Shown: positions 1 through 64,000 of the stretch, in pieces
Numbering within the stretch: the stretch's first letter is position 1
How the letters are laid out: every line of letters starts with the position of its first letter
Notes under the pieces: generated by a model
What the model was told of the DNA's origin: nothing
Databases searched by the model: none
Seen by the model: the letters and a program-made list of their open reading frames with translations, nothing else
Assembly (NCBI GenBank): GCA_014584575.1
Contig: JACTMP010000063.1
Span: 1 to 64,000, forward strand
Source: Chloroflexota bacterium
GTDB lineage: Bacteria > Chloroflexota > Anaerolineae > Promineifilales > Promineifilaceae
Reading direction: 5' to 3'
Length of the DNA stretch: 64,000 nt
Position numbers and translations under genes: made by a program

Positions 1-46
1 TGGAGATGCTGGTCTGCTGCCAGTGGTCAGCCAGGCTTAGACAAAA

Positions 47-466
47 GTGGGCTATTTTAGCCGCTTGGCGTATCTGTTTTTAAGGTGCAAAAGTCGTGAT
101 ATTAACTCCACAATTTACCGATGGGAGGGAACAACGGCTGGTTTTGTATGGTACCAGGATATTCCGACAAAAGGCGCAAGCCATTGGCAGTTTTTCACCA
201 TTGGCAACGAAGCCTATCTGTCAGTTACCTATGGTCGTGGCGATAGCGGCTATATTCAGGATTCCAAAATCTACCGTTGGAATGGCACCTACTTCGTCGA
301 AACACAGGCTTTTCCTACTAAAGGCGGGCAGGGTATGGCATTTTTTACTATTGACAGTCAACCTTACCTGGCTGTGGCTAATGGGCGGAGTAGTGGTAGT
401 AATTGGTCTGTAGACTCTCATATCTACCGGGCGGCGTTAGATGGTACGCTTGCTTTTGCCCCATAA
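47..466 (+). CDS. EPTP/EAR-like beta-propeller repeat protein, short or fragmentary
   Basis: Six-frame ORF with a GTG start right after an in-frame TAG. An internal ~47 aa repeat (S-x-IYRW-x-G-x-F ... PTKG ... FFTI ... YL-V-x-G) is seen about 2.5 times. I recognise this pattern as EPTP/EAR repeats. No signal peptide. Confidence 0.35.
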   Translation: MGYFSRLAYLFLRCKSRDINSTIYRWEGTTAGFVWYQDIPTKGASHWQFFTIGNEAYLSVTYGRGDSGYIQDSKIYRWNGTYFVETQAFPTKGGQGMAFFTIDSQPYLAVANGRSSGSNWSVDSHIYRAALDGTLAFAP

Positions 467-490
467 CCTTTGCCTGATGGAGGATAAACC

Positions 491-1165
491 ATGAATCGTG
501 ATACGACACTCCTTGTTCAGTCGTGGCAGAAAAACGCCTGGTTGGCCCTGGTGGGGGCGTTATTGGTCTTGAGTTCGGCGTCCTGGGTGCAAGCCGGCGG
601 TGGGTACAACATCGCTTGGTGGACGGTAGACGGCGGCGGTGGCAGCAGCAGCGGCCCCACCTATAGCGTCAGCGGCACGGTGGGCCAGCCGGAGGCCGGC
701 CCGGCGATGAGCAGCAGTTCCTACACTTTTTTCGGGGGCTTTTGGAGTTTGCTAGCCACCCCAACTTCACCCCCACCGTGGGCAGGAAAAGTTTACCTGC
801 CACTTACTGTCAAACCAGTCCCGTGTTTTAACGATGGAGAGGAGCGTAATCCCAACAACTCCACCACAGAAGCAAACACAAACGGGCTGCTTTGCGATGA
901 CGGCACGTATACCGGTAGATTTGATGACCAAAACGACTATTACGCCCTGCGCATGGGTACGACTGGTCTCATTGATATCAGCCTTGCCGGGTATACTGGC
1001 CCTGACGTTCAAATTTTGCTCTATTATGAGGGCGAACAGGTGGGGCAAGGGTATACACCCGATTATCGCATCAGTTATACCGGCCCCACCGGGCTGTATT
1101 ACATTCGGGTATTTATACCAGCGGCCAATAACGCCAGTTATTCGTTGCACGTGAATTTCCCGTGA
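491..1165 (+). CDS. secreted protein: signal peptide, conserved GQP/GFW N-terminal module, YLPLTVK motif, C-terminal PPC (pre-peptidase C-terminal) domain
   Basis: N-terminal hydrophobic signal (LALVGALLVLSSASWVQA). The C-terminal 90 aa (DDQNDYYALRM...GLYYIRV...YSLHV) match the PPC domain pattern from memory. Shares the module YSVSGTVGQP...YTFFGGFW and a YLP motif with the ORF at 35210..35500. Confidence 0.55.
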   Translation: MNRDTTLLVQSWQKNAWLALVGALLVLSSASWVQAGGGYNIAWWTVDGGGGSSSGPTYSVSGTVGQPEAGPAMSSSSYTFFGGFWSLLATPTSPPPWAGKVYLPLTVKPVPCFNDGEERNPNNSTTEANTNGLLCDDGTYTGRFDDQNDYYALRMGTTGLIDISLAGYTGPDVQILLYYEGEQVGQGYTPDYRISYTGPTGLYYIRVFIPAANNASYSLHVNFP

Positions 1166-1260
1166 TGATGGTAATCTGTAGGGGCAAGGCGGCTGGACAA
1201 GATATCAAGACCGCATCCCGTTTCTAGCTGCCTCGCTCCTACGGTTTCTTTGTGGGCGTT

Positions 1261-1464
1261 TTAGGACAGCCCCACCACTTTGCCTGTTTCCAGGTCAACG
1301 TCAATCTCGTAATACACCGGCCGAATCGGTAGTCCCGGCATCGTATTCACCGCCCCCAGCAGCGGGTAGAGAATATCTGCCGTGAGTCTGGCGGTAAAAT
1401 CACCCAATTTCATGGGAAAATTATACCTGTTGCCTGCCGCCTGGGTCATGTTAAAATGCTGCAT
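1261..1464 (-). CDS. hypothetical small protein
   Basis: ORF only; no recognisable motif. Confidence 0.2.
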   Translation of the reverse strand: MQHFNMTQAAGNRYNFPMKLGDFTARLTADILYPLLGAVNTMPGLPIRPVYYEIDVDLETGKVVGLS

Positions 1465-1487
1465 GTAGGGAATCCCCGGAGGAAAAC

Positions 1488-1682
1488 ATGATTAAGCTCA
1501 AGGAACTAAACGTTCAATATATTACCAATGAATCCGGTGAACGCAGCGGCGTCATTCTTTCCATTGAGGATTTTGAAGCCTTATTGGAAGATTTGGAAGA
1601 CATGGCGCTCGTCGTCGAGCGCCAGCATGAACCAACCATTTCCCATGCAGAACTGAAAGCCGAACTATACCTGACAAGGTGA
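1488..1682 (+). CDS. Phd/YefM-type antitoxin-like protein (orphan)
   Basis: 64 aa. The pattern GVILSIEDFEALLEDLEDMALVVERQHEPTISHAELKAEL is typical of type II antitoxins. No toxin ORF follows; the next gene is holB. Confidence 0.45.
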   Translation: MIKLKELNVQYITNESGERSGVILSIEDFEALLEDLEDMALVVERQHEPTISHAELKAELYLTR

Positions 1683-1710
1683 CAAGGTGACATCTGACAA
1701 GGTGACAAAA
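1670..1710. repeat. tandem 8-mer array (A)GGTGACA x4 overlapping the stop of the antitoxin-like ORF
   Basis: ggtgacaaggtgacatctgacaaggtgacaaaa read directly. Confidence 0.8.
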
Positions 1711-1870
1711 ATGTCAGATTATGACCTTCGAAAAGACGCCTATCGCAATTAATAGCCCCTCTGGCTACGGCCGTTCTCCAGACCGTGCCACCCCTCTCGA
1801 AGAGGGGAGGACGACGGCCGTCGCCTAATCTCACTGGCGCCCTTGTTTGTTCCTGAAGAGTAATCGGATA

Positions 1871-1900
1871 ATTACCCAATTGCCCAATTACCCAATAAAA
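1871..1900. repeat. tandem heptamer array CCCAATT(A/G) upstream of holB
   Basis: aattacccaattgcccaattacccaat read directly. Confidence 0.7.
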
Positions 1901-1907
1901 TACCGCC

Positions 1908-2927
1908 ATGACGGATTGGCAAAACGTGATTGGGCATGGGTGGGCGGTGCAAATGCTGCGGCAGAGTCTGGCAAACGGCCGTAACGGACACGCCTACCTC
2001 ATCACCGGCCCCGACCAGGTGGGCAAGACCACGCTGGCCCGCGCCCTGGCCCAGGCGCTCAACTGCACTGGTGAGGCGGATGGCTCGTGTGGCCCCGGCC
2101 ATCTGTGCCGCGCCTGCGCCCTCATCGCCAATGACCGGTACCCCGACGTGCGTCTGGTAGAGCCAGAGGTCAGCGGCCGGGGCAAACTGACCCTGAAAAT
2201 TGAGACCATCCGCCAGTTACAGCAAGAGTTGAACCTGTCGGCGTATGAAGCCCGCACCAAAGTGGCTATCCTCAAGCGGTTTGACGCCGCCACCATTGGC
2301 GCTTCCAACGCCTTCCTCAAAACGCTGGAAGAGCCGCCGCCCCGCGTGGTGCTCATTCTCACGGCTACGGATGCTGACACTTTGCTGCCCACTATCTCCT
2401 CGCGCTGCCGCACGTTGAATTTACGGCCGTTAGCCACCGAACTGATCGAACAAAGCCTGACTACCCGCTGGCGTGTAGACGACGACACGGCCCATCTGCT
2501 GGCGCATCTGGCTGACGGCCGTCTTGGTTGGGCGGTACGGGCGGCGCAAGAGTCGGCCATTTTAGAGGAGCGGGCAGCGCATCTGGCGCAGTTGCAGGAG
2601 GCATTGGCGGGCAGCCGGGTGCGCCGTTTTCAACTGGCCGACAAACTGGCGAACAAACCGGAAGCCGCCCCCGCCGTGTTGCAGACGTGGGTGAGTTGGT
2701 GGCGGGATGTGAATTTGCTGGCGCAAAGTGGGGGAACGGGTATGGCCGCGCTGACCAACATTGACCAGCTAGACGCCATGCGCCAGACTGCCAGCCGTGT
2801 GCCGGACACGGCCGTACTCGCCAGCCTCAAACAAACCACCCTGGCCCTCTGGCAACTGGAGCATAATGCCAACGGCCGTCTCGTCCTGGAAAACCTGTTT
2901 CTCACCTATCCCTATCTGACGATGTGA
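1908..2927 (+). CDS. holB: DNA polymerase III subunit delta-prime
   Basis: 339 aa. Degenerate Walker A (GPDQVGKTT), zinc-module cysteines (CTGEADGSCGPGHLCRAC), the LKTLEEPPP box and SRC motif (TISSRCRTL). Confidence 0.85.
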   Translation: MTDWQNVIGHGWAVQMLRQSLANGRNGHAYLITGPDQVGKTTLARALAQALNCTGEADGSCGPGHLCRACALIANDRYPDVRLVEPEVSGRGKLTLKIETIRQLQQELNLSAYEARTKVAILKRFDAATIGASNAFLKTLEEPPPRVVLILTATDADTLLPTISSRCRTLNLRPLATELIEQSLTTRWRVDDDTAHLLAHLADGRLGWAVRAAQESAILEERAAHLAQLQEALAGSRVRRFQLADKLANKPEAAPAVLQTWVSWWRDVNLLAQSGGTGMAALTNIDQLDAMRQTASRVPDTAVLASLKQTTLALWQLEHNANGRLVLENLFLTYPYLTM

Positions 2928-2993
2928 TTGGTAATCGGTAATCCGTAATCGGGCTTCGGCTAACGGTTTACGGATAACGGCTCACGGATAACG
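2928..2993. repeat. tandem heptamer arrays (GGTAATC x3 then CGGATAAC-type) immediately after the holB stop
   Basis: ggtaatcggtaatccgtaatcgggcttcggctaacggtttacggataacggctcacggataacg. Confidence 0.8.
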
Positions 2994-3059
2994 AATACAA
3001 CCACCACCCCCCATTCCCGTATACCTCTGCGTAGCAATTGCTGGTAAAATGACGACATC

Positions 3060-3776
3060 ATGTTAGCTGAAGCACTGCCCACGATATTTACCTGGTACAA
3101 CCTGCCCTTCACCATCATGCTGGTTTTGTGTGGCCTGTTGGCCGTGTTCCAGTTGGTGGGCTTGGGCGGGGATGGCGACTCCGACCTGGACGCTGACTTT
3201 GACGCCGACATTGATGCCGATGTTGACCTCGACTTCGACGCCGATGCCGATCTGGATGCCGACATTGACGCCGATGCCGACCTGGATGTAGATGGCGGCC
3301 TCGATTTCTTGTCTGTGCTGGCCTTTGTGGGGGTGGGCAAAGCGCCGCTGATGGTGGTATTGGTGGTGCTGCTGGGCAGCATGGCCATCATCGGCTGGAC
3401 GCTGAACAGTCTGTTGGAGGCGGTATTGGGCAGCTATCCGGCCTGGGGGCTTCTGCTGGTTTTGCCCCTTTCCTTCCTCATCGGCGGCCTCATTTCGTCC
3501 CGCGTGGCTCGTGTGATTGGTCGCGCGCTGCCCTCGATTAGCAGTACGGCTACCAGCGCCGCCGGGCTGGTGGGGCGGCGTGGCGCGGTTATCAGCCCGC
3601 GCCTGGATAGCCGGTATGGCCTGGTGCGCGTGCGCGACCAGGGCGGCACCCTGATCAACGTCTTTGCCATTACCGCCGGCGAGGAGCCAATTGACGGTAA
3701 GTCAGAAGTGGTGCTGGTTGAGTATGACGCGGCCAACAGACGGTACACGGCCGTGCCCATTGACAAAAAAGTGTAA
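3060..3776 (+). CDS. NfeD-like / YqiJ-like OB-fold membrane protein with acidic D-A-D repeat loop
   Basis: N-terminal TM segment, a (DADxDADxD)n acidic tract, two more TM segments, and a C-terminal OB-fold-like soluble domain ([22 protein letters not shown]...EVVLVEYD). Sits directly upstream of the flotillin gene, the conserved yqiJ-yqiK arrangement. Confidence 0.6.
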
Positions 3777-3818
3777 CGCGATTTTCCAAATCGCCTTACC
3801 ATTGCACAGGAGGAACCC

Positions 3819-5867
3819 ATGCAAGTCTTAATTCCCGCAGCCATCATTTTCGTGGCCGTCTTATTTAGCATCATCCTTTTTTTCTCCATCTTGCGCGCCT
3901 ACGTCAAGACGCCGCCCAACCGCGCTTTTGTGCGCACCGGCGGACTGGGCCGCGCTACGGCTCCGCCCAAAGTGGTGATGAACGGCGGTGGCTGGGTCTT
4001 CCGCACCATCCACGAGCTGACCTGGGTAGATCTGAACACCATGGCCATTGAAATTGAGCGCACCGGCGAAACGGCGCTACTCACCATTGATCCGCAATAT
4101 GCGGACATCAAAGTCATCTTTTACATCAAAGTAAGCCCCACCATTGATGGCATCGTAGACGCCGCCCGCACCATTGGCGGCAAGCAGGTGGATGGGGCGA
4201 CGGTAAAAGAATTGGTGGACGCCAAACTGGATGGCGCACTGCGTGACGTAGCCGCCACCTTCACCCTGATGAGCCTGCATCAAGAGCGGGAAAAGTTTAT
4301 TGAGGAAGTGCAAAACCGGCTCAAAGCCGACCTGGAAGAAAACGGCCTGACGCTGGAATCCGTCTCCATTCTCACCCTGCGCGCCGCCCGGCAAGGCTCC
4401 TTTGGTACCGATGACGTGTTCGGCGCGCAGGTAGCCCGCGCCAATGCTCAGGTGATCCAGCAGGCGTTGCGCGAGCGTAACGACATTGAGCGCAAGATGG
4501 AAATTGAGATTAAAAAGAAAGACACGGAAACGGCCCGCCAGCGGTTAGACCTGGATCGTGACCTGGCGCTGGCGGCGGCCACGCAGGAACGAGAAGTGCG
4601 CACCATGCAGGCCACGGAAAAAGCCAATGCCGACCACAAGGTTTTTGAAGAAGAGCAAAAATCTGAGCAGGCGCGCATTGGCAAGGAGCGGGCGGTGGCG
4701 CTCTTGGAAATGCAAAAAGCGCAAGAACTGGCTGTGCAAAATGAGCGCAACCAGCAAGAGGTCATGTCTACGGAACTGACCCGCCGCCAGACGTTGGAAC
4801 TGGCCGATCAGCAGCGGCAAATTGCCCTGGTGCAGGCGGAACAGGAACGGGAGCGGGCCGAGCAAGAACGGCTGCTGGTTTTAGCCAAACGCGAGGAAGC
4901 CGCCCAGGCGGTGAAAACGGTGGAAGCCACCGAGCAGGCGCAGCGCGAGGCCAAGATCAGCCTGATTCAGGCGGAGCGCGAAGCGCAAAAGGCAATGATT
5001 GAGCAGAAGAATCGCATTGAGTTGGAGGCGCTGCGTAAACAACGCGAGGCGGAAGCCGAAGCGGCGGCGCTGAAAGCGCGTGCGGCAGCCGAAGCGGAAG
5101 CGGCCCTGAAGCAGGCGGAAACCATTCGCACCCAGGCGCAGGCGGAGACGGAAGCAGAAAAACTGCGCGCCGAAGCCGCCAAAGCGCAGGCGTCGGCGGT
5201 GGGTCTGGCCGATGCGGATGTGCTGCGGGCCAAGGCGGAAGCGGCCATGCAGGAAGCGGAAGCGGTGAAGGCCAAAGCGGTGGCCGAAGCGGAAGGGGCC
5301 AAAGCCAAAGCGGAGGCGCTGGCTGCCTACGATGGTGTGGCGCAGCGGGTAGAAATTTTGAAATTGCAGCTAGACGCGCAGGTACAAATTGAGGTGGCGA
5401 AGGCCGATGCGCTGGCCAAGGCGCTGGCTTCGATGAATATCAAGATGATTGGCGACCCCAATGCGGCGGCCTCGCTGCTGCGCATGGTGACGCTGTCTGA
5501 CGGCCTGGGCGAGGTGCTGAAAAATACGCCCGCGCCGGTGTTGGAAGCGGGGCAGCAGTTGCTCAACCGGATCACGGGCAACGCCGGTGATGACAGCCTG
5601 ACCAGAGCGGCGAATGGCGCGCATACCGGTACGGATGTGGCCGAACTGGCGCTGTTGGTGCCGGAGATTGTGCAAAAGGTGGAGCAGCATTTGAATGTGA
5701 ATAAGCTCAAAGGTAAGTCTGTGGGCGAGGTGTTGCAATTGCTGAGCGAAAAAGCGCCGGATGATGAAGTGGTGCAAAAGGCGCAAACGGCCGTGTCCCA
5801 ACTCCCCATTATCCGTGACCTGCCGTTTGATGATTTTTATTTAAGGGCGACAGCCGGTAATCTGTAA
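3819..5867 (+). CDS. flotillin-like SPFH/band-7 protein (YqiK-type) with long Ala/Glu-rich coiled coil
   Basis: N-terminal TM segment, SPFH domain (residues ~30-200), then ~250 aa of EAEAAALKARAAAEAEAA-type coiled coil. Operon position after the NfeD-like gene. Confidence 0.85.
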   Translation: MQVLIPAAIIFVAVLFSIILFFSILRAYVKTPPNRAFVRTGGLGRATAPPKVVMNGGGWVFRTIHELTWVDLNTMAIEIERTGETALLTIDPQYADIKVIFYIKVSPTIDGIVDAARTIGGKQVDGATVKELVDAKLDGALRDVAATFTLMSLHQEREKFIEEVQNRLKADLEENGLTLESVSILTLRAARQGSFGTDDVFGAQVARANAQVIQQALRERNDIERKMEIEIKKKDTETARQRLDLDRDLALAAATQEREVRTMQATEKANADHKVFEEEQKSEQARIGKERAVALLEMQKAQELAVQNERNQQEVMSTELTRRQTLELADQQRQIALVQAEQERERAEQERLLVLAKREEAAQAVKTVEATEQAQREAKISLIQAEREAQKAMIEQKNRIELEALRKQREAEAEAAALKARAAAEAEAALKQAETIRTQAQAETEAEKLRAEAAKAQASAVGLADADVLRAKAEAAMQEAEAVKAKAVAEAEGAKAKAEALAAYDGVAQRVEILKLQLDAQVQIEVAKADALAKALASMNIKMIGDPNAAASLLRMVTLSDGLGEVLKNTPAPVLEAGQQLLNRITGNAGDDSLTRAANGAHTGTDVAELALLVPEIVQKVEQHLNVNKLKGKSVGEVLQLLSEKAPDDEVVQKAQTAVSQLPIIRDLPFDDFYLRATAGNL

Positions 5868-5907
5868 TCGGTGGGTTGGTCATTAGTCATTGACCATTGA
5901 CCATTGG
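5856..5907. repeat. heptamer arrays (GGTAATC / GTCATTG-GACCATT) overlapping the flotillin stop codon
   Basis: ggtaatctgtaatcggtgggttggtcattagtcattgaccattgaccattgg. Confidence 0.7.
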
Positions 5908-6440
5908 AAATTGACATGGGTTTGTGGGCAAAGGTGCGGCGGGTGGTGCAAACGGCCGTGTCCGACCTGTTCAGTGAAGAATCGGACACGGCTGTGCCAG
6001 ACCAGACGACCGTGCATATTCAGGATACGCAGCGGCGGCTGGATGGCCTGAAAAATGACCTGGCGCTGGCATTGGCCCGTGAGCAGCAGGCGGAAACAGT
6101 CTGGCGCGTGGCGCAGGCGCAGGGTCAGCCCGGCGCGGCCGAATTGGAAGAGCAGCACCGGGCGTTTGCGCAAACCATTGCTGCCCTGCAAGCCGAAATT
6201 GACCGGCTACAAATCCGCCTGGCGGCCCTCACCAGCCAGTCCGCCCATCTGGCGGCGCGTGAAGACAATGTGGCGATGTTGGAACGGCTGCACACCTTGC
6301 AGCGGGAGTTAGACAAAACGGCCGTGACCCTGCACCACGAACTGGCCGACCGCGAGGAGCAAATTGCCCACCGCGAAGACATCGCCGCTGCCCGTGAGGA
6401 AATCCGCTCGGCCACAAGGCTGGGGCATGATGAACTGTAA
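5904..6440 (+). CDS. PspA/IM30-like coiled-coil protein (short)
   Basis: The N-terminus MGLWAKVRRVV...DTQRRLDGLKNDLALALAREQQAE resembles the PspA/Vipp1 family start (MGIFSRF...). All-helical. Likely start is the ATG at 5916. Confidence 0.45.
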   Translation: MEIDMGLWAKVRRVVQTAVSDLFSEESDTAVPDQTTVHIQDTQRRLDGLKNDLALALAREQQAETVWRVAQAQGQPGAAELEEQHRAFAQTIAALQAEIDRLQIRLAALTSQSAHLAAREDNVAMLERLHTLQRELDKTAVTLHHELADREEQIAHREDIAAAREEIRSATRLGHDEL

Positions 6441-6453
6441 AAGCAAGTAACAG

Positions 6454-6915
6454 ATGTTAACCCCAGAGCAACAAGCAGCCCTTGATCAATTGTTTCCGCC
6501 GGTAAAAAATGGGAATGGGCAAGGCACGGCCGTGTCTATCCCCACCTTCTTGTCTGACCCGCTGCAAGTCTGGTTGGGTGTATCCGGTGAGCAGGTGCAG
6601 GCGTATCTGGACGCTTTTTTTCAGCAGCGAGATACCTGGGAGGGCCGTTTTCTGGATTGGGCCGAAAGTAATCCCATGGAATCTGCTTTTGGTTTCCTGG
6701 GTGCGGCCGCAGCCGCTTTTTACGCTGCCGAACGGGTGGAGAACCCCAAAATCAACACTTTTATAGACGCCTTTTATTACATCGCCACCTGCGCCTCGGT
6801 GGGTTATGCCGACGTGTTTGCCGTCACCCAAACCGGCAAAGCCATCGCCTCTATGGTGATGGTGATTGGCCCTGGCCTGGCCGACCGTGCCTTGAATCGC
6901 CCTGTTTCCCGGTAA
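6454..6915 (+). CDS. small two-TM ion-channel-like protein (K-channel Ion_trans_2-like, filter SVGYAD)
   Basis: FYYIATCASVGYADVFAVTQTGKAIASMVMVIG resembles a pore helix plus T(V/I)GYGD-like selectivity filter and an inner helix. Confidence 0.45.
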   Translation: MLTPEQQAALDQLFPPVKNGNGQGTAVSIPTFLSDPLQVWLGVSGEQVQAYLDAFFQQRDTWEGRFLDWAESNPMESAFGFLGAAAAAFYAAERVENPKINTFIDAFYYIATCASVGYADVFAVTQTGKAIASMVMVIGPGLADRALNRPVSR

Positions 6916-6958
6916 TCCGTAATCCGTAGTTCGTAATCCGTAATCCGTGATCCGTGAG
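6910..6958. repeat. heptamer array CGTAATC x5 overlapping the channel-gene stop
   Basis: ggtaatccgtaatccgtagttcgtaatccgtaatccgtgatccgtgagcg. Confidence 0.8.
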
Positions 6959-7030
6959 CGGTCATAGTGACCTGGATGTGACTTCTGGCACATCTGTTGT
7001 GCGGGCACGGCCGTTAGACTGATGTTGTCG

Positions 7031-7085
7031 TGTCATGTGCCATGTGTCAAGTGTCAAGTTACCTGACACATGACACATGACACAA
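7031..7085. repeat. inverted heptamer arrays (TGTCAAG x4 / TGACACA x3) forming a long hairpin; overlaps the annotated 5' end of the ABC ATPase ORF
   Basis: tgtcatgtgccatgtgtcaagtgtcaagttacctgacacatgacacatgacac. Confidence 0.75.
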
Positions 7086-8066
7086 AAAACTTCCAGGAGA
7101 AAGATGATGAATGTGATTGTAGAAACTCTTGATTTGCGGAAACAGTATAACCCGCCGGAAGGGCCGGAGGCGGTGAAGGGGGTTTCCTTTTCCATCCGGC
7201 AGGGGGAGATTTTTAGCCTGTTAGGGCCAAATGGCGCGGGTAAAAGCACGACCATTGCCATGCTCAGTGGGCTGCTGGCCCCCACCGGCGGCGAGGCGGT
7301 GATTGATGGTCATGCCATCACCCGCGACGCGAAAGCGGTGAAGCAGGTGATCGGTGTGGTACCGCAAGAGATCGCCCTGTATGAGGCCATCAGCGCCCGC
7401 GAAAATTTGCAGTTTTGGGGGCGGATGTATGGGCTGCGGGGCGAGGAATTGAAGCAAAGGGTCACGGCCGTGCTCGATATTGCCGGTTTGTCTGACAGAG
7501 CCAATGACAAGGTATCCACCTTTTCCGGCGGCATGAAGCGGCGCATCAACATCGCTGTGGGGCTGCTGCACAATCCCAAAGTGCTGTACATGGATGAACC
7601 AACGGTGGGCATTGATCCGCAAAGCCGCCGCCGTATTCTGGACACGGTGCAAGAGCTAAACCGGCAGGGGCTGACGGTGCTGTATACCACCCACTACATG
7701 GAAGAAGCCGAGGAACTCAGCCACCGCATCGGCATTATTGATCATGGCGAGTTGATTGCCCTGGGTACACTGGCGGAACTGACGGACATGGTAGGGCATT
7801 ACGATACCATCCGACTGGACGTGGGGCTGCCCGATGGCGCCAACGGCGAGCTGCGGCAGGCGTTAGCTTTGCTGCCCGGTATTCACCAGGCGGATGGGGA
7901 CGCCGACGGCCGTGTCATCCTGCAAACCGAAGACGCCAATGCCATCTTGCCCACCGTCATCCAGCACATTGCCGGGGAGGGGCTGCCCATTCGCAAGCTG
8001 GAAATTCAAGAGCCGAACCTGGAAGCGGTATTCCTGCATTTGACGGGGCGGGCGTTAAGAGACTGA
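7077..8066 (+). CDS. ABC transporter ATP-binding protein (ABC-2/DrrA-like)
   Basis: Walker A (GPNGAGKST), signature (FSGGMKRR), Walker B (LYMDEPT). True start is probably ATGATGAATGTG near 7104, after an AGGAGA RBS, because 7077-7085 is repeat sequence. Confidence 0.85.
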   Translation: MTQKTSRRKMMNVIVETLDLRKQYNPPEGPEAVKGVSFSIRQGEIFSLLGPNGAGKSTTIAMLSGLLAPTGGEAVIDGHAITRDAKAVKQVIGVVPQEIALYEAISARENLQFWGRMYGLRGEELKQRVTAVLDIAGLSDRANDKVSTFSGGMKRRINIAVGLLHNPKVLYMDEPTVGIDPQSRRRILDTVQELNRQGLTVLYTTHYMEEAEELSHRIGIIDHGELIALGTLAELTDMVGHYDTIRLDVGLPDGANGELRQALALLPGIHQADGDADGRVILQTEDANAILPTVIQHIAGEGLPIRKLEIQEPNLEAVFLHLTGRALRD

Positions 8067-8140
8067 CAATTGGCAATTATCAATTGAAAATTGCGCGTGG
8101 TTCATAAGGCGAGATTTGTCCTTTACAAATTAGCTGCAAT

Positions 8141-8228
8141 TGTCATTCCGAGCGTAGTCTTCGGAGCGAGGAATCCCGCTCCTGCACCAGAGGTAGGGAT
8201 TCCCCCTCGAAGACTCGTCGGAATGACA
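8141..8228. repeat. MITE-like 88 nt palindromic element, copy 1
   Basis: TGTCATTCCGAGCG..GTCTTCGGAGCGAGGAATCC ... GATTCC..CTCGAAGACTCGTCGGAATGACA. Terminal inverted repeats with internal complementarity. A second copy lies at 35513-35600. Confidence 0.7.
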
Positions 8229-8273
8229 CGGTGACGTGGAATATGTAAAAATATGCCGGTAGTTTTCTGAACC

Positions 8274-9581
8274 ATGCCGAAAATTATCAATTTTGGAGAG
8301 GTAGTGATGCGAATTTTAGCGATTGCCTGGAAAGATTTGAGTATTACGTTTCGGGATCGGAATGCGCTGTTTTTGATGATTCTGGCGCCGTTGGTGTTGT
8401 CGTTCATTATTGGCGCATCGTTTGGTAACTTTTTGATCGGCGGCAGCAGCGTGCCCTTTGACCAGATTCCGGTGCTGGTAGTGAATGACGATGCCGGCGA
8501 CATGGGGCAGCAGTTTGTGGCTACTATGCAGGCAGGCGAACTGGCCGACCTGCTGCTGGTGACGCAGATGGATGACCTGGACGAGGCGCGGGCCATTGTG
8601 CAGCAGGGGGACGCGCGGGCAGCGGTGCATATTCCGGCGGGGTTTTCTACGGCCGTGCGCGGCGAAACCCCGGCCACATCCCCCACCATCATCGCCTTTT
8701 ACGCCGATCCCACCGCCACCCTTACGCCAAACATTGTGCGCGGCATTGTGGTGCGCATCACCAACAGCTTTAACACCGGCGCCATTGGGGCGCAGGTGAC
8801 GGTAGAGCAGTTGATGGGGCAAACGGCCGTGTTGGGGCCGGCATTAGCGCAGTTAGGGGCCGTGCTGGAGGAACAAATTGGGTCGCAGATGGAGCAGGGT
8901 AACGGCCGTGCCGCCAACGGCCGTGCCGCGATCACATTACGCCAGCTTACGGTGGGTGAAATTGAAGAACCGTTGGAAATCAGCCCCTTTGCCTTTTTTG
9001 CGCCCAGCATGGGCATCCTTTTCCTCATGTTTGCCATGATGGACAGCACCCGCTCCATCCTGGAAGAAGAGCGAGAAGGCACGCTGCCCCGGCTGCTGAC
9101 CACGCCCATTGCGCATAGCGAATTGTTGTTGGGCAAAGTGGGCGGCGTTTTTGTGGCGGGCATTATCCAGTTTGTGGTCTTTGTGGTGGCCTCGCGGTTG
9201 TTGTTTCAGCTAAATTGGGGCCATTCGGCGTCCGGGTTGGCGCTGATGGTGCTGGCGATTGTGCTGGCCTACACCGGCCTGGGGCTGCTTATTGCCGCCT
9301 TTGCCAGAGACGTGAACCAGGCCGCCATTTTCGGTTCGGTCATTTCGCTGGTATTTGCGGCGTTGGGGGGCAATTTTGTCAACGCGCAGAATTTCCCGCC
9401 CTGGCTGGATCAGTTGAGCAAGATCACCATCAACCGCTGGGGCATTGATGGCCTGACGGCGCTGACCATTTACGACGGCGGCCTGAACGACGTTTTATTA
9501 CCGGCGGCCATTTTATTGAGCATTGGCGACCTGTTTTTCCTGCTGGCGCTGTGGCAGTTTGGCCGGCGGATAAAGAGGTAA
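8274..9581 (+). CDS. ABC-2 family transporter permease
   Basis: N-terminal TM segment, a large extracytoplasmic loop, then a C-terminal six-TM ABC-2 bundle. Follows the ABC ATPase. Likely start is the ATG at 8307 (MRILAIAWKDL). Confidence 0.7.
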   Translation: MPKIINFGEVVMRILAIAWKDLSITFRDRNALFLMILAPLVLSFIIGASFGNFLIGGSSVPFDQIPVLVVNDDAGDMGQQFVATMQAGELADLLLVTQMDDLDEARAIVQQGDARAAVHIPAGFSTAVRGETPATSPTIIAFYADPTATLTPNIVRGIVVRITNSFNTGAIGAQVTVEQLMGQTAVLGPALAQLGAVLEEQIGSQMEQGNGRAANGRAAITLRQLTVGEIEEPLEISPFAFFAPSMGILFLMFAMMDSTRSILEEEREGTLPRLLTTPIAHSELLLGKVGGVFVAGIIQFVVFVVASRLLFQLNWGHSASGLALMVLAIVLAYTGLGLLIAAFARDVNQAAIFGSVISLVFAALGGNFVNAQNFPPWLDQLSKITINRWGIDGLTALTIYDGGLNDVLLPAAILLSIGDLFFLLALWQFGRRIKR

Positions 9582-9622
9582 CTGGGTAATTATCCAATCA
9601 CGTGTCTTCTCAATATCTCGTG

Positions 9623-9668
9623 GAGGAGTGCGCATCCTCAGATGCGCATCTGAGGATGCGCACTCCTC
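9623..9668. repeat. 46 nt perfect palindrome (CATCCTCAGATGC family) between the two permease genes
   Basis: gaggagtgcgcatcctcagatgcgcatctgaggatgcgcactcctc, verified as its own reverse complement. Confidence 0.85.
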
Positions 9669-9725
9669 TCACCCCCATTTATTGAGATGATACCAATTAC
9701 CCAATTACATTCTTGAGGATAAACC

Positions 9726-10961
9726 ATGTTACGCAATACATTCGACATGATGATTCATTACCTGCGGTTGACGTATGGGGAGCGGTCTACATTGATTTTT
9801 CAGATTGCCATGCCGCTGTTGTTTACCTTTCTGGTGGGGCAGGCGACCGGCGGTTTTGGCGGCGGCGGCACTATCAGCAGCACGGCCGTTACCTGGACGG
9901 TGGCGGTGGTGAATGAGGACGGGGGCGCGTATAGCACGCTCCTGGTGGACGGGTTGCAGGCCGACCCGACGTTGGTGGTGGCGCCGGTGGCTGATGAGGA
10001 CACGGCCGTGACGCAAGTCGAAGACGGCACGGTTACGGCGGCGCTGGTCATTCCGGCGGCGTTCAGCCAGCAGTTAGCTGCCGGGCAGGGGGCGAACCTG
10101 GATTTCTACAGCGACCCGGCCAATACGCGCCAGGTGCAGCCGGTGCAAGAGGCGGTCAACGCCGCCATCAGCCAGTTGCAGGGGGCGCTGACGGCAGCGG
10201 CCATTTCCGCAGGCACGGCGGCCGAATTGGGTCTGTTTGACCAGGGCGTTGAACCGGTAGATTACCGGCTGGCCGCCGTACAATTGGCGCAAACAGCCTG
10301 GCAGCATCCGCCCACGGCCGTGCAAATCAACGAAGACGAACTGGTCATCAGCGTCACCGACATCATCCCCAACGGCATTAACCAATCCTCGCCGGGCATG
10401 ATGGCTATGTTTGCCACTTTCGGCATGTTGGGCGGGGCGGCCGTGCTGATTCAGGAGCGGCAGTGGGGCACACTGCGGCGGCTGGCCGTCATGCCCATTC
10501 GCAAAGGCAGCATTATTGGCGGCAAACTGATGGGCATTGTCACCGCCGGTGTCCTGCAAATGGTCATTCTCATTATCGCCGGGGCGCTGCTGTTTCGTGT
10601 GGCCTGGGGCAATTCCCCGGCGGCGCTGGCGCTGATGGTGGTCAGTTTTGCCCTGGCGATGTCTGGTCTGGGTATGATGATGGCGGCGTTGGTGAAGACG
10701 ATTGCCCAGGCCAATGCGCTGGGCACGGTGCTGGTGTTGTCCATGTCCGCCTTGGGTGGCGCCTGGTGGCCGCTGGAGATTGTGCCGGACTGGCTGCAAA
10801 CGGTGGGCAAACTATCACCAATTTACTGGGCGATGAGCGGCTTTCAGGACATTATCACGCGGGGGTGGGGGGTGACGGCCGTGCTGCCGGAAGTGCTGGT
10901 GTTGATGGGCTTTACGGCCGTGTTCCTGGTCATCGGTCTCTGGCGCTTCAAATACGAGTGA
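9726..10961 (+). CDS. ABC-2 family transporter permease (second)
   Basis: Same architecture as 8274..9581: N-terminal TM, loop, C-terminal TM bundle. Confidence 0.7.
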   Translation: MLRNTFDMMIHYLRLTYGERSTLIFQIAMPLLFTFLVGQATGGFGGGGTISSTAVTWTVAVVNEDGGAYSTLLVDGLQADPTLVVAPVADEDTAVTQVEDGTVTAALVIPAAFSQQLAAGQGANLDFYSDPANTRQVQPVQEAVNAAISQLQGALTAAAISAGTAAELGLFDQGVEPVDYRLAAVQLAQTAWQHPPTAVQINEDELVISVTDIIPNGINQSSPGMMAMFATFGMLGGAAVLIQERQWGTLRRLAVMPIRKGSIIGGKLMGIVTAGVLQMVILIIAGALLFRVAWGNSPAALALMVVSFALAMSGLGMMMAALVKTIAQANALGTVLVLSMSALGGAWWPLEIVPDWLQTVGKLSPIYWAMSGFQDIITRGWGVTAVLPEVLVLMGFTAVFLVIGLWRFKYE

Positions 10962-10968
10962 TGGGTGA

Positions 10969-11002
10969 GCCGTGACGGCCGTAGCGCGCTACGGCCGTCA
11001 CG
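10969..11002. terminator. 34 nt perfect palindrome built from two ACGGCCGT octamers, directly after the permease stop
   Basis: ccgtgacggccgtagcgcgctacggccgtcacgg. Confidence 0.5.
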
Positions 11003-11198
11003 GCTTACGAATTACTCATGGCACGGCCGTGAAACTGTGTTATACTCCTGCCTGTCCTCCGCAAGGAGGATAGTTTTATTATCAACATGGTTTGGAAATT
11101 ACCAATTGGATGCCCGCCCAGGTTGGCCGGGCATTTTTTGTGGCAGCAGGATGGCTCTTACGTAATGGGACGGGCTGGCTGTGAGTCCGCAAAGGGCA

Positions 11199-11256
11199 GA
11201 GATTCGAGATTCGAGATTGGTAAATCTCCAATCTCGAATCTCCAATCTCCAATCTC
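11199..11256. repeat. inverted heptamer arrays GAGATTC/GAGATTG and reverse complement (hairpin) upstream of the helicase start
   Basis: gagattcgagattcgagattggtaaatctccaatctcgaatctccaatctccaatctc. Confidence 0.8.
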
Positions 11257-11272
11257 AACACGTAGGAGCAAC

Positions 11273-12928
11273 ATGACAACTGATTTTTCATCTTTAGGTC
11301 TGCATCCGCAGGTGGTGCAGGCTGTTACGGAACTGGGGTTTACGGAGCCGACGCCGATTCAAACGGCCGTCATCCCCCTCATGCTCAATGGACAAGACAT
11401 TATTGGTCAGGCGCAAACAGGCACCGGCAAAACGGCCGCCTTTGGCCTGCCCATCTTGCACAGCCTCACGCCGGGCGCGGGGCGGGTGCAGGCGCTCATC
11501 GTCACCCCCACCCGTGAACTGGCGCTGCAAGTGGCGGGGGCGTTGGAGGGCTACGGTCGTTATCGGCAGGCAACGGTGCTGGCGATTTATGGCGGGCAGG
11601 CTTACGGCCGTCAGAAGCGCCAGTTACGCCAGGGTGAAGTAGACATCGTGGTGGGCACACCCGGCCGTCTGCTTGACCTGATCCAGCAAAAAATCCTCGA
11701 CCTCAGCCAGGTACAATTCCTGGTATTGGACGAAGCGGACGAGATGCTCAGTATGGGCTTCATTGAAGATATGGAAGCGATCCTGGCGCAAACGCCGGAA
11801 AGTCGCCAGACCGCCCTTTTCTCCGCCACCATGCCCGCCGAAATTCGCCGCCTGGCAGACAAGTACCTGCGCCAGCCACAAGCCATTACCATCCAGCGCC
11901 AACAGATGACGGTGGCGGCCATTGAGCAGCGCTATTACCTGGTGAACGAAGCCGACAAATTGGCCGCGCTCACCCGCCTCTTTGAGGTGGAAGAAATGAT
12001 CAGCGTCCTTATCTTTGCCCGCACCCGGCAGGGCACAGGCGAACTGGCAAACGAACTGACGGTGCGGGGCTTTCCGGCAGAAGCGCTGAACGGCGACCTC
12101 AGCCAGGACAACCGCGAACAGGTCTTGAACCGTTTCCGCCAGAATCAGATCAAAGTGTTGGTGGCTACCGATGTGGCCGCGCGCGGGCTGGACATTGAAG
12201 ATATTTCGCACGTGATTAACTTCGATTTGCCCACCGACCCGGAAATTTTTGTGCATCGTATTGGCCGCACCGGGCGGGCCGGGAAAACCGGCATTGCCAT
12301 TTCGCTGGTGACGCCCAAAGAGCAGTTCCGCCGCCGCAAAATTGAGCGGTACACCCGGCAGGATATGACGCGACGGCCGTTGCCCACCACCGCCGAAATT
12401 CAGGCGCACCGGGAGACGCAGTTGGTGGAAAGTATGCTGGTCTGGCTGCGGCGCGGGCGCTGCCGCCAGGAGAAAGAGATAGTGGAAAAGCTGGTGGCCG
12501 AAGGGTATGATGCCGTAGAAATTGCTGCCGCCGCCCTGAAACTGGCCCGCGCTGAAGAAAAGCAGCGTCCCATCTTCCCGGTGAGCGAGGTGGTGGACGA
12601 GCCAATGCGTGGGCGCAACGGCCGTACTCCCACCCATCACACCGCCCCACGAGTACCAGGGCACGGCCGTGCCGCTGCCAACCGCTCCCACGAAAAAGGT
12701 ATGATTCGCCTCAGCCTCAACGCCGGGAAACAGCAGGGCCTCCGCCCCAACGACGTGGTCGGCACCATCGCTTTCCACGCTGATATTCCCGGTCGGGCCA
12801 TTGGCGCCATCCAGATTCAAGAGCAGCACACCCTGGTGGATGTGCCGGAGCAGTTTGTGGCCCAGGTCTTAGCCAAAAACGGCAAGTATCAGGTCCGCAG
12901 ACGGCCGTTGACGGTAGAAAGAGTGTAA
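11273..12928 (+). CDS. DEAD-box ATP-dependent RNA helicase with C-terminal DbpA-like RNA-binding domain
   Basis: Q-motif region, Walker A (AQTGTGKT), DEAD box (LVLDEADEM), SAT, HRIGRTGRAG. C-terminal RRM-like tail. The ORF-track start at 11087 runs through the repeat, so the real start is ATGACAACTG at 11273. Confidence 0.85.
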   Translation: MTTDFSSLGLHPQVVQAVTELGFTEPTPIQTAVIPLMLNGQDIIGQAQTGTGKTAAFGLPILHSLTPGAGRVQALIVTPTRELALQVAGALEGYGRYRQATVLAIYGGQAYGRQKRQLRQGEVDIVVGTPGRLLDLIQQKILDLSQVQFLVLDEADEMLSMGFIEDMEAILAQTPESRQTALFSATMPAEIRRLADKYLRQPQAITIQRQQMTVAAIEQRYYLVNEADKLAALTRLFEVEEMISVLIFARTRQGTGELANELTVRGFPAEALNGDLSQDNREQVLNRFRQNQIKVLVATDVAARGLDIEDISHVINFDLPTDPEIFVHRIGRTGRAGKTGIAISLVTPKEQFRRRKIERYTRQDMTRRPLPTTAEIQAHRETQLVESMLVWLRRGRCRQEKEIVEKLVAEGYDAVEIAAAALKLARAEEKQRPIFPVSEVVDEPMRGRNGRTPTHHTAPRVPGHGRAAANRSHEKGMIRLSLNAGKQQGLRPNDVVGTIAFHADIPGRAIGAIQIQEQHTLVDVPEQFVAQVLAKNGKYQVRRRPLTVERV

Positions 12929-12981
12929 TCAGGGTGGGGTGGGCAGCAATTATACCGGCTCACGCTGGTGGGCTGACCGGC

Positions 12982-13986
12982 TCATTTAGCCGGTTGGCGA
13001 ACCCATTGTAATATCTCTTGCAGAGCGGCAAAGCTGAGGCGTTCCATCTTTTCCAGGCGGCGTGGCTCTTGCAGGCTTTGGTACAGGATGGTGTGTTCCT
13101 GTTCATCACCACCCATGGCGTGGTCGGCCAGCATGACTAAAGCGGCGGGGCGGGGGGCGATATTCTTCACGTAGCGACTGAGCAAATAGGTGTAGGGGTT
13201 GTTGTTGTGGAAGATGTGGGCAGGCGTGAAACCAGCCTGTGCCCGGCCAATGGCAATGACACCCTGAATCTGAGGAACATGGCTGGCCCACAAGAGCGCC
13301 AACCCGGCGGCTAACGGCTGACCAATGATCACCGGCGGGCTGGGGAGCATTTGAATGAGCATCCGCAAGTCACTGTTCAGGTCATCCGGTTTGAGGCGGT
13401 TCTGACTGCTGGCATGTAGCAGATAGCGCAGGGGGTCCAGACCAAACACTTCATAACCTGCCTGCGCCAGCTTGGTGCAAACCACGTCATCGGTTTTGCC
13501 AAAGCTGCCATAGGAGGCCAGGTAAAGCAACGTGGGGGGGGGCACTTCGGTGGTTATGGCCGGGTATTGGTAACTTTCCATCATGGAGCCAGGGCCAAGG
13601 GGCCAGAGGTTGACACGGCCGTAGGCCGAATCTGGCGTTCCCAACAGCCCGATGTTTATCTTGCCAAATCGTTCCTTTGCCCACTCACGGATGGCGTGCA
13701 GGTCGTGGTCAAACCGTTCATCCCCCATCGAGCCTTCGCTTTCTCCGGTGCCCCGCAGGTCAAAAACCAGATGGGCCACCTTGCGCTGCGCCCCAAAATA
13801 CTGAACTTCTTGCCGGGCGCAGGTGATGACGCTGCTTTTTGTCAGTGGGAATTTGGGCACCCACACCCGCAGAGATGTCAGGTCTTCGTCAGGGATGTCT
13901 GGCGGACGTACCAGAATACAATCCAGATACAAATCATCATCGGTCAAAATACCAAAGGGTTCTTCAATATATGGTTGAGAAGTCAT
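12982..13986 (-). CDS. hypothetical protein, alpha/beta-hydrolase-fold-like with a non-canonical nucleophile region
   Basis: The lipase/esterase-like topology DLRGTGESEG...INIGLLGTPDSAYG lacks a clean GxSxG. Assignment is weak. Confidence 0.3.
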   Translation of the reverse strand: MTSQPYIEEPFGILTDDDLYLDCILVRPPDIPDEDLTSLRVWVPKFPLTKSSVITCARQEVQYFGAQRKVAHLVFDLRGTGESEGSMGDERFDHDLHAIREWAKERFGKINIGLLGTPDSAYGRVNLWPLGPGSMMESYQYPAITTEVPPPTLLYLASYGSFGKTDDVVCTKLAQAGYEVFGLDPLRYLLHASSQNRLKPDDLNSDLRMLIQMLPSPPVIIGQPLAAGLALLWASHVPQIQGVIAIGRAQAGFTPAHIFHNNNPYTYLLSRYVKNIAPRPAALVMLADHAMGGDEQEHTILYQSLQEPRRLEKMERLSFAALQEILQWVRQPAK

Positions 13987-14060
13987 GGATGTGTTGCCTA
14001 TGGCGTGTAACGCATCGTGTCTGCGGTCAGGATTACACGATAGGCCATATTACCCGCCAT

Positions 14061-15593
14061 TTAATTCTCCTGGGTTTCATTTTCCAGGTCTCTATCATAC
14101 TGATAATTTGGAATTTGGGCAGTAACTCTATTGTACGCCTCGATGATGGTTTGTGCCGGGTTGAAGTAGCCGCTGAGCATCTCTTGTAGGGTGATGGCGA
14201 TGGTTAGTTTTTCATACAGGGTGGTGAGCAGCGCCCCCTGCCCCTGCCGGATGCCCCAGCGGGGGGCGGCGGCGACGCCCTCACGCAGTTGCGTGATCCT
14301 ATCAGCGCCATACAGGTCAGCCAGCGCTGGCCCACCGGGTAAGGGAGTGTACCCCCAGCTATCTATGAATTGTCTGGGGTTGTCGGCTGTGCCCCATCGC
14401 AGGGGCACTTTCCGTTCGCTGTTTACGCCCAGCCATGTTTCGTACCCTTCGTTGAACCAGAAGTTGGCAAAGGCTACGGCCGTGTCCACGTCGGCGGCGT
14501 TGGTAATGCCCAGGTTGCGTAAGTTGCTGAATCCGGCAGCGGTGTTTTCCGTGCCCTGAATTTCGGTGACGATGCCACTGTTTTCGGCCAGGAAGCGAGG
14601 AGACCCCGCACACTCCGGGCAGGTCGGCGGCAGCGCCTCATCTAAGCCTGCCAGCAAGGGCAGCATTTCTGGCCCGGCTAGGATCAGACCGGTGCGCCCG
14701 GCCAGGTAGGCATTGCGGGTGCTGGTGTCCGTTTGCACACCAATGGGGCTGAACTGGTTGACAATGCGGTAGTAGAAATCCAGCGCTTCACGGCAAGGGG
14801 GATCAGGCAGCAGCACTTCCCCTTTGTCATCAATCAGGTCACAGCCATTGGCTAAGGCCATCTGTTCAAATGCCTGGTGGGTGGTGACCAGATTGGATTC
14901 GGTGGGAATGACAAAACCGGCGCGCAAGTTTTCGCGGTCGGTGGTGGCTTCGGCGGCGGCATACATGGCCGCAAAGTCATCGGGTATCGGCAGGTTGGCT
15001 TCGTCAAACCAGTCGGTGCGGTAGATGAGTAGTTGTTTGTAGCCATCGCTGGGCAGGGCGGAAATTTGCCCATTGAGTGTGACCAATTCCAGGGCGGCGG
15101 GGTCAAAGGTGTCGCGGCCGATTTGGTTCACGGCCGTTTCCGCCGCTGCCGGGTTTAAGATGCCTCGTTCTGCCCAGCCGGCAGTGTATTCGATGGGGTG
15201 GATGATGATGTCGGGTAGGGTGCCGGAGAGGACGGCCGTGTTGACCAGATTCGGTAACAGCAAGGGTGATACAAACATCAACTCCACATCTACCTGGGCC
15301 GCATCGGTGAACGCCGCCGCCATCTCTTGCACGGCCGTGCGGTGTTCGGCCGAGGTTTCATTTACCCATACCTTAATGGAGCCATAGGGTGCGGCGGGCA
15401 GTGTGGATTCAGTAGACGCCAGGGTAGGCATGGGCGTGCCCTCTACCGTCAGCAGTAACTTTTCTGGCGTTGGTGTTGGCGTCCAGGCCGCACGTGTCGC
15501 TTCTGTTTCCAGCCGTGGGGGTGTACCCATCTGGCAGGCGGTGAGGAGAAGCAGGCAGATGATTGTAATGTTTTGTATGATTTTCTTTTTCAC
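14061..15593 (-). CDS. ABC transporter extracellular solute-binding lipoprotein (family 1, sugar-type)
   Basis: Lipobox (LLLTAC), size, and the WVNETSAEH...AAAFT region typical of SBP family 1. Confidence 0.65.
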   Translation of the reverse strand: MKKKIIQNITIICLLLLTACQMGTPPRLETEATRAAWTPTPTPEKLLLTVEGTPMPTLASTESTLPAAPYGSIKVWVNETSAEHRTAVQEMAAAFTDAAQVDVELMFVSPLLLPNLVNTAVLSGTLPDIIIHPIEYTAGWAERGILNPAAAETAVNQIGRDTFDPAALELVTLNGQISALPSDGYKQLLIYRTDWFDEANLPIPDDFAAMYAAAEATTDRENLRAGFVIPTESNLVTTHQAFEQMALANGCDLIDDKGEVLLPDPPCREALDFYYRIVNQFSPIGVQTDTSTRNAYLAGRTGLILAGPEMLPLLAGLDEALPPTCPECAGSPRFLAENSGIVTEIQGTENTAAGFSNLRNLGITNAADVDTAVAFANFWFNEGYETWLGVNSERKVPLRWGTADNPRQFIDSWGYTPLPGGPALADLYGADRITQLREGVAAAPRWGIRQGQGALLTTLYEKLTIAITLQEMLSGYFNPAQTIIEAYNRVTAQIPNYQYDRDLENETQEN

Positions 15594-15613
15594 TTTTTCA
15601 CCCTATCACTATT

Positions 15614-16387
15614 TCACCCCTTCACCCGTTCATAAATCACCCGCAGCCCGGTCAAGGTTAGCCAGGGATCAATGTGGTCAATCACGGCCGTGTGCGGCGC
15701 AATCTGATGGATCAACCCACCGGTGCCCAGGATGCGAATAGGCAGCTGTTCCCGGTCAGGATGTTCGGCGCGTAGACGGATAATCATACCTTCAATGAGG
15801 GAAACATACCCCAGGATGAGGCCTGACTGCATGGCATGGACAGTATTGCGCCCGATGGCGGTGGGTGGCGCTTCTAATGCCACATGGCTCAATTTGGCGG
15901 CGCGGCGGGCCAGGGCGTCGGCCGCCAGCCCCAGACCGGGGGCAATAACCCCGCCCAAGAATTCGGCGCGCGCCGATATCACATCCAGTTTGGTCGCTGT
16001 GCCCATGTCTATAATAATGCTGGGGCCGGGAAAGAGGTGATAGGCCGCGACGCCATTTACCAGTCGGTCGGCGCCAACAGCTTCGGGTATGTCCACGTTA
16101 ATGGTTAGCCCCAGGTCAAGCGCCGCTTTGACGATGAGCGGCTGGCAGTCCAGGTATTGTTGGCTGACGTCGGTAAAAGTTTGGGTAAGAACGGGCACAA
16201 CCGAGGAAATGACAACGCCCTGGATAGGGGGCAGATTGGCATCGCGCAGTAACCCTTTGAGCAGCAAGCCGTATTCGTCCGCAGTGCGGGCCGAGTTGGT
16301 CTGTAGACGCCACTGCTGCTGCCAGACGTGGTCTTTCCAGACACCTGAGGTGATGTTGGTATTGCCAATATCAATTGCCAGTAACAT
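15614..16387 (-). CDS. coaX: type III pantothenate kinase
   Basis: MLLAIDIGNTNITSGVW N-terminus, ASKHA-fold motifs (GADRL, GTATKLD), ~257 aa. Confidence 0.8.
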   Translation of the reverse strand: MLLAIDIGNTNITSGVWKDHVWQQQWRLQTNSARTADEYGLLLKGLLRDANLPPIQGVVISSVVPVLTQTFTDVSQQYLDCQPLIVKAALDLGLTINVDIPEAVGADRLVNGVAAYHLFPGPSIIIDMGTATKLDVISARAEFLGGVIAPGLGLAADALARRAAKLSHVALEAPPTAIGRNTVHAMQSGLILGYVSLIEGMIIRLRAEHPDREQLPIRILGTGGLIHQIAPHTAVIDHIDPWLTLTGLRVIYERVKG

Positions 16388-16431
16388 ATTGTTCTGATGG
16401 CGCGCGGCCTGTCACCAACTCGTTCCTTAGC

Positions 16432-16869
16432 TTATTCCCGGATGATGAGCCAGACGCCCAGTAAGAGGATGAGGATACCAGCGGCCTTTTGTAGGGTCAA
16501 CGGCCGTAGCTCACCTCCTAACCACCCATAATGATCAAACACGGCCCCCAACACAAACTGCGTTGTCACCATAATGGTGAAGGCCACCGCCAGACCTAAA
16601 CGGGGCACCGCATAACTAATCGCACCAATGATGACCAGCCCACATACCCCTGCCAACGCCACATACCAGGGCACCGTGCGAAACGCCGCCAGATTCCCCC
16701 CACGCAGCGCCACCATCACCAGGGCAATCACCAGCCCGCCCAGGCCATAGGTGATGAACACGCTTTCCAATGTGCCCATGCCTCTATCCATCATGCCGTT
16801 AAAACGCGCCTGAATCACCACCGCCACCCCACCGAGAATAGCGATGAAAATGGGCCAATAACTCCACAT
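16432..16869 (-). CDS. DMT-superfamily small membrane protein (DUF606/YdcZ-like)
   Basis: 145 aa with four TM helices and the YdcZ-like pattern. Confidence 0.5.
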   Translation of the reverse strand: MWSYWPIFIAILGGVAVVIQARFNGMMDRGMGTLESVFITYGLGGLVIALVMVALRGGNLAAFRTVPWYVALAGVCGLVIIGAISYAVPRLGLAVAFTIMVTTQFVLGAVFDHYGWLGGELRPLTLQKAAGILILLLGVWLIIRE

Positions 16870-16887
16870 GGGCTTTCACTCCAGGAA

Positions 16888-16928
16888 ATAATTGGGTAAT
16901 TACTAAATTACCCAATTACTCAATTACC
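16888..16928. repeat. near-palindromic heptamer array (GGGTAATT / AATTACC) between convergent or adjacent genes
   Basis: aataattgggtaattactaaattacccaattactcaattacc. Confidence 0.75.
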
Positions 16929-17932
16929 TTCTTCCGCCGTATCTTGTGCAGCCATTGTTGTAAACGGCCGTCCCCCTTCTCCTCTGCTTCCTCCGCCTGG
17001 TGCAGTAGTTCGGGGGGGAGTTGGTGTAAATCTTCGGGTGGCACCGGACGGACAATCAGATGATCGTCTACCAGTTCCATGCGGGCACGGCCGTGTAAAT
17101 TCAGCGCCTCTCGGTACTGCTTTGGCAGTTGCAGCCGCCCCACCGAATCCAATACTACCAGCTCCTCAAAGTGGTCTTCATGGTGGTCACTGTCCACTTC
17201 AGTGGCCGCTTCCATAGCGGTATCCGGCCGGCGACGACGGCGCACTGTCTCGCTGGCGGCCTTGCCATCCCGAATCTGCATCACCCGCTGCACATGCCGG
17301 GCAATCGTCGGGTCATGGCTGACGATGAGGATGGTCAGCCCCAACTCCCGGTTGAGCGTCTGGAACGCCTCATAAATCGTCAGCGCCGTGGCCGAATCCA
17401 GTTCCCCCGTCGGCTCATCGGCCAGCAAAATCCGGGGATTATTTGCCAGGGCCACAGCTATAGCCACCCGCTGCTGCTCGCCGCCGGACATCTGCCCCAA
17501 CTTGTGGTAACGGCGGTGAGACAACTGCACCATTTCCAGCAGTTCGGCGGCATGTTGGCGGGTGCGACGGCCGTGAACCCCCGCCAGCGTCATCGGCATC
17601 TCCACATTTTCTAGCGCATTCAGGTAGGGAATCAGGTTACGCGCCCCCTGCTGCCAGACAAACCCTACTTTTTCCCGGCGATACTTGTTAATCTGCGCGT
17701 CCGACAACTTGAGCAGGTCGTGGCCGTCTACGATGGCGGTGCCGGCCGACGGCCGTACCAATCCCCCCAACACGTTCATCAACGTAGACTTGCCAGAGCC
17801 GCTGGCCCCCACAATGCCCATCAACTCGCCGCGCTGCACCGTCAGCTCCAGCCCTTGCAGCGCCAGCACCTCCACATCCTGAATCTTATAAATCTTGACT
17901 AAATTCTCACAAAGAATAATCGGTTCAGCCAT
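16916..17932 (-). CDS. ABC transporter ATP-binding protein (MacB/LolD-type) with ~110 aa C-terminal extension
   Basis: Walker A (GASGSGKST), signature (MSGGEQQR), Walker B (LLADEPTG), H-loop. Confidence 0.8.
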
Positions 17933-17949
17933 TGTTTTGTTGTTCCAGG

Positions 17950-19056
17950 TTAACTGCTTATCAGAAAGGATTCTAAAGGTACAGTTTTCATAGCTTCAGC
18001 CAGATACAAGTGAATGTCGCTGCGAGGCATTGTTACTAATGGATGCACGAATCCCATTCGTTGATGAAGAATTTGGGCTACTTCTTGTGGCCAATAAGCC
18101 AGACTCATTTGTACAATATCGCCTTCAACACGACGTGCTAACTCTTTGATGCGACTCCCCGCACCAATGCGGTCTACAATAATAATCGTTGCCAGATACC
18201 AGGTAGAACGGCCCAGGCTAATTTCCCGCTCAAACCGGGTTACTTTATCTAAAGAAATCTCTGGATTCCCCCGCCCAATGAAGCCAATATCGAATCTCAC
18301 TCCTTTGCCTGCTTCCCACAGAGCAGTTGCATCACTTTCACGCCGATCCTCTTGCGAAGACAGCCAAAATTCGCGCTGAAAACTAACGGCTCCACTCGTG
18401 CCCGTATGCTGAAAACCAAGAACGGTAAGCAGTGAACCCAATACTAACCGTTCAAACAATTTTCCATAAAGAGATTTTTCTGATCCGCGAATAGCCAGTG
18501 TTTGTGCTCCCACCGCGCCCAACAAGTACAACATAAAAGCCCACCCCAAATCGGCCACGAATTCATTGTTCAGGAAAATTTTTGTCTGTAACGGCCCATA
18601 ATTATCAATGCTCTGAGTTATTACTTCCCGGTAAACAGCCTCATAACGCAAGCGATATTCAGTCAGCAGTTCGGCATCATCACGCAATACATTTTGTGAG
18701 GCTTTGTCGGTCAAACCCAATACCCATTGAGCCATCCACTTTTCTGAACGAGACAAACGCTTCTGCCGTAAAATCCTTTCGGCAATTTCAGGTAATTTTT
18801 CCACAAAATCAGGTTGAGAAGCAGCACCACGTACCATCATGGCAACAGTGGCAGCATTGAGGGCAGCCAGACGACGGCGCGTCAGCATTTCCGTGGAATC
18901 ACGCAAATTTCGACCAGAAAGCACATCAAGGACAACTGCTCGTACCGTCTCCATCCCTATCTTTTGGATCAAGTCGTTACCACTGGCATTTAACAATGCT
19001 TTGGCATTGTCATCTAGCAAGTCAAGGAAGCTGGTGAGAGGTTCGTGTTCAACCAT
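17950..19056 (-). CDS. candidate Type II restriction endonuclease (uncharacterised family) in a low-GC island
   Basis: 368 aa ORF, 10 bp downstream of and co-directional with the MTase. Local GC is visibly lower than the surroundings and the ACGGCCGT octamer is absent. No motif I can name. Confidence 0.35.
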   Translation of the reverse strand: MVEHEPLTSFLDLLDDNAKALLNASGNDLIQKIGMETVRAVVLDVLSGRNLRDSTEMLTRRRLAALNAATVAMMVRGAASQPDFVEKLPEIAERILRQKRLSRSEKWMAQWVLGLTDKASQNVLRDDAELLTEYRLRYEAVYREVITQSIDNYGPLQTKIFLNNEFVADLGWAFMLYLLGAVGAQTLAIRGSEKSLYGKLFERLVLGSLLTVLGFQHTGTSGAVSFQREFWLSSQEDRRESDATALWEAGKGVRFDIGFIGRGNPEISLDKVTRFEREISLGRSTWYLATIIIVDRIGAGSRIKELARRVEGDIVQMSLAYWPQEVAQILHQRMGFVHPLVTMPRSDIHLYLAEAMKTVPLESFLISS

Positions 19057-19065
19057 GAATCACAC

Positions 19066-20283
19066 CTAGAGCAGCATATTATCCACAGAGATGGGAGGAC
19101 AGTTCACACATAAAATATCGGCGGCTTCTTTGCCCAGCCATAATTTGGCCCGTTCGCGCATCAGGTTAATGTATTTTGGCTCCTGGTCAATCAAAACGAA
19201 ACGCCGTTTGGCTTTGGCGGCGGCCAGACCCACTGTGCCTGAACCGGCAAAGGGGTCTAGTATTACATCATCTACAAAGGAGTAATAAGCAATGACTTTG
19301 GCCGCTAACTCTTCCGGGAAGATGGCCGGATGTTCTTTGTCAAAAGTGGGCGAGATTTGCCAGATGTTGGTGACTTCATAACCATCTTCTATTTTTGATG
19401 CCTGCACCAATTCCTGGTTGGGATGGGTGCGGATATTCCAATCAATTAGGTGGGGCGACTGTTTGCGATAAACCAGGATGTATTCGGTGACGGGTACGGG
19501 TTTGTATTGCAGGGGGTTACGGTCAGCGGCAAAACGTCGCCCACGTCCGGTTGCCCAACCCGCGCCTTCCGGTTTGGCCCAGATGATGTCGTCAATAAAA
19601 TCATACCCTTCCTCCACAAACAGCCGGTGCATGTCAAAGGGCACGGCAATGCGCCGGGAGGATTGAGTGCGATTGGCCCGGCGAATCAGCACCGGCGAGA
19701 TGTTCATCACAAAAAAGCGCCCCTCGTTTAACACGCGATGGCTGGCGCGGATGATTTTGCGCATTTTCAGCAGATATTCTTCATAGGTCAGGTAATCTTC
19801 GTATTCGGGCCGGGCATTGAAGTAGGGAGGAGAAGTGAAAATCAGGTCTATAGAGGCCTCCGGCAGTTCGGCCAGGATTTCTTCCGCATCGCCCAGAGCA
19901 ATGGTGTTACGCAAGTTGGAGGGTTTGTAGCTCTTTGGGTGAATAGGTGGGGCTGGTTTGGCGCTTTTGCGATGCAGTAGCCGGGCTTCCAGCAGCTCGG
20001 GGGTCGTCGTCTTGTCCTGCAACAGAAGGGAGGTGTAAGCATCAATAACAATTTCGCCGATACGCTCCTGCGAATGTTTGCTGACCAGGGGAACACGCCA
20101 GACGTGATAACGGTCATCAATCTCCGGCAGGCCAAAAGCGACAGCCCCATCCAGGTCTATGCTTTCCAGCCAGGTAGCCGCTACCTGACGCGCCCCCTCA
20201 ACATTGAGGACACGATACTTCCGTTTTTCGGCCACCGTGTCTTTGAGTTCAGCAGTTTCTGGATCCTGATTCTCATATTCCAT
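19066..20283 (-). CDS. DNA methyltransferase, N4-cytosine/N6-adenine (beta class, SPPY)
   Basis: Motif IV (TSPPYFN) lies N-terminal to motif I (DPFAGSGT), the beta-class order. ParB-like methylase fold; ~100 aa N-terminal extension. Confidence 0.8.
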   Translation of the reverse strand: MEYENQDPETAELKDTVAEKRKYRVLNVEGARQVAATWLESIDLDGAVAFGLPEIDDRYHVWRVPLVSKHSQERIGEIVIDAYTSLLLQDKTTTPELLEARLLHRKSAKPAPPIHPKSYKPSNLRNTIALGDAEEILAELPEASIDLIFTSPPYFNARPEYEDYLTYEEYLLKMRKIIRASHRVLNEGRFFVMNISPVLIRRANRTQSSRRIAVPFDMHRLFVEEGYDFIDDIIWAKPEGAGWATGRGRRFAADRNPLQYKPVPVTEYILVYRKQSPHLIDWNIRTHPNQELVQASKIEDGYEVTNIWQISPTFDKEHPAIFPEELAAKVIAYYSFVDDVILDPFAGSGTVGLAAAKAKRRFVLIDQEPKYINLMRERAKLWLGKEAADILCVNCPPISVDNMLL

Positions 20284-20332
20284 GCGCCAATGTTGCCTGA
20301 TTGTTGTGATTTTGCAAGTGGGGGGTTATGTT

Positions 20333-20935
20333 TTACGTTCCGTTGCGAATGTCAGTCAGGGCTTCGGCCGTATACCCAATCTCGCTAAACACGGCCGTAC
20401 ACCCTTCCCCCATGGGCGACTGCGCCGAAAAGTTGACGGTCGCGTTTTCCAGATTGTTGGATGAAAAATAGCGGATCAGATGCCAGACACGGCCGTCCAC
20501 CGACGCATGAAACGCATACGCCTGGCCCAACTTCGCCACCCGCAGATACACCTCATGCCCGGCAATGGTCAGCGCATTGCAGTCATCCGACACATCGTGG
20601 GTAACAACAGAAACGATGGTCGGCTGCTTTTGTGGCGAAAATTCGAAGGCAAATTTGGCCCAATGCCGTTCGTTGGCATACAAAATGAATGCACCGGCAT
20701 CATAATCCGACTGAAAGTCCACTTTCACTCTGGCCTGAACGGTATAAACGTCATCAGGTGAGGTAAAGGTTAACCGGGGCGCATTGTCTTTGGTGTATTC
20801 ACCGCGTGGGTCAACAAACAGGTCGGTGGTGGGGCCGGCCTGAATAAGCAGCGCCTCGTTATCCAGCCGCCACATTTCTGGCCGCACCACCCAGGTGAGC
20901 GGGGTAGGGATCGTCGGTAGTGAAATAGGGTTCAT
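20333..20935 (-). CDS. DUF1349-like beta-jellyroll protein
   Basis: 200 aa with a concanavalin-like pattern. From memory of the DUF1349 family. Confidence 0.45.
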   Translation of the reverse strand: MNPISLPTIPTPLTWVVRPEMWRLDNEALLIQAGPTTDLFVDPRGEYTKDNAPRLTFTSPDDVYTVQARVKVDFQSDYDAGAFILYANERHWAKFAFEFSPQKQPTIVSVVTHDVSDDCNALTIAGHEVYLRVAKLGQAYAFHASVDGRVWHLIRYFSSNNLENATVNFSAQSPMGEGCTAVFSEIGYTAEALTDIRNGT

Positions 20936-20940
20936 CTGTT

Positions 20941-21927
20941 TTAACTTTCCTCCACATATGTGCGTAATAAGGTGGCCCCGGTCACGGCCGTGACCGTAAA
21001 TTCCCCCATCGCTGCCGGCAGCAGGGTAAACTGCACGGCCGTCAACCCCACACCATTGACTGTCACACTGCCATGTAACACGCCCCAGATTTCCAGGCTA
21101 CGGCCGTCGCAATTCCCCGCAAACACCACTCCCGCCGCCATCTCCACCCGCTCCGTTACAAAGTATTGGTTTGCACACAGGAGTGAACGGCTGAAGCCGT
21201 TCAACTCCATTAACTCCGCCGGGCAGAGAGACGGCTCCACCTGGTTAAAGTTGATCACATCCAGCGCCTTGTCTACGTGCAACGGCCGTGCCTTGCCATC
21301 CGCCCCCACCCGATTCCAGTCATACACCCGGTACGTCGTATTCGAGTTTTGCTGGATTTCAGCAATGAGAATACCGTCCATAATGGCGTGTAGCGTCCCC
21401 GCAGGCACACAAATATGGTCGCCCGGTTTGATGGGGACGTAGTGCAAATAAGGCTCCAGCCGGCCCTCTTCAATGCCCCGTCGGAACAGTTCCGGCGTCG
21501 TGCCCGCCTTCACGCCCAGCTGCACCTGCGCCCCCGGTTTGGCATCCAGCACCACCCACATCTCCGTCTTGCCTAACTCATTCCCCTCATGCGCCAGGGC
21601 ATACGAATCATCCGGGTGTACCTGCACAGAGAGTTGTTGGTTGGCGTCCAGCAATTTGATCAGCAGCGGGAATTTACCCCGCGCCTGCGCCCAGGCACAA
21701 TTTGTACCAATTAGATCCAGTCCCAATTCCGCCTGCACGTCGGTCAGCAGTCGGCCGGCGTAACGGCCGTTTGTCACGGCCGTCACCCCATCCTCATGCG
21801 CCGCAATCTCCCAACTTTCGGCGATAATGCCCGGCGGCAACGGCCGTGCCAACTGCTCCAACCGCCGCCCACCCCAAATATAATCCTTCAACACCGGCGC
21901 AAATGTCATCGGGTATAGTTCTACCAT
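20941..21927 (-). CDS. manA: mannose-6-phosphate isomerase, class I
   Basis: The YIWGG N-terminus, QVHPDD zinc-site motif and cupin C-terminal domain. Confidence 0.75.
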   Translation of the reverse strand: MVELYPMTFAPVLKDYIWGGRRLEQLARPLPPGIIAESWEIAAHEDGVTAVTNGRYAGRLLTDVQAELGLDLIGTNCAWAQARGKFPLLIKLLDANQQLSVQVHPDDSYALAHEGNELGKTEMWVVLDAKPGAQVQLGVKAGTTPELFRRGIEEGRLEPYLHYVPIKPGDHICVPAGTLHAIMDGILIAEIQQNSNTTYRVYDWNRVGADGKARPLHVDKALDVINFNQVEPSLCPAELMELNGFSRSLLCANQYFVTERVEMAAGVVFAGNCDGRSLEIWGVLHGSVTVNGVGLTAVQFTLLPAAMGEFTVTAVTGATLLRTYVEES

Positions 21928-21940
21928 TTGAATATCTAGA

Positions 21941-22015
21941 GGTAATCGGTGAACGGTAATCGGTTATCGGTGGGAGCAACCGATTACCGATAACTGATGA
22001 CCGATTACCGACTAC
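21941..22015. repeat. inverted heptamer arrays (GGTAATC family and its reverse complement) forming a ~35 bp stem hairpin between manA and the FtsX permease gene
   Basis: ggtaatcggtgaacggtaatcggttatcggtgggagcaaccgattaccgataactgatgaccgattaccgactac. Confidence 0.8.
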
Positions 22016-24909
22016 GCCGTTTCACCTAACTTCACCGCCTGGAAAATCTTCATCCGCCGCAGCAAGATGCCCAATACCAGCATCGCCACCAAAAACAGCG
22101 CGCCAAAGAGCAGCGCAATCTGACTCACCGCACTCCAGGCAATCTCCACCAGATACGGCGGCGTCAGGTCGCTGGTCTCCGCGCCAATTTGTAAAAACGG
22201 GATGAACAACTGGCTCACCCACGAGCCAAGCAAAATGCCCAATCCCAACCCGGTGAGAATAAGAAAACCCATCTCGCAGGCCACAAAGATCAACATCTGC
22301 CCCTGCGACAATCCCACCGCCCGCAAAATGCCCAGTTCAATAAACCGCCGCCGGAACGAATACAGCGCATACATAAAAAAGCCCATCACCGTCAGCAGCG
22401 CCGCTGCCAGAAAACCAACCGACAGCAGGCCAAATAATCCCTGCCGCTCTGGGCGTGTCTGTTCCTGGCGAATCCCGGCATATGGTTCCAGCCAGCGCCA
22501 CTGGTTTAGCTGCCGGTCGCGCAACGCCTGGTAAAACGCATCTTCGTCAAAATCCGGCGACGTGCGCATCCACACCCGGTACGGGAAATCGCTGCCCGCC
22601 AGGGCAAACAGATTGTCCAGATTACCCACAAACAGCGGCCCCGCATCCGGGTACCAGGTGGGGAAATAATCGAACGAACCGAGAATCTGGGCGTTCAACT
22701 GCACATGCGCTTCTCCCATGCGCACATCTAGCCGCACAAAGTCGCCCACGCGCAGCCCCGACTCCGCCAGGAAATGGTTGGCAACCAGCACCCCATCTGG
22801 CGACGCCGCCAGCAAATTGACCAGCGACCCCAGCCGGTAAGGGGCAAAATCATACCGCCAGAAACCGACCGCCGGAAAAGAAGTGCGGTCAATGCCATAA
22901 AAAGCGCCGTTGTAATTGTTGTTACCCACCCGCGCCGTGGCCGCATACGTGCCCACCGGCGCCGCCGCTTCCACGCCGGGGAATTGCAGGTATTCACTCA
23001 GCGGCAGGTAAATGGCGCGGCTGAAGGAGGGCGTGCTGCCGGGCATATTGGCAAAACTGCTGCTGGCGCCATATTCTCGCCCCGGCCCTTCCAGATTCAG
23101 GTCAGCGCCGACCCGGTAGCGGTAATCATCGTAAAGTTGGTAGTCCAGCGTCAACGCCAGCGAGGCCGTGAAGACGGAGAGGCTGACGGTGAGGACGAGC
23201 AGAATGAGCGGCGTGGCATACGCGCGCGGGGTACGCGCCAGGTGGCGGGCCGCCATCAGCAGCCCCACGCTGTTAGTGCGAAACAGCAGCCAGCTAATGG
23301 CTTCCATCAGCCAGGGCAAGATGCGCAGCGCGAACAGGGTGAAAGCAAACACCGCCAGCGCGGGCAGTAAAAAGAGCAGCGGATTGGCAAACGGATCAGT
23401 CGCTGCTCCTTCGCCAATGGCAATGAGCGAACCTTGTTGCTGCAACAGGTAAAAACCATAGACGGTGGGGATGAGCAGCAGCACGTCCAGCCAGATGCGC
23501 TGATACCAGGGTTTACCGGCGCTGCGTGCCTGCCCTTGTTTGTAGGTGATGATGGTGTCGCGGGCGGCGGAGATGGTGGGCAAAACCTGGGCCAGCAGCG
23601 CCAGGCCAATGGCAATGGCCCCCGCCCGAAGACCGGCGTCGTTGAGGGCCACGCGCAAGGTGGTATCGGCCGTAAAGTCCATAAAACTGCGCGCCCGCCC
23701 CATCAATTGCGTGAAGCCCAATCCCAGCACTGTGCCTAATGCCCAGGCGACCAGGCCGAGCAGCACTCCTTCCAGCACGGCAAACCCAACCACCTGCCAG
23801 GGAGTGGCCCCGCGGCTGCGCATGACGGCGATCTCGTTGCGCCGCTGGTCTACAGCCAGATTGACGATGAGGGCGATGAAGGCCAGGATGAGGAAGATGA
23901 TGGGGATGTTGTAGGCGGTGAGCAGCACGGTAAGCTGGCCAACGGCGCGCTGGTAGGACAGCATGGGGTCGGCAGGCGTCAACTGGTTGGAGGTGTCCGG
24001 CAGCAGGTTGCTAACTTGCCGCTCCACTTGTTGGGCGCGGGCGATCAATTCATTCACGTTGCCGGTATTCACCCGGCTGCCGTCCAGCACCAGGTACCAG
24101 GTTGCCAGATGGATTTCATCATCCAGCAGCGGGGCCAGCCGGTTGGGAAATATCTCCTCCGCCACCAGCAGCAGGTCGTCGAAGACGGAGGGGGCGAAGA
24201 ACCAGAAAGGGGCGCGCTCGTCTTTGGGCCGCCAGACACCAGCAACGGTCAGTGGCAGGTCGCGGTGGGGGGCGGTGGGGTTGCGGAAGTTGTAGGCGAT
24301 GAACTGGTCACCGGCTTGCAGACCCAACTGGTTAGCGACAGCTTCGGCGACGAGGACTTCGATGGGGCCGTCGGCAGTGTATTGGGGAAAACGGCCGTCC
24401 ACAATCTCAATCGCCTCTTCCATTTTCTGTGTCGTTGCCAGGTGGAAGATGCCCAGCGAGCGGTCATCGCTATAGCTTTCGGCGCCCACCGGGAAAAGGC
24501 GGTAGCGGTCCGTTTCCAGATGACGAATGACGATCTCTTCGGGCAGCCCCAGGGCCGTCGCCGCCCGATTTTGTAGATAATCATCCAGCGGCTGGATCGT
24601 TTCCCACTCGACAGCGCCATACCAGGCGCCGATGTAGTTGTAGAGATAGGCAAAGGGGGGGCGCCCGCCACGCTGCGACTGGTTGCTCAGCCGCTCCTGC
24701 AACATGCGGAAGTTGACAGCGTCGGCGTACAGCGGCACGGTGGTGATGAGGGCCACGGCGATGGTCAGGCCAATGAGGGTCACGGTCGTCAGCCCTCGCT
24801 GCGCCCAGAGACGTTTGAAGGTAATGGTGAAAATGGCGCGGGTGCGGTAGAGGAATGACATGGTGTGATATTGGTAATTGAGTAATTGGGTAATTACCCA
24901 ATTACTCAA
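22012..24909 (-). CDS. FtsX-family ABC transporter permease with two FtsX domains (MacB-type)
   Basis: 965 aa with two four-TM FtsX modules, each preceded by a large periplasmic domain. The first 16 codons of the ORF translate the palindrome, so the likely start is the Met at 24861 (MSFLYRTRAIF). Confidence 0.75.
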   Translation of the reverse strand: MSNWVITQLLNYQYHTMSFLYRTRAIFTITFKRLWAQRGLTTVTLIGLTIAVALITTVPLYADAVNFRMLQERLSNQSQRGGRPPFAYLYNYIGAWYGAVEWETIQPLDDYLQNRAATALGLPEEIVIRHLETDRYRLFPVGAESYSDDRSLGIFHLATTQKMEEAIEIVDGRFPQYTADGPIEVLVAEAVANQLGLQAGDQFIAYNFRNPTAPHRDLPLTVAGVWRPKDERAPFWFFAPSVFDDLLLVAEEIFPNRLAPLLDDEIHLATWYLVLDGSRVNTGNVNELIARAQQVERQVSNLLPDTSNQLTPADPMLSYQRAVGQLTVLLTAYNIPIIFLILAFIALIVNLAVDQRRNEIAVMRSRGATPWQVVGFAVLEGVLLGLVAWALGTVLGLGFTQLMGRARSFMDFTADTTLRVALNDAGLRAGAIAIGLALLAQVLPTISAARDTIITYKQGQARSAGKPWYQRIWLDVLLLIPTVYGFYLLQQQGSLIAIGEGAATDPFANPLLFLLPALAVFAFTLFALRILPWLMEAISWLLFRTNSVGLLMAARHLARTPRAYATPLILLVLTVSLSVFTASLALTLDYQLYDDYRYRVGADLNLEGPGREYGASSSFANMPGSTPSFSRAIYLPLSEYLQFPGVEAAAPVGTYAATARVGNNNYNGAFYGIDRTSFPAVGFWRYDFAPYRLGSLVNLLAASPDGVLVANHFLAESGLRVGDFVRLDVRMGEAHVQLNAQILGSFDYFPTWYPDAGPLFVGNLDNLFALAGSDFPYRVWMRTSPDFDEDAFYQALRDRQLNQWRWLEPYAGIRQEQTRPERQGLFGLLSVGFLAAALLTVMGFFMYALYSFRRRFIELGILRAVGLSQGQMLIFVACEMGFLILTGLGLGILLGSWVSQLFIPFLQIGAETSDLTPPYLVEIAWSAVSQIALLFGALFLVAMLVLGILLRRMKIFQAVKLGETA

Positions 24910-24913
24910 TTAC
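24874..24913. repeat. 40 nt perfect palindrome of GTAATTG/GGTAATT heptamers, inside the operon between the MFP stop and the FtsX start
   Basis: gtaattgagtaattgggtaattacccaattactcaattac; reverse complement verified. Confidence 0.85.
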
Positions 24914-26232
24914 TGTCCTACAATTACCTGCCCCTCCGACAGTCCTTCGCGGATTTCCACACGGCCGTCGCCTTCAATGCCCAGGACGATATCCACCCGG
25001 CTTTGACCTACGTCGTCTTGCACCACCACGAAGTAACGGCCGCTAAAATTGCGCACGGCGGCGGGTGGCAGCCAGAGAACGTCTGGGCGCTCTTCAATCA
25101 CCACCTCCACCCGCACCCGGTCGCCGGGCTGAAATTGCCGGGCGTCCGCCGGGTTGGTAAAAGCAAAGCGGGTGGAGCTATCGGTGGGGGGCACGTCGGC
25201 GCTGCCGCGTGTGCCATAGGGGTAGGGCATCTGCCGGATGCTGCCGGGGAAAGATTCACCGGGGCGGTTGGCCGGAAAGATAAACACAGGCATCCCTTCG
25301 GCCAGTTCACCCATCTGCGTGGTCTGTAAATTGGCGTTTACCTCCAACTCTTCCAGGTCGGCCAGGGTGGCCACCGGTTCACCGGCGGCCACGCCCCGCC
25401 CCGGCGACAAATTGAGGGAGACCAACACGCCATCGGCGGGGGCCATCAAGACGGCGTTGGCAATGGCCGTTTCCAATTCGGTGACGCGCAGTTCGGCTTG
25501 CTGCACGTTGGCGCTGAGTTGGGGGTCTACGGCCGTAGCCAATTCATCCACTGCCAACTGCGCCAGGTCGCGCAAAATCGTTAGCCGGCCAATCTGGTGA
25601 GCCTGTTCCGGGGTGGGGGTTTCCCCCGCCTGCGCAGTGGCAAAATCCAGGTCAAGCTGCGCCAGCGCCAGGGCCAGTTCGGCGCGGTTCTGTTGGGCGG
25701 CATTGGTGGTTTCTACGGCCGTTAACTGCGCCTGGGCGACTGCCAGCGCCGACTGCGCCAGCGCCAGTTCCCGTTCCAGTTCGGCCGTGTCCAGCCGGGC
25801 GATGGGCACGCCTTCCAGCACCGTCTCGCCCCGTTCTACGAATACCTCGGCCACCTGCCCGCTCTGGGCGAAGGCCAGGCTGACTTCGTTGGTGGGGTTG
25901 ATACGGCCGTTGAAACTGCCGGCATAGACCACATCGCCGCGCTGCACGGTATAGGTTGGTTTGTTGGGCACGACGGCCGTAGGAATAGGCGTCGGTTCGG
26001 CGCTGTTGGCGCTGTCGCGGCGGTCGCGGTTGGGGGCGGCGCAGGCAGTCAGGAGTATGAGCAGGAGGAAAATGGTAATCGGTAATCGGTGATCGGTAAT
26101 CGGTGATCGGTGGTGAGGAGAAAAATCCTTCGCGCTTTTCGTGTCCTTTGCGGAGCGAGAATGGGAGCGCTCCCAGTGGGGATCAAAAAAAAATGGTGTG
26201 CCGTGGCGATAAGTTGGCTGCTTTTTTGTCAT
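24910..26232 (-). CDS. HlyD/MacA-type membrane fusion (periplasmic adaptor) protein
   Basis: N-terminal TM/lipobox-like segment (ILLTACAAP), long coiled-coil hairpin (LERELALAQSALAVAQAQL...), and beta-barrel C-terminal domain. The N-terminal 60 codons include a translated GGTAATC array, so the start is uncertain. Confidence 0.7.
   Translation of the reverse strand: MTKKQPTYRHGTPFFFDPHWERSHSRSAKDTKSAKDFSPHHRSPITDHRLPITIFLLLILLTACAAPNRDRRDSANSAEPTPIPTAVVPNKPTYTVQRGDVVYAGSFNGRINPTNEVSLAFAQSGQVAEVFVERGETVLEGVPIARLDTAELERELALAQSALAVAQAQLTAVETTNAAQQNRAELALALAQLDLDFATAQAGETPTPEQAHQIGRLTILRDLAQLAVDELATAVDPQLSANVQQAELRVTELETAIANAVLMAPADGVLVSLNLSPGRGVAAGEPVATLADLEELEVNANLQTTQMGELAEGMPVFIFPANRPGESFPGSIRQMPYPYGTRGSADVPPTDSSTRFAFTNPADARQFQPGDRVRVEVVIEERPDVLWLPPAAVRNFSGRYFVVVQDDVGQSRVDIVLGIEGDGRVEIREGLSEGQVIVGQ
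26073..26112. repeat. heptamer array GGTAATC/GGTGATC x5.5 inside the annotated 5' end of the MFP ORF
   Basis: ggtaatcggtaatcggtgatcggtaatcggtgatcggtgg. Confidence 0.8.
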
Positions 26233-26285
26233 ATCATAAAAATCCGTGTCAATCCGTCTGATCCGTAAAATCTGTGTATCTATTT

Positions 26286-27428
26286 CTATTGTATCAGCCC
26301 GCGCCGGATCAGGGCAGTGTGCAAATGGGGTTCGATTTGGGCACGGATGGCGGGGTTGGCATAGCCCACCCAGGTGACGTCACTTTCCACGTCGAGGGGG
26401 GCAGCCAACGGCCGTCCCCTTTCATCCGTCACCATCACCCCCATCTCCCGCGCAATCAGTTCCGTACACAGGTCATACGGGTGGCAGCAGATACCCAATG
26501 CCTGCCCTTTTTGCGCCAGGAGCGGTTCCAGCAACGGCCGTAAATCCGCACAAAACCTGTCATGCCCACTCATCAACTCATACAACTGCCCGCCGCTGCA
26601 AATGTATTGGTCTTCAAAACAGTGCGCCTTGCCCGGCTGTACCGGCCCCAATGCCGCCAGCACAATCTCCTCATCAATCGCCGCCAATGTCTCCCGCGCG
26701 CCGGGGAAAAAGCGGCTGATAGCGGCAAAGCCGTGCGCAATCGTCGTGGCGCGGGAGGGATGCAGAGCCAGCGGAACGGTTTCCTGCGTTAACCGGTTGT
26801 AGCGGCTTGCCTGCGCGCCCTGGCCGCGCACCGCCCATACCACGTCTGAAAGGTGCTGTTTCACCAGCGGGATTTCCGTCTGGATCGCCAGTTCAATATC
26901 TTGCAGATTGGTCTGGGGGCCTTTGTTGGCGGCCACGCCGGTCAAAATCCAGCCGCTGCGCTTCTGGTACATCAGCCCGCGTGTGCCGTCAATGGGGTCT
27001 ACGATGATGCGCCAGACGGCCGTCTCCTCTGATGTTCCTTCTGGCAATACCAGTTTGCCGTCGGGTAGCCCTTCGGCAATGAGCACAATCGGGGTGTGGC
27101 CGGCGATCTCGTGGCCGAAAAAGTCTACCAGCAGCTCCTCGCTCACCCGGTCAATGGCATAAATAGTATCGCCCGCCTCTTCCTGGGCGATTCCCGCCAT
27201 TTGTTCTAGCGAGGCCGATTCACAGGCCGCTACCACCGCATCGCGGATGTGGGCCTGTAGCTCTGTTATTGGATGAAGAAGTGATAGATGGGGTAAACTC
27301 TGGGGCCTTGACATGGCGCAACCATACTGCAAATTCAGAAAATTGGCACATCCCCCGCTGGCTAATAAAGAGGGTAAGGCCGGTTTATTTGCGGTACAAT
27401 AGATTTCGTGGGCGATTGCCCACCACAA
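26286..27428 (-). CDS. inositol-monophosphatase / FBPase-family (Li-sensitive phosphatase fold) protein
   Basis: Contains the IVDPIDGT motif plus later WD/GG metal-site residues. Likely start is MSRPQSL at 27314. Confidence 0.55.
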
Positions 27429-27459
27429 TAAACAAAAAGCCGCAATACGATTTGCCTGA

Positions 27460-29019
27460 TTGTGTTGTGTGTGTGAAGGAGTTCAGAGGATGAATCATAA
27501 ACCGGTAGCTTTGATCATATTAGACGGGTGGGGGATTCGGGAACGAGAGCATGGGAATGCGGTGGTGCAGGCACATACGCCGAATTTTGATAGCTGGCTG
27601 CGGAACTATGAGCGGGCGGTGTTGGATGCGTCGGGCGAGGCAGTTGGTTTGCCCGATGGACAGATGGGCAATTCCGAAGTGGGGCATTTGAACCTGGGTG
27701 CGGGGCGCATCATCTACCAGGATTTTACGCGCATCAATCTGGCCATCCGCAACGGGTCATTTTTTGAAATCCCCACCCTGGTGAATGCCCTTGAGCAGGT
27801 GAAAGCCAGGGGTGGCAAGCTGCACCTGATCGGCTTGCTGGGCGAGGGCGGCGTTCACAGCCACAGCAGCCACCTCTTTGCCCTGATTGAACGGGCCAAC
27901 AAGGCCGGCGTCGAACCGATCATCCATCTCATCACCGACGGCCGTGATACCCCCCCCAACAGCGCCCTCGAATTTGCCGCTAAACTGGATGCCTTTCTGG
28001 AAAAACACCCCGGCGTGGTGGCTTCGGTCTGTGGCCGGTATTACACCATGGACCGGGACAAACGCTGGCCGCGCATCCAGAAAGGGTACGAGGTGATCGC
28101 TTTACATCGTGGCGAGGAGGGGGCGACGGCCGTGTCCGTTCCCGCCGCCCTGCAAGCCTCCTATGCTAACGGCGTCACCGACGAATTTGTCCTGCCAGTG
28201 GCCATTGACGTGGGCCACAAAAACGTGCGCGTGGAGCCGGGCGACTGCCTCATCTTCACCAATTTCCGCGCCGACCGGATGCGCCAGATCGTCACCGCCT
28301 TCCTCTTCCCCGACTTTGACGGCTTCCCCCACGCCTTCATCCCCGACCTGCACATTCTGACCATGACTGCCTACGAGGACAAGTTTGGCGTGGACGTGAT
28401 CTTCCCCGAACAGGAGATCACCAATCCGCTGGCCGAGGTATTGAGCAAAGCCGGTCGCCAGCAGTTCCACGCCGCCGAGACGGAAAAGTACGCCCACGTC
28501 ACCTACTTCTTCAACGGCGGCCTGGAAACGCCCTTTCCCGGCGAAGAGCGGCATCTGGAGCCGTCGCCCAAAGTGCCCACCTACGATTTGCAGCCGGAAA
28601 TGAGCGCCTATCCATTGGCAACGGCCGTGCTCAACCGCCTCCACACCCACGACGACGACTTCATCCTGGTCAACTTTGCCAACCCCGATATGGTCGGGCA
28701 CACAGGCGTCCTCGAAGCAGCCATCAACGCAGTGGAAGCGGTGGACGAATGCGCCGGCAAGCTGGTGGACGCCATCGTTGCCAAAGGAGGGGTGGCCCTG
28801 ATCACGGCCGATCATGGCAACTGCGAAATCATGATCAACGAACAAACCGGCGGCCCGCACACCTATCATACCACCCAGCCCGTCCACTTTTTTGCCATCG
28901 GCGCAGAAAACTACTGGCTGCGGCCGCGTGGCATTCTGGCCGATGTCGCTCCAACCGTGTTGGCATTGCTGGGCATCGCTCAACCCGAAGAAATGACCGG
29001 GCGGAGTTTGGTTGAATAA
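27460..29019 (+). CDS. gpmI: 2,3-bisphosphoglycerate-independent phosphoglycerate mutase
   Basis: [11 protein letters not shown], catalytic Ser region ([14 protein letters not shown]) and metal-site motifs. Likely start is the ATG at 27490. Confidence 0.85.
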
Positions 29020-29078
29020 GAGATTGGAGATTAGAGATTGGGAGATTGATCAATCTCCAATCTCCAATCTCTAATCTC
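29020..29078. repeat. inverted heptamer arrays GAGATTG/GAGATTA x4 and reverse complement x4 (perfect long hairpin) right after the gpmI stop
   Basis: gagattggagattagagattgggagattgatcaatctccaatctccaatctctaatctc. Confidence 0.85.
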
Positions 29079-29087
29079 CCTTTCCCT

Positions 29088-29624
29088 ATGAAAAACGGAA
29101 ACGCCATACACACCTTTATTGACGATACCATTGCCTTGTTGGGGGACATTGACGTGGTGGCTTATTTTGCCGAGCCGCTGCCGTACACGGTGGATGAGCA
29201 AATACGGGGGATTGTGTCCCGGTTCACGGCCGTGACCCCTGCCGAACGCACCCAATTTCAAGACGCCCTGCCCCCCGAACACCGCTCCCTCTTTGGCATT
29301 TACGGCCATCGCGCCGCCACCATCGCCGCCCGCCGCGAAGACCTGGACTGGCTGCGCAGCGGCCTCACCGGTTTCGCCATCGCCAACTACACCATCCCCG
29401 AAAAACGCAAAGTGGAAGTGGGCATGGCCGTTTATCTGCACGTCGCCCAAAAATTGGGGCTAAACCCGGTAGATTTGTTTGAGGAAACGGCCGTCTACGC
29501 CGCCCCCGCCATTGCCACCGAACTGTTAGCCTTTTGCCGCCGCCCCGATGTCACCCTGAACAAATTTGGCTGGCAGGAACTCAAAACCGCCGATGGGGTC
29601 AGGTACAAATTCAATTATCAATAG
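29088..29624 (+). CDS. hypothetical protein
   Basis: ORF with an ATG start after the hairpin. The ORF-track start at 29046 is a TTG inside the repeat. No recognisable domain. Confidence 0.35.
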   Translation: MKNGNAIHTFIDDTIALLGDIDVVAYFAEPLPYTVDEQIRGIVSRFTAVTPAERTQFQDALPPEHRSLFGIYGHRAATIAARREDLDWLRSGLTGFAIANYTIPEKRKVEVGMAVYLHVAQKLGLNPVDLFEETAVYAAPAIATELLAFCRRPDVTLNKFGWQELKTADGVRYKFNYQ

Positions 29625-29642
29625 GTCTAAATCGAGGAGAGG

Positions 29643-29680
29643 GCATCCTCAGATGCCCGCCTGTTTGCATCTGAGGATGC
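29643..29680. repeat. second copy of the CATCCTCAGATGC inverted-repeat element
   Basis: gcatcctcagatgcccgcctgtttgcatctgaggatgc. Same arms as 9623-9668. Confidence 0.7.
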
Positions 29681-29696
29681 AAACTCCGTACTGACT

Positions 29697-32600
29697 GTGC
29701 GCTGGCCTCAACGTATTTATCTCTTCGGTAGTTTTCGGGCTGAACCCCCGCTCACCCTTTCCGGCCGCCAGGCACAGCGATTGCTGGTTTATCTGTTGCT
29801 GCATCCAGAACGGGCACACGGCCGTGACCGGTTAACCGCCCAACTCTGGCCCGATACCCCACCCGACCGCGGCCGCCGCGCCCTCTCTGACGCCCTCTAC
29901 CGCCTGCGCCAGACCGCGCCCGACCATTGGTTTGATGCCCAACCGGAAACCATCGCCCTGATCCCGCCGCCCGACTTGTGGGTGGATGTGTGGGAATTTG
30001 AACGGCTGGCCGCCCCCGAACCGGCCACCGCCGCGGCGTTGTACCAGGGCGACCTGGTGTTGGAAATTGAAGACGAATGGATTTGGGGGAAACGGGAACG
30101 GCTGCGCGAACAACTAACGGCCGTCCTGCTGCAATTGGCCGAGACCGCCGAAAATAACCAGCAATACGCAACCGCCGCCGGATTTTACGGCCGTCTCGCC
30201 GCCCTGGACGAACTCAACGAAGCCGCCCAACGGGGCCTCATGCGCGGCCACGCCGCCCAGGGCCGTCTGGCTGAGGCGCTGGCCGTTTACGAAGAATTCC
30301 AACAACTCCTGGCTGCCGAACTGAATGTGGCCCCCGCCGCCGCCACGCAGCAGTTGGCGCGGCAGCTACAGGCCGAATGGGAACTGCAACAGGAAACGGC
30401 CGTTGGCCTGACCACCACCCCTTTTGTTGGGCGCACGGTGGAACGAACGCACCTGCTGGCCCGGCTGGACGAAGCCCGCGCCGGGCGCGGCGGCCTGGTG
30501 GTGCTGCTCGGCGAAGCGGGCATGGGCAAAAGTCGCCTGCTAGAAACGCTGGCGCAGTCCGCCGACTGGCGCGGCTGGCAGGTGGGGTGGGGATGGGGTG
30601 AACAATTTGCCCTGCCCGCCCCCTATGCGCCGCTGGCCGAAGCGCTCACGGCCGTATTACCCCGCCCCCGCCTGCAACAACTGGCCCGCCTACTGCCCCC
30701 TTGGCCCCTGGCCCAGGCCAGCCAGATCGCCCCCGCCATTGGCCGCGATTTACAACTGCCGCCGCCGCCCGAATCCAGCCGCCGCGAACAGCAGCTACCC
30801 GTCGCCCTGCGCCTGCTGCTGGACGGCCTGCAACAAATCGCCCCCCACCTGCTCATCCTGGACGATATGCAGTGGGCGGACACGGCCGTGTGGCCCCTGC
30901 TCACCGATTTGCAACCGGCGCTGGCGGAACAGTCGGTGCTGCTCATCGTCAGCGGTCGTTTGGGCGAACTGCGCCAGCAAACGGCCGTGTGGCAAACGCT
31001 GACCGCCTGGGAGCAGCAGGGGGCGCTGGTGCTGCAACTGACCGGGCTGGAACCGCAGGCGCTGGCCGAAATGGCGCGGGTCTTGGGGCGTGGGCCGCTG
31101 AGCACCGCGGCGCTGGCCCGTCTGCATCAGGCCAGCGGCGGCAACCCGCTGCTGGCTCAAAGCCTGCTAGAACTGGACGATCCCGCCGCTCAACCGGAAC
31201 TGATTTCCTTGCAGCGGCAGCGGTTGGCGCGGTTGTCAGACGCCGCCCTGCTGTCGTTGCAAGCCGCCGCCGTCCTGGGGCTGCATTTTGATTATGACCT
31301 GTGGGAGGCAGTGATGACCGGCATCCCCGCCGCCGAATTGCCCACCCTGGCTGGGGAGTTGGAAGAGCGCCGCCTGCTCATTTTGGAAGCGGACGGCTAC
31401 CGCTTCAGCCATGACACCTTGCGCGCCTGCGTTTACCTGGACACGCCCGCCGAACGCCGCCAGCAGTGGCACGGCCGTGCCCTTTCCGCCTATGCCCGTT
31501 TACGCCCCGACGCCACCCTTTCCCTGCTCTACCATGCCCAGGAAAGCGGCGACGGTACGGCCGTTGCCCGCTACGCCCTGTTGGCCGGGCAGGAGTGTCT
31601 GCCCCGCTACGCCAACCATACCGCCCGTGACCTGTTCACCCAGGCGTTGGCCGCCCTGCCGCCCGACGATGGGCCAAACCGGTATGCGGCACTGTTGGGG
31701 CGGGCGCGGGCGTTGGGGGCGATGGGCGAACGGGATGCTCAGGAGGCCGACCTGGCCCACCTGCATACCCTGGCCGGGCAGTTGGGCGACCCCGCCAAAC
31801 TGGCGCACGTCCTGGCTTTGCAGGCCAAGTTCTACTGGCAGACTTCCGATTTTACCCGCGCACGGCAGACCATAGAGGCCGGTCTGCAACTGACGCCAGA
31901 ACCAGACGCCCAGGCCACCTTGCTGGAAACACTGGGCCAGGTGGAGCGCGACCAGGGCAATTACCAGGCGGCGCGTGACAACTTCGCCGCGGCCGGGCAG
32001 TTGTACCGGCAGTTGGGCAACAGCGCCAGCGTGGCCAACAACTATGTGATGGCCGGCATTGTGGCGCAGCGGCTCAACGATTTTCCGCAGGCCATCGCCC
32101 TCTTCCAACAGGCGCTGGCCGATGGCCGTGCGATTGGCAGCCGTTCCCTGGAAACGTTGGCCCTGGGCAATCTGGTGACGGTGCATTGGGGCATGGGGGA
32201 TTACCAGCAAGCCATTGGCTACGGGCAGCAGGCGTTGGCCTTAGGCCGGGAAGTGGGCGAGGTGTGGGCGCAGGCCAGCAGTTTGGGCAACCTCGGCGCT
32301 CTGTATGCGCTGACCGGCGATTTCCCGGCGGCCATTGAACACATGCAGCAGGCATTAGCCATCCAGCGCCTTACCCGTGACCGCCAGTCGCAGGCGATCA
32401 ATTTGAGCAATCTGGCGAATCTGTACCTGGATACAAGCCAGCTTGACGAAGCCATCTCCTTGTTCACAGAAGCGCTTGATCTGAACCGGCAAATGGGGCG
32501 TCGGCGCAGCGAGGGGTATGCGCTGCACGGCCGTGGCGTCACCTATTATCAGGCCGGGCGATTGGACGAGGCGGTGGCGGATTTGCAGACGGCCGTTCAC

Positions 32601-33221
32601 ATCCGCGCCGAATTGGGCGAAGTCAGCAACCTCTGTTTTACCCAGGCCGACCTGGCGTTGGCGCTGTTGGCGCAGGGAGATGTGGCCGCTGCTGACGATG
32701 CCGTGCAGACAGCGCTGGCCGGTCTTTCGCCGAAAACCACGCCGGAAGCGCGGCAGCAGGCTCATTTTGCCGCGTATGAAATTTTGCTGGCGCAGGGAAA
32801 GGAACCAGGCGCTTTACGCCAACTGGCGCTGGCGGAACAGGTGTTATGGCAAACGGCCAACGCGCTGCCGGAAACACAACGGCCGTCCTTCCTGCAATTG
32901 AACCCGCGCAACCAGGTGGTGCTGACGGCCGTGCAGCGCCACACCCGCACCGAACAAGTCCAACTCGTCAAAGCCGATGTCCCCTCCGGCCGCCGCCTGA
33001 CCGACGCTGATTACACGGCCGTGACCTGGACGCTCACCACCGTCGCCGATGAACTGGCGGACTCGCCCGCCGCCCGCCGCCAGCAGGTCATTCAACGCCT
33101 GCTGCAAGAAGCCGCCGCCCAGGGCACAGCCCCCACCGACGACGACCTGGCGCAAGCCCTGAACGTCAGCCGCCGCACCATTTTGCGTGACCGGCAGGCA
33201 GTAACTTCCCGTGATGCGTGA
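29697..33221 (+). CDS. SARP/AfsR-like regulator: BTAD domain, STAND P-loop NTPase, TPR repeats, C-terminal HTH-like tail
   Basis: BTAD pattern in the N-terminus (LFGSFRAEPPLTLSGRQAQRLLVYLLLHPERAHGRDRLTAQLWPDTPP...RQ). Walker A (LGEAGMGKSRL). More than 10 TPR-like repeats (YQQA.., GNL..). C-terminal segment DDLAQALNVSRRTILRD resembles an HTH. Confidence 0.7.
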   Translation: MRWPQRIYLFGSFRAEPPLTLSGRQAQRLLVYLLLHPERAHGRDRLTAQLWPDTPPDRGRRALSDALYRLRQTAPDHWFDAQPETIALIPPPDLWVDVWEFERLAAPEPATAAALYQGDLVLEIEDEWIWGKRERLREQLTAVLLQLAETAENNQQYATAAGFYGRLAALDELNEAAQRGLMRGHAAQGRLAEALAVYEEFQQLLAAELNVAPAAATQQLARQLQAEWELQQETAVGLTTTPFVGRTVERTHLLARLDEARAGRGGLVVLLGEAGMGKSRLLETLAQSADWRGWQVGWGWGEQFALPAPYAPLAEALTAVLPRPRLQQLARLLPPWPLAQASQIAPAIGRDLQLPPPPESSRREQQLPVALRLLLDGLQQIAPHLLILDDMQWADTAVWPLLTDLQPALAEQSVLLIVSGRLGELRQQTAVWQTLTAWEQQGALVLQLTGLEPQALAEMARVLGRGPLSTAALARLHQASGGNPLLAQSLLELDDPAAQPELISLQRQRLARLSDAALLSLQAAAVLGLHFDYDLWEAVMTGIPAAELPTLAGELEERRLLILEADGYRFSHDTLRACVYLDTPAERRQQWHGRALSAYARLRPDATLSLLYHAQESGDGTAVARYALLAGQECLPRYANHTARDLFTQALAALPPDDGPNRYAALLGRARALGAMGERDAQEADLAHLHTLAGQLGDPAKLAHVLALQAKFYWQTSDFTRARQTIEAGLQLTPEPDAQATLLETLGQVERDQGNYQAARDNFAAAGQLYRQLGNSASVANNYVMAGIVAQRLNDFPQAIALFQQALADGRAIGSRSLETLALGNLVTVHWGMGDYQQAIGYGQQALALGREVGEVWAQASSLGNLGALYALTGDFPAAIEHMQQALAIQRLTRDRQSQAINLSNLANLYLDTSQLDEAISLFTEALDLNRQMGRRRSEGYALHGRGVTYYQAGRLDEAVADLQTAVHIRAELGEVSNLCFTQADLALALLAQGDVAAADDAVQTALAGLSPKTTPEARQQAHFAAYEILLAQGKEPGALRQLALAEQVLWQTANALPETQRPSFLQLNPRNQVVLTAVQRHTRTEQVQLVKADVPSGRRLTDADYTAVTWTLTTVADELADSPAARRQQVIQRLLQEAAAQGTAPTDDDLAQALNVSRRTILRDRQAVTSRDA

Positions 33222-33256
33222 TGCGTGAGGTTTTTGGTCACGCATCACGCATCACG
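33211..33256. repeat. inverted heptamer arrays TGATGCG x2 / CGCATCA x2 (hairpin) overlapping the regulator stop
   Basis: gtgatgcgtgatgcgtgaggtttttggtcacgcatcacgcatcac. Confidence 0.8.
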
Positions 33257-33329
33257 TTTTGTCACAACACTTCCCCCCACCACCTCTTCATACGACACCG
33301 CCACGATAACCACCGGGTAAGCTGGCGGC

Positions 33330-33536
33330 ATGGATCAAAGCAGCCCCTCGCCAAGCCACCTGTTTGTCATTCGCATTTGGGCGCAGGAAATTGAAGACGG
33401 CCGTACCGAATGGCGCGGCCGTGTGCAATACGTGCCAACGGGTGAAGTCCACTACTTCCGCGAATGGCCGGCCATGCTGGCCATTGTGCAACGTATGTTG
33501 CCGGGTGAGGGGGGAATAGTGAGCAGTGAGCAGTGA
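33330..33536 (+). CDS. hypothetical small protein
   Basis: 68 aa ORF. The C-terminus is encoded by the AGTGAGC array. May be real (FVIRIW...EWRG...GE.HYFREW) but unsupported. Confidence 0.25.
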   Translation: MDQSSPSPSHLFVIRIWAQEIEDGRTEWRGRVQYVPTGEVHYFREWPAMLAIVQRMLPGEGGIVSSEQ

Positions 33537-33610
33537 GCGGTGAGCGGTGAGCAGTTATCGGTTATTGGTATTGTGTGTTACGTTTCACGTGTCACGTGTC
33601 ACGTGTCACG
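33518..33610. repeat. two adjacent heptamer arrays: AGTGAGC/GGTGAGC x5 (33518-33554) and CACGTGT x3.5 (33585-33610)
   Basis: agtgagcagtgagcagtgagcggtgagcggtgagcag ... tcacgtgtcacgtgtcacgtgtcacg. Confidence 0.85.
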
Positions 33611-33623
33611 TCTGGAGGTAAAC

Positions 33624-35153
33624 ATGAATCGAAAGGTATTAAGCATCATTGGTATTGGTCTGGTTTGTCTGGCGCTGGTTGTGGTGAGCGGCGGGCGACA
33701 GTTGTTGGCGGATATGCAGGGGGGCGGCGGTGTGCCCGGCCTGATCAGCTATCAGGGTTTTCTGGCGGATGGCAACGGCGACCCGGTGGCTGACGGCAGC
33801 TACCCGATGAACTTTGCCATTTATGACGCTGGCAGCGGCGGCACGTTGATCTGGGCCGAAACCCACAGCAGCGTTACCGTTGGTGGTGGCTTTTTTGCCG
33901 TCCTGTTGGGCGGTGGCAGTTGTACCAATGGCTGTCCGTTGGGTGCGGACACCTTTGCCGGGCCAAATCGCTACCTGCAAGTCAGCGCCGAGACCGGCAG
34001 CGGTATGACCACCTTCCCGCGCCAGCAGTTAGCTTCTGCGCCGTATGCCTTACAGGCGGAACAGGCGGCCACATCCCCCTGGGATGGGCTGACCGATGTG
34101 CCCGCCGGTTTTGCTGATGGCGTAGATGATGACACGTTGGGGGCGTTGTCATGCACTCTTGATCAAATCCCCAAATGGAATGGCAGCGCCTGGGTTTGTG
34201 CGGCCGATGAAGTTGGCGGCGGGACCGGGTATGAAAATGTGATTACGGTAGCTACCAGTGGCGGCGATTACACCTCGGTGGCGGCGGCGCTGGCCAGCAT
34301 CACCGATAGCTCGTCTACCAACCGCTACCTGGTACAGGTGATGCCCGGCGTTTACACGGAAACCGACCTGGTGGTGGTAAAGGAATATGTGCATGTGCGT
34401 GGCTCCGGCCCAAATGTGACGGTCGTCACTTCGGCGCGCACGGGAGGCACGCCGGCCAATGGGGCGGCGACGGTAGATTTGTTGGACAACGGCCGTATCT
34501 CCAACATCACTGTGCGCAACACCGGAACCGGCACGTATGGCATCGCCCTCTACAGCGCCGAAACCACACGGGCGGCGGTGGTGGACAATGTGGTCGCCGA
34601 AGCCATCGGCGCGGGTGGCACCGGCCATTACGCCGCTTTCTGGAACGACGCCGAAGCCATCATCCGCAACAGCAGGTTGTTTGCCGGCGGGGCGACCGGA
34701 TTTGGCACCGGGGTCAACGCCGCCTTTGGCAGCGTGAACATCGCCGGTGGTTTCCCCCAGGCGCTCATCGAAAACAGCATCCTCATGGGCGGCTCCGCCA
34801 GCAACCTGGAAAACTGCAACGACAACAGCGGCACCGGTTTTGGGATGCAGCTCGCCAATTCTACGCCGATGGTACGCAGCAGCTACATCTGCGGCGGGCA
34901 TCGCGGCATCGCCCTCTACACCAATGGCAATCCGCAAATCCAAAACAGCAGCGTCAAAGTCAGTTCCACCGGCAGCGCCTTCCTGTTTGAGATTTCGGCG
35001 TCGGGCAGCATTTCGGTGGCGAATTCCGGCATCAGTTACGTGGGCAACAAGTTCACCGGCGCGGGCACCGGGCTGCGCTGTGTGCATAACTATAACCTGG
35101 GTTCCTGGGCGGCCCTGATCGATGGCACAACATCTGGCACCGCTTGTAATTGA
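33624..35153 (+). CDS. secreted right-handed beta-helix (pectate-lyase-fold-like) repeat protein
   Basis: ATG at 33624 after a GGAGGT RBS. Signal peptide (LSIIGIGLVCLALVVVSG). Gly/Asn-rich repeated NSxL/GG turns and a YENVITVATSGGDYTSV...VMPGVYTE segment typical of beta-helix proteins. Confidence 0.5.
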   Translation: MNRKVLSIIGIGLVCLALVVVSGGRQLLADMQGGGGVPGLISYQGFLADGNGDPVADGSYPMNFAIYDAGSGGTLIWAETHSSVTVGGGFFAVLLGGGSCTNGCPLGADTFAGPNRYLQVSAETGSGMTTFPRQQLASAPYALQAEQAATSPWDGLTDVPAGFADGVDDDTLGALSCTLDQIPKWNGSAWVCAADEVGGGTGYENVITVATSGGDYTSVAAALASITDSSSTNRYLVQVMPGVYTETDLVVVKEYVHVRGSGPNVTVVTSARTGGTPANGAATVDLLDNGRISNITVRNTGTGTYGIALYSAETTRAAVVDNVVAEAIGAGGTGHYAAFWNDAEAIIRNSRLFAGGATGFGTGVNAAFGSVNIAGGFPQALIENSILMGGSASNLENCNDNSGTGFGMQLANSTPMVRSSYICGGHRGIALYTNGNPQIQNSSVKVSSTGSAFLFEISASGSISVANSGISYVGNKFTGAGTGLRCVHNYNLGSWAALIDGTTSGTACN

Positions 35154-35163
35154 GCGAATCATT

Positions 35164-35197
35164 AACCTGACAGGTTTTCCCAAACCTGTCAGGTTTT
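35164..35197 (+). terminator. hairpin AACCTGACAGGTTTT / AAACCTGTCAGGTTTT after the stop
   Basis: aacctgacaggttttcccaaacctgtcaggtttt. The stem is followed by TTTT. Confidence 0.5.
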
Positions 35198-35209
35198 AAG
35201 GAGACAAAC

Positions 35210-35500
35210 ATGAAACGCATCAATAAAAAGTGGCTGGCGGTGCTGGTGCTGCTCACGGCCGTACTGCTCACTGTTGGTCTGGTCTTTGCCGGGGGTGACA
35301 TGCTGCCGCGCAGCCTGGTCAGCAGTGGCGGCGGGCTGGTCAGCCAGGGTGGGTATACCCTGCACAGCGCCATCGGCCAGCCGGTAGTGGGCGCAGTGCA
35401 AAACGAGGCCACGTTGTGCAGCGGCTACCTCTGCGGCGCAGACGCCCCGCCCGTGACCGGCGGCGGCTACCACATCTATCTGCCAGTGACGATTCGCTAA
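35210..35500 (+). CDS. small secreted protein consisting of signal peptide + GQP module + C-terminal IYLPVTIR tail
   Basis: 96 aa. Signal peptide (WLAVLVLLTAVLLTVGLVFA). The module YTLHSAIGQPVVG....SGYL aligns to residues 55-85 of the 491..1165 protein. C-terminal YHIYLPVTIR. Confidence 0.5.
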   Translation: MKRINKKWLAVLVLLTAVLLTVGLVFAGGDMLPRSLVSSGGGLVSQGGYTLHSAIGQPVVGAVQNEATLCSGYLCGADAPPVTGGGYHIYLPVTIR

Positions 35501-35512
35501 TCAACGATGCCT

Positions 35513-35600
35513 GTCATTCCGAGTGGAGTCTTCGGAACGAGGAATCCTACGTCTGCTTTTACTGCGCGAGATTCCTCGTCGAAGACTCCTCGGAATGACA
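35513..35600. repeat. MITE-like 88 nt palindromic element, copy 2
   Basis: TGTCATTCCGAGTGGAGTCTTCGGAACGAGGAATCC...GATTCCTCGTCGAAGACTCCTCGGAATGACA. Same termini as 8141-8228, with an internal stem. Confidence 0.7.
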
Positions 35601-35635
35601 GTTTAATTGCCTGAAATTTGTTTTGGAGAAAAACG

Positions 35636-38600
35636 ATGAAGACAAAACTTCTCTTGGTTGTATTCGTGCCCTTGCTGGTGTTAGTCGTGATCGCTCCCTG
35701 GCGGCACACGGCCGTCAGCGCCAACATCGCCCCCAACCCCAAACCACCTCTGGACGAAACATTGCTGGACATGGCCCAAACTCTGGGCACAGTTCCAGTC
35801 ATTATTGGCGTACACGTGCCCGGTTTTGCCCCGGAAGCGGCCGATGAAGCAGCACAAGTCGCGGCGATTCGTCAGGCGCAAACGGCCGTGCTCGACACAT
35901 TAGCCGGTCATAACATCCACAACGTCAAACAATTCCCCTACATCCCTTACATGGCCCTGTGGGTAGACGAAGCTGGATTGCTGACGTTGCAAGCGGACCC
36001 CACCGTGACCACAATCTATGAAGACCGGTTATACGCCCCGGCCACCAGCGACAGCACCCCTATTATCCGCTCCGACAGCGCCAACAGCATCGGCTATGGC
36101 GGCCAGGGGCGCACGGTGGCCGTGCTGGACACCGGCCTCAACCGCACCCATCCCGACCTGAACGGCAAAGTGGTCTCCGAGGCGTGTTACTCCACCTTCG
36201 ACCCCCTGGCCCTGGCTACCAGTTTATGCCCCAATGGTAACAACAGCCAGACCGGGACGGGTTCATCCAACCCACCACCCAATTATGTGACCGGTTACGA
36301 TCACGGTACCCATGTAGCCGGGATTGTGGCCGGGGTGGCGCCCCAGGCCACTCTCATTGGTATCCAGGTTTTTTCGCGTTTTACCGACATTGCCGGGTCG
36401 CCGCCTGGCCCCTTTACCCCTTGCGCCAACGGCGGACGGCCGTCGCCCTGCACCCTTTCTTATAGTTCTGACCAGATTTTGGGCTTGCAGCGCGTCTATG
36501 CCCTGCGCAACAGCTACAGCATCGCCGCCGTGAACATGAGCCTGGGTGGCGGTTCTTACGCCAGTAACTGTGACAGTCTCAATGCTGCCCTGACCACCAC
36601 CATCCTCAGCCTGCGCACGGCCGGGATCACCACCGTCATCTCGGCTGGCAATAACAGCTATCGCGGTAGCATCGGTGCACCGGCCTGCATTTCCTATGCC
36701 GTCAGTGTGGGTGGCACCACCTCCACGCCAGGCCCGGCGACGCCAGACCAGGTGGGCAGTTACTCCAACGCGGCCAGCATTATGACGTTATGGGCGCCCG
36801 GTGGCTGGATTCATGCGGCCGTGCCCACCTGGGCCACCAGTTGTGGGCCGGGCGTCTCCCCGACCAATAACCGTTGTTACAAACAGGGCACCTCGATGGC
36901 CGCCCCCCATGTGGCCGGGGCCTTAGCCGTCATGCGTTCGGCCGTGCCGGGCGCAACCGTGAACCAGCTCATCAGCGCCCTTACCAGCACCGGGCCATCC
37001 ATCACCGACCAGCGTTCGGGTGGGTTTGTGACCAAACGGCGGCTGGATGTATATGCCGCCACCTGTCAGTTGGCGGGGTGTGACCAGGACGATTTCCGCA
37101 CCCTGACGCTGAACCAGAGTTTGAATGGCTCATTGGGTGTCGGCAATGATTACACCGATGTTTATTATTTCAATGGCACGGCCAACCAGCGGCTGCGCAT
37201 CAGCATGAACCGGCTGTCGGGTACGCTCGACCCGTATCTGGTATTTGTAGACCCCAATGGCAATCTGGTGGCGGTGAATAATGATGGTGGGGCGGGCACC
37301 AATGCGCTGATTGACCCGGTGATATTGCCGGTTAACGGCCGTTACACCATCTATGCCCTGCGCGCTAATTCCGGCTCCGGCACCTACCAGATTCAGGTAT
37401 CACAAGGCACGTTTGGCGCAAACCCCGTGCCCACGCTGCTAAGCATGAACCGCACCTCGGCCACCGTCAACAGCCCCGCCGGTTTTTGGGTGGGGCTGAC
37501 CGGCAATAACTTCTCCTCTAATTCGGTTGTGCGCTGGAATGGGCAGAACCGGCCCACCTCGTATTACAGCAGCACCTTCATCTGGGGCTGGGTGAATGCC
37601 AGCGATACCAACGTTTTGGGCAACTACAGCATCACCGTCTACACCCCCACACCTGGCGGCGGCACCTCGTTTGCCCAAAACTTCCAGATCACCTCAGACC
37701 CGCTGGGGGTGAGCGAGATGTTGGCCCCGCTGCCGGACAGCAGTGTGCCCGTCGGCGTGCAGCAAACCTTTGCCATTAGCTGGACACACCCCATTAGCTC
37801 CTGGCGGGTGATGCAAAACATTGACATTCGCCTGAAAGATGTGACCGACCAGACGGCGTTTTGGATTCGTTTCACTGAAGGCAGCCCCACCAGCACCATT
37901 GGCCTGCTGAACAACAGCGGCGAACATATCGCCAGCAGCCCGCTGGTGAGTGGGCAATACGGCCAGCCGGGAGATATTGAAGTGCCGGATATGGTGACAA
38001 TGCACATGGCCAATACCATCTTTTTTGGCTCCGGGCGCACGGTGATTATCAGTCCCACGGTGACATTTGGCAGCCTGGCCCCTGGCCGCTACATGGTGGA
38101 GTTTACGGTGAACAATGACGAAGGGGAGGTGCAGGATGCGGATGTGGTGGGCGCGTTTTATGTGCTGCCACCGGGTTGTGATACGGCGCTGACCGGGGTG
38201 CAGGTGAATGGGCCGGACACAGGTACGGTGAACAGCAATTACCAGTTCACGGCCGTCATCACCCCCACCGCGCTCGCTGATGTCACCTATGTCTGGTCGC
38301 CAGAGCCGGTGAGTGGGCAGGGCACGGCCGTCGCCACCTTCAACTGGTCACAGGCCGGGATGTGGCCGGTGAACGTCGTCGCCCACCATTGCAGCGGTTT
38401 CCTGGCCGACGTAGCCACCATGGGCATTCGCACCACCGTTGCCCCTGACCTGGAAATCAGCAAGACGGCCCCGGCAACGGCCGTTGCCGGCGACCCCATC
38501 ACCTATACCCTGACCATCACCAACCGGGGCGGCACGGACGCCACCGGGCTGAGTATTACGGACACGCTGCCACCGGGCGCAACTTACGTCTCCGGCGGCA

Positions 38601-39451
38601 GCTACAACGGCAGCCAGGTGAGTTGGAACATTCCCACCCTGCCCGGATACGCCTTCGCCTCGGAGGTTATCGCTGTGGTGACGGCTAACGAGACGATCAG
38701 CAACAGTGTCTACAGCGTGACGGCGGCCGGGGGGTATAGTGCGGTGGGGCAGGAAACGGCCGTGACCCGCATCGTAGACGCCCAGGTAAGGCTGACACCG
38801 CTGTTGACCCGCACACTGCATTACGCGGGCAGCCAAAGTACAGAGATGACCGTGCCTTATGGTTCCGTCTTTGCCGAGACCATGCTGACCTACGACGAGT
38901 TGATGACGCCGCCATATCCGGTTCCATCCGGTTATGCCGGACGTGCCTTCCGCCTGAGTGGGTATCAGGATAACCAGATGATGCCCGACCTGGTGTTGGC
39001 GGAAACGGCCGTGATCACCCTCACCTATTCCCAGACGGCCGTCGCCGGGCTGGATGAAAACCTGCTGACGGTGCATTACTGGGACGGGAATGGCTGGGCA
39101 AGAAATGGGGTGACGTGTGAACGGGATGTGCAGGCCAATTGGGTAAGCTGCCACGTGCCGCGCCCGCCGATGACGGCCTATGCGCTGCTGGAAGGGCGCT
39201 CCACCATCTACCTGCCCTTTATCACCAATGGCCTGACGGCTGAACCCACCCTTTCGGCCACCATCACCGGCATCTCATTGGTGGGCAACCAGTATCATGC
39301 CAACTTCGCAGCGGCCCCTGGTATGTGTATGGTGGCGGCAGCCCCTTTACCGGGTACGGGGTGGCCGACCGGCCCCCGGCGGCCACGCAGCTCTGTGTCC
39401 TGGTGGCGAACCATGATCACAGCATCATTCTGGGCAGCGGCAACTGTATGA
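35636..39451 (+). CDS. S8 family serine peptidase (subtilase) with PPC domain and long C-terminal extension; 3' end frameshifted relative to its downstream duplicate
   Basis: Signal peptide. Catalytic D (VLDTGLNRTHPDL), H (HGTHVAGIVAG) and S (GTSMAAPHVAGALAV). PPC-like segment (DYTDVYYFNGTANQRLRI...GTYQIQV). The last ~48 codons are in a different frame from the intact copy at 41533-41929 because of a 49 nt deletion. Confidence 0.8.
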   Translation: MKTKLLLVVFVPLLVLVVIAPWRHTAVSANIAPNPKPPLDETLLDMAQTLGTVPVIIGVHVPGFAPEAADEAAQVAAIRQAQTAVLDTLAGHNIHNVKQFPYIPYMALWVDEAGLLTLQADPTVTTIYEDRLYAPATSDSTPIIRSDSANSIGYGGQGRTVAVLDTGLNRTHPDLNGKVVSEACYSTFDPLALATSLCPNGNNSQTGTGSSNPPPNYVTGYDHGTHVAGIVAGVAPQATLIGIQVFSRFTDIAGSPPGPFTPCANGGRPSPCTLSYSSDQILGLQRVYALRNSYSIAAVNMSLGGGSYASNCDSLNAALTTTILSLRTAGITTVISAGNNSYRGSIGAPACISYAVSVGGTTSTPGPATPDQVGSYSNAASIMTLWAPGGWIHAAVPTWATSCGPGVSPTNNRCYKQGTSMAAPHVAGALAVMRSAVPGATVNQLISALTSTGPSITDQRSGGFVTKRRLDVYAATCQLAGCDQDDFRTLTLNQSLNGSLGVGNDYTDVYYFNGTANQRLRISMNRLSGTLDPYLVFVDPNGNLVAVNNDGGAGTNALIDPVILPVNGRYTIYALRANSGSGTYQIQVSQGTFGANPVPTLLSMNRTSATVNSPAGFWVGLTGNNFSSNSVVRWNGQNRPTSYYSSTFIWGWVNASDTNVLGNYSITVYTPTPGGGTSFAQNFQITSDPLGVSEMLAPLPDSSVPVGVQQTFAISWTHPISSWRVMQNIDIRLKDVTDQTAFWIRFTEGSPTSTIGLLNNSGEHIASSPLVSGQYGQPGDIEVPDMVTMHMANTIFFGSGRTVIISPTVTFGSLAPGRYMVEFTVNNDEGEVQDADVVGAFYVLPPGCDTALTGVQVNGPDTGTVNSNYQFTAVITPTALADVTYVWSPEPVSGQGTAVATFNWSQAGMWPVNVVAHHCSGFLADVATMGIRTTVAPDLEISKTAPATAVAGDPITYTLTITNRGGTDATGLSITDTLPPGATYVSGGSYNGSQVSWNIPTLPGYAFASEVIAVVTANETISNSVYSVTAAGGYSAVGQETAVTRIVDAQVRLTPLLTRTLHYAGSQSTEMTVPYGSVFAETMLTYDELMTPPYPVPSGYAGRAFRLSGYQDNQMMPDLVLAETAVITLTYSQTAVAGLDENLLTVHYWDGNGWARNGVTCERDVQANWVSCHVPRPPMTAYALLEGRSTIYLPFITNGLTAEPTLSATITGISLVGNQYHANFAAAPGMCMVAAAPLPGTGWPTGPRRPRSSVSWWRTMITASFWAAATV

Positions 39452-39476
39452 ATTTGCCGTAAGCGTGGCCAAGACC

Positions 39477-39510
39477 AGACCCTAAGGGTTTCCCAAAACC
39501 CTTAGGGTCT
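39477..39510 (+). terminator. perfect hairpin AGACCCTAAGGGTTT-CCCAAAA-CCCTTAGGGTCT followed by TATCTTT
   Basis: Read directly. 15 bp stem. Confidence 0.55.
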
Positions 39511-39515
39511 TATCT

Positions 39516-41264
39516 TTGGAGGTAACTATGAAAAACCGGGAATTTTTCCTTTTGTTCAGCGCATTATTGGCGCTAAGTTTTGTCTTGTTTAACATTTTTG
39601 TTACCCACGCCGTTGCCGGTGTTTCCGGTGGTGGTGGGCAGTGGGTGGTGGATCGTCTGGATGACCCGACGCTGCCCGGCGGCTCAGCCTGCACGGAAGC
39701 GCCTGATGATTGCAGCCTGCGTGGGGCACTCAGCGTCTATAATTCGGGCGACCAGATCACCTTCGCCATCACGGGCACCATCACCCTGACCAACGGCGAG
39801 ATACTCATTGCCAATGGCGACGTGACCATCCAGGGGCCAGGCGCGGCCGACCTCATCATCAGCGGCGGTGAGACCAGCCGGATTTTCACCCTCGATCCCA
39901 GCCAGAATGTGACCATTACCGGCGTGACGCTGCGTGATGGGTTTGCCAGCCAGGGGGGCGCAATCTTCAACAATCTCAGCACGCTGACGCTGGCCGATTG
40001 TGTGCTGACGGAAAACACGGCCAGTGACTATGGCGGCGCGATTCAAAACAATGCTGCCACCATTTTCCAACGACCCGCCGGCGCACCCACCTGGGGCGGG
40101 GCGGACGCCCATTTGCTGATTGACAACTGTGTATTGAGCAACAACGCGGCCAGCGGTATAGAGAAAGAAGAGCAGTCTCACGGCGGCCCGACAGGAGTTG
40201 GCGGGGCCATTTACAATACGGCCGTAGGGCCGGGGGCAACGGCCGTTGTCACCATCACCCACAGCACCCTCATCGGCAATACGGCCGATGATGACTTTTA
40301 TGCCGGCGGTGCCATCACCAACTTTGGCTCCGCATTTACCATTCCGGGTAATACCCACGCCGCTGTCTATATCGCCGACAGCACCATCGCCAACAACAGC
40401 GCGCCGAATGGCGATGGCGGCGCTATCGCCAGCTATGCGCTGGATGCCGGTGCATCAACCGCCGTTACCATTCAGAACAGCACCGTCAGCGACAACTCGT
40501 CGGGCAGTGATTTTGGCGGCGGCGGCGGCATTTTCAGCTTTGCCTATAATCGTGATGAGGAGGGGTTGACAGAGGCGACCGTGAACCTGACCGGCAGCAC
40601 CTTTGCCAGTAATGCGGCCACAATGGACAGGGGTGGCGCTCTATTTAATGGCGCACTTGATAGCGGGTCAACGGCCGTCACCCATATCCTCAACAGCACT
40701 TTCAGCGGTAATACAGCGGCCGGCGTGGGCGGCGCTATCGCCAATGATGCCTACAACCGGGATGCGTTGGGCCTGACAAACGCCGCTCTCCACATCACCC
40801 ATGCCAGCTTTGTGGGCAATGATGCGGCTTCCGGCGGGGCCATCGCCAATGTGCCGGTCAGCGAGAACGGAACGTTGGCCGAAGTCCACCTGAAAAACGC
40901 TCTGCTGCACACCAGCAGCGGCGGCGACTGCCAGAACAGCGGCACCATTGATGGTGCCAACAACCTGATTGACGACGACACCTGCGGCACTGATGCCAGC
41001 TTCCGCCTGGGTGCGCCCACGCTGGTTTCGCCGACGCTGGCGGACAATGGTGGCCCCACCCTGACACACGCCTTGCTGGCAGGCACCAATGCCGAAGATG
41101 CCGTGCCGGACGGTGATTGTACGGTAGTCAACACCAGCACCGTCGTTATGGCGGATCAACGCGGTGTGGCCCGGCCTGTGGGCGCAACCTGTGATGTGGG
41201 CGCGGTGGAAGGGGTGATGGTGTCCTTTTCGTTTGGCATTTACCTGCCGGTGATTATCAAGTAG
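39516..41264 (+). CDS. CSLREA-domain / choice-of-anchor-Q-like secreted protein with Pmp (GGAI) beta-helix repeats and C-terminal IYLPVIIK tail
   Basis: Signal peptide. DDCSLRGAL (CSLREA-type) motif. Seven or more GGAI/GGAL repeats. C-terminal DQRGVARPVGATCDVGAVE motif. Ends FGIYLPVIIK. Confidence 0.6.
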   Translation: MEVTMKNREFFLLFSALLALSFVLFNIFVTHAVAGVSGGGGQWVVDRLDDPTLPGGSACTEAPDDCSLRGALSVYNSGDQITFAITGTITLTNGEILIANGDVTIQGPGAADLIISGGETSRIFTLDPSQNVTITGVTLRDGFASQGGAIFNNLSTLTLADCVLTENTASDYGGAIQNNAATIFQRPAGAPTWGGADAHLLIDNCVLSNNAASGIEKEEQSHGGPTGVGGAIYNTAVGPGATAVVTITHSTLIGNTADDDFYAGGAITNFGSAFTIPGNTHAAVYIADSTIANNSAPNGDGGAIASYALDAGASTAVTIQNSTVSDNSSGSDFGGGGGIFSFAYNRDEEGLTEATVNLTGSTFASNAATMDRGGALFNGALDSGSTAVTHILNSTFSGNTAAGVGGAIANDAYNRDALGLTNAALHITHASFVGNDAASGGAIANVPVSENGTLAEVHLKNALLHTSSGGDCQNSGTIDGANNLIDDDTCGTDASFRLGAPTLVSPTLADNGGPTLTHALLAGTNAEDAVPDGDCTVVNTSTVVMADQRGVARPVGATCDVGAVEGVMVSFSFGIYLPVIIK

Positions 41265-41280
41265 CCGAGCCAGCTCTGCC

Positions 41281-41356
41281 AGACCTGTCAGGTCTCTTCG
41301 TTTGTGTTATGCTTGCACGCCAAGACCTGACAGGTTTTTAGAAACCTGTCAGGTCT
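41281..41356 (+). terminator. two hairpins of the AGACCTGNCAGGTCT family after the Pmp-like gene
   Basis: agacctgtcaggtct (41281-41295) and agacctgacaggtttttagaaacctgtcaggtct (41323-41356). Confidence 0.45.
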
Positions 41357-41376
41357 AAACAACCAGGAGTGCAAGT

Positions 41377-41538
41377 ATGACCGACAGTCCACAGCAGCTA
41401 CCCCTTACCTTCTCCTCCCACCATAACCAATCCCTCTTTTCTGACCATTACCTGGACGAAATTTTGCGCCGCAGCGAGAGCTGGCGGCAAGCCATCCCGC
41501 AGGCGCAGGCGTTTCTGGCCTGGCTGCGTGATCTGTGA
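41377..41538 (+). pseudogene. 53-codon stub with good RBS resembling the N-terminus of large RM-type (Type IIG/Eco57I-like) proteins, truncated at the duplication junction
   Basis: AGGAG RBS 7 nt upstream of the ATG. MTDSPQQLPLTFSSHHNQSLFSDHYLDEILRRSESWRQ... The LFSxHYL N-terminus I associate (from memory) with RM enzyme N-termini. The reading frame ends exactly where homology to 39117.. begins. Confidence 0.35.
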
Positions 41539-41929
41539 ACGGGATGTGCAGGCGAATTGGGTAAGCTGCCAGGTGCCGCGCCCGCCGATGACGGCCTATG
41601 CGCTGCTGGAAGGGCGTTCCACCCTTTACCTGCCCTTTATCACCAATGGCCTGACGGCTGAACCCACCCTTTCGGCCACCATCACCGGCATCTCATTGGT
41701 GGGCAACCAGTATCATGCCAACTTCGTTCACTTCTTCTTCAACACCGTGCCGCCAGAGCAGGTCGGTGTGCCTGGCAGCGGCCCCTGGTATGTGTATGGT
41801 GGCGGCAGCCCCTTTACCGGGTACGGGGTGGCCGACCGGCCGCAGGCGGCCACGCAGCTCTGTGTTCTGGTGGCAAACCATGATCACAGCGTCATTCTGG
41901 GCAGCGGCAACTGTATGAATTTGCCGTAG
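41533..41929 (+). pseudogene. detached duplicate of the subtilase 3' end (intact ancestral frame), with its own terminator
   Basis: About 90% identical to 39117-39462 but containing 49 extra nt (encoding VHFFFNTVPPEQVGVPG) that restore a clean frame to NCMNLP*. No plausible independent N-terminus or signal peptide. Confidence 0.45.
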
Positions 41930-41936
41930 TCCGGCA

Positions 41937-41970
41937 AGACCCGAAAGGTTTCAGAAAACCCTTCGGGTCT
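41937..41970 (+). terminator. hairpin AGACCCGAAAGGTTT-CAGAAAA-CCCTTCGGGTCT (diverged copy of the 39477 terminator with partly compensatory changes)
   Basis: Read directly. Confidence 0.5.
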
Positions 41971-42090
41971 TTAGTTGATGTGTTTGCCGGTGGCGGTACG
42001 GCCGTAGGGGAAAAAGCGCAGGTTGCAACCTGCGCTTTTTTATTTGCAAAGGTTTTTTGGACGTGTTGAATTTCTGCTACAATCGAAACT

Positions 42091-43344
42091 GTGGATGCCC
42101 AGATAAACAATCGTAACCAGATCATCGCCCAACCATTCAGTAAACAAACGCTTGGGGCAACGCTGAAAGCCGCCTTGAGCGGCCAAATCGCACCTTTTCA
42201 CACGTTTCGCGCGGCCGTTGCCTTTGTAAAACGCTCTGGTGTCCAGCACATTCAGACGGAATTACAGCAATTTGTGCAAAGAGGAGGTCTGGCGCGAGTT
42301 ATCGTGGGGATTGATCAGCTTGGGTCTAGTCGTGAAGGATTGGCCGGTTTGCTAAACGCGGTAGGAGAGTCTGGTTCTGTCTGGGTTAATCGAACGACTG
42401 AAACGTATGTGACTTTTCACCCCAAAGTGTATTTGTTTGCGGCTGATGATGTGGCTTTGCTGATCGTTGGCTCTGGCAATTTGACGGAGGGCGGCCTGTA
42501 CACCAATGATGAAGCTTCGCTGATGTATTGGCTGGCGTTGCAGGAACCAGAGGATCAGGCGCTTTGGCAGGAAATCAACGCCTATTTGGACCAGTGGGGT
42601 GATGCGGCTAATGGCAATGCGATACAACTAACGGCCGATTTGCTCAATGAATTAGTTGAGGCAGGGCTGGTTCCGACAGAGGAGAAAATTGAGCGAGAAG
42701 GGGATGAGGCAACGGCCGTTTCCCCCACACCATCCCCTCAACCGGCAACACAACTGGCGCATGTGTTCTTCAAGAAATCGGCCGTTAAACGCACTGCGCC
42801 ACGTTCCAAAACCAGTGTGCCAAAACCGAAAAAGCCCACTTTACCGCCCGAAGAAGAGGTCTCGCAACCGGTTGAGTTGGCTATGGAAGCGCCCATTGGC
42901 TTTGTTATGATTTTGCAGCGCACAGATGTCGGCACGGGGCAGACAACGACAGGAACCAGTCGCCGTTCGCCAGAAATCTTCATCCCGTTAGCTGCCAGAG
43001 ATGTTTTTCCTGAGTTTTGGGGTTGGCCGACGTTGTTTGTCGAAGACGCAGCGCGACCCGGCAAGTATGATCGTCAGGCGGTCAAGATGCGGATTGGCGG
43101 GGATTTGGTCATGGTTAATATGATGACCTGGCCGGTCAAGCACGATTTCCGGTTGCGTAGCGAAGCGTTACGCAGCGCAGGGGCCATTGGCGATATTTTG
43201 CGCCTGGAAAAGCCAACAGAAGGAACTCCCTTTGCGTATTACGTGGAGATCATCCCGCAGGGAACCAGCGATTACGAGAGTTATCTGGCTTTGTGCGTAA
43301 ACCAGGTGCGAAATTCTGCGAAGCGGTGGGGGTATTACCGTTAG
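42091..43344 (+). CDS. PLD-family (NgoFVII/BfiI-like) restriction endonuclease candidate with C-terminal B3/EcoRII-N-like DNA-binding domain
   Basis: N-terminal ~150 aa carry a single HxK-type motif (TFHPKVYLFAADD) typical of PLD nucleases. The C-terminal ~170 aa (ILQRTDVGTGQTTTG...EIFIPLAARDVFPEFWG) resemble B3-like DNA-recognition domains. Adjacent to two MTases. The stop overlaps the MTase stop region. Confidence 0.5.
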   Translation: MDAQINNRNQIIAQPFSKQTLGATLKAALSGQIAPFHTFRAAVAFVKRSGVQHIQTELQQFVQRGGLARVIVGIDQLGSSREGLAGLLNAVGESGSVWVNRTTETYVTFHPKVYLFAADDVALLIVGSGNLTEGGLYTNDEASLMYWLALQEPEDQALWQEINAYLDQWGDAANGNAIQLTADLLNELVEAGLVPTEEKIEREGDEATAVSPTPSPQPATQLAHVFFKKSAVKRTAPRSKTSVPKPKKPTLPPEEEVSQPVELAMEAPIGFVMILQRTDVGTGQTTTGTSRRSPEIFIPLAARDVFPEFWGWPTLFVEDAARPGKYDRQAVKMRIGGDLVMVNMMTWPVKHDFRLRSEALRSAGAIGDILRLEKPTEGTPFAYYVEIIPQGTSDYESYLALCVNQVRNSAKRWGYYR

Positions 43345-44954
43345 TTGTTGCGGAAGCAAAGGATGGTTTCGGCGCTGCTGGCATTTTTCTTGAAAATATC
43401 ACGCGATACCAGCATTTCCATCGGGATTTGCTCGACCAGATGCAGGCCAGCCGCTTCCCCCAATTCGCCCAATAGCTGATCCGTTTCGATGTCTACGCGC
43501 TCGCCTCCGGCGATGGTGTGATTGTTACCGACCACGACAAAAGCGGGCGCGCCGGGACGCAGCAGACGCGGGAATGTTTCTAGCACCTGACGCATGTCGA
43601 AGAAATAACGGGCTAACAGAGCGGGCAGATTTTGTCGCCGAAAGCCCACATTGGCGTCCTGGTTCAGGTGGTGAATGCGGTCAATAACGGCCGTTATCCC
43701 CCCCGTCAATCTCCCCCGATTTTGTTCATACTCCGCCCAATACGCCTGACGACGGCCGTTGCTAATCTCCCGGTTGCCGATCATCTGGTAATCGCGTGAC
43801 CGATGCCCCGGGCGCGAGAGCAAACCCAAAAAGTAGAGGCTCAAACGGTCTGTATCCAGATAGGGCAGAGCAGTAGCGTAAGGCGGCGAAGTGATAATGG
43901 CATCAATCTGTGCTGTGCGCGCCGCCAGTAATCTATCCGCTTGTTGGGCATTTCCTTCACGAATATCGGCCGCACCAATAGCCTGACCCTGGTTTTCGTA
44001 CAAAAAGGCCAGAATTATCTTTACAGAGCGATTGAGTTCCGTCAAAAACTCAGAAATTGTGTCAGGAATTTCATCAGAAACGTCCCGGCGCACGCGCAAG
44101 TCGTCATCTTTCTGCCAGGAGACACGGCGCAAAATGTTACTCAGGCTGACCATAAACAAGCGGCGGCAAGCAAGATTTGGTATTTGCTGAATACGGATCA
44201 TGATCCGATCCAGCGCGGTTAACACTTCGGGGGCAAACCAATTTGAGAGATACGTGCGGTCTGGCTCGCTGAGAGTGTTTAACCAGGCGAATGAGTGTTC
44301 TGGCGCAGCGGGTTCGGTCAGTAAATCCGTATTCACCGCTGCAAACTGTTCGGCCAATTGCGCTGGCGGCACGGCCAAAATATCGCATTTGGTCTGGCTG
44401 ACAAGCACCGAGAGGGGGTTCATGTCCAGCCCATAAGCCTGACAACCAAGCAGGACAGCTTCAACGGCCGTTGTCCCACTTCCCGACATGGGATCCAGCA
44501 CCTTCGCTCCTGGTTTGATTTCAGCGATGTTGAGTAGAGAACGAACCAATTGAGGGAAGAATTTGCCGCGATATTCGTGGATGCCATGTGGCCCATAGCG
44601 CAGGTTCCGCCGGTTGGGAATGGGCACATGACCGTTAAAGGGAAGCATCGTTTGAAGCTGAACGGCCGTAACCCCATTTCGTGCTAGTGTGGTAGTGGCT
44701 TCGCGGCGCACCTGTTGGGTGAGTTGGAGGGAGGGAACGGCCGTTTCTCCACCCACTCCCTCCCAATAAGCCAGATGCCCGACCAAATCCGCCGGTTCTA
44801 CCGATGATTCAACCCAATAATCGCCCGTCTCCTCATGCGCCAGATTGAGGCAGGCGACAGGTTCATGTCCGGTCAGGGCAGCCAACTCCCTAAGCGCCAA
44901 CGTTTTCTCAAACGGTTGAATGTACGGTTTCAGGCGACAAATCACTTTGCCCAC
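43341..44954 (-). CDS. DNA methyltransferase (alpha class; motif I then SPPY), candidate m4C/m6A
   Basis: Motif I (LDPMSGSGTT) is N-terminal to motif IV (IITSPPYATA). Length 537 aa. Confidence 0.75.
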   Translation of the reverse strand: MGKVICRLKPYIQPFEKTLALRELAALTGHEPVACLNLAHEETGDYWVESSVEPADLVGHLAYWEGVGGETAVPSLQLTQQVRREATTTLARNGVTAVQLQTMLPFNGHVPIPNRRNLRYGPHGIHEYRGKFFPQLVRSLLNIAEIKPGAKVLDPMSGSGTTAVEAVLLGCQAYGLDMNPLSVLVSQTKCDILAVPPAQLAEQFAAVNTDLLTEPAAPEHSFAWLNTLSEPDRTYLSNWFAPEVLTALDRIMIRIQQIPNLACRRLFMVSLSNILRRVSWQKDDDLRVRRDVSDEIPDTISEFLTELNRSVKIILAFLYENQGQAIGAADIREGNAQQADRLLAARTAQIDAIITSPPYATALPYLDTDRLSLYFLGLLSRPGHRSRDYQMIGNREISNGRRQAYWAEYEQNRGRLTGGITAVIDRIHHLNQDANVGFRRQNLPALLARYFFDMRQVLETFPRLLRPGAPAFVVVGNNHTIAGGERVDIETDQLLGELGEAAGLHLVEQIPMEMLVSRDIFKKNASSAETILCFRNN

Positions 44955-46411
44955 TATCGCCCCCTCTGACGCGCTCTGTTACGCAGAATGACAATGTGTT
45001 CATCCTTAATTTTGCCAATTGCCGGGTTGAATGATTTTTTGCTGGCCTGCAAATGGCGCGTCAAATTTGCCGCAGCCTCATAACCGGCTGCCTCCGCTAC
45101 TTCGATCAAAAGTTGATCGTTTTGGATGCGTTGCCCTTTGATTGTCGAATCGCCAATCACAAAACAGGCGTAACGATTTGGCTTCAGCGTATGGGAAAGC
45201 CAGGAGAGAATGGTGAACAATTCGCCGCGAAAGGTATCGGCTGTTGCCCCATTGCTCCCCTTGTGGCTGTATTTGCGATGGCTGCCAATCTCTTCCTGTT
45301 TAAATTTTGGCTGGTCCATATCCAACCATAACATGCGGGTCCGGTGATAAAGGTGATAACTGTAAGCATTGGGATAAGGTGGTGAACAGACAACCAGATC
45401 AACCGGTTCGACGTCTGGCGGTTCTAATATGTTCGCCTGGTGGATGGTAGCGGTGAAACGGCCGTCTACCTCTTCACCAAATTCCACCACCCGCTGTACG
45501 GCCTGCGCCAACGTGCGGCCGAAAAGTTGCAGTGTGTCCCCCGGTTTAATGTTCTTCTGGCGGCGCACATAGCGCGTATCTGAATCCTGCCGCGACACGG
45601 CAACGATAATGGCCGAAAATGCAGTTAGCGCCAATTGCCTTGCTTTCTCTGACCCAAGTGATAGGCATTTTGTCTTGATAAATGACAGTTCTTCGATCAC
45701 CGGCTGGTCAAACCATTCTTCTACACCTTCAAATGCTGGCATCGGGGCAGACTGAGGAAATGGGGATAATTCAGGGAACAAAGGTAAGGTTCCCATAAAA
45801 GTCTGTTGGGCAAAATAACTAATTTCCTCAACCAACCCCCTCAGGCAGCCCACCTCTGCTTCGTCCAATAAAGTCGTTTTGGCCCGGCTGATCAGGCAAG
45901 CCAATGGGTTTGCGTCTATGCCGATAGCGTGGCATTCCAGGCGCAACGCTTCGACTAAAGTCGTGCCACTGCCACAAAACGGATCCAGCACTGTATCGCC
46001 GATTGATGCCAATTCTCGAATAAGTGCCTTCGGAATTTGGGGGATGTATTTCGCCGGGTAAGGGTGGATGGCGTGGGTCAGGTAGCCGGTGTTTGCGTTG
46101 ATAAAATCCCAATCTATCTTTTCCAAACGAGGGATTGCTCCGATGGGCGCTTCATAAACCACCGCGCTTTCTTTGAGGATTGGCGCGGCCGTACCATTGA
46201 CTTGTCGGGCAAATTCCACAATTGTTTGCGCTTCTTCATGGGTGAACAATCGCCAGTCATTCCGATCTCGTCCCGGTTCGGAGATGCGTCCCTCGCGCAG
46301 CCAGCGCAACAGCGTATCGCGGTGAATGCCCGCCATTTGGGAGACTTGCTTGGTGGAATAAGTTGCACCGCTCATAGCGGCATTGTAACGCATACCTGCA
46401 ACTATATGCAA
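44954..46411 (-). CDS. DNA methyltransferase (motif I then SPPY) with N-terminal MerR/excisionase-like HTH
   Basis: HTH (YSTKQVSQMAGIHRDTLLRWLREGRI). Motif I (LDPFCGSGTT). Motif IV (VVCSPPYPNAY). Shares an ATG/stop overlap with the upstream MTase. Confidence 0.75.
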   Translation of the reverse strand: MHIVAGMRYNAAMSGATYSTKQVSQMAGIHRDTLLRWLREGRISEPGRDRNDWRLFTHEEAQTIVEFARQVNGTAAPILKESAVVYEAPIGAIPRLEKIDWDFINANTGYLTHAIHPYPAKYIPQIPKALIRELASIGDTVLDPFCGSGTTLVEALRLECHAIGIDANPLACLISRAKTTLLDEAEVGCLRGLVEEISYFAQQTFMGTLPLFPELSPFPQSAPMPAFEGVEEWFDQPVIEELSFIKTKCLSLGSEKARQLALTAFSAIIVAVSRQDSDTRYVRRQKNIKPGDTLQLFGRTLAQAVQRVVEFGEEVDGRFTATIHQANILEPPDVEPVDLVVCSPPYPNAYSYHLYHRTRMLWLDMDQPKFKQEEIGSHRKYSHKGSNGATADTFRGELFTILSWLSHTLKPNRYACFVIGDSTIKGQRIQNDQLLIEVAEAAGYEAAANLTRHLQASKKSFNPAIGKIKDEHIVILRNRARQRGR

Positions 46412-46440
46412 CTATAGTTTCCCATGGCGTTATTTGGCCC

Positions 46441-46499
46441 AACGGCCGTTCCCCCCTCCCAATGTTGCACGTGTGGGTGGTGGGGTGGGTACGGCCGTT
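46441..46499. repeat. 58 nt element (direct repeat, left copy) flanking the vapBC module
   Basis: AACGGCCGTTCCCCCCTCCCAATGTTGCACGTGTGGGTGGTGGGGTGGGTACGGCCGTT. Confidence 0.7.
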
Positions 46500-46531
46500 C
46501 AACGGTCAATGGATTGGCAAGATGGGTAACT

Positions 46532-46943
46532 TAAAGCGTAGAAAGCCAGTTTTCTAGCTGTAGCTGAGGGATGGGCTGGAAATCTTTGTCGGTGGTCAAC
46601 AATATCAAATCGTGGCGCAAGGCGATGGCGGCAACGAGCGCATCTACGGTTTCCAGTTGTCGGCCCCGCGACTGCGAAGGGCTATTTGCAATTGGGCAGC
46701 AAACTCGGCGTCTGTTTCATCCGGTATGTAACAAGTCAGCAAAGGCTTAAGGCGTTCCCACTCGGCCAGGTTTTGTTTGGCGCGAGGCAGCAGGGCAATG
46801 CCAAATAATGTTTCAGTGATGCCGGGTACACAAATGGCAAAGTTATCCCCATCATCAAGCCTTTGCAGAATACGCTCACGCAGAGGGTGGCTGATAGTGA
46901 TCAACGGGGAGGCGTGGTTGGTATCCAGCAGGTAATTTGCCAT
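46532..46943 (-). pseudogene. vapC: PIN-domain toxin vapC, disrupted by a single frameshift in a CGCGGGGCC run
   Basis: N-terminal part MANYLLDTNHAS...ALRSRG (46644..46943) stops after ADNWKP. The -1 frame continues RQLETVDALVAAIALRHDLILLTTDKDFQPIPQLQLENWL to a stop at 46532. Together they form a complete VapC. Confidence 0.6.
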
Positions 46944-47010
46944 GTCAGGCGTACCCTTCGGCGGCAGCGTTGGCGCGGGAGATGGCCTCCATCTCCGCTT
47001 CTACAACAGT

Positions 47011-47289
47011 TCAGGACTGGTTCCAGGTTGCCAGATCAAAATCAGGGTCTTCTGGGGCACGGCGTAATGCCTCGGCTAAAGAACCGCTAGCCAGACGTAA
47101 ACTACCAGGATTGACCGGGGTAGCCTGTATTCTGGCAACTACTTCTTCGGGCGAGGGGAATGCCGTTTCTGTTTCCAGAGCATCATGCAACAGTTCAACG
47201 ATCAACTGCTCTAGAGGCACACGTTCCATTTGTGCTTTACGCTGAAGTTTGCGTTCCATTTCGTGGGGCATACTAATGATTACAGTCAT
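47011..47289 (-). CDS. vapB: VapB-type antitoxin
   Basis: 92 aa, upstream of vapC on the same strand. The tail DPDFDLATWNQ is typical of PIN-binding antitoxin tails. N-terminal region is RHH/SpoVT-like. Confidence 0.5.
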   Translation of the reverse strand: MTVIISMPHEMERKLQRKAQMERVPLEQLIVELLHDALETETAFPSPEEVVARIQATPVNPGSLRLASGSLAEALRRAPEDPDFDLATWNQS

Positions 47290-47391
47290 GCTGCACCTCC
47301 GTCACTCAGTCCGCCTTTTGTCCGATCCTTGCTAACTTTTGCAAGTATAGTCTGGTTCGTGATGTTATTCAATCATGCTAATGGATGGCAA

Positions 47392-47449
47392 AACGGCCGT
47401 CCCCCCCTCCCAAATTTCCGCGTGTGGGTGGTGGGGCGGAACGGCCGTT
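47392..47449. repeat. 58 nt element (direct repeat, right copy) flanking the vapBC module
   Basis: AACGGCCGTCCCCCCCTCCCAAATTTCCGCGTGTGGGTGGTGGGGCGGAACGGCCGTT (~85% identical to the copy at 46441). Confidence 0.7.
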
Positions 47450-47599
47450 TTCTCCGGTTAGTTCAACATGAATTATGCATTACGCTGGTCGAACCACCGC
47501 CCAGGGCTTGATATTCAGCGCCGCAAGCAGTATATCATAATCCGCAGGCAACCGGCTGCCGCTAGAACCATCCAGGCGCAGGCTGCCAGGCAGTCAGAT

Positions 47600-47992
47600 T
47601 CAAGACGCTGCGATTGGTGGGGAACTGTCAAGAAGCGCCTGGGCATGAGTTTCAATTTGGCTGATGAAATCGGGCGATATAAGCATTTGACCGGTGCGGG
47701 CATCAATGTCCAGGTGCGCTACCTGGCCTAAAAGTCCGCGACGTGGCGAGGAGAGCAGGATTGGGACGCGCCAGACAATCCGCCCCTGGATGAGCAGAAG
47801 GGTAGGGTCGCCGCCGCCCATCAAATGGTTGACATGGCTGCCCACGTAACCACTGGCCTGCTGGCGGGCGGTGTAGGCGGTTATGTTGACAATCGGTTCG
47901 CCAGGAGCGGCAATAACATATTCGTTTTGATGTAGTACAGTCTCGATATCCATTGCATTTGATCCCGCTTGACGTGAAATGATGAGCCGCAT
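47600..47992 (-). CDS. hypothetical protein
   Basis: 130 aa ORF with no recognisable motif. Confidence 0.25.
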   Translation of the reverse strand: MRLIISRQAGSNAMDIETVLHQNEYVIAAPGEPIVNITAYTARQQASGYVGSHVNHLMGGGDPTLLLIQGRIVWRVPILLSSPRRGLLGQVAHLDIDARTGQMLISPDFISQIETHAQALLDSSPPIAAS

Positions 47993-48073
47993 TATAACAT
48001 GGTGGGTGGTGTTGTCCTACATGCGCTGACTTTATGGGAACGGCCGTTTTCTATCAGCGTGGAATCATAAAGA

Positions 48074-48805
48074 CTAGAGCCTCCCCTGGTCCTTCAGCCA
48101 CTTCAGCCCTTCGCGGGCGCTAAGGGGGGCCAGCGGGGTGGCAGCAATGAAGGCCACCACCGCCCCGGCGTTCGTTTTGGAATATTCGCGCAGCGCCCAG
48201 CCAATCGCTTTCTGAATGAAAAACTCATCCGAGTCCAGATTTTCCCGGATCAGGCTGAACAACAAATCAACATCGGTCTGGCTTTTATAGGGGAGTTGGA
48301 AGAGCAGAGTGGTGCGGCGCAGCCAGAAATTATCACTGATACGCCAGGCGGCAACGGCCGTGTCCCGCACCTGTGGATACCGCTGGAAATGGTCCGCCAC
48401 GCTGCCTCCCGCCAGGCTATCTACCGTATCCCACCATGATTTGGTCACAATGAGATATTCCAACACCGTCACAAATTCGGGCGGCTGTTTCTTGATCAGC
48501 CGGTCCAAAAAGGTGAAGGCGCTGTACTGGTATTCCCGCTCTGGCAGCGCCCACAATCCGCGCAAGACCGCTTCCAGATCGCCGGGCTGCGGCAGGCCAT
48601 GAGCGGCAATGAATTCTTTCAGCAGCGCCCGGCGCGCCGGCGTTTTGATCCCTAAAAAGGGGAATTGATCACGCATGTATCGGGACATGGGCGCGGCGTC
48701 CGCCGGGTTGGCGTGCTGCGTCAGCAGCGATTGCAGGGTTTGTACATAGGTAGACATAGACCTTATTGTGGCTGAAAACGGCCGTTCTGACGACATTATT
48801 TTCAT
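48074..48805 (-). CDS. DNA alkylation repair protein (AlkD/AlkC-like HEAT-repeat glycosylase family)
   Basis: Pattern ...RYMRDQFPFLGIKTP.RR...WW.VDSLA...A.GWALREYSKTN..AV..F matches the DNA_alkylation family from memory. Confidence 0.65.
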   Translation of the reverse strand: MKIMSSERPFSATIRSMSTYVQTLQSLLTQHANPADAAPMSRYMRDQFPFLGIKTPARRALLKEFIAAHGLPQPGDLEAVLRGLWALPEREYQYSAFTFLDRLIKKQPPEFVTVLEYLIVTKSWWDTVDSLAGGSVADHFQRYPQVRDTAVAAWRISDNFWLRRTTLLFQLPYKSQTDVDLLFSLIRENLDSDEFFIQKAIGWALREYSKTNAGAVVAFIAATPLAPLSAREGLKWLKDQGRL

Positions 48806-48888
48806 TGCTTGACAAAACGGCCGTAGGTCATTAAACTGTTTTCAATCATTTGAATAAAGTTAAATGATTAAATAAAGGCAAATGAGCA

Positions 48889-49497
48889 ATGGCTGAACTA
48901 CAGGAAGAGTTTAAGATCGCCGATCTGGAGAGCCTGAAAGCGATCACCAACCCTCTGCGACTGCAACTGCTGGAGCGCTTAAAGCGTGCGCAAACGGTCA
49001 AAGAGCTGGCGGCGGCGCTGGATATGCCGCCGACGAAGTTGTATTACCACGTCAACCTGCTCGAAGAAAAAGGGTTTATTCAAGTGGTGGATACACAAAT
49101 CGTCTCTGGAATCATTGAAAAACGGTATCAGGCAGTGGCCCGCCAATATCACATTGATGAAAAGATGTTGGCGACCAGCGAGGATGAAGGGCAGATCGCG
49201 GCGCTGCTGCGGTCGTTTTTTACCATGGCGCAGCGCGAACTTGAGCAGAGCATTCGCGCCGGGCTGGTTGACCTAAAGGAAAAAGGGAAACCACACAAAG
49301 GCAGCCTGCTGCGAGCCAAATTGCATTTGTCCGAAGACCAGGCCAGAGCGTTTTACGGCCGTTTTGAAGACCTGCTGCAAGAATACAACACTCTTTCCAG
49401 GGAAAACGAAGCGGATCCACAAATCCAGCTTTATGCCCTGACCCTGGCCTATTTCCCTGTCTATTCGCCTGATGAGTCGGTGATCGGTAGTCAGTAA
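48889..49497 (+). CDS. ArsR-family winged-HTH transcriptional regulator with C-terminal extension
   Basis: ITNPLRLQLLERLKRAQTVKELAAALDMPPTKLYYHVNLLEEKGFI is the ArsR/SmtB HTH signature. Confidence 0.5.
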   Translation: MAELQEEFKIADLESLKAITNPLRLQLLERLKRAQTVKELAAALDMPPTKLYYHVNLLEEKGFIQVVDTQIVSGIIEKRYQAVARQYHIDEKMLATSEDEGQIAALLRSFFTMAQRELEQSIRAGLVDLKEKGKPHKGSLLRAKLHLSEDQARAFYGRFEDLLQEYNTLSRENEADPQIQLYALTLAYFPVYSPDESVIGSQ

Positions 49498-49520
49498 TCG
49501 GTGATCGGTAATCGGTGATT
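49479..49520. repeat. heptamer array GGTGATC/GGTAATC overlapping the regulator stop
   Basis: ggtgatcggtagtcagtaatcggtgatcggtaatcggtgatt. Confidence 0.8.
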
Positions 49521-49596
49521 GTTGGGGGAAATCCGTTTCAACTTTTAATCTGCACCATCCGCGGAAATCCGCGCCCAATAAAAAGGAGATTTTCTT

Positions 49597-51504
49597 ATGT
49601 ACCGCATTGAATCGCTTTTGTCTGCCCGTCTGTTTTTAGTGCCCCAGGTAGTCGGCGACCAGATTTACTTCATCAGTAATTTGAACGGCCGTAACAACCT
49701 CTACACCATGAAACTGGGCGGCAGCGTGCCCCAACCATTGCTGCCTGGCAATATCGCCTTGCAAAACCCGCACCTGATCGAGGGGCGTTCCTTCATCGTC
49801 TTTCCCGATCTGGGTAAAATTCTGGTGCTGATTGACCAGGACGGCGACGAGAATTACCAACCGGCGCTTATCCCCATGAGCGGTGGCTACCCGGAATTCC
49901 CCTTTCACGACACATTCCCCAACCACAGCGTCATGGCCATTGGTGAAAAATTGGCGCAAAACAGCGTCTACTTTATCGCCCAATCACGCAGCGAATCCCT
50001 CTTCACTTCTTACCTGGCCAATCTGGCCACAGGCGAGCTGGACAAAATCGGTGAAGGCATGTTTGGCATGTACCCGATGGGCGTCAACGAAAGCAACGAC
50101 GAGTATATTCTGGCCGAGCAGTTTGGTATTGGTGATGCCGTCCTTTACCGCGCCAGCCGCGCCGATAAAACACCGCGACACTTTTACGGCGTCACCCTGG
50201 CGCAGCGGCAGGCAGGGCAGTCGGTTGAGGCCACGGCCGTGAGTAATTTGCATTTCGCCGCCAATGGGCAAGGTCTCATCTTCTCCAGCATTCTGTTCGA
50301 CGACAGCTACAGCCTGGCCTACATGCCCTTCACCGACCCATCGAACATTACTCCCATCCAATTAATTGGCATCCAGCACAGCGGTGTGGGTGAAATGGAG
50401 CGTGTGGAACATCTGAAAGACAATCGTTACACAGTGCAGTTCAACATAGACGGCTGTTCCTGGCTGTACGAAGGGCAACTGGACGAGACGACCTGGACAA
50501 TGAACCTGACCCATCTGCTTTGTGGAATGGGGAAACTGGCGAATGGTGTGTTGGAATCGGCGACGTATGACGCAGCCGGCGACCGCTTTGCCCTTTCCTT
50601 TTCCACAGCCACCTCGCCGACGCAGCTTTACACCATTGAAGGGGCAGCGCGTAACCAGATCCGACAGCACACGGCGGAGCAGGTGTTGGGCATTGCCCCG
50701 GAACTGCTGTCAGCCGGGGAAGATGCCTCCTTCATCTCCTATGATGGACTGCGTATTTCAGCCCGGCTTTATTTACCGGCGGCAGAATTGGGGTATACGG
50801 GGCCACGTCCGTTAATCTACTACATTCATGGCGGCCCTCAGGGGCAGGAACGTCCCGATTTTGCCTGGTTCTCCATGCCTTTCATCCAATTCCTTACTCT
50901 TAATGGGTTTGCCGTTTTTGTCCCCAATGCGCGTGGCAGCACCGGCTACGGCTTTGCTTACATGAAACGTGTGGAGCGAGATTGGGGCGGGCAAGACCGG
51001 TTAGACCATGTCCACGCTATGACTCATGTTTTGCCTCAAGACTCACGTTTAGATGTGCGCCGTGCCGGGGTGGTCGGCCGTTCCTATGGTGGTTATATGA
51101 CGCTCACCCTCGCCAGCCGTCATCCAGAACTATGGGCGGCGGCGGTGGACATGTTTGGCCCGTATGACCTGACCAAATTTGCCGAGCGTGTGCCGGAAAC
51201 ATGGAAGCCGTTTATGAAGATGCTGGTGGGCGACCCGGAAACGGAACAGGAATTTTTACAGGAGCGTTCGCCGCGTACCTACATCCACCAGATTCAATGC
51301 CCCCTGCTGGTTGTTCAGGGACAAAATGACCCGCGTGTCATTGAACAGGAATCGCGGGAATTGGTGGAAGAGCTGCGCGGCCTGGGCAGACAGGTAGATT
51401 ACCTGCTTTTCCCCGATGAGGGGCACGATGTGTTGAAGTTTGAGAACCGGGTGGCGGTGTATAACCGGATGACAGACTTTTTCCGCGATTGGCTACGGCC
51501 GTAG
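49597..51504 (+). CDS. S9 family serine peptidase (prolyl oligopeptidase / acylaminoacyl-peptidase-like) with N-terminal beta-propeller
   Basis: C-terminal alpha/beta-hydrolase domain with GRSYGG (nucleophile Ser), a later D in QGQNDPRV and H in DEGHDV. Long N-terminal propeller. Confidence 0.75.
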   Translation: MYRIESLLSARLFLVPQVVGDQIYFISNLNGRNNLYTMKLGGSVPQPLLPGNIALQNPHLIEGRSFIVFPDLGKILVLIDQDGDENYQPALIPMSGGYPEFPFHDTFPNHSVMAIGEKLAQNSVYFIAQSRSESLFTSYLANLATGELDKIGEGMFGMYPMGVNESNDEYILAEQFGIGDAVLYRASRADKTPRHFYGVTLAQRQAGQSVEATAVSNLHFAANGQGLIFSSILFDDSYSLAYMPFTDPSNITPIQLIGIQHSGVGEMERVEHLKDNRYTVQFNIDGCSWLYEGQLDETTWTMNLTHLLCGMGKLANGVLESATYDAAGDRFALSFSTATSPTQLYTIEGAARNQIRQHTAEQVLGIAPELLSAGEDASFISYDGLRISARLYLPAAELGYTGPRPLIYYIHGGPQGQERPDFAWFSMPFIQFLTLNGFAVFVPNARGSTGYGFAYMKRVERDWGGQDRLDHVHAMTHVLPQDSRLDVRRAGVVGRSYGGYMTLTLASRHPELWAAAVDMFGPYDLTKFAERVPETWKPFMKMLVGDPETEQEFLQERSPRTYIHQIQCPLLVVQGQNDPRVIEQESRELVEELRGLGRQVDYLLFPDEGHDVLKFENRVAVYNRMTDFFRDWLRP

Positions 51505-51551
51505 CCATTGCCTGACGAGGAAAGTGGGTGCCCGGCAAAAAAATGCCAGGT

Positions 51552-52532
51552 CTAAACCTTCAACGCCTCGTCAAAAAAAGCCAACACGCGGTGGGCATAC
51601 GTTTCCGGTTCATGGAGCAGCCCGGCCGCGTGTCTGGCTTTGGGCAGTTCCCATAAAACGCCTGATTCCTGGGCGGCGGCGCAAAACCGGCGGTTCATCT
51701 CAATTTCACGTGGGCCGCAGGCAATGAACAGGATGGGGCGGGGGGCGATGTTGCCGATGTCGGCCGTGACCGGCGTGGGGCGTTGACCGCAGAAGAAGTT
51801 GAACAACCATTGGTCAAACAGGGCCAGCGGGTAAAGGATTTTGTGGCGCAGGCGGCGCAGCCCGTTCCCTTGCTCTTGAACAGATAGTGGCCGCAGCCGA
51901 TCCTGAATATCGGCCGGGCCAAGCCCTTCCAGTACCAGGGCGCGGATGGCCTGGCTCTGCAACGCGCCGCGCCAGGCGGCCTGTGCCCCCAGCGACACAC
52001 CCAGGACGCCAATTTTGTCGGCGTCAATATCACCACGAGCCAGCAAATAATCCACCGCCGCCGCCACATCCTGCGCTTCCAAGACGCCATAGGTAGAGGT
52101 ATTGCCCTGGCTACGGCCGTGTGCGCGCAAATCGAGCAGCAAGACGGTGTAACCGGCATCGCGCAAAAATTCGGCGTGCGCCTGCATCAGCAGCCCGGAG
52201 CCGCCCAGGGTGTGCGCCAGCACGATGGCGGCGCGATTAGTCCCCGGCAGATACCAGGCATAAAGCTGTACACCATCCCGCGATGTGAACCGCACATTCT
52301 CCGCGTTGGCAAATAGCGATTCCCGCTGCGGCCAATGTCGCAAACGGCGCGGGTGGGCAAAGGCGAAGGCGTTCCAGGCCAGATAGGTGAGGTAAAACAG
52401 GGGCAGCCCCCACAACCAATGGATGGGCGATGCCAATACGCGGGTCAGGGCAAACAGGGAACCGGCGGCCAAGACCAATAAAATGGTCAGGTTGCGGAAG
52501 TAACGCCCACGACGCATGGGGGGTGATTGCAT
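51552..52532 (-). CDS. alpha/beta hydrolase, membrane-anchored
   Basis: N-terminal TM segment. HGRSQG ... GVSLGAQAA (GxSxG). Confidence 0.6.
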   Translation of the reverse strand: MQSPPMRRGRYFRNLTILLVLAAGSLFALTRVLASPIHWLWGLPLFYLTYLAWNAFAFAHPRRLRHWPQRESLFANAENVRFTSRDGVQLYAWYLPGTNRAAIVLAHTLGGSGLLMQAHAEFLRDAGYTVLLLDLRAHGRSQGNTSTYGVLEAQDVAAAVDYLLARGDIDADKIGVLGVSLGAQAAWRGALQSQAIRALVLEGLGPADIQDRLRPLSVQEQGNGLRRLRHKILYPLALFDQWLFNFFCGQRPTPVTADIGNIAPRPILFIACGPREIEMNRRFCAAAQESGVLWELPKARHAAGLLHEPETYAHRVLAFFDEALKV

Positions 52533-52598
52533 ATGGAAGAAAGCCCGGCGAATAAATTCGCGGCAACGCCAGCAAAGACCGCCTTCGCGGTCTTTCTC

Positions 52599-52640
52599 TC
52601 ACTGCTCACTGCTCACTGCTCACCGCTCACCGCTCACTGC
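52599..52640. repeat. heptamer array CTCACTG/CTCACCG x6 (reverse complement of the AGTGAGC family at 33518)
   Basis: ctcactgctcactgctcactgctcaccgctcaccgctcactgc. Confidence 0.85.
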
Positions 52641-53650
52641 CCAGGCACAATGAGTACCTTGCCGCCGGTCATCTGGCTTTCATAGTCGCGGACGGCCTGC
52701 GGGGTTTCCGCCAGGCTGTAACGCTGGCGTATGTCTGTTTTGAGCGCGGAGAGCATGAGTTTTTGCGTCCGCCGCCATATCAGGAAATTTTGTAGCAGAT
52801 TGTTCTGCCCCAACCAGGGTGGAAGCCAGAAACCATCAACCGATTTGTCTTCAAAAATCAGGGCGGCGGGGTTGACCTGTACCGGCTGTTGGGACAGGCC
52901 GCCATACACCGTTACCCGGCCGTGGGTGGGCATGGCGGCTAACAGTTGTTGGGGTAGGTCACCGGCAACGGCATCAAAGGCCAGCCGGATGTTGTGTTGG
53001 TGGCACAGATCGCGTAATTGCTGGCTGAAATCGGGGTCGCTGCTGTTGAGAACGTGGGCCACGCCTCGCTGTTGCAGGTAGACAACCTGTTCCGGGCGGC
53101 GCACAATGCCGACCACTTCAACCCGCTCTTGCTGCCCCAACCGATGCAGCATCAGGCCCAACGCGCTGGCGGCGGCCGTGTTGATCACCGTTTTGTGGCC
53201 GGCTTTTTTGGCCAGGTCTATGAGGGCTACGGCCGTGAGGGGATTCACCACCGACATCGCCCCCTGCTCCATGCTCACGGCATTGTCCAGGGGCAGCGCA
53301 TAATTAACGGTGGTGGTGGTATATTCAGCCCAGAGACCATCCTGTTGAGTGACACAAGCTACCCGCTTCCCCGCCAGGTAACGCCCCATCAGGCCGGTAC
53401 TTTCCCCCACCGCCACCACCGTGCCGGAGCCTTCAAAGCCGGGCACTGTTGGGGTCGGCTTTTTGAAGCCATACTGGCCCAGGATAAACATTAGATCAGA
53501 CGGATTGATGGACGCGGCAGCCACTTTCACCAGCACTTCCTTCGGGCCAGGGCGGGGGACGGGGCGCTGCACCACCCGCAGCCCCTCTGCCCCGTTGTAT
53601 GATTCCAGGATGACGGCCGTCATCTGTTCAGGAATGGTTGTTTGGGTCAT
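52634..53650 (-). CDS. zinc-type/MDR-superfamily NAD(P)-dependent oxidoreductase (quinone oxidoreductase-like)
   Basis: Rossmann segment (VINTAAASALGLM), MDR layout, ~338 aa. Confidence 0.65.
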   Translation of the reverse strand: MTQTTIPEQMTAVILESYNGAEGLRVVQRPVPRPGPKEVLVKVAAASINPSDLMFILGQYGFKKPTPTVPGFEGSGTVVAVGESTGLMGRYLAGKRVACVTQQDGLWAEYTTTTVNYALPLDNAVSMEQGAMSVVNPLTAVALIDLAKKAGHKTVINTAAASALGLMLHRLGQQERVEVVGIVRRPEQVVYLQQRGVAHVLNSSDPDFSQQLRDLCHQHNIRLAFDAVAGDLPQQLLAAMPTHGRVTVYGGLSQQPVQVNPAALIFEDKSVDGFWLPPWLGQNNLLQNFLIWRRTQKLMLSALKTDIRQRYSLAETPQAVRDYESQMTGGKVLIVPGQ

Positions 53651-53698
53651 GTTTACCTCTGCTGTTTGATTGGAGCATGAAGTCGGGCAAGGCCATCG

Positions 53699-54574
53699 TC
53701 AGGACGCCAGGAAATCATCCAAAAGTTGATTAAAACGGCCGGCGTGTTCCCAAAACATCATGTGGCCGCCCAACACGGCCGTCTTCGTCTTTGGTAGATG
53801 GCGCTGCACAAAGGATACGGCCGTGTCCGCCCAATGTTCGGCAATGACATACAGCGTCGGCACGGTCTCATCCACCAGCTTCGCTTCCGCCATGTAGTCG
53901 GAGAACATGCCAGAGGCAAAGAGATTGCTGGCGACGTAATACGGCGTTTTCAACGACTGCTCGATGATCCAGAACAGCTCCTCTGGTTTGAGTTCCCGCT
54001 GCACCATCACCTCCGTGGCGTAGTAGGCCACAAAGTCGCGCTGACCCTGCGGCGAGGCCAGATAGGCGTTGTACGCGCCGCCAATTTCATCCAGCGGCCC
54101 TTCCACCCAGTCGCCGTCCTGCACAGACAGCGGTTTGGGCGACAGGTCAATGCAGACCACTGCCTTCACATTGCCCAGCCCCTCCTGCCGGATGTATTCC
54201 CACACGGTCAGGCAGCCAAACGACCAGCCCGCCAGGGTCACGTTTTGCAAATCCAGCGCCTTGATGAATTTCGCTAAATCGGCGCCATGTGTGGTGTAGT
54301 TGTTGCCATGCAGGGTGACGGTGGAACGGCCGTGACTGCGCGGATCAATGGCAATCACCCGGTGGTTTTGGGCAAAATGGGCCAACTGATGCTCAAATAG
54401 CTCCGTCGTAAACGTCCAGCCTGGTATGAAGATGAGCGGCGCTCCCACCCCGCGCTCTTCATAATAAATCTCTACGCCCGGTTCAATTTCCAAATACTGC
54501 CCTGGTTGCTGATGAATTGCCATGAGATTCTCCTTTTGCGCCTCAAGACCTGGCAGGTCTCCACCGCTACGCAT
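53699..54574 (-). CDS. alpha/beta hydrolase (haloalkane-dehalogenase/esterase-like)
   Basis: PLIFIPGWTFT, HRVIAIDPRSHGRS, GWSFGC (GxSxG). Likely start MAIHQQ at 54523. Confidence 0.7.
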   Translation of the reverse strand: MRSGGDLPGLEAQKENLMAIHQQPGQYLEIEPGVEIYYEERGVGAPLIFIPGWTFTTELFEHQLAHFAQNHRVIAIDPRSHGRSTVTLHGNNYTTHGADLAKFIKALDLQNVTLAGWSFGCLTVWEYIRQEGLGNVKAVVCIDLSPKPLSVQDGDWVEGPLDEIGGAYNAYLASPQGQRDFVAYYATEVMVQRELKPEELFWIIEQSLKTPYYVASNLFASGMFSDYMAEAKLVDETVPTLYVIAEHWADTAVSFVQRHLPKTKTAVLGGHMMFWEHAGRFNQLLDDFLAS

Positions 54575-55223
54575 ATAAAACGACGATAAAACGTTTGGGG
54601 CCGTGGACGCCCACGGCCATTGTTTGTTCGATGTCGGCCGTTTTGCTGGGGCCGCTGATGAAGTTCAAATTGGCCGGTAGCTGCCGGTTGAAGCTGGCCG
54701 TCCAGGTGAACAGGTCGGTGGTAAGCACGGCCGTCGAAACCAGTGCCATATGTACCGGCGGCAGCAGCGAAACCAGGCGGCTTTTGCCCGGCCCACTGGT
54801 GACGATAATCGTGCCGGTCTCCGCCAGCGCAGCATCCGCGCAGGTCAGCCCGGCGTCGGCGCTGGCGCAAAAGTCGCGCAGCGCCGCATCGTCTTGCCCC
54901 ACCTGGTGGTAGGTGATGTGGGGCAGGCGGGGCAGATTGTGCAACGGCCGTTCGTCATTCAACACCACCTTCTCCGCCTCCATTTGTCGCAAAAGCTGGT
55001 TGGCCTGGTCATAGGCCGCTGCCAGACTGTCCACCTGATGCACTTCCCCTTTCACGGCCGTGAGCGCCTGCACAAACCGCGCCGCCAGATCAGGAAAATC
55101 CCGTCGTGACTGCCAGGGTGGGGGCAGCGGTTCATCTCGTCTGGCCTGTTTTAGGCGTCCTAAAATTTCGTCGCGTGGGTTCATCGGTTCGTGATGCGTG
55201 ATGCGCGAGAGGTCACGCATCAC
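54567..55223 (-). CDS. lutC: LutC/YkgG-family (LUD domain) protein
   Basis: Size and pattern (…HxxxS…GTIIVTSGPG…RLVSLLPPVHMALV…) match the LUD/DUF162 family from memory. Confidence 0.55.
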   Translation of the reverse strand: MMRDLSRITHHEPMNPRDEILGRLKQARRDEPLPPPWQSRRDFPDLAARFVQALTAVKGEVHQVDSLAAAYDQANQLLRQMEAEKVVLNDERPLHNLPRLPHITYHQVGQDDAALRDFCASADAGLTCADAALAETGTIIVTSGPGKSRLVSLLPPVHMALVSTAVLTTDLFTWTASFNRQLPANLNFISGPSKTADIEQTMAVGVHGPKRFIVVLYA

Positions 55224-55225
55224 GC
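55191..55225. repeat. inverted TGATGCG heptamer hairpin (same family as 33211)
   Basis: gtgatgcgtgatgcgcgagaggtcacgcatcacgc. Confidence 0.75.
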
Positions 55226-55228
55226 CAG

Positions 55229-57109
55229 TTAAAATGGAAACAAAAGCGGCAGCACCAGCACCACCTCAACCAGCGCAATAAAGATGAGCGGGATGCCCAC
55301 TTTGGCGTAGTCGCCAAAACGGTAATGCCCGGCGCCCATCACCAGCGTATTGGTGGGCGAGGCCACCGGCGTGGCAAAAGCCATCGAAGCGGCAATGGCA
55401 ATGGCCATCAGAAAAGCCTGGGGCTGCACACCCAACTGGCTGGCCGAGGCCATCGCCAGCGGGGCCACAATGACGGTGGTGGCTGTGTTGGAGATAAACT
55501 GAGTAAAAGCGGTGGTAAACAAAAACAGCCCGGTCAGCACCGCCACCGGCCCAATAGGCCCCAGCGAACTGACCAGCCCTTGCGCGGCCCAATCCACCAC
55601 GCCTGTCTTTTCCAGCGCCGTGCTCAGCGGGATCATCCCGGCAATCAAAAAGAGGCTGCGCCAGTCAATAAACTCATACGCCTCGTCCATCGTCAGGCAG
55701 CGGGTGAGTACCATGGCCAGAGCGGCGACCATGGCCACGGCCGTCAGCGAGGCCACCCCCGCAATCATCGCCACAATCATGCCCACCAGGATGAGCAGCG
55801 CCAGTCTGGATTTATCTTTGCGTGGCGCTTCAATCATGGATTCCGGCTGGCCGATGACCACAAAGTCGCGCCGTTTGTTTTTGAGGGCCACAATTTGTTC
55901 CCATGGTCCCTGCACCAGCAAAATATCGCCAAAGGCCAGCCGGGTGGAGGCCAGTTCCAACGGTTTGTGGGCGCCAGGCCGGTTGATGCTGAGGACGGTC
56001 AGTTTATGGTTGGTGCCAAACCGCTCTTCGGCCAGCGTCTTACCGATCAGGCTGGAGCGGCGGGGCAGCAGCACCTCAGCCACGCCCACTTCGCGGCTGA
56101 TGAGCGCCTTTTCGTCTTTGGGCACGGCCGGCTGCACACCCAGGTTCCAATGGGCGGCGGCGTGGGCCACGTCGTCTGCTTCCCCTTTGACGATCAGCAC
56201 GTCGTCCAACTGGATGACGGTATCATTTTGAGCGACGATGGCCGTGTCTGGGGCAGGAGTCAGCGGTACACTGTTGAAGGGGCGGCGGGCGAATTCAAAC
56301 AACGGCCGTGTCTCCGCCGGGCGCATAATCTTCAACACCGTCACGCCAAAGTCCCGCCCTAACTCTGTTTGCACAATGGGTTTGCCAATGATTTCCGAGC
56401 CGCGCCGTACCCGCAGCCGCAGCAGTTGGTCGGGCAATTTGTATTCATTGACCAGCTCTTTAGGCGTGGGCAGCCGCTGCGCGTCTACCTGGGGCCGCCG
56501 GTCTGGCAGCAGTCGGCGGCCGATAACGGTCATGTACAAAATGCCGCTCGTCGTCAGGATGAAGCCCATAGGGGTGAAGCTGAAAAAGCTAAACCCTTCA
56601 TACCCCCCGGCTACCAGCACATCCCGCACAATGATGTTGGGTGGTGTGCCAATCAGGGTGCTGGCCCCACCCAACAGCGAACCGTAGGAAAGGGTCATCA
56701 GCAGGCGCGAGGGGCTGAGGTTGGCGTTACGTGCCAGGACGATGGCGGCGGGCAGCAGCACGGCTACCGTGCCCGTATCGCTCATAAAGCAGGAGAGCAG
56801 CGCCACCGCGCCCATGAGGACGATGGTCAGGCGGCCTTCGTGGTGCCCGGCAATGGCCAGGATGCGGCGGCCAATGGTCCCGGCCAGGCCGGTGTTCATC
56901 ACCCCGCCGCCAACGATGAAGAGGGAGCCAATGGTGAGCACGGCCGTGCTGGAAAACCCCGCCAGCGCTTCCCCGGTGGTGAGCAAGCCGCTGAGCATCA
57001 ACAGCACTACCACGCCCAGGGCGACAATGTCTACCCGTAATTTTTCGCTGATGAATAAAAACACGGCCGCGACGAGAATGCCTACGGCCAGCCACATGTC
57101 GGCAGTCAT
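55229..57109 (-). CDS. SLC13/DASS-family anion permease with two central TrkA-C (RCK_C) domains
   Basis: N- and C-terminal TM bundles flank two RCK_C-like repeats (…IIGKPIVQTELGRDFGVTVLKI… / …LIGKTLAEERFGTNHKLTVLSI…). Confidence 0.75.
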   Translation of the reverse strand: MTADMWLAVGILVAAVFLFISEKLRVDIVALGVVVLLMLSGLLTTGEALAGFSSTAVLTIGSLFIVGGGVMNTGLAGTIGRRILAIAGHHEGRLTIVLMGAVALLSCFMSDTGTVAVLLPAAIVLARNANLSPSRLLMTLSYGSLLGGASTLIGTPPNIIVRDVLVAGGYEGFSFFSFTPMGFILTTSGILYMTVIGRRLLPDRRPQVDAQRLPTPKELVNEYKLPDQLLRLRVRRGSEIIGKPIVQTELGRDFGVTVLKIMRPAETRPLFEFARRPFNSVPLTPAPDTAIVAQNDTVIQLDDVLIVKGEADDVAHAAAHWNLGVQPAVPKDEKALISREVGVAEVLLPRRSSLIGKTLAEERFGTNHKLTVLSINRPGAHKPLELASTRLAFGDILLVQGPWEQIVALKNKRRDFVVIGQPESMIEAPRKDKSRLALLILVGMIVAMIAGVASLTAVAMVAALAMVLTRCLTMDEAYEFIDWRSLFLIAGMIPLSTALEKTGVVDWAAQGLVSSLGPIGPVAVLTGLFLFTTAFTQFISNTATTVIVAPLAMASASQLGVQPQAFLMAIAIAASMAFATPVASPTNTLVMGAGHYRFGDYAKVGIPLIFIALVEVVLVLPLLFPF

Positions 57110-57127
57110 AAGGTGTTACCTCGTTGG

Positions 57128-57196
57128 GGTTGCAGGTTGCAGGTTGCAGGTTGCAAGTGGCAGGTTGCAAGTGGCAGGTTGCAAGTAGTAGGTTGC
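57128..57196. repeat. heptamer array GGTTGCA/AGTGGCA (left flank of the four-helix-bundle gene)
   Basis: ggttgcaggttgcaggttgcaagtggcaggttgcaagtggcaggttgcaagtagtaggttgc. Confidence 0.85.
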
Positions 57197-57221
57197 TTTC
57201 TGCCTGCCATTTGTAACCTGA

Positions 57222-57662
57222 CTAACCTTTCTTCCAACGGCGTTGTTGGTCAATGACGATAATGAGATTGGCGATGATTTCATCTGCCAGCCCAAAGCGG
57301 TGATTGAGCAATTCTGGTTCAAAAACATGGCGGCCCCGGTAGTACCAACCTCTGGTCTCCCTGGCCGAACCAAGTGAAATTTTCAGGAAACGAGCATAAT
57401 CTTTACCATAACCCCGCCCAAAGCCTTCTTCAATGTTGGCAGCAATTGATCCGGAGCTATCAATAAGTTGCCAGGCGACCCCTCTGCCACGCTCATCGGC
57501 CAACAGCTTTTCGCTATCAAACCAGGCCAGGTCTGATAAGAACAATGCCAGGCGGTATGTCTTGAAATCCCATAACGAATCCTTCGTGATACTTTGCGGT
57601 ACCTGTGCTAACCACTCCTCATATTTCTTAAAACCCATGCCACCTCCTGAAAAAACAGCCAC
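57222..57662 (-). CDS. four-helix-bundle protein (23S rRNA intervening-sequence-protein family)
   Basis: SIAANIEEGFGRGYGKDYARFLKISLGSARETRGWYY matches the family signature (…SIPANIAEG.gR….F..A.GS..E….). Likely start is the internal ATG at 57638, which has a GGAGGTG SD. Confidence 0.55.
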   Translation of the reverse strand: MAVFSGGGMGFKKYEEWLAQVPQSITKDSLWDFKTYRLALFLSDLAWFDSEKLLADERGRGVAWQLIDSSGSIAANIEEGFGRGYGKDYARFLKISLGSARETRGWYYRGRHVFEPELLNHRFGLADEIIANLIIVIDQQRRWKKG

Positions 57663-57701
57663 TTGTCACCTGCCACTTGCCACCTGCCACCTGCCACTTG
57701 C
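57659..57701. repeat. heptamer array CCACTTG/CCACCTG (right flank; reverse complement of the left-flank array)
   Basis: ccacttgtcacctgccacttgccacctgccacctgccacttgc. Confidence 0.85.
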
Positions 57702-59185
57702 TACTCCACCTTCCCCTCCGCCCACAATTGGCGGAACGGTTTGGGGGCCAGGGAGGGCAGGGCACGGCCGTCGCCCACATTCACCGGCAGTTTTAAGCCA
57801 TCGTCGTGTTGGAACGGCCATTGCCCCCAGCGTCCCAGTTTTGTAAAAAAATTCATTCGCCCCTCGCTGCCCAGCACAAAGGCGGCAAACTCCTCTGCTT
57901 TGCGTTCACGCCAGGGCAGCAGGTGGGCGGCGACTTCATCCTGGCGCAGTTGCAGCAGCATCCGGGGCAGGTCAATGCGCGCCGGGCAGGCATCTTTGCA
58001 GGCGCCACAAAGGGTGCTGGCCTGGGGTAGGGCGGCATACTCTTCCAGACCAAAGAGCAGCGGCGTCACCACCGCCCCCACCGGCCCGCTGTAGGGGCTG
58101 CCATAGGCGTGGCCGCCCGCTTTTTTGTAGACCGGGCAGACGTTCAGGCAAGCCCCACAGCGGATACATTGCAGGATTTCTTCGTAAGGCGTACCGGCAA
58201 GCTGGCTACGGCCGTTGTCCAGCAAAATGATATGCACTTCTTCCGGCCCGTCGGGCTCGTCGGTGCGGCGGTCGCCGGAACGGCGGGGGCCGGTGATGGC
58301 GGTGGTGTAAATGGACATCGGTTGGCCGGTGGCGCTGCGCGCCAGCAGCGCCAGCCAGGTGGCGGCGGCGTCCCAATCCGGGCAAATTTTTTCAATGCCC
58401 ATGATGGCAATGTGAACGGGGGGCGCGGAGGTGACCAGACGGCCGTTGCCCTCGTTTGTCACCAGCACCAGCGTGCCCGTTTCGGCAATGCCCAGGTTGC
58501 CGCCGCTGATGCCCAGACCCGCGGCGAGGAATTGGGTGCGCAACATGCGCCGCGCTTCGGCGGTGAGGCCATCAATATCGTCGGCGGGTAACGGCCGTCC
58601 CACCTCTTTGCTAAACAGTTCAGCCACCTGGTGGCGCGTCTTGTGGATGGCCGGGCCGATGATGTGCGACGGCGGCTCACCGGCCAACTGGATGATCCAT
58701 TCGCCCAGGTCGGTCTCCACCGGTTCAATGCCGTTGGCCTCCAGCGCCGCGTTCAGGTGAATTTCCTCGGTAACCATGGATTTGCTTTTGGTTACCAGTT
58801 CCACGCCGCGCTGCCGGGCAATGCCCAGCACCACATCTACCGCATCCTGTCCGGTTTGCGCCCAATGCACCTGCGCCCCCGCGGCCGTGGCCCGCTGCTC
58901 AAACAGTTCCAGGTAATGGGCCAGGTTGGCCAGCGTGGCGGCGCGGATTTTTTTGAAGTGGTCGCGCAAGGCGTTGGCGTCGGGCAGTTCGGTGAGAGCG
59001 GAGGTACGGCCGTTGACAAACGTGTTGGTGGCTCCGGTTAGCGCCCCTTGCAGGTGAACATCGGCAATGGCGACGGTGGCGCTGTGCCGAAATTGGGACA
59101 TGGTGGCCGATTGGGGTACAGACATATTCCTCAAGGTAGCCCGGTGGCAGCCCCACCGCAGCGTGTAGTTTATGATGGTCGGCAA
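57701..59185 (-). CDS. lutB: LutB-like iron-sulfur protein (two 4Fe-4S ferredoxin motifs + DUF3390-like C-terminus)
   Basis: CIRCGACLNVCPV and CGACKDACPARI cysteine clusters, size ~494 aa, N-terminal LUD-like domain. Confidence 0.7.
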   Translation of the reverse strand: MPTIINYTLRWGCHRATLRNMSVPQSATMSQFRHSATVAIADVHLQGALTGATNTFVNGRTSALTELPDANALRDHFKKIRAATLANLAHYLELFEQRATAAGAQVHWAQTGQDAVDVVLGIARQRGVELVTKSKSMVTEEIHLNAALEANGIEPVETDLGEWIIQLAGEPPSHIIGPAIHKTRHQVAELFSKEVGRPLPADDIDGLTAEARRMLRTQFLAAGLGISGGNLGIAETGTLVLVTNEGNGRLVTSAPPVHIAIMGIEKICPDWDAAATWLALLARSATGQPMSIYTTAITGPRRSGDRRTDEPDGPEEVHIILLDNGRSQLAGTPYEEILQCIRCGACLNVCPVYKKAGGHAYGSPYSGPVGAVVTPLLFGLEEYAALPQASTLCGACKDACPARIDLPRMLLQLRQDEVAAHLLPWRERKAEEFAAFVLGSEGRMNFFTKLGRWGQWPFQHDDGLKLPVNVGDGRALPSLAPKPFRQLWAEGKVE

Positions 59186-59321
59186 TTTTAGTGGGAGATG
59201 GCGATTTTACAAAATGAATCAATCGCCCCGAATGTGTTGTTTTGTTATACTCGCCCTGCTTCAAGACCCTGGCGGTTTCAAAAAATCTTAGGAACGCGAA
59301 GTAAATAACCTACAGGAGAAT

Positions 59322-59367
59322 GGAGATTAGAGATTGGAGATTGAACCAATCTCTAATCTCCATTCTC
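59322..59367. repeat. inverted GAGATTA/GAGATTG heptamer hairpin (same family as 29020 and 11199)
   Basis: ggagattagagattggagattgaaccaatctctaatctccattctc. Confidence 0.8.
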
Positions 59368-59434
59368 AGTTCTGTAAGTTTTTTTATTTTCGCTCCATAG
59401 GATCTATAGCAACCATCACCGAAGGAGGTTTCTC

Positions 59435-60880
59435 GTGGATCCCTGGTCAATCATATCAATCATTTTCACTGTGTACGTTATTGTGGTGGCGATTTTTGTC
59501 ATCTCTGAAAATCGGTCGCCACAATCAACCTTTGCCTGGTTATTTTTGTTTGTCACTTTCCCGTTGTTGGGGGTGCTGATTTACATCTTTTTTGGGCGTG
59601 GCGCCCATACCTTCAGCCAGGAGCGGGACATTGCCCGCACCAAACTGCTGGATGAATTTGTGGCTGACCTGGGGGTGCTGGCGCAGCGGCAGGAAGAATA
59701 TATCCAGCGCATTGCTCAGGAACGGCCGTCTTCATACAAAAAACGGCTACTGCGTCTGGTGCAGCAAAGCTCCAGTTCCGTCCTCACCGGCATGAATGAG
59801 GTAGAGATTTTGCAGGACGCGACCCAAAAATACCCGCGTCTGCTGGCAGACATCAAAGCGGCAGAGCATCACGTTCACCTCAATTACTACATCTGGACGG
59901 AGGATGATTTCACCCTTCAGATAAAAGAGGCGCTCATTGAACGCGCCAAAGCGGGCGTGGAAGTGCGCTGCCTGTTTGATGCGTCTGGTGGGGCCATGAG
60001 CAAACAGTATTTACAGGATTTGCGAGACGCCGGGGTGCAAATTCACCCCTATCTGGAATTCCGTTCGCTGAAAATGCTGCACACCGCCAACTATCGCAGT
60101 CACCGCAAGATTGCCGTGATTGACGGCCGTATCGGCTACGTTGGCGGCCTCAATCTGGACAAGGAGCAAATTGAGCCACCGGCATTCGACCGCTGGCGCG
60201 ACACCCATTTGCGCATGATCGGCGAAGCGGCGCATGGATTACAGGCCAGTTTTGCCATAAGCTGGTACACCACCACCCAGGAAAAAATCACCGGCCCCTC
60301 GTATTACCCCCCGGTGGAAGTGAATACCTTCCTGCCGGTGCAAATCACCCAGGGCGGCCCAGACTCCCAATGGAAAGCGATCCGGCAGGTCTACTTCCTG
60401 ATGATTACTTCCGCCGAAGACCGGATTTATCTGCAATCACCCTTTTTCATCCCCGACGAAAGCATTTTGGAAGCGCTCAAAGCGGCGGCATTGGCCGGGG
60501 TGGACGTGAACCTCATGTTCACGCCGCGTGGCTCTACCTATCAGGTGCCGTACCGCGCTGCCCATACCTATTTCCGCGAAGTGGTGGAAGCGGGCGCAAA
60601 AGTGTATTTGTATGAGGGGGGCTATTTCCATCCCAAGACACTCAACATTGATAGCGCCGTTGTTTCCATTGGCACGGCCAACATGGACATCCGCAGCTTT
60701 AATCTGGACTACGAAACCAACGCCATCATCTATGACGAAGGCAAATCTAAAGAGATGGAAGCGCAGTTCATGGAAGATTTGAAAAGCTGCAAGCAGTGGA
60801 CGCTGGCGGAATACAAGAGCTATTCGGCAGGGCACCGGTTTGTGGATTCCGTTTACCGGCTGGCGTCGCCGCTGTTATAG
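59435..60880 (+). CDS. cls: cardiolipin synthase (PLD superfamily, two HKD motifs)
   Basis: GTG start after a GGAGG RBS. Two N-terminal TM helices. HKD motifs HRKIAVIDGRIGYVGGLN and HPKTLNIDSAVVSIGTANMD. Confidence 0.85.
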   Translation: MDPWSIISIIFTVYVIVVAIFVISENRSPQSTFAWLFLFVTFPLLGVLIYIFFGRGAHTFSQERDIARTKLLDEFVADLGVLAQRQEEYIQRIAQERPSSYKKRLLRLVQQSSSSVLTGMNEVEILQDATQKYPRLLADIKAAEHHVHLNYYIWTEDDFTLQIKEALIERAKAGVEVRCLFDASGGAMSKQYLQDLRDAGVQIHPYLEFRSLKMLHTANYRSHRKIAVIDGRIGYVGGLNLDKEQIEPPAFDRWRDTHLRMIGEAAHGLQASFAISWYTTTQEKITGPSYYPPVEVNTFLPVQITQGGPDSQWKAIRQVYFLMITSAEDRIYLQSPFFIPDESILEALKAAALAGVDVNLMFTPRGSTYQVPYRAAHTYFREVVEAGAKVYLYEGGYFHPKTLNIDSAVVSIGTANMDIRSFNLDYETNAIIYDEGKSKEMEAQFMEDLKSCKQWTLAEYKSYSAGHRFVDSVYRLASPLL

Positions 60881-61018
60881 GGTGATGATTGCGTAACGGC
60901 TGACACGGCCGTGTGCCCCAGGTAATCGTACACGGCCGTCTAGGTTCTCTCTGGCATCACCTCATTGTCAACATATGTCGCCGGTGAAATGAGACGCTGC
61001 TGGCATACCTGCCATCGT

Positions 61019-61047
61019 TTTACAATTCACGGCACTTGACATATAAT
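61019..61047 (+). promoter_or_regulatory. near-consensus sigma70-type promoter: TTTACA -17 nt- TATAAT, about 43 nt upstream of the EAD-like gene
   Basis: ttttacaattcacggcacttgacatataat read directly. AT-rich and conspicuous in a 60% GC background. Confidence 0.45.
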
Positions 61048-61089
61048 TTCGCCAGCTTTAGCTGTATTGTCATTCACTAAGAGAGTTTC

Positions 61090-62418
61090 ATGTCTGACCA
61101 GGTTACGCCCCTACCCAACGGGGAACAACCCGTTGATACCAACAAACTATTGCGGGTACTCATTGAACTGTTCAGCGAACAGGAACTACGCGATCTCTGT
61201 TTTGAGCTACGTCTGGATTATGAAAACCTGGAAGGAAGCGCCAAAAAAGACAAGGCGCGTGAACTCATCAACTACTTTTTCCGTCGCCGCCGCCTCAACG
61301 TTCTGATCACTGTTTTTCGGGAGCATCGCCCGCATGTTACCCTGGAAGAGCTTCTATTAAAGGAGGGCGAGATAGACTCTTCGACCACGATTGTGGGGCT
61401 GCCCACCACACTACCTTCAGCCCCCAAAGATATGTCCAATACCATGCTGGTGAGCAAAAGTTTTGTTACCCTGCTGCGTTTGCTCACTCGCCCCGACATG
61501 CGCGCCGCTGTTGTTGCCTTTCAGACTGATTTCCAGGCTGCCTCCAGCCAGATTGACCAGATGAATGATTTTAAGCTGGCGCATGATCTCTTTCAGGAGT
61601 TAGAAAACCGCTACTTTCTCATCCAGAATGATGAGCGCCGCCTGCCTGCCGATGACATGGCCTGGGATAGCATTGCCATCAATGAACCAGAGTTGCAGGG
61701 CAAAATCAGCGATTTGCGCGTGGTGACGCAGCGCCCCACCTTTGCCACGAACGAAGCGCGCTGGATGGAGCAGTTGGAAAAAGTAAGCGATAGCATTCGC
61801 GTTGGCGTGGAACAGTTTGATCTGGATGAACTCAAGCGGGGTACCAACCTGCTGTATCGCGTCCTCAACCGCACTCCATCGCGCATCAATGCCCAACTGG
61901 TTTCCACCGCGACGGCGCTGCGCCTGGACGCGCTGGAACAAGCCATGCAGACCATCAACACCAATCTTTCTGCCAGCGATTTGAAGCTGGACAGCGTGGT
62001 GGAGGAGATCGCCAGTGGCGTAGCCGCGTTATCGGGGCTGGATGAACGGCTGAAGGTATTGGTGAAGGAGCATAACGCCTGGCAGGAGATAGATGATGAG
62101 CTGCGCCGGGTTGAAGCGGGGCTAAGCCAAAGCATTGATGAATTGGACGACGCCTGGTTTGATCTGGAGCCGATGGCGCGTGACCTGACGGCGGGGCAAA
62201 GTGTGGAGTGGGCCACAGAGCTAAATGATGTAGTAGATAAGCTGGATGAGGCGCTCAAGGAAAAGGTGATAGTGACGGTGCGCCGTCTCTTCCGCCGTTT
62301 CCAGAGCCAGGTGCGGCGCCGTTTCCGGCAGGTGGATTTAGAGTTGTTAACCTTGTGTCAGGATTTGCAGCGGGTGGGCGAATCGCTGGATTTGTTGTTG
62401 AGGCAGTTTGAAAAATGA
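61090..62418 (+). CDS. protein with N-terminal death-like EAD-type (effector-associated) domain and long helical C-terminal region
   Basis: The N-terminus LLRVLIELFSEQELRDLCFELRLDYENLEGSAKKDKARELINYFFRRRRLNVLITVFREHRP matches my memory of the EAD1-like pattern (L..L...FS..EL..LCF.L.vDYENL.G..K..KAREL..Y..RR.RL..L). The rest is predicted helical/coiled-coil. The stop overlaps the next start (ATGA). Confidence 0.4.
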   Translation: MSDQVTPLPNGEQPVDTNKLLRVLIELFSEQELRDLCFELRLDYENLEGSAKKDKARELINYFFRRRRLNVLITVFREHRPHVTLEELLLKEGEIDSSTTIVGLPTTLPSAPKDMSNTMLVSKSFVTLLRLLTRPDMRAAVVAFQTDFQAASSQIDQMNDFKLAHDLFQELENRYFLIQNDERRLPADDMAWDSIAINEPELQGKISDLRVVTQRPTFATNEARWMEQLEKVSDSIRVGVEQFDLDELKRGTNLLYRVLNRTPSRINAQLVSTATALRLDALEQAMQTINTNLSASDLKLDSVVEEIASGVAALSGLDERLKVLVKEHNAWQEIDDELRRVEAGLSQSIDELDDAWFDLEPMARDLTAGQSVEWATELNDVVDKLDEALKEKVIVTVRRLFRRFQSQVRRRFRQVDLELLTLCQDLQRVGESLDLLLRQFEK

Positions 62419-64000
62419 GCGACTTCCAAGAGCATTCCCTTTCGGAGGATGAAATCATCCCTTTTATGTCTTTTGTTTCGTTTCGGGATACCCACCGGGA
62501 CTTGTTGAAACAGCGCCGCGAAGAGAAGAAGGAGCATGGAGAGGAAACACCAGACTTCTGGACGGCCGTAGACGAGTTCCTGAAACGGGGCCGCGCCGCT
62601 GGCGCATTTCTGGACGAGGACAGCGACCGGGAAGCGGCGCAAAATCTGCTCGATTACTGGGAGACACAACTCTTTCACGCCGGTCGGGATATTCCCGACA
62701 TGATCCTGGCTGAATTTAACGCCAGCCTCCAGCCAGAAATCCCCGATGATCGCTGCCCCTACGTGGGGCTGAACGCCTTTGACATCAACAACCAGCATCA
62801 GTTTTACGGCCGTGACCAACTCATCGGCGAACTGCTCAATCAAGTGCTCGTCAGCCGGTTGGTCACCACCATTGGCCCCTCCGGCAGCGGCAAGTCGTCG
62901 GTGGTATTAGCCGGGCTGCTGCCCCGCCTCAAGGCAGGGGAACTGCCTGGCAGCGCCTTGTGGAACTACTTTCCGGTCATTGTGCCCGGTTCTGCCCCCC
63001 TCACCGCCCTGGCCCGCCTGCTCCAGCCCGCAGATACCAACACGCCCACCTGGATAGTGGAAAACACCGAAAAACTGCGTGATGATACCAACCACCTCAC
63101 CACCCTGGTGGAAAATTTTAGCCAGGAAGCCTCCGTGCTTGTCATTGACCAGTTCGAAGAGACCTTCACCCTTTGCCACGACGAAGAAGAGCGCAACGCT
63201 TTTCTGGAAAACTTGCTAAACCTGGTTCGCTCTCGTGATACACGCCATGTGGTCATCTTAACCATGCGGGTAGATTACGAGAGTTACCTGACCAAAGCAC
63301 CCCTGTTTCACTCATTGGTCGAGCAGGGACAGGTGCGCGTCAGCGCCATGAACACCGCCGAATTGCACGAGGCTATCGAAAAACCGGCGGCGGCCGTCGG
63401 GCTAAAATTTGAAGAAGGGTTGGTGGACGCCGTTGTCCGCGAGATTGTTGGTGAACCGGCAGCGCTGCCGCTGCTGCAATTTGCCCTGTTGCAATTGTGG
63501 GATAACCGCGAGCGCAACCGCGTCACCTGGGAAACCTACCGCCGGTTGGGTGGCGTCATGCAGGCATTGGCCAACACCGCCAACCAAATTTACGATAATT
63601 TGCTGCCCGAAGACCAGGTAACGGCGCGGCGCATCCTGCTGCGCCTGGTGCGCCCCAGCGAAGGGCTGGAATTCACCCGCCGCCGTGTGCCCGTCCAGCA
63701 GATTTACCAGGCTGGCGAAGCCCACGACCGGGTAGACCGTGTCCTGGAAAAATTGATACAGTCACGGCTGGTGCGCCGCACCAGTGGGCACACCGAAGAA
63801 GATGATCAAATTGAAGTAGCCCACGAAGCATTGGTGCGTAACTGGCCGCGCCTGGTGGACTGGCTGGATGAGGAACGTATTCGCCTGCGGCACCGCCTGC
63901 GCTTCACCGACCAGGCTGAACAGTGGGACGCGCTGAACCGGGACGAGGGGGCGCTGCTGCGCGGCGCTCTCTTGCAGGAGGCGCTGCAATATGAAGACCT
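62415..64000 (+). CDS. nSTAND-type P-loop NTPase (CPYxGL-FxxxDxxxFFGR ... GPSGSGKSS), 5' part; continues past the window end
   Basis: Not in the ORF track because there is no stop inside the window. Translation from the ATG at 62415: ...DDRCPYVGLNAFDINNQHQFYGRDQLIGELLNQVLVSRLVTTIGPSGSGKSSVVLAGLLPRL..., then Walker-B-like LVIDQFEE and a helical domain. Family assignment is from memory of cyanobacterial/Chloroflexi WD40/TPR-fused NTPases. Confidence 0.55.
   Translation, partial: MSDFQEHSLSEDEIIPFMSFVSFRDTHRDLLKQRREEKKEHGEETPDFWTAVDEFLKRGRAAGAFLDEDSDREAAQNLLDYWETQLFHAGRDIPDMILAEFNASLQPEIPDDRCPYVGLNAFDINNQHQFYGRDQLIGELLNQVLVSRLVTTIGPSGSGKSSVVLAGLLPRLKAGELPGSALWNYFPVIVPGSAPLTALARLLQPADTNTPTWIVENTEKLRDDTNHLTTLVENFSQEASVLVIDQFEETFTLCHDEEERNAFLENLLNLVRSRDTRHVVILTMRVDYESYLTKAPLFHSLVEQGQVRVSAMNTAELHEAIEKPAAAVGLKFEEGLVDAVVREIVGEPAALPLLQFALLQLWDNRERNRVTWETYRRLGGVMQALANTANQIYDNLLPEDQVTARRILLRLVRPSEGLEFTRRRVPVQQIYQAGEAHDRVDRVLEKLIQSRLVRRTSGHTEEDDQIEVAHEALVRNWPRLVDWLDEERIRLRHRLRFTDQAEQWDALNRDEGALLRGALLQEALQYED

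Follow-up and report, generated by a model that had tools for sequence, protein, structure and literature searches.

In a 64-kb stretch of DNA from an uncultured Chloroflexota bacterium (positions 1 to 64,000, the whole of which is called the window here), one eight-base palindrome, ACGGCCGT, is found about once per 450 bases, and the question arises of what has placed a short DNA word at so many positions. The host lineage is of the Promineifilaceae/Ardenticatenaceae type (class Ardenticatenia); Candidatus Leptofilum and Leptovillus belong to the host group. The point of reference is the cyanobacterial HIP1, GCGATCGC, known since 1995, which has the alternative cyanobacterial forms GGGATCCC, CAGGCCTG and TCGATCGA and reaches 300–2700 copies per Mb at observed/expected ratios of 55–228. 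Its function is debated and has been sought in a methyl-directed repair ratchet, in chromosome structure and in an uptake or recombination signal. According to Elhai (2012), octamers as frequent as HIP1 occur in very few bacterial genomes, and no report of a HIP-like octamer outside cyanobacteria was found in the literature searched.

Exactly 140 copies of ACGGCCGT were counted in the window (2188 per Mb), somewhat fewer than the approximately 150 of a preliminary description, whose claim of a strong excess was confirmed. Dinucleotide shuffling predicted 1.46 copies, with a maximum of five in 100 shuffles, and Markov models of orders 0 to 5 with the motif masked predicted 1.3–1.75, giving observed/expected ratios of 85–105. 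The unmasked model of order 3 predicted 4.75 copies, and the enrichment stands in the comparison with Markov models of order 3 and above; unmasked orders 5 and 6 gave 54–121 but are circular, because the underlying 6- and 7-mers derive from ACGGCCGT itself. The runner-up among palindromic octamers in the window has four copies. Like HIP elements, ACGGCCGT is therefore a GC-rich palindromic octamer with extreme over-representation, and it is found as dispersed single copies in coding and non-coding DNA, outside any longer repeat. Spacing in the window was Poisson-like (CV 1.00); for HIP1 a long-range periodic placement of 10–90 kb has been claimed.

The open reading frames taken as genes cover 92% of the window and contain 90% of the copies. 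As had been described, all three frames as well as intergenic DNA are used: 68 copies are read as T-A-V, 41 as [YHND]-G-R and 17 as x-R-P-[LSF], and 14 are intergenic. The octamer encodes 67 of the 69 TAV tripeptides, 39 of 44 [YHND]GR and 16 of 19 compatible xRPx, for which codon usage predicts 10, 2 and 0.2, respectively. TAV is the commonest tripeptide in the window (69 against 9.7 expected), whereas its five permutations occur 6–12 times. In an alignment of iPGM orthologues, ACGGCCGT arises through synonymous substitutions as well as through the replacements P-to-V, E-to-T and D/E-to-P, and three copies in this gene (Table 1) illustrate both routes. The column at 27938 carries the octamer in 18 genomes over a D-G-R kept by all sequences; the octamer-poor sequences never join GAC-GGC to CGT and mostly use CGC. 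At 28126, where 26 genomes carry it, octamer-poor Promineifilum-type sequences mostly read R-T-A-P-S and the motif-bearing genomes T-A-V-S, and the copy at 28621 is found in the window and its relatives L001, L002 and L003 only. Codon choice and replacements, together with the site conservation, core structure and turnover described below, support a force at the DNA level, as had been suggested, rather than a codon or peptide bias; ACGGCCGT is both introduced and maintained at the level of the DNA, by synonymous choice where the protein permits and also by replacement where this is tolerated.

Table 1 Positions in the window of the octamer array and of the features discussed in the text
Feature	Position	Strand	Remarks
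ACGGCCGT dispersed array	1–64000		140 copies; 126 in ORFs, 14 in spacers; G-rich 5' and C-rich 3' flanks
Perfect palindrome, 20-bp stem	10965–11008	+	Octamers at 10975 and 10991; directly 3' of ABC-2 permease stop
Longest octamer-free stretch	17757–20390		Holds low-GC3 restriction-modification pair
CfrBI-type endonuclease	17950–19056	minus	GC3 0.41; within octamer-free stretch
N4/N6-family SPPY methyltransferase	19066–20283	minus	GC3 0.58; partner of CfrBI-type endonuclease
ACGGCCGT copy in iPGM	27938–27945		Purely synonymous: GAC GGC CGT over invariant D-G-R
ACGGCCGT copy in iPGM	28126–28133		Created by amino-acid replacement, CCN to GTN
Young ACGGCCGT copy in iPGM	28621–28628		T-E-A-V to A-T-A-V, window's closest group only
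Hairpin element copy 1, ~65 nt	46435–46499	+	Octamers at stem base, C-run and G-run inside (repeat D1, I3)
Hairpin element copy 2	47386–47451	+	85% identical to copy 1 over 54 nt; -37.2 kcal/mol, z = -3.35 (D1, I1)
Intergenic octamer pair, hairpin	60905–60939	+	Just 3' of stop of ORF 59435–60880; -23.6 kcal/mol, z = -3.0

One-base deviations from ACGGCCGT cluster on the outer bases and leave the core CGGCCG. The outer-base variants with G and T reached observed/expected ratios of 4.7–5.0 (~5-fold), and the inner variants 0.3–1.2, except for C2-to-T with 2.5. As in HIP elements, the word thus has a hexamer core of the methyltransferase-site type, and deviations fall preferentially on the two terminal bases of the octamer. 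The core is palindromic, like the sites of type II enzymes, and is of the EagI/XmaIII type; CGGCCG-specific 4mC and 5mC methylation has been reported in environmental MAGs. That the octamer is usually extended to a 10-mer palindrome was not borne out: only 45 of the 140 copies in the window (32%) are, against ~25% by chance. The window's own group prefers CACGGCCGTG, and AACGGCCGTT dominates in more distant relatives. A palindrome made of two copies, described before at 10969–11002, is real and extends further (Table 1); it folds at -42.1 kcal/mol (z = -8.6), is preceded by the ABC-2 permease ORF (9726–10961) and has a third octamer nearby at 11023. Pairing at a distance of up to 50 nt was found for 8 of the 14 intergenic copies but for only 21 of the 126 coding copies (Fisher p = 0.0017).

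Site conservation was determined by a test modelled on the method of Xu et al. Against relatives at 63–85% nucleotide identity, 86–97% of the ACGGCCGT sites were conserved, compared with 23–36% of GC-matched octamers and 33–60% of one-off variants. After its origin a site is retained across species, and the gradation, with one-off variants between controls and octamer, is of the HIP type. In 40 species-level related sequences with GC contents of 46–62%, ACGGCCGT amounted to 774–3577 copies per Mb (observed/expected 48–159), and enrichment persisted over this whole range of GC. Promineifilum and the outgroups are without the motif. One relative, L026, enriches bare CGGCCG only (106 copies in 21.6 kb, observed/expected ~9), with no flank preference; another, L047, enriches a different octamer, TGCCGGCA (14 copies against ~1 expected), and three more distant sequences from the same iPGM scan (L036, L050 and L052) appear CGGCCG-depleted, with 3, 1 and 0 copies against 8.5, 12 and 4.4 expected. 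Viral contigs, possibly prophages and including terminase and portal genes, carry ACGGCCGT at a host-like density. This density fits any host-wide force but also selection on the phage.

The octamers are surrounded by a symmetric GC-skew switch. The 5' side is G-rich and the 3' side C-rich, and the skew fades over ~40 nt, from +0.38 at 4–6 nt to ~0.06 by 34–45 nt (bootstrap sd ~0.01). It was present in 36 of 36 genomes, in each flank separately and, whatever the frame, at third codon positions, and was absent around the control words CGGCCG, GGCC, CCGG, GCGC and TGGCCA, but it also surrounds TGCCGGCA in L047. The change consists of C swapped for G with A and T unaltered, which is not predicted by simple deamination. 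No conserved sequence was found past 1–2 flanking bases and no site-specific hairpin complementarity of the flanks (-12.10 against -12.04 kcal/mol for chimeric flanks, p = 0.64), indicating that composition, not structure, is preferred. Around CCWGG (n = 306) and GATC (n = 434) in E. coli, the methyl-linked repair sites studied best, there was no flank skew, and HIP1 on two cyanobacterial plasmids (74 sites, all plasmid) showed skew at 1–3 nt only; therefore, the flank skew is without precedent and a reading as repair tracts is unsupported. The switch suggests a strand-polar process that has its start or its end at the octamer. A polar flank skew around a HIP-type octamer is a new observation.

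The absence of the octamer from a low-GC restriction-modification island was also confirmed (Table 1), but a gap of this size as the largest gap has a chance probability of 0.32 and comparable octamer-free gaps (3755–5786 and 21848–24390) fall in ordinary genes, so that the gap is weaker evidence than it appears. The SPPY methyltransferases of the window, proposed in the preliminary description as candidates for the cognate enzyme, are not supported in this role, all three sitting in ordinary restriction-modification cassettes. The one beside the CfrBI-type endonuclease lies in the octamer-free island, and the other two form, together with a PLD-type nuclease, a mobile cassette that is also present in genomes without octamer enrichment. 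A search of the window and ~2.9 Mb of related DNA revealed neither a cognate methyltransferase nor a Vsr-like nuclease nor any other reader. CCWWGG is avoided in the window (17 copies against 45–98 expected).

The analogy with cyanobacterial HIP1, drawn from the window before, is supported by density, frames, conservation, core-plus-flank structure and turnover. Both words are GC-rich palindromic octamers at ~1–3 per kb with observed/expected ratios of tens to hundreds, both occupy all frames and spacers, and in both, conservation exceeds that of control palindromes, with one-off variants lying in between. Both have a type II-style hexamer core with deviations on the outer bases (those of HIP1 expose CGATCG), and lineage-specific palindromic extensions, replacement by other palindromes in some relatives and patchy loss inside the group are common to both. 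ACGGCCGT is nevertheless not HIP1 proper: word and phylum differ, the core is CGGCCG (inner GGCC) instead of CGATCG (inner GATC), the outer pair is A/T instead of G/C, no cognate orphan methyltransferase was found for ACGGCCGT in the DNA named above, and the skew extends over 4–40 nt at chromosomal loci compared with 1–3 nt at the 74 plasmid HIP1 sites. With type II restriction-modification sites the octamer shares the classical palindrome of its core, but restriction targets are normally avoided, as CCWWGG is in the window, whereas ACGGCCGT is ~100-fold enriched and needs the extra A and T. A conceptual likeness exists to the Dcm/Vsr system of E. coli, in which near-matches of the methyltransferase site CCWGG are converted by sequence-specific repair; CCWGG, however, is without flanking GC skew, and its enrichment in E. 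coli is small, not ~100-fold.

We favour, with a probability of about 0.55, the reading that ACGGCCGT is a HIP-type, lineage-wide DNA word that is read by a chromosomal sequence-specific activity coupled to a repair, recombination or uptake ratchet. In the most likely mechanism a chromosomally encoded activity would read the octamer, the best candidate being an orphan methyltransferase for CGGCCG or ACGGCCGT. It would be partnered by a repair, recombination or uptake step favouring motif-bearing DNA, and this step would complete near-matches to the full octamer and safeguard the sites already there. Such a ratchet is what Elhai proposed for HIP1.

Other readings account for parts of these data. 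That ACGGCCGT serves in DNA uptake or transformation, comparable to the Neisseria DUS and the Pasteurellaceae USS, and was spread by molecular drive through a preference of competent cells for taking up or recombining DNA with the octamer, we regard as unlikely. Like DUS and USS, it is present at ~2 per kb and is used in all coding frames with a visible effect on the proteome, and the hairpins into which intergenic copies tend to pair shortly after stop codons resemble inverted DUS pairs. It is missing from a probably recent island. In addition, methylated HIP1 is reported to raise transformation of Synechococcus 7002 more than 100-fold, and HIP1 abundance is reported to track the uptake machinery. 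The known uptake signals are, however, not palindromic, the abundance in phage structural genes such as terminase and portal is not predicted by spread through transformation unless these are old prophages, the window contains no competence genes, and the ~40-nt strand-polar skew is not obviously explained. A binding site for an abundant protein that is nucleoid-associated or organises the chromosome, maintained by selection and with the flank asymmetry as an extended two-fold symmetric footprint, would agree with a conservation well above controls, which for HIP1 was taken by Xu et al. as selection and chromosome structure. It would also agree with a flank preference that is two-fold symmetric, lies at synonymous positions in all 36 genomes and is one of composition without hairpin complementarity. 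Against it stand the local spacing, which is indistinguishable from random, a skew of 30–40 nt per side, which is long for a simple dimer footprint, and the lack of an identified candidate protein, and we consider it quite unlikely.

Very unlikely, in our view, is a Chi-like recombination hotspot that is active in both orientations and enriched via recombinational repair. In the Chi model the Chi-bearing strand stays single-stranded on its 5' side, and a palindrome would give each strand a distinct 5' flank, which is the observed polarity of the skew; the density of ACGGCCGT, however, is about ten times that of E. coli Chi. HIP1 has been reported to act Chi-like in homology arms, and a 2016 paper on Chi reports context dependence. 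On the other hand, the known Chi sites are asymmetric words that share the orientation of replication, and ACGGCCGT, being its own reverse complement, cannot be oriented; moreover, Chi-dependent single-stranded tails are kilobases long, not ~40 nt, and no addAB or recBCD genes are present in the window. That the octamer is a by-product of codon usage, amino-acid or base composition, or a REP/MITE-type mobile repeat, could be argued from the GC-rich third codon positions of the genome and from the two small hairpin elements with octamers at their ends, the only ones that qualify as such repeats. This is already refuted: masked Markov models up to order 5 predict fewer than two copies, three frames and spacers are used, codon usage yields 10 and not 67 of the 69 TAV, flanks beyond 1–2 bases are unconserved with 90% of the copies inside ORFs, and enrichment is seen from 46% to 62% GC. 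ACGGCCGT is neither a mobile repeat nor a by-product of codon or amino-acid usage.

In sum, ACGGCCGT is a second-phylum counterpart of cyanobacterial HIP1, and an independent case in another phylum provides a natural replicate for each HIP hypothesis. Contrasts are built in, with ~40 motif-rich species, a hexamer-only relative, a different-octamer relative and close relatives without the motif, so that a phyletic search for the responsible genes is feasible; many of the related MAGs seem to have been assembled from long reads, and methylation calls may therefore be obtainable from existing reads. The octamer is a strong binning marker and a candidate for use in assigning phages and plasmids to these hosts. 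The polar flank skew is a new measurable footprint that any mechanism must explain. Tentatively, and with more doubt than confidence, we propose that the octamer may be the entry or nick point of a novel strand-polar, sequence-specific, genome-wide DNA transaction of Promineifilaceae-type Chloroflexota, which would drive both the ~2 copies per kb and the ~40-nt skew footprint and whose specificity would have switched between ACGGCCGT, bare CGGCCG and TGCCGGCA with the footprint kept at least around TGCCGGCA. If true, genome maintenance or self-marking would here be the task of a system unlike any described, which might also supply the mechanism that is missing for HIP elements in general.

The window of 64,000 bases (GC content 57.7%) contains 140 exact copies of the octamer ACGGCCGT. 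Dinucleotide-preserving shuffles of the window gave a mean of 1.46 copies and a maximum of 5, and Markov models of order 0–5, built after masking of the motif, predicted 1.3–1.75. The preliminary description had estimated roughly 150 copies and had named an order-3 Markov expectation as the comparison on which its claim depended; with 4.75 copies expected from the unmasked order-3 model, the strong enrichment was confirmed and only the copy number had to be corrected. Unmasked models of order 5–6 come near the observed count because their 6- and 7-mers derive almost wholly from the motif itself. The next most abundant palindromic octamer has 4 copies. The hexamer CGGCCG was found 194 times, 140 of these in the A...T context; the extension to a 10-mer palindrome, which had been called usual, was seen in only 45 of the 140 octamers.

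According to a simple longest-ORF gene map, in which most ORFs are backed by Pfam matches, 126 copies are located within ORFs and 14 in spacers, the latter being 10% of the copies in 8% of the sequence. The reading frames are represented by 68 copies in frame 0 (ACG GCC GTn, Thr-Ala-Val), 41 in frame 1 (nAC GGC CGT, [Tyr/His/Asn/Asp]-Gly-Arg) and 17 in frame 2 (nnA CGG CCG Tnn, x-Arg-Pro-[Leu/Ser/Phe]), so that the occurrence in intergenic DNA and in all three coding frames, as described before, was verified. Regular or clustered spacing was not found: the coefficient of variation amounted to 1.00, 15 pairs were at most 50 nt apart (14.4 expected) and the largest gap of 2642 nt is unexceptional (P = 0.32). 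This gap coincides with a restriction-modification pair whose endonuclease gene has a GC3 of 0.41, compared to approximately 0.7 elsewhere. The octamer is indeed missing from this low-GC island, as had been reported, in keeping with a recent arrival, but gap length alone is weak evidence because two similar gaps lie in ordinary genes. The window ends are octamer-poor and lower in GC, with no copy before position 1767 and two after 60939; they may be further acquired segments. The highest number of octamers of all genes was found in a BTAD/AAA/TPR regulator gene, most of them being common to all four close relatives. Two copies of a hairpin element, with the layout octamer, C-run, loop, G-run, octamer, flank approximately 0.9 kb of small ORFs without annotation; they could represent terminators or else a miniature mobile element. 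Scans of the whole window for tRNAs and Rfam families gave no matches.

Features of the window and of related loci discussed in the text (positions in the window unless a locus is named)
Feature	Coordinates	Characteristics
Restriction-modification island	17950-20283	low GC3, octamer-free
SPPY methyltransferase of the island	19066-20283	paired with CfrBI-type endonuclease
Paralogous SPPY methyltransferases	43341-44954 and 44954-46411	28-31% identical; second with N-terminal MerR-type DNA-binding domain
Three-gene cassette	42091-46411; L205 10001-14275; L208 10001-14430	two SPPY methyltransferases and PLD-type nuclease
Hairpin element, two copies	46435-46499 and 47386-47451	~65 nt; 85% identical over 54 nt
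Octamer gaps in ordinary genes	3755-5786 and 21848-24390	
BTAD/AAA/TPR regulator gene	29697-33221	~68% GC; 14 octamers
Octamer-poor window ends	1-1766 and 61000-64000	
ORF at window start	47-466	
ORF at window start	491-1165	no Pfam match
ORF at window end	61090-62418	EAD7 effector-associated-domain protein

The codons point to a force on the DNA. Outside the motif, ACG makes up 28% of the Thr codons and GCC 51% of the Ala codons of the window, and from this codon usage 10 of the 69 Thr-Ala-Val tripeptides would be expected to be encoded by ACGGCCGT; indeed, 67 are. Likewise, the motif encodes 39 of 44 [YHND]-Gly-Arg (2 expected) and 16 of 19 compatible x-Arg-Pro-x sequences (0.2 expected). 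Thr-Ala-Val is the commonest tripeptide of the window proteins (69 compared to 9.7 expected), whereas its five permutations occur 6–12 times each, which upholds the earlier claim of a DNA-level force rather than a peptide bias. How sites arise was seen in the phosphoglycerate mutase (iPGM) genes of 47 related genomes, aligned by codon. At position 27938, an invariant Asp-Gly-Arg is spelled GAC GGC CGT in 18 motif-bearing genomes; octamer-poor sequences keep the tripeptide, but in none of them is GAC-GGC followed by CGT (mostly CGC). At 28126, 26 motif-bearing genomes encode Thr-Ala-Val and octamer-poor Promineifilum-type sequences mostly Thr-Ala-Pro. A change from Thr-Glu-Ala-Val to Ala-Thr-Ala-Val at 28621 is limited to the closest group of the window, and five genomes changed Glu-Arg-Asp/Glu to Glu-Arg-Pro in a fourth column. 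The force works at the DNA level, and its strength suffices to alter proteins.

The sites also persist. When 11 kb of the window (27.5–39.1 kb) were compared with four relatives of 63–85% nucleotide identity, 86–97% of the motif sites were fully conserved, compared to 23–36% of GC-matched octamers and 33–60% of one-off variants, and the excess was repeated within every reading frame. The same result was obtained for HIP1, the highly iterated palindrome of cyanobacteria, by Xu et al., who interpreted it as selection.

The closest iPGM relatives (at most 93% amino-acid identity) are MAGs of uncultured bacteria that carry the labels Ardenticatenaceae, Anaerolineae, Chloroflexota or Promineifilaceae; the named relatives Ca. 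Leptofilum and Ca. Leptovillus are assigned to the family Promineifilaceae, class Ardenticatenia, and the species of the window itself was found in short metagenome contigs only. The octamer is carried by 40 species-level sequences with GC contents of 46–62%, at 774–3577 copies per Mb and observed/expected ratios of 48–159. It is lacking in Promineifilum, in Caldilinea-like genomes and in all outgroups examined. In a single-gene tree, which is weak evidence, non-carrier lineages are interspersed with carriers, suggesting gains and losses.

The motif itself turns over between lineages. The immediate flank is lineage-specific, with C...G favoured in the group of the window and A...T (up to 94%) elsewhere. 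Locus L026 (CAYPHY010000004.1) has 106 CGGCCG in its 21.6 kb (observed/expected approximately 9) without a flanking-base preference, and only 8 of these are full octamers. Locus L047 (CAYQYJ010000018.1, sites 7878-20786) lacks ACGGCCGT and has 14 copies of TGCCGGCA instead of approximately 1 expected, often within ATGCCGGCAT; like ACGGCCGT, this octamer consists of a GC palindrome of six bases enclosed by complementary A/T bases. The bare hexamer of L026 and the other octamer of L047 thus show CGGCCG directly as the core. This agrees with 1200 sites pooled from 39 sequences, in which one-base variants at the outer positions were enriched for G (observed/expected 4.7) and T (5.0) but not for C (1.4), and inner variants were at or below expectation, except for C2-to-T (2.5). 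The baselines in motif-free relatives were 0.7–2.7 for outer variants and 1.3–1.6 for C2-to-T. Since outer but not inner variants are enriched, CGGCCG is the hard core of ACGGCCGT, as CGATCG is that of HIP1. In three more distant sequences from the iPGM scan (L036, L050 and L052), CGGCCG is seemingly depleted, albeit with small counts (3, 1 and 0 compared to 8.5, 12 and 4.4 expected), as would be expected under a past or present EagI-type restriction system.

Octamers are also found in viral contigs. When these were scanned for pairs of octamers, approximately 20 loci with host-like density emerged, and in some of them octamers lie within genes for terminase, portal or head protease; one terminase gene of 48% GC has 5 octamers in 1.5 kb. 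The IMG/VR contigs L167, L090, L151 and L152 combine phage structural genes and host-like octamer density with almost no extended flank skew (see below). L100, with genes for ParA, an FtsK-like translocase and a transglycosylase, resembles a conjugative or plasmid-like element more than a virus. A metagenome scan for triple octamers gave mostly short contigs, one third of which consist of a degenerate tandem repeat, (TGTACACGGCCG)n, that is unrelated. Densities of up to one octamer per 55–100 nt were reached in L277, L255, L276, L252, L236, L242 and approximately 25 further short contigs from metagenomes; these degenerate tandem arrays have a unit of approximately 12 nt (TGTACACGGCCG), and many are from one sample group (Ga0056108, Ga0056133-35, Ga0209259, Ga0209459). 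The repeat is satellite-like and has no relation to the dispersed element.

A further property became visible in the flanks. On each strand, G is abundant and C scarce over approximately 40 nt 5′ of the octamer, and the reverse holds on its 3′ side. At 4–6 nt in the 5′ flank, G amounts to 41% and C to 18.5%, a GC skew of +0.38, which declines to +0.31 (7–12 nt), +0.18 (13–21 nt), +0.12 (22–33 nt) and +0.06 (34–45 nt) and is approximately zero by 60–80 nt; A and T frequencies are unaltered. The skew was found in 36 of 36 genomes having at least 10 sites (bootstrap standard deviation approximately 0.01), on both flanks taken singly, at sites without a neighbour within 100 nt, and also when only third codon positions were counted, in each of the three frames and whatever the direction of the gene. 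GGGG, GGGA, GAGG and GGAG are over-represented in the 5′ flank. In carrier genomes, CGGCCG outside the octamer had no skew beyond 6 nt, and GGCC, CCGG, GCGC, CGCG and TGGCCA had none, nor was any seen around CGGCCG or GGCC of relatives and outgroups. The octamer of L047 has the same G-to-C flank skew (n = 13) and the hexamer of L026 a weak one; in octamer-rich viral or mobile contigs it is nearly gone beyond 3 nt (n = 278). At 74 HIP1 sites, all of them borne on two cyanobacterial plasmids, skew was seen at 1–3 nt only.

A codon, amino-acid or composition artefact was ruled out by the masked Markov models, the frame counts and the codon-usage expectations, and a longer mobile repeat by the lack of sequence conservation in the flanks. 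Selection for hairpins or cruciforms was rejected as the cause of the skew, as in-register complementarity (3.47 compared to 3.41 pairs) and folding energy (-12.10 compared to -12.04 kcal/mol) hardly changed when partner flanks were swapped. Deamination of exposed single strands is a poor fit because A and T are unchanged. As a positive control for an origin in repair tracts, Dcm (CCWGG) and Dam (GATC) sites of E. coli were analysed; they had no skew. The polarity of the skew points to a strand-directed process, or else to an extended symmetric footprint with the octamer at its centre.

The SPPY methyltransferases of the window had been proposed as cognate enzymes, yet neither set is convincing. 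The enzyme of the octamer-free island is unlikely given its CfrBI-type partner, its low-GC3 surroundings and its presumed target CCWWGG, which is strongly avoided rather than enriched: in counts over the whole window, L001-L005 and the octamer-rich MAG L205, the window had 17 copies compared to 45–98 expected (CCTAGG 0, CCTTGG 2, CCAAGG 3), and close relatives shared the strong avoidance, whereas L036 did not. This suggests long exposure to the specificity, though the island looks recent. The paralogous pair adjoins a convergent PLD-type protein (approximately 410 aa) with a weak match to BfiI. The resulting cassette, in which octamer density is normal, unlike in the island, recurs in unrelated genomic contexts in L205 (47 octamers in 21 kb) and L208; it has more than 4800 homologues, many at approximately 60% identity or above, and some of 63–65% identity lie in contigs with 0–1 octamers. 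It resembles a type IIS-style restriction-modification module that moves between phyla, and the nuclease neighbour, the recurrence elsewhere and the homologues in octamer-poor contigs make its methyltransferases unlikely cognates. A search for C5 methyltransferases by tblastn with M.HaeIII and by a motif scan, over all collected loci (approximately 2.4 Mb plus a further 0.48 Mb), gave no match in the clade loci; the sole weak match was in L123, a viral locus without octamer enrichment. The Nanomotif supplements contain CGGCCG-specific 4mC and 5mC methylation in environmental MAGs, and ACGGCCGT is not among their methylated motifs.

Judged by its sequence, the element appears to have every feature of a HIP-type iterated palindrome; it has none of those of Chi or REP/MITE elements. 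A sequence-specific enzyme system, most likely linked to methylation as argued for HIP1, would create and protect the sites; an uptake signal is a live rival. In the searched literature, neither the octamer as a genomic element nor any HIP-like element in Chloroflexota is mentioned, and the octamer is therefore a new case within the HIP-type palindromes. The polar skew of its flanks is a new feature and the one most likely to open something new.

Follow-up and report, generated by a model that had tools for sequence, protein, structure and literature searches.

Chloroflexota proteins with signal-peptide-like N-termini can end in an ultrashort tag, the YLP-box, placed at the extreme C-terminus. 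The GQP/GFW module, shared by two of the YLP-box proteins of the window (the whole stretch of 64,000 nucleotides that was analyzed), forms the core conserved in a very large family of secreted proteins of ~95 amino acids. In most cases, a trimeric tail-fibre-like gene with a conserved N-terminal domain immediately precedes the gene for the module protein. We infer the functions of both elements from sequence throughout. In the favored reading, to which a probability of roughly 55% is given, the module protein would be a small adaptor by which a surface fibre is tied to its cell; the YLP-box would hold proteins at the surface as a retention tag that lacks a membrane helix. For a prokaryotic C-terminal sorting-type signal, the YLP-box is unusual in having no membrane-spanning part. 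In Chloroflexota, whose envelope is poorly understood, a tag of ~8 residues would sort or retain proteins. The box is easily scored, which could make Chloroflexota surface proteomes predictable from sequence.

Consensus and Distribution of the YLP-Box

The consensus of the YLP-box reads [YHF]x[VIL]-Y-L-P-[LV]-[VI]-[LVI]-[RK], followed by 0 to 3 residues and the stop codon. In a logo of 274 distinct tails from the loci and from retrieved proteins, proline reaches 100%, leucine 98%, and tyrosine or phenylalanine 99%, with the R/K position being fixed by the search pattern; 46% of these tails stop exactly at R/K. Just three hydrophobic residues and one basic residue follow the proline. The tails show no membrane helix, no basic cluster, and no hidden in-frame continuation behind the stop codon, and stop-codon usage is normal. 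The tail is under selection: proline is invariant and leucine nearly so in 27 relatives of the 96-amino-acid window protein 35210-35500 (to ~52% identity), and 71 relatives of the 491-1165 module show the same pattern. All 46 homologues of 35210-35500 end in [YF]LPxxx[RK].

The motif is already curated and hence not an unrecognised signal, as had been proposed from the sequence alone. Two models of NCBIfam release 20.0, NF050076 ("sort_motif_YLP") and NF053834 ("ultrashort_CTERM"), both titled "YLP-box putative sorting motif-containing protein," cover exactly this motif at the same position; two of the window copies differ in being internal rather than terminal. The entries offer a name and the word "putative" only, and no experiment or paper on the motif, no mechanism, and no enzyme were found in the literature. 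NF050076 matches 44 and NF053834 37 of the 71 module proteins, with the HMMER filters discarding most matches this short. The tail of P0102 reaches 15.6 bits (cutoff, 15), and 4 of the 27 family members of 35210-35500 reach the NF050076 listing. The tails of 491-1165 and 35210-35500 themselves are unreported on both models even at an E value of ≤10, and matches of this kind are mostly lost to the same filters. On NF053834 (cutoff, 10), 30-amino-acid excerpts score 13.6 bits for the tail of 39516-41264, which stays below the cutoff of 15 on NF050076 with 12.3 bits, and 13.7 bits for the subtilase stretch with IYLPFITN. The full-length 39516-41264 protein lists neither model.

The position of the motif is strongly biased. 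In 398 kb of Chloroflexota loci, the strict motif is terminal in 50 ORFs versus 2 with an internal copy (binomial P of ~1e-64), and among proteins without the module, the counts are 22 versus 1 (P of ~7e-29). At most 6 residues, usually 0 to 3, follow the box in 50 of the 52 cases (96%). Loci from Verrucomicrobiota and Planctomycetota (PVC), 664 kb in total, contain no ORF ending in the motif; among the loci examined, the YLP-box is restricted to Chloroflexota. Its host groups are Anaerolineae, Ardenticatenia, Thermoflexia, and relatives. The expected co-occurrence with signal peptides is borne out: by a crude home-made rule, signal-peptide-like N-termini are present in 28 of the 31 tail proteins of the loci versus 67 of 263 others (Fisher P = 1.6e-12), and the carriers are presumably Sec exported. 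The loci of this census were picked for having a module gene, which inflates the number of tail proteins per kilobase relative to a whole genome.

The YLP-box is portable among unrelated protein families. It is carried by beta-helix/choice-of-anchor Q proteins, the subtilase of locus L014, a C11 peptidase of the sister cluster L096, and proteins of up to 1634 amino acids. This portability already contradicts the view that the stretch is no signal and simply serves the GQP/GFW module as its final structural beta-strand. Such a strand would be in keeping with the presence of the stretch in nearly all Chloroflexota module proteins, and AlphaFold puts short strands there at low confidence. The 22 terminal copies on proteins without the module, the PVC modules without the box, and the L021 protein, in which an extra domain separates the module from a box that remains at the very end, make this explanation highly improbable.

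YLP Sites of the Window

ORF 491-1165, the genes from 29697 to 41264, the fragment 41528-41929, and the YLP sites inside them lie on the + strand, and all five YLP sites are located where the sequence-only reading put them. Two are terminal and immediately followed by the stop codon, namely, IYLPVTIR (35474-35497) in ORF 35210-35500 and IYLPVIIK (41238-41261) in ORF 39516-41264. VYLPLTVK (791-814) is found in ORF 491-1165 between the module and a PPC-like domain, with 116 residues after it, and is one of the only two internal strict matches in the 398 kb. A degenerate internal box, IYLPFITN (39206-39229), lies in the subtilase 35618-39451, and LYLPFITN (41624-41647) lies in the duplicated fragment 41528-41929, just beyond the coordinate 41264 at which the sequence-only reading ended. 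The extreme C-terminal position thus holds for 35210-35500 and 39516-41264 and not for 491-1165, the subtilase, or its duplicate; the two internal copies in the window are rare exceptions. The N-termini of all four window carriers are hydrophobic after a basic residue. The remaining YLP tripeptides in genuine genes, those of an FtsX/MacB-like permease (22012-24909), an S9 peptidase (49597-51504), and a hydrolase (51552-52532), have no hydrophobic-plus-basic continuation and are attributed to chance.

The internal copies bear on the possibility that the box serves only for maturation or cleavage: a protease, such as the S8 subtilase of the cluster or a C11 peptidase specific for Arg, would cut at or after it and trim the protein, with no anchoring taking place. 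These copies are situated exactly at a domain boundary, and the next domain in 491-1165, P0299, and P0341 is of the PPC type (PF04151), which is normally removed from secreted peptidases. The internal box is kept in homologues of 491-1165, as VYLPMTLR in P0299, VHLPLIQK in P0341, and RYLPLVLR in P0313. Cleavage would also suit a box that ends in R/K with 0 to 3 variable trailing residues, as well as the proteases with YLP tails of their own inside the clusters. As the only function, it is nevertheless unlikely. With so few or no residues beyond the box in the 50 of 52 cases and with 46% of the tails ending at R/K, there is nothing to remove. The subtilase is found in only 2 of the 30 Chloroflexota loci, the C11 peptidase was seen once, and cleavage fails to account for the dockerins that replace the box in other phyla. 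The idea of a propeptide cleavage site could matter for the rare internal copies only.

The GQP/GFW Module Family

The secreted protein encoded by 491-1165 (224 amino acids) is built of four parts: a signal peptide (approximately amino acids 1 to 35), the module (amino acids 39 to 85; nucleotides 605 to 745), the internal YLP-box, and a PPC-like C-terminal domain. It is a solitary module protein with the PPC-like domain appended after the box; 79 homologues of its module were found. The protein itself has no Pfam (PPC included) or NCBIfam match, and the PPC domain assigned to it in the sequence-only reading is detected by Pfam in homologues of the same architecture only, in P0299 with 25.9 bits (equal to the gathering cutoff) and in P0341 with 22.1 bits. 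In the secreted protein of 35210-35500 (96 amino acids), a signal peptide precedes a GQP module of divergent sequence that contains two cysteines (nucleotides 35300 to 35437), and the box is terminal. The module common to the two families is real (profile-profile probability of 98%; E = 1e-13), with only the proposed "GGY(N/T)(I/L)" anchor being slightly misaligned; in the true register, LPRSLVSSGGGLVSQGGYTLHSAIGQP of P2 is aligned with YNIAWWTVDGGGGSSSGPTYSVSGTVGQP of P1.

A profile search with the module reaches 13,673 cluster representatives. This very large family is without a domain model: the module has no significant match in Pfam, in PHROG, or in the PDB and no NCBIfam match near the threshold. 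Two AlphaFold runs give the module at low confidence (pLDDT of 41 to 53); the predicted structure has no fold match and lends no structural support to a contact between fibre and module. A weak likeness exists to the CPR-type pilus protein PamT (NCBIfam NF058579). Over the first ~95 of 241 positions, signal peptide included, this model is matched by several PVC versions along with 31 of the 71 module proteins (best E = 9e-5). The three PVC proteins listed score ~14 to 18 bits compared to a cutoff of 240. No description of PamT came to light, and the similarity may be taken as a lead but not as a relationship.

The C-terminal end of the module protein varies by lineage, with the YLP-box in nearly all Chloroflexota members, dockerins in Phycisphaerae, and another domain in Verrucomicrobiota. 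The ends comprise a GC-type dockerin (NF041540; 39.8 bits; cutoff, 29), dockerin-like repeats, an Fn3-like domain of ~70 amino acids, and a hydrophobic-plus-Arg tail. In Phycisphaerae, dockerins also end neighboring large proteins.

Pairing with Fibre Genes

The window fibre gene, 33624-35153, encodes a fibre-like secreted protein of 509 amino acids with a conserved N-terminal domain (amino acids 41 to 145; nucleotides 33744 to 34058). This domain matches the NCBIfam model Bdello_MAT_N (NF053851) with an E value of 6.3e-9 and 35.8 bits, below the cutoff of 60; it is thus related to Bdello_MAT_N but falls short of the curated threshold for membership. Compared with the N-terminal domain of the L014 fibre, it gives an E value of 5e-13. 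Across Chloroflexota and the PVC phyla, the domain is present in 24 of 41 sequences, of which 40 are encoded directly upstream of module genes and one is the window fibre, and the fibre family is found in 27 of the 30 Chloroflexota loci. The C-terminal tips of the fibres are variable, with some S74-type chaperone ends recognized by eye.

The fibres adjoining module genes resemble the mosaic adhesive trimer (MAT) fibres of Bdellovibrio in their related N-terminal domain and variable tips (Caulton et al. 2024, PMC10769870) and differ in an N-terminal domain score under the NCBIfam cutoff and in their host phyla. According to that study, the N-terminal domain of the Bdellovibrio MAT fibres is expected to bind some element of the surface, which it leaves unidentified (Caulton et al. 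2024, PMC10769870). In Chloroflexota, Verrucomicrobiota, and Planctomycetota alike, the module gene is tightly paired with tail-fibre-like genes, and this pairing offers a testable candidate for the attachment of MAT-like fibres, a point left open by that study.

Comparison with Known Sorting and Anchoring Systems

Like PEP-CTERM/exosortase, LPXTG/sortase, and PGF-CTERM/archaeosortase signals, the YLP-box is a short proline signature near the C-terminus of signal-peptide proteins, with hydrophobic and then basic residues, and is lineage restricted and portable among families. In contrast to these, it lacks a membrane helix, and the analysis turned up no cognate sortase-type gene. The proposed comparability to PEP-CTERM and LPXTG therefore does not extend to the build of the signal, in which the membrane helix, the basic cluster, and anything behind the stop codon are missing. 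The co-distributed enzyme that the comparison called for did not appear either: a scan of 37 window ORFs revealed no sortase-, exosortase-, or rhombosortase-like gene, and in the related clusters no such gene, no polytopic enzyme, and no other candidate for a sorting enzyme or receptor recurs nearby. A PEP-CTERM tail (PEP, membrane helix, and Arg cluster) is absent from the window proteins and is seen in the distant homologue P0126 only.

A degenerate LPXTG-type sortase signal is suggested by the two window copies reading LPLT and LPVT. This reading is contradicted already by the logo, in which threonine after LPx makes up only ~5% and no glycine comes next, and by the missing membrane segment. 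With no basic tail, no continuation behind a normally used stop codon, no sortase among the window ORFs scanned, and a sole TIGR01167 match that falls on a signal peptide and is under the cutoff, it is scarcely credible.

Choice-of-anchor Q proteins allow a direct comparison of endings. The window protein 39516-41264, a Pmp-repeat/beta-helix protein of 582 amino acids, carries this domain (NF041518; 54.2 bits; cutoff, 25) at amino acids 507 to 565 (nucleotides 41034 to 41210) and ends 17 residues on; its family has the YLP tail in 11 of 13 members from 10 loci. Homologues end PEP-CTERM-like (P0126), with YLP (P0142, P0152, P0164, P0197, P0204, and P0219), or with nothing. The YLP-box directly after the domain thus takes the place of the PEP-CTERM-like end of P0126.

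In the module proteins, the same place at the C-terminus of a small protein is occupied by GC-type (NF041540) or type I dockerins. A dockerin is a folded domain of ~60 residues that binds calcium and has known cohesin partners, whereas the YLP-box is only 8 to 11 residues long and has no known partner.

Proposed Role as Adaptor and Retention Tag

A sorting or anchoring tag on secreted proteins, as first suggested from the sequence, agrees with the C-terminal bias, the signal peptides, the restriction to Chloroflexota, the choice-of-anchor Q position, and the dockerins elsewhere. In the favored adaptor reading, the YLP-box would be recognized near the free C-terminus after export and signal-peptide removal, either by a surface receptor binding it as an added beta-strand or by some processing enzyme, and with either recognizer the protein would be kept on the cell surface. 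The module would hold the N-terminal domain of the fibre, and the lineage-specific C-terminal end of the module protein would fasten the complex with the fibre to the envelope. The subtilase box is buried under an added domain and has lost the basic residue. Eight residues are unable to span a membrane, and such a retention route is therefore without precedent.

A second-step export signal acting after Sec, through an outer layer or sheath, as with the C-terminal domain of the T9SS, would likewise pair a signal peptide at the N-terminus with a tag at the C-terminus, one that is lineage restricted and carried by large enzymes and adhesin-like proteins. It is rather improbable, as no conserved secretion-machinery genes are found near the clusters and other phyla have docking domains rather than export domains at the equivalent position. 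Chloroflexota are also generally regarded as being without an outer membrane.

A broader form of the adaptor reading is tentative. In this form, MAT-type trimeric fibres of several phyla might have their missing surface adaptor in the module protein, whose anchors would be lineage specific and interchangeable; in that case, the YLP-box would represent a new class of sorting signals without a membrane segment. The box might also be processed by a transpeptidase, for which a clan-CD C11 peptidase like that of L096 is a candidate.

The Fibre Cluster of the Window

The window genes from 29697 to 41264 form one fibre cluster of regulator, 68-amino-acid protein, fibre, module protein, subtilase, and beta-helix protein. 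It is headed by a BTAD/SARP-AAA-TPR regulator (29697-33221; Pfam BTAD, AAA_16, and TPR_12), whose family stands beside fibre and module genes in 11 of the 30 Chloroflexota loci. Between the regulator and the fibre gene lies a conserved 68-amino-acid protein without a signal peptide (33330-33536); a gene for 68 to 80 amino acids has the equivalent position in L001 to L006, L013, L014, and L096. The S8 subtilase (35618-39451) contains PPC, choice-of-anchor Z repeat, and DUF11 matches (Pfam and NCBIfam) and is frameshifted at its 3' end. The L096 relative is intact (1305 amino acids), and the L014 orthologue ends in EYRVYLPQVIR directly before the stop codon. The 3' end is duplicated at 41528-41929, where the copy holds LYLPFITN and an intact domain after the box. 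The direct repeats pair 39110-39308 with 41528-41726 (96%) and 39308-39461 with 41775-41928 (97%), and the subtilase copy at 39110-39461 is 49 nucleotides short compared to the duplicate at 41528-41928.

The YLP-box and its curated models

The YLP-box is a hydrophobic C-terminal motif of the form [YHF]x[VIL]-Y-L-P-[LV]-[VI]-[LVI]-[RK], followed by 0 to 3 residues. Rechecking by open reading frame (ORF) places all five sites in the window where the sequence-only reading had located them. VYLPLTVK (791-814) is an internal copy in ORF 491-1165. IYLPVTIR-stop (35474-35497) is terminal in ORF 35210-35500, which encodes a 96-amino-acid (aa) protein, and IYLPVIIK-stop (41238-41261) is terminal in the beta-helix (Pmp) ORF 39516-41264. 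IYLPFITN (39206-39229) lies within the subtilase of 35618-39451, and LYLPFITN (41624-41647) lies in ORF 41528-41929. The tripeptide YLP is also found in three other real genes, coding for an FtsX/MacB-like permease, an S9 peptidase and an alpha/beta hydrolase, in none of which is it followed by the hydrophobic-then-basic continuation. The cluster is separated by 8 kb from an S9 prolyl-oligopeptidase-family gene at 49597-51504; cleavage after proline would suit a Pro-centred tag, and no link connects the two.

The motif had been proposed as an unrecognised sorting or anchoring signal. A sorting-type tag is what the data support; the term "unrecognised" is wrong, since NCBIfam already curates the motif in two models that share the description "YLP-box putative sorting motif-containing protein": the 11-position NF050076.1 ("sort_motif_YLP"), with a cutoff of 15 bits, and the 10-position NF053834.1 ("ultrashort_CTERM"), with a cutoff of 10 bits. 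An NCBIfam scan at E ≤ 0.1 misses these models, and a canonical homologue scanned at E ≤ 1 reveals both. On NF053834, 30-residue excerpts of the beta-helix tail and of the two subtilase copies reach 13.6, 13.7 and 13.0 bits, respectively, and on NF050076 the beta-helix tail reaches 12.3 bits; neither model is reported for the excerpted tails of 491-1165 and 35210-35500. NF050076 matches 44 and NF053834 matches 37 of 71 proteins related to the N-terminal GQP/GFW module of 491-1165, compared to 4 and 3, respectively, of 27 relatives of the 96-aa protein. Literature searches on motif strings, "YLP-box", "ultrashort C-terminal" and choice-of-anchor returned nothing relevant. The known part is the YLP-box itself, as an NCBI-curated putative sorting motif. 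The new parts are the quantitative support for this tag and, for the module family, which lacks annotation, its size, its exchange of anchors and its tight pairing with MAT-like fibre genes.

Position, conservation and lineage of the YLP-box

Quantitative support comes from a census of module-positive loci, with each species represented by one genome, to which three metagenome loci and the window were added; all ORFs were listed in six frames, and the genome scan for the module used an 11-sequence alignment. In 398 kb of Chloroflexota loci, the strict motif is terminal in 50 ORFs and internal in 2, one of them being 491-1165. In 664 kb of Verrucomicrobiota and Planctomycetota loci, no ORF carries the strict motif at its end. 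With terminal positions making up ∼4.6% of motif start positions as the binomial expectation, the terminal bias in the Chloroflexota loci has an overall P of ∼1e-64; proteins lacking the module show 22 terminal versus 1 internal occurrence (binomial P = 7e-29). Signal-peptide-like N termini, called by our own heuristic rule, are found in 28 of 31 tail proteins versus 67 of 263 other ORFs (Fisher P = 1.6e-12).

The logo of 274 distinct tails shows Y (88%) or F (11%), L (98%) and an invariant P (100%), followed by L (65%) or V (17%), V (56%) or I (25%), a hydrophobic residue, and R (77%) or K (22%). An aromatic residue is frequent at position -3 and V, I or L at position -1, and the protein ends right at the R/K in 46% of these tails. 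The same pattern is found in the relatives of the two window proteins. For the 96-aa protein, 46 relatives were found; nearly all of the 27 aligned (down to ∼52% identity) end in [YF]LPxxx[RK] with an invariant proline, and 92%-identical copies are present in Anaerolineae metagenome-assembled genomes (MAGs), one of them on a 5-Mb contig in the same gene order; the window itself resembles an Anaerolineae (Chloroflexota) genome. The 79 relatives found for the module of 491-1165 are mostly stand-alone proteins of 90 to 105 aa, in which a signal peptide leads into "WWTVDGGGGxSSGGxYxLSGTVGQPEAGxxSGGxYxLxGGFW", followed by a short linker, VYLPL[VIT][LV][RK] and 0 to 4 residues.

The GQP/GFW module family

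A shared module in 491-1165 and the 96-aa protein is confirmed by profile comparison, with the 96-aa protein forming a divergent two-cysteine subfamily (hhalign probability of 98%, E = 1e-13). The module has no significant Pfam match, no NCBIfam match near any cutoff and no significant PHROG match, and a profile search of PDB sequences remains without hits. A profile of 71 sequences, searched among 1.84 billion, retrieves 13,673 cluster representatives at E ≤ 1e-3, of which 6,278 remain at E ≤ 1e-10. The strict box stands at the end of 107 of the best 146 hits, and the rest mostly carry near variants such as HLPLVLR, YLPLITQ and YVPVILRK. Two AlphaFold runs of module proteins (A2 and A4) give a pLDDT of 41 to 53 across the module; Foldseek against PDB finds no match for the first model and, for the second, weak Fn3-like matches confined to the Verrucomicrobiota C-terminal domain. 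Two or three tandem modules precede the anchor end in five homologues (P0246, P0247, P0251, P0252 and P0269).

A weak similarity links 31 of 71 members to NF058579, "CPR-type pilus protein PamT" (best E = 9e-5, far under the cutoff). The match covers model positions ∼11 to 95 and recurs in Verrucomicrobiota/Planctomycetota loci (e.g., L037, 9053-9514). A literature search found no description of PamT. Locus L085, binned as "Saccharimonadales", carries a Verrucomicrobiota-type module sequence with an FFRL ending and may be misbinned, which leaves no CPR sequence for comparing the module with PamT.

The YLP-box in the position of an anchor

The C-terminal partner of the module varies by lineage. 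In Chloroflexota it is the YLP-box; in Phycisphaerae, a GC-type dockerin (NF041540; 39.8 bits, cutoff 29); in other Planctomycetota and one Binatia MAG, dockerin-like repeats; and in Verrucomicrobiota, whose module ORFs span 140 to 250 aa (L019, L025, L037, L055 and others), a ∼70-aa beta-sandwich ending in GNxF[FY]RLxxP and predicted with a pLDDT above 80. In the homologue P0247, the partner is a hydrophobic-plus-Arg tail. A rival reading, very unlikely, makes the box a structural strand of the module itself. In locus L021, an extra domain separates the module from the box, which still stands at the very end, indicating that the box is not part of the module fold.

Other proteins show the same exchange. 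In the beta-helix protein of the window, a choice-of-anchor Q domain, scoring 54.2 bits on NF041518, ends 17 residues before the stop; in NCBIfam naming, "choice-of-anchor" denotes domains whose C-terminal sorting signal differs from one protein to another. Among homologues of this domain, P0126 has a PEP-CTERM-like tail, six (P0142, P0152, P0164, P0197, P0204 and P0219) have YLP tails, and the remaining ones have nothing at that end. The tail is present on 11 of 13 beta-helix family proteins in the Chloroflexota loci. The L014 orthologue of the window subtilase ends in ...EYRVYLPQVIR-stop, and the sister cluster L096 carries YLP tails on a C11 peptidase and on a 181-aa protein. The largest tail carriers reach 1634 aa. 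These distributions show the YLP-box as a portable, lineage-restricted and strictly C-terminal tag on signal-peptide proteins, in a position equivalent to that of known anchors.

Internal copies and the rearranged subtilase end

ORF 491-1165 is solitary and continues after its box with a PPC-like domain. This box-then-PPC-type architecture recurs, with the box kept, in P0299, P0341 and P0313; compared directly with the PPC domain of the subtilase, the C-terminal half of 491-1165 shows no significant similarity. Secreted peptidases usually have their PPC domains removed; such a removal in proteins of this type would, speculatively, leave the YLP-box as the new C terminus. Directly upstream, ORF 47-466 encodes two EPTP repeats (PF03736, E = 2e-24), a domain best known from animal proteins.

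In the subtilase box of this lineage, N replaces R/K, and a ∼105-aa domain follows, which is intact in L096. The 3' end of the window subtilase gene occurs twice, before and after the beta-helix gene, with 39110-39308 recurring at 41528-41726 and 39308-39461 at 41775-41928. With 49 nt missing from the first copy, the last ∼48 codons of the subtilase are frameshifted. L096 shows a single intact 3' end and other downstream genes (the C11 peptidase and the 181-aa protein).

Proposed retention, rival functions and candidate enzymes

The YLP-box may retain proteins at the cell surface, where a receptor would hold it as a docked beta-strand or a putative enzyme would act on it. Less likely, it serves cleavage only or directs a second step of export; a variant of LPXTG is very unlikely. 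No sorting enzyme is found among 37 window ORFs annotated with Pfam, every ORF that flanks the cluster among them, and none recurs in the gene neighbourhoods of 30 Chloroflexota loci. All-against-all clustering of the 362 proteins of these loci yields only five recurrent families, namely, the fibre, the module, the regulator, the beta-helix and a small protein; no polytopic membrane protein recurs. The 806-aa Peptidase_C11 of L096 (16142-18562; clostripain family, clan CD), seen once, itself has a terminal YLP-box (SIFLPVIVR-stop). Known sorting transpeptidases, PorU and GPI8 among them, belong to clan CD, and this peptidase is a possible processing enzyme for the box, which ends in Arg. A membrane segment hidden behind a recoded stop was rejected: the in-frame sequence 3' of the stop is not hydrophobic, and the stops of tail genes (TGA 14, TAG 10, TAA 8) mirror usage in other genes.

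Pairing with fibre genes and cluster organization

Directly upstream of the module genes lies a gene for a secreted protein of 400 to 1300 aa, with gaps of mostly -6 to ∼120 nt. A conserved N-terminal domain, with the consensus "GFTYQGxL...YDFxFxLYDAxxGGxQVG...ARWLEVxVR...YTTLSPRQPxTxAPYA", occurs in 24 of 41 sequences, from both phyla; the set searched comprised the 40 genes immediately preceding module genes and the trimeric tail-fibre-like protein of the window (33624-35153). The window fibre matches the NCBIfam model Bdello_MAT_N at E = 6e-9, under the cutoff. The C-terminal parts are variable, some of them with an S74-type intramolecular chaperone sequence as judged by eye, a feature typical of phage tail fibres. 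Of the 30 Chloroflexota loci, 27 have a member of the fibre family, 11 the BTAD-AAA-TPR regulator and 10 a member of the beta-helix family. The recurrent order of regulator, 68- to 80-aa protein, fibre and module protein, followed by a subtilase, a beta-helix protein or both, corresponds to 29697-41264 of the window. The N-domain of the related Bdellovibrio MAT fibres should, according to Caulton et al. 2024 (PMC10769870), bind a surface element. Judging by this gene order and the interchangeable anchor ends, the module protein is a plausible candidate for such an element and may act as an adaptor.

The 68- to 80-aa protein (window, 33330-33536; L013, 6520-6750; L014, 8539-8781; L096, 8162-8374) is always flanked by the SARP-like regulator and the fibre gene. 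With neither a signal peptide nor a Pfam match, it shows the pattern "F(V/L)IR(I/C)W...WRG...YF". Among the Logan metagenome contigs with the 96-aa gene, the six listed (L001 to L006) all stop ∼40 nt past it (window, ∼35500-35540). A repeat or strain variation probably broke the assembly there, shortly before the start of the subtilase gene. Restriction-modification genes occupy 17950-20283 and 43341-46411. They comprise a CfrBI-like endonuclease gene accompanied by one for an N4/N6 methylase, and another two genes with methylase domains that closely follow the rearranged end of the cluster.

Follow-up and report, generated by a model that had tools for sequence, protein, structure and literature searches.

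Introduction

Long simple sequence repeats dominated by heptamers, and the hypothesis that they arise by slippage, have precedent in two reports that both cite Mrazek 2007 (PMC4679880, PMC4692102). The closest known system is that of the GGGAATC repeats of Xanthomonas, in which about 40 % of the arrays form convergent inverted pairs (PMC4692102).

Here, we analysed a stretch of 64,000 nucleotides (the window) from a member of the Chloroflexota (Anaerolineae; assembly GCA_014584575.1, contig JACTMP010000063.1). The first-pass annotation of this DNA had compared its heptamer arrays to the cyanobacterial STRR and had regarded their pairing into hairpins as a departure from known systems. The likeness to the STRR holds in form only, as the host is not a cyanobacterium and none of the published STRR, Xanthomonas, Nostoc and Beggiatoa units occurs in the window. 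The hairpin pairing is no departure either, since Xanthomonas also has inverted pairs. The arrays belong to a known kind of sequence, namely slippage-prone simple repeats that are often doubled back as hairpins. With a probability of about 0.55, we read them as heptamer repeats that are generated by slippage, turned palindromic and kept by selection to intercistronic spacers.

Period-7 arrays are specifically enriched

Both Tandem Repeats Finder and our own period scan recovered the tandem heptamers where they had been annotated, and all six unit families listed there are present. Applying a single threshold to the 64-kb window, the period scan yielded 20 arrays of period 7, five of period 8 and one of period 12, but none at periods 4-6 or 9-11. 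Dinucleotide shuffles of the window gave 0-0.2 arrays compared to the 20 observed at period 7. After merging paired arms, the window has 22 sites (about 30 arrays) and not more than 25 sites as proposed before. Close relatives carry 31 period-7 arrays versus one period-6 array in 187 kb, while 19 period-7 and 23 period-6 arrays were counted in 885 kb of more distant loci. The excess of period 7 is specific and lineage-wide.

At least eight unit types occur in one genome. The families listed earlier are not independent: arrays change their unit in register (AGTGAGC to GGTGAGC to GGTTATC at 33518-33569), and a GT[GA]A core recurring every 7 nt is common to about half of the sites. The arrays are 100 % identical in Logan contigs of many independent sequencing runs and related arrays are found at the orthologous sites of other species, which together show that they are not assembly artefacts. 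Short-read contigs tend to end within arrays, for example at 21970, inside the pair at 21941..22015.

Arrays fill the space from stop codon to next start

Although intergenic DNA makes up only about 9 % of the window, 21 of the 22 sites lie between genes or across a stop codon. Thirteen sites abut a stop codon and at 12 the array ends at most 30 nt from the next start. Typically, the arrays span the gap between co-directional genes; they begin at the stop codon, in most cases with the stop inside an array unit, and finish shortly before the next start. All three frames are closed by ten of the 14 arms on the stop side, and the start-side arm is usually the C-rich complement. The flanks of the CfrBI cassette, which was recently inserted, contain no arrays. 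In line with the first-pass annotation, arrays touch or cover the stops of holB, flotillin, the channel gene, gpmI, the BTAD regulator and the HTH_20/ArsR gene.

In the first part of the window, most sites are on the plus strand. The 742-nt spacer upstream of holB harbours a single 8-mer array (TGACAAGG, 4.8 copies; 1672..1708), and a second one of the C-rich type (AATTACCC, 3.4 copies; 1870..1896) ends 11 nt before the holB ATG at 1908. An imperfect pair of GGTAATC x3 and ACGGATA x5 (2930..2997) begins 2 nt past the holB stop and folds weakly (z -1.1). GGTAATC/TGTAATC followed by CATTGAC x2.7 (5856..5906) holds the flotillin stop TAA (5865-5867) in its second unit and reaches to within 9 nt of the next ATG at 5916. 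A single GTAATCC array (6.6 copies; 6912..6957) has the channel-gene stop TAA in its first unit and closes all three frames, and 22 nt separate the end of the GTGTCAT/TGACACA pair at 7030..7084 (-33.4 kcal/mol, z -6.6) from the ATG of the ABC ATPase at 7107. Two copies of CCAATTAC (9693..9708) adjoin an unrelated palindrome (9623-9668) and leave 17 nt to the ATG of the permease gene at 9726. A degenerate period-7 palindrome with a GTGA core every 7 nt (10956..11017; arms of 31 nt, 87 % complementary) coincides with the stop codon (10961) of the second ABC-2 permease, and the pair GAGATTC/AATCTCC (11199..11256; -33.4 kcal/mol, z -8.0) leaves 16 nt to the ATG of the DEAD helicase at 11273. On the minus strand, 8-mer arrays of the GGGTGAA and AAAAGTGA types (15585..15632) enclose the pantothenate-kinase stop (15614-15616). 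The 8-mer pair GTAATTGR/AATTACCC (16889..16927, minus strand; 13-bp perfect stem) includes the stop of ABC_tran (16916-16918), and its end lies 28 nt ahead of the next ATG (16869).

Further minus-strand sites include a paired GGTAATC-family array (21941..22015; -35 kcal/mol, z -5.8) with the FtsX stop TAG in its first unit and its end 13 nt before the PMI ATG at 21927, and a paired 8-mer array (24870..24914; 20-bp perfect stem, -26 kcal/mol, z -8.9) that bridges the gap from the stop of HlyD/MFP (24910-24912) to the ATG of FtsX at 24861 in an operon of the macA-macB type. The only coding array of the window (TACCGAT/CACCGAT x5.6; 26074..26112, minus strand) is translated in frame as HHRSPITDHRLPIT in the conserved N-terminal tail of HlyD/MFP.

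On the plus strand, the pair GAGATTG/CAATCTC (29017..29078; -34.8 kcal/mol, z -5.5) begins at the gpmI stop and reaches to within 9 nt of the ATG at 29088. The pair CGTGATG/TCACGCA (33210..33256; 19-bp perfect stem, -36.2 kcal/mol, z -7.8) carries the BTAD-regulator stop TGA (33219-33221) in its second unit. The composite array with the in-register unit change, followed by CACGTGT x4.6 (33518..33611), includes the stop of a conserved ORF of 68 aa (33330-33536) and leaves 12 nt to the ATG at 33624, and a single array of TCGGTRA x6 (49477..49519) has the HTH_20 (ArsR-like) stop TAA (49495-49497) in its third unit.

The remaining minus-strand sites are a single CAGTGAG x6 array (52598..52640) with the ADH stop TGA in its first unit, a CGTGATG pair (55190..55227; -23.8 kcal/mol, z -5.3) between a transporter stop (55229) and the LUD gene, and two complementary arms that flank a PF05635 gene. 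Here, the C-rich arm GCAACCT/GCCACTT x10 (57128..57196) ends 18 nt before a transporter ATG at 57109, and the G-rich arm AGTGGCA/GGTGGCA x7 (57658..57705) contains the lutB-like stop TAG and ends 19 nt upstream of the PF05635 start codon ATG. In the database, LUD is called from a start at 55220, within the 55190..55227 pair; the next in-frame ATG is at 55184.

Five gene starts had been suspected to be mis-called because they run into arrays. Four are indeed over-extended, with corrections from 7077 to 7107 (ABC ATPase), 11087 to 11273 (helicase), 24909 to 24861 (FtsX) and 29046 to 29088 (ORF). The MFP start is correct, as its N-terminal extension is conserved and the array at 26074-26112 is translated in frame.

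Paired arrays form strong hairpins but mostly lack terminator features

An inverted partner is present for 51 of 88 arrays (about 58 %), leaving about 40 % unpaired. Paired arrays fold at about -24 to -42 kcal/mol (z about -5 to -9), whereas single arrays do not fold. All five hairpins previously given as examples are real (21941-22015, 24874-24913, 29020-29078, 33210-33256 and 59315-59367), which supports the general picture of dispersed heptamers, many of them in strong hairpins at gene boundaries. The stems are strong, but perfect ones measure 19-22 bp (at 24874, 33210 and 59316) and not the 20-35 bp given before; those of 25-30 bp are 83-92 % complementary. Of 29 pairs, 27 have the G-rich arm on the 5' side, and the two arms of a palindrome are copies of each other, with unit variants mirrored and both arms switching unit together.

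The suggestion that the arrays act as rho-independent terminators at gene 3' ends draws on these strong stems, on the frequent contact with stop codons and on the T-runs that follow two pairs (33210-33256, with the tail TTTTGT, and 59315-59367). The other eight of ten pairs lack a T-tail, however, and the T-tailed pair at 59315 sits between divergent genes. Arrays also often lie inside evident operons (macA-macB, ABC ATPase-permease-permease and lutB..lutC), where termination would do harm. Neither of the two usable convergent spacers holds an array, and no consensus terminator match in 1-20 kb coincides with one. Canonical terminators with a short GC stem and a U-tail occur separately, for example at 11052-11073 near the 11199..11256 pair, and a terminator-like GC hairpin at about 52560-52590 lies 3' of the 52598..52640 array. 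A role as terminators is therefore very unlikely.

Alternatively, the hairpins could be kept because an inter-cistron stem is useful in the mRNA, with heptamer slippage merely building the stems. Proposed uses are protection of mRNA 3' ends, RNase III-type processing, differential expression of cistrons and termination-reinitiation coupling, in which the stem base joins stop and start. Perfect stems of at least 11 bp are concentrated in spacers (14 in 6.5 kb versus one in 57.5 kb of coding sequence) and finish just before the ribosome-binding site or start codon, which speaks for such a role. Against it, folding is no better for the sense than for the antisense strand (13 vs 22 of 44 hairpins), giving no sign of selection on the mRNA strand. 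This absence of a G.U strand asymmetry is as expected for a process at the DNA level. The unpaired arrays without a fold and the pair at 59315-59367, which is placed in a divergent, promoter-type spacer, do not fit such a role either.

Orthologous junctions change unit, palindrome and copy number

At orthologous junctions of related species, the array or hairpin is either kept or replaced by an unrelated palindrome. The orthologous AGTGAGC site varies from about 2 to about 9 copies between species. Paired arrays with three different units occupy the macA>macB junction in three species, and CGTGATG or CCGTAAC pairs are found at the orf1174 stop; all of these fold (z -3.9 to -9.7). At gpmI>orf178, three unrelated hairpins occur at one stop-to-start position among six species. 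A retained position with a wholly replaced sequence, and a change of both arms at macA>macB and orf1174, are what selection on an RNA stem-loop would produce. Some species, however, have no spacer at all at the same junctions, so the hairpins are dispensable, and we regard selected stem-loops as possible but rather doubtful.

A strain of 97.5 % identity lacks the whole 109-nt palindromic block at 59290..59398 (plus strand). This block is bounded by TAGG direct repeats in a divergent spacer; its core is the GGAGATT/AATCTCC pair at 59315-59367 (22-bp perfect stem), and the extended 81-nt hairpin (59305-59385) folds at -42.5 kcal/mol (z -8.9). Together with the variation in copy number, this difference supports the earlier view of the arrays as hotspots of slippage or rearrangement over evolutionary time.

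Such a bounded block would also suit miniature mobile palindromic elements (REP/REPIN- or MITE-like) that are inserted as units by a trans-acting enzyme. The exchange of unrelated palindromes at one junction, the same unit families at distant loci, and the recurrence of the palindrome family ACCTGACAGGT and an 85-nt element at non-orthologous junctions point in this direction. Unlike transposed copies, the members of a "family" vary in unit number and variants and grade into other families in register. Moreover, the sequences flanking the 59290-59398 block recur at no other locus compared, and the window contains neither a transposase gene nor a RAYT-like one. The indel is equally well explained by an established mechanism, in which a palindrome stimulates deletion between short direct repeats. 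We therefore judge mobile elements improbable.

As a 7-nt unit shifts the reading frame and the array at 26074-26112 lies towards the 5' end of the coding sequence for a membrane-fusion protein, gain or loss of units might toggle genes by phase variation. The length of this array, however, does not vary among P0001-P0006, and all samples of the clone carry an identical copy; in four species its position and length are constant while its unit is TACCGAT, TAC[CT]GCT or TACCATT. Nearly all arrays are non-coding and downstream of any promoter position, and the associated genes are housekeeping and metabolic, which makes contingency switches the least credible of the readings considered.

Binding sites for a protein or the ribosome were a further candidate, given the proximity of 12 arrays to start codons. 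The ligand could be a regulator of translation, a role that has been proposed in the case of TAACTGA repeats, a regulator of the SARP/BTAD type that recognizes direct heptamer repeats (a BTAD regulator is encoded in the window) or, for standby sites, the 16S rRNA 3' tail, whose conserved GAUCACC would be complementary to GGTGATC. The start-side arm, however, is usually C-rich and would resemble the rRNA tail instead of base-pairing with it. The diversity of units within one genome and the different units of close species at a given junction also speak against specific recognition. SARP heptamers are spaced 11 nt apart (PMC5930380), in contrast to the contiguous 7-nt arrays here. Overall, binding sites are very improbable.

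Discussion

We favour an origin by slippage followed by selection on placement. Replication slippage would build and continually remodel the 7-nt (sometimes 8-nt) arrays, as the comparison between species suggests, and the drift of whole arrays to a new unit at orthologous sites represents concerted evolution. The mirrored arms point to inverted duplication or intra-strand template switching as the likely cause of pairing. Intra-strand template switching is known to perfect quasi-palindromes.

Several observations fit this explanation less well. Slippage was not seen directly: contigs of the same clone from many runs are 100 % identical, which weakens the slippage view and means that change is slow on that scale. 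The sole strain-level difference is gain or loss of the TAGG-bounded 109-nt palindrome and not of unit number, which counts against it as well. The three unrelated hairpins at gpmI>orf178 favour hairpin selection or targeted insertion of palindromes over slippage alone, and the G-rich-arm-first bias is only loosely accounted for by slippage and palindrome formation.

The placement suggests that selection spares arrays only where they would do little harm, between a stop codon and the ribosome-binding site of the co-directional gene that follows, a spacer they occupy edge to edge. The G/T/A-rich first arm carries TAA, TGA or TAG, usually in all three frames, so that the upstream ORF ends in the first units, and the sole coding array is frozen in length. 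Nothing in our results shows that RNA structure itself is the target of selection. Since arrays lie inside operons, they must be transcribed, and paired arrays would give mRNA stems of 19-30 bp. These may act as intra-operon punctuation, not as transcription terminators, and could serve as a barrier to 3' exonucleases, as a processing site for a double-strand-specific RNase or in translational uncoupling.

Period-7 arrays in the window and in related genomes

Tandem Repeats Finder reported about 30 arrays of period 7 or 8 between 1672 and 59367. A self-match scan with one threshold gave 0, 0, 0, 20, 5, 0, 0, 0 and 1 arrays in the window for the periods 4 to 12, and dinucleotide-preserving shuffles yielded 0-0.2 arrays compared with the 20 of period 7. 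The tandem arrays of the first-pass annotation were confirmed. After merging of paired arms 22 sites remained, and its count of more than 25 sites had to be lowered. All six unit families and all five example hairpins that it had listed were found in the window. The claim of at least six families holds for the units and fails for their independence, since units change in register within one array. At 33518-33569, AGTGAGC passes into GGTGAGC and then GGTTATC, and in the relative L016 GGTAATC units continue directly from AGTGAGC units. About half of the sites have a GT[GA]A core in common, repeated at +7, +14 and +21 exclusively in spacers; one ancestral unit for all families was ruled out because the core reaches no further than this half. 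The units GGTAATC, GAGATTG, CGTGATG, AGTGAGC, GTGTCAT and others are free of GGG runs.

Exact-protein look-ups retrieved Logan contigs from many independent sequencing runs with 99.95-100% identity to the window, and one window protein was also present on a 221-kb NCBI contig. Identical sequence across so many independent runs means that the arrays are not assembly artefacts; collapsed repeats were ruled out as their origin, as the same arrays occur in many independent assemblies and in other species. Short-read contig ends recur inside arrays or palindromes (1699, 10972, 21970, 26081, 29047, 29051/29053, 33548, 57696 and 59333), a technical consequence of assembling palindromic repeats. In practice, short-read assemblies are fragmented by the arrays, with contigs ending inside them.

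Contigs from many unrelated SRA/DRA runs matched the window with 99.95-100% identity along stretches of up to 14 kb. Among the matching contigs (L001-L012 and L092-L109), only L095 (97.5%) and L096/L097 (99.9%) deviated from it. This near-identity across unrelated runs implies that one clone of an uncultured-type Chloroflexota is present in many datasets.

Neither Rfam at its gathering thresholds nor a tRNA scan gave a match in the window. A CRISPR-like array was ruled out by the 7-nt period and the lack of spacers between units, and a SARP-type operator by the wrong unit spacing. The closest genomes were Chloroflexota/Anaerolineae MAGs labelled Ardenticatenaceae or Promineifilaceae, with 77-91% amino-acid identity in an array-adjacent protein. 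In 187 kb of the close clade we counted 31 period-7 arrays versus 1 of period 6, and in 885 kb of more distant loci 19 versus 23. Across the compared data, the period-7 excess is thus restricted to the close clade.

Arrays fill the spacer between stop codon and next start

To locate the sites, we combined database gene calls with Pfam into a gene map. Spacers account for only about 9% of the window, and yet 21 of the 22 sites are intergenic or straddle a stop codon. The array-bearing spacers are co-directional in 17 cases and divergent in one; the two non-overlapping convergent spacers of the window contain no array. A stop codon is abutted or overlapped by 13 of the 22 sites, and the stop in use (TAA, TGA or TAG) almost always lies inside an array unit. 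Stop triplets are concentrated in the 5' arm, with all three frames closed by 10 of 14 stop-side arms. On the other side, the distance to the following start codon is at most 30 nt at 12 sites, which mostly stop just 5' of a GGAG-type ribosome-binding site.

Gene callers are misled by the arrays because the units contain ATG or GTG as well as stop codons. Over-extended starts had been suspected at several genes, and four were borne out, with corrections from 7077 to 7107, 11087 to 11273, 24909 to 24861 and 29046 to 29088.

Two genes beside arrays deserve mention. The apparent 400-nt spacer after the BTAD regulator contains a 68-aa ORF (33330-33536) without Pfam match. Its DNA sequence is conserved in five relatives, and its stop falls inside the AGTGAGC array. 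Furthermore, a gene for a four-helix-bundle protein (PF05635, 23S_rRNA_IVP; 57222-57638, minus strand) lies exactly between the complementary heptamer arrays 57658-57705 and 57128-57196. Its position, with the lutB-like gene on one side and the transporter gene on the other, gives the impression that a paired array was split and now carries the gene in its loop. A metagenome scan with the transporter protein found L137 as the only close relative, and the upstream region there is non-syntenic.

Paired arrays form long, strongly folding hairpins

Paired arrays folded with -24 to -42 kcal/mol (z -5.3 to -8.9), the pair at 2930-2997 being weak, and single arrays did not fold (z -0.2 to -1.1). In the window and 11 close loci pooled, we counted 88 arrays, of which 51 are accompanied by an inverted partner at a distance of up to 45 nt. 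The stems had been described as perfect over 20-35 bp; perfect stems are in fact 19-22 bp long, and stems of 25-30 bp are 83-92% complementary. A G-rich 5' arm is followed by a C-rich 3' arm in 27 of 29 pairs, whichever strand is read, some of these pairs being orthologous and therefore not all independent. At 24874-24913 and 59316-59367, unit variants are mirrored in both arms, from which it follows that the two arms are copies of each other.

Sliding-window minimum free energies gave no discrimination between spacers and coding controls at this GC content, and perfect stems were counted instead. Stems of at least 11 bp occur 14 times in about 6.5 kb of spacer, once in 57.5 kb of coding sequence and never in shuffles; the 14 divide equally into heptamer arrays and ordinary palindromes, seven of each.

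Selection on mRNA stems is expected to leave G.U-compatible imperfections on the transcribed strand. We folded both strands of 44 hairpins whose gene orientation is known: 13 were more stable on the sense strand and 22 on the antisense strand, with 9 ties, so that a signature of RNA-level selection was missing in this set (Wilcoxon p 0.06, in the wrong direction). The missing strand signature agrees with a process at the DNA level by which the arms stay Watson-Crick complementary and decay at random.

A general role as terminators is unlikely

The paired arrays had been proposed as terminators. T-runs follow only two of them (33210-33256 and 59315-59367), and between 1 and 20 kb no consensus terminator match overlaps an array. 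In transcription units deduced from gene order, arrays occur inside operons, namely at the junction of the macA-like HlyD and macB-like FtsX genes (24870-24914), at an ABC-2 permease/permease junction and in the lutB..lutC string. Canonical terminator-like elements with short GC stems and U-tails are found separately beside arrays (11052-11073 and ~52560-52590), and convergent spacers carry only modest hairpins. With T-tails rare, arrays inside operons, convergent spacers free of arrays and canonical terminators elsewhere, termination is unlikely to be their general role.

The only coding array is held at constant length

One array (26074-26112, minus strand) lies inside the gene of the macA-like membrane-fusion protein (MFP), where it is translated in frame as HHRSPITDHRLPIT. 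The start of this gene had been suspected to be mis-called. This is not so: homologues of only 58-68% identity still share the N-terminal extension (M-KKQ...FF..WERS), and the array is read in frame. Three relatives have an array of about the same length at the same codons of the DNA, with the unit homogenised to TACCGAT, TAC[CT]GCT or TACCATT. The array does not vary in length among homologues with 76-88% identity, and all samples have it in identical form. The MFP array is a case of concerted evolution under reading-frame constraint. The invariant length of this only coding array also speaks against a phase-variable contingency locus.

The spacer 5' of the MFP gene (26233-26285; L111 9054-9108; L112 2228-2258) contains ACGGAT(T)n at a spacing of 9-11 nt. 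This periodicity, seen in three species, differs from the heptamer period.

Orthologous spacers change unit, length and hairpin

Five relatives share the gene order gpmI-orf178-orf1174-(68-aa ORF)-orf509-orf96-orf1271, and two or three share the string MFP-FtsX-PMI-DUF1349-ABC-DMT, which made it possible to compare the same junction across species. The gpmI>orf178 spacer always consists of the stop codon, a perfect hairpin, about 10 nt and ATG. This hairpin is formed by a heptamer pair in the window; in the relatives its place is taken by either of two unrelated, non-repetitive palindromes. Such a swap of unrelated hairpins at one position hints at selection for the hairpin, or at targeted insertion. 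At the orf1174 stop, a paired array is present in six of six species, built from CGTGATG in four and from a CCGTAAC-type unit in two, with both arms altered. The macA>macB junction carries paired arrays of three different units in three species, and a fourth species is without any spacer. All orthologous hairpins fold strongly (z -3.9 to -9.7).

The number of AGTGAGC-type units in the array before orf509 differs from species to species, between about 2 and 9, and arm lengths vary between species at other orthologous sites too. Within the clone, the contigs from many runs showed no variation in unit number. The idea of slippage hotspots therefore holds for change between species and finds no counterpart within the clone.

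At the DUF1349>ABC junction, two relatives have a GCGGAGA-type pair; in the window this junction is split by a cassette of a CfrBI-type restriction endonuclease and an N6/N4 methyltransferase (17950-20283, low GC3). The cassette is probably a recent insertion, because it is missing from the syntenic loci L110 and L111, contains no ACGGCCGT and has array-free flanks.

A further difference was found between strains. L095, a contig 97.5% identical to the window in the adjacent gene, lacks a 109-nt block (59290-59398). The block is flanked on both sides by a TAGG direct repeat and folds as a whole into one long hairpin, the tip of which is the GGAGATT pair. Deletion between short repeats stimulated by a palindrome is an established mechanism, and the difference would fit either such a deletion or the insertion of a palindromic unit with a 4-bp duplication. 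With regard to mobile palindromes of the REP, REPIN or MITE kind, copies differ in unit number and the block is polymorphic with unique flanks; no further copies of the flank were detected in any compared locus, and no transposase in the 64-kb window.

Other palindromes and a HIP1-like octamer

The spacers of this lineage are full of palindromes, heptamer-based or not. A ACCTGACAGGT-type family is located at 35164 and 41323. Two related palindromes of complex structure, built on GCATCCTCAGATGC / GCATCTGAGGATGC and flanked by GAGGAG...CTCC, occur at 9623-9668 and 29636-29687, one of them with a perfect 23-bp stem. A long-hairpin element of ~85 nt, TGTCATTCCGAG...GGAATC...GATTCC...CTCGGAATGACA, is present in two copies (8140-8222 and 35512-35594), both in co-directional spacers; relatives of it exist in L017, L018, L020 and L137, and short-read contigs break inside the first copy, at 8163. 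Hairpins of the form (A)GACCTGACAGGTTT-loop-AAACCTGTCAGGTC, perfect over 14-15 bp, lie in spacers at 35164-35195, 41323-41356, 39477-39510 and 41936-41971 as well as in L015, L016 and L018, with AAGACCC...GGGTCTT variants. Their occurrence at non-orthologous junctions in different species is REP-like behaviour.

The palindromic octamer ACGGCCGT has 140 copies in the 64 kb versus 1.65 expected from base composition and is by far the commonest octamer of the window. Most copies (123 of 140) are coding. Examples of the octamer in the window lie at 1767, 1814, 10975, 10991 and 42712, and it also occurs in L013-L018, L020, L021, L110 and L111. Its density is 1.6-2.8 per kb in close relatives and ~0-0.14 per kb in distant Chloroflexota loci. 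This abundance resembles that of HIP1 (GCGATCGC) in cyanobacteria. The literature searched held no description of heptamer arrays or of a ACGGCCGT-type iterated palindrome in Chloroflexota.

The end of the window (61090-64000, continuing into L095-L097) encodes an EAD7-domain protein and, after it, two large nSTAND1 NTPases, which carry an FGE-sulfatase domain in one case and WD40 repeats in the other. By its domain content, the locus looks like a STAND-type conflict or signalling locus.

Comparison with known repeat systems

The cyanobacterial STRR, reportedly described by Mazel and co-workers in 1990, are said to comprise the units CCCCAGT, TTGGTCA and CAACAGT (STRR1-3). Tandem dimers of these sequences were absent from the window in any rotation and on either strand. 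The Nostoc GGGGA(C/T)T, Xanthomonas GGGAATC and Beggiatoaceae TAACTGA units do not occur here either. To our knowledge, hairpin pairing has not been described as an STRR feature. A further likeness to STRR is the co-occurrence with a hyper-abundant octameric palindrome, HIP1 in cyanobacteria and ACGGCCGT here, whereas the STRR host is a (heterocystous) cyanobacterium and the host here a member of the Chloroflexota. As in cyanobacterial STRR and the Nostoc GGGGA(C/T)T repeats, several dispersed intergenic heptanucleotide families share one genome (PMC4692102). The label STRR-like is thus justified by this dispersed intergenic form and not by the units or the host; strictly speaking, the arrays are not STRR.

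Among described systems, the GGGAATC repeats of Xanthomonas come closest. These comprise 186 arrays, of which 89-93% are intergenic. The arrays lie nearer to the upstream ORF, mostly between co-directional ORFs and rarely between divergent genes; their position is kept between species while length and sequence vary (Rehm et al., 2015; PMC4692102). About 40% of them form convergent inverted pairs with the G-rich arm first (PMC4692102), so that pairing, which the first-pass annotation had noted as a difference from STRR, is no departure from known systems. Convergent inverted pairs, the G-rich arm in first place, intergenic location and proximity to the upstream ORF end are all found here too. 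However, Xanthomonas has one G-tract unit family with G-quadruplex potential, while here at least 8 unit types, mostly without G-tracts and including some 8-mers, occur in a different phylum, typically span the distance from stop codon to next ribosome-binding site and coexist with non-repetitive palindrome families.

The TAACTGA repeats of marine Beggiatoaceae, also known from cyanobacteria and Bacteroidetes, are intergenic direct repeats of 2-6 copies (MacGregor, 2015; PMC4679880). Most are located a few nt upstream of start codons, some inside operons. There is one indirect repeat among 170 sets, and the repeats were proposed as binding site of a translational regulator (PMC4679880). The position just upstream of start codons, including inside operons, is shared. 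In contrast to this single, hardly ever inverted unit, the many units here are mostly paired, and the start-side arm is the C-rich complement.

As reported in PMC4679880 and PMC4692102, long simple sequence repeats with units of 5-11 nt (LSSR; Mrazek et al., 2007) are dominated by heptanucleotides in repeat-rich prokaryotic genomes, with a non-coding bias, a sporadic lineage-specific distribution and polymerase slippage as proposed cause. Chloroflexota are not among the richest LSSR genomes named in these two papers. Arrays beyond chance, dominance of 7 nt and unit numbers that vary between related genomes are the LSSR features found here. LSSR denotes a class and not a mechanism, and the palindromic pairing seen here lies outside its definition.

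REP elements stabilise upstream mRNA and modulate the expression of neighbouring cistrons. Like REP and BIME, the arrays are abundant intercistronic palindromes, both operon-internal and at gene ends. The REP/BIME and REPIN of proteobacteria are imperfect palindromes of constant sequence, ~20-40 nt long, which RAYT transposases spread (PMC3116915), whereas the elements here consist of tandem short units and vary by unit number. No RAYT was seen in the window.

Interpretation and significance

The arrays are real and lineage-wide. They belong, as an ordinary case, to a repeat class already known and do not represent a new mechanism. In the best-supported account, slippage would generate and homogenise the heptamer arrays, palindromes would be made and maintained by inverted duplication or template switching, and purifying selection would confine the arrays to the stop-to-RBS spacer, which they fill. 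This account covers two observations only in part, the swap of unrelated hairpins at one position and the G-rich-arm-first bias. The bias might, speculatively, reflect the supply of stop codons at the gene end or the avoidance of a transient C-rich Rho-loading site.

As paired arrays lie inside operons, long stems must form in mRNA. Stems of 19-30 bp are within the size range of double-strand-specific RNases and are a known block to 3' exonucleases. Intra-operon punctuation is therefore a likely consequence of the paired arrays.

A more far-reaching reading, which we consider improbable, is that the arrays, the other palindromes and ACGGCCGT are together the footprint of one lineage-specific DNA-maintenance system, with the stop-to-start hairpins co-opted as obligatory operon punctuation. 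A repair/template-switching or methylation-linked activity would then actively build and homogenise palindromes, and the stop-to-start hairpins would couple the termination of one cistron to the initiation of the next. If true, this would be a Chloroflexota counterpart of the unexplained pairing of HIP1 and STRR in cyanobacteria, hinting at a shared cause.

Independent of that reading, the arrays bear on decades-old questions about heptamer SSRs, namely why the unit has 7 nt and which function it serves. The organism is present in many public sequencing runs, which makes metatranscriptome and long-read tests feasible. The lineage is informative in that many unit families occur in one genome and the same junction can be traced across species as units are replaced, copy numbers change, one hairpin substitutes for another or everything is lost, and the in-frame MFP array shows the effect of purifying selection on a heptamer repeat. 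This comparative series is of most value, together with the fact that a HIP1-like octamer occurs alongside the arrays.
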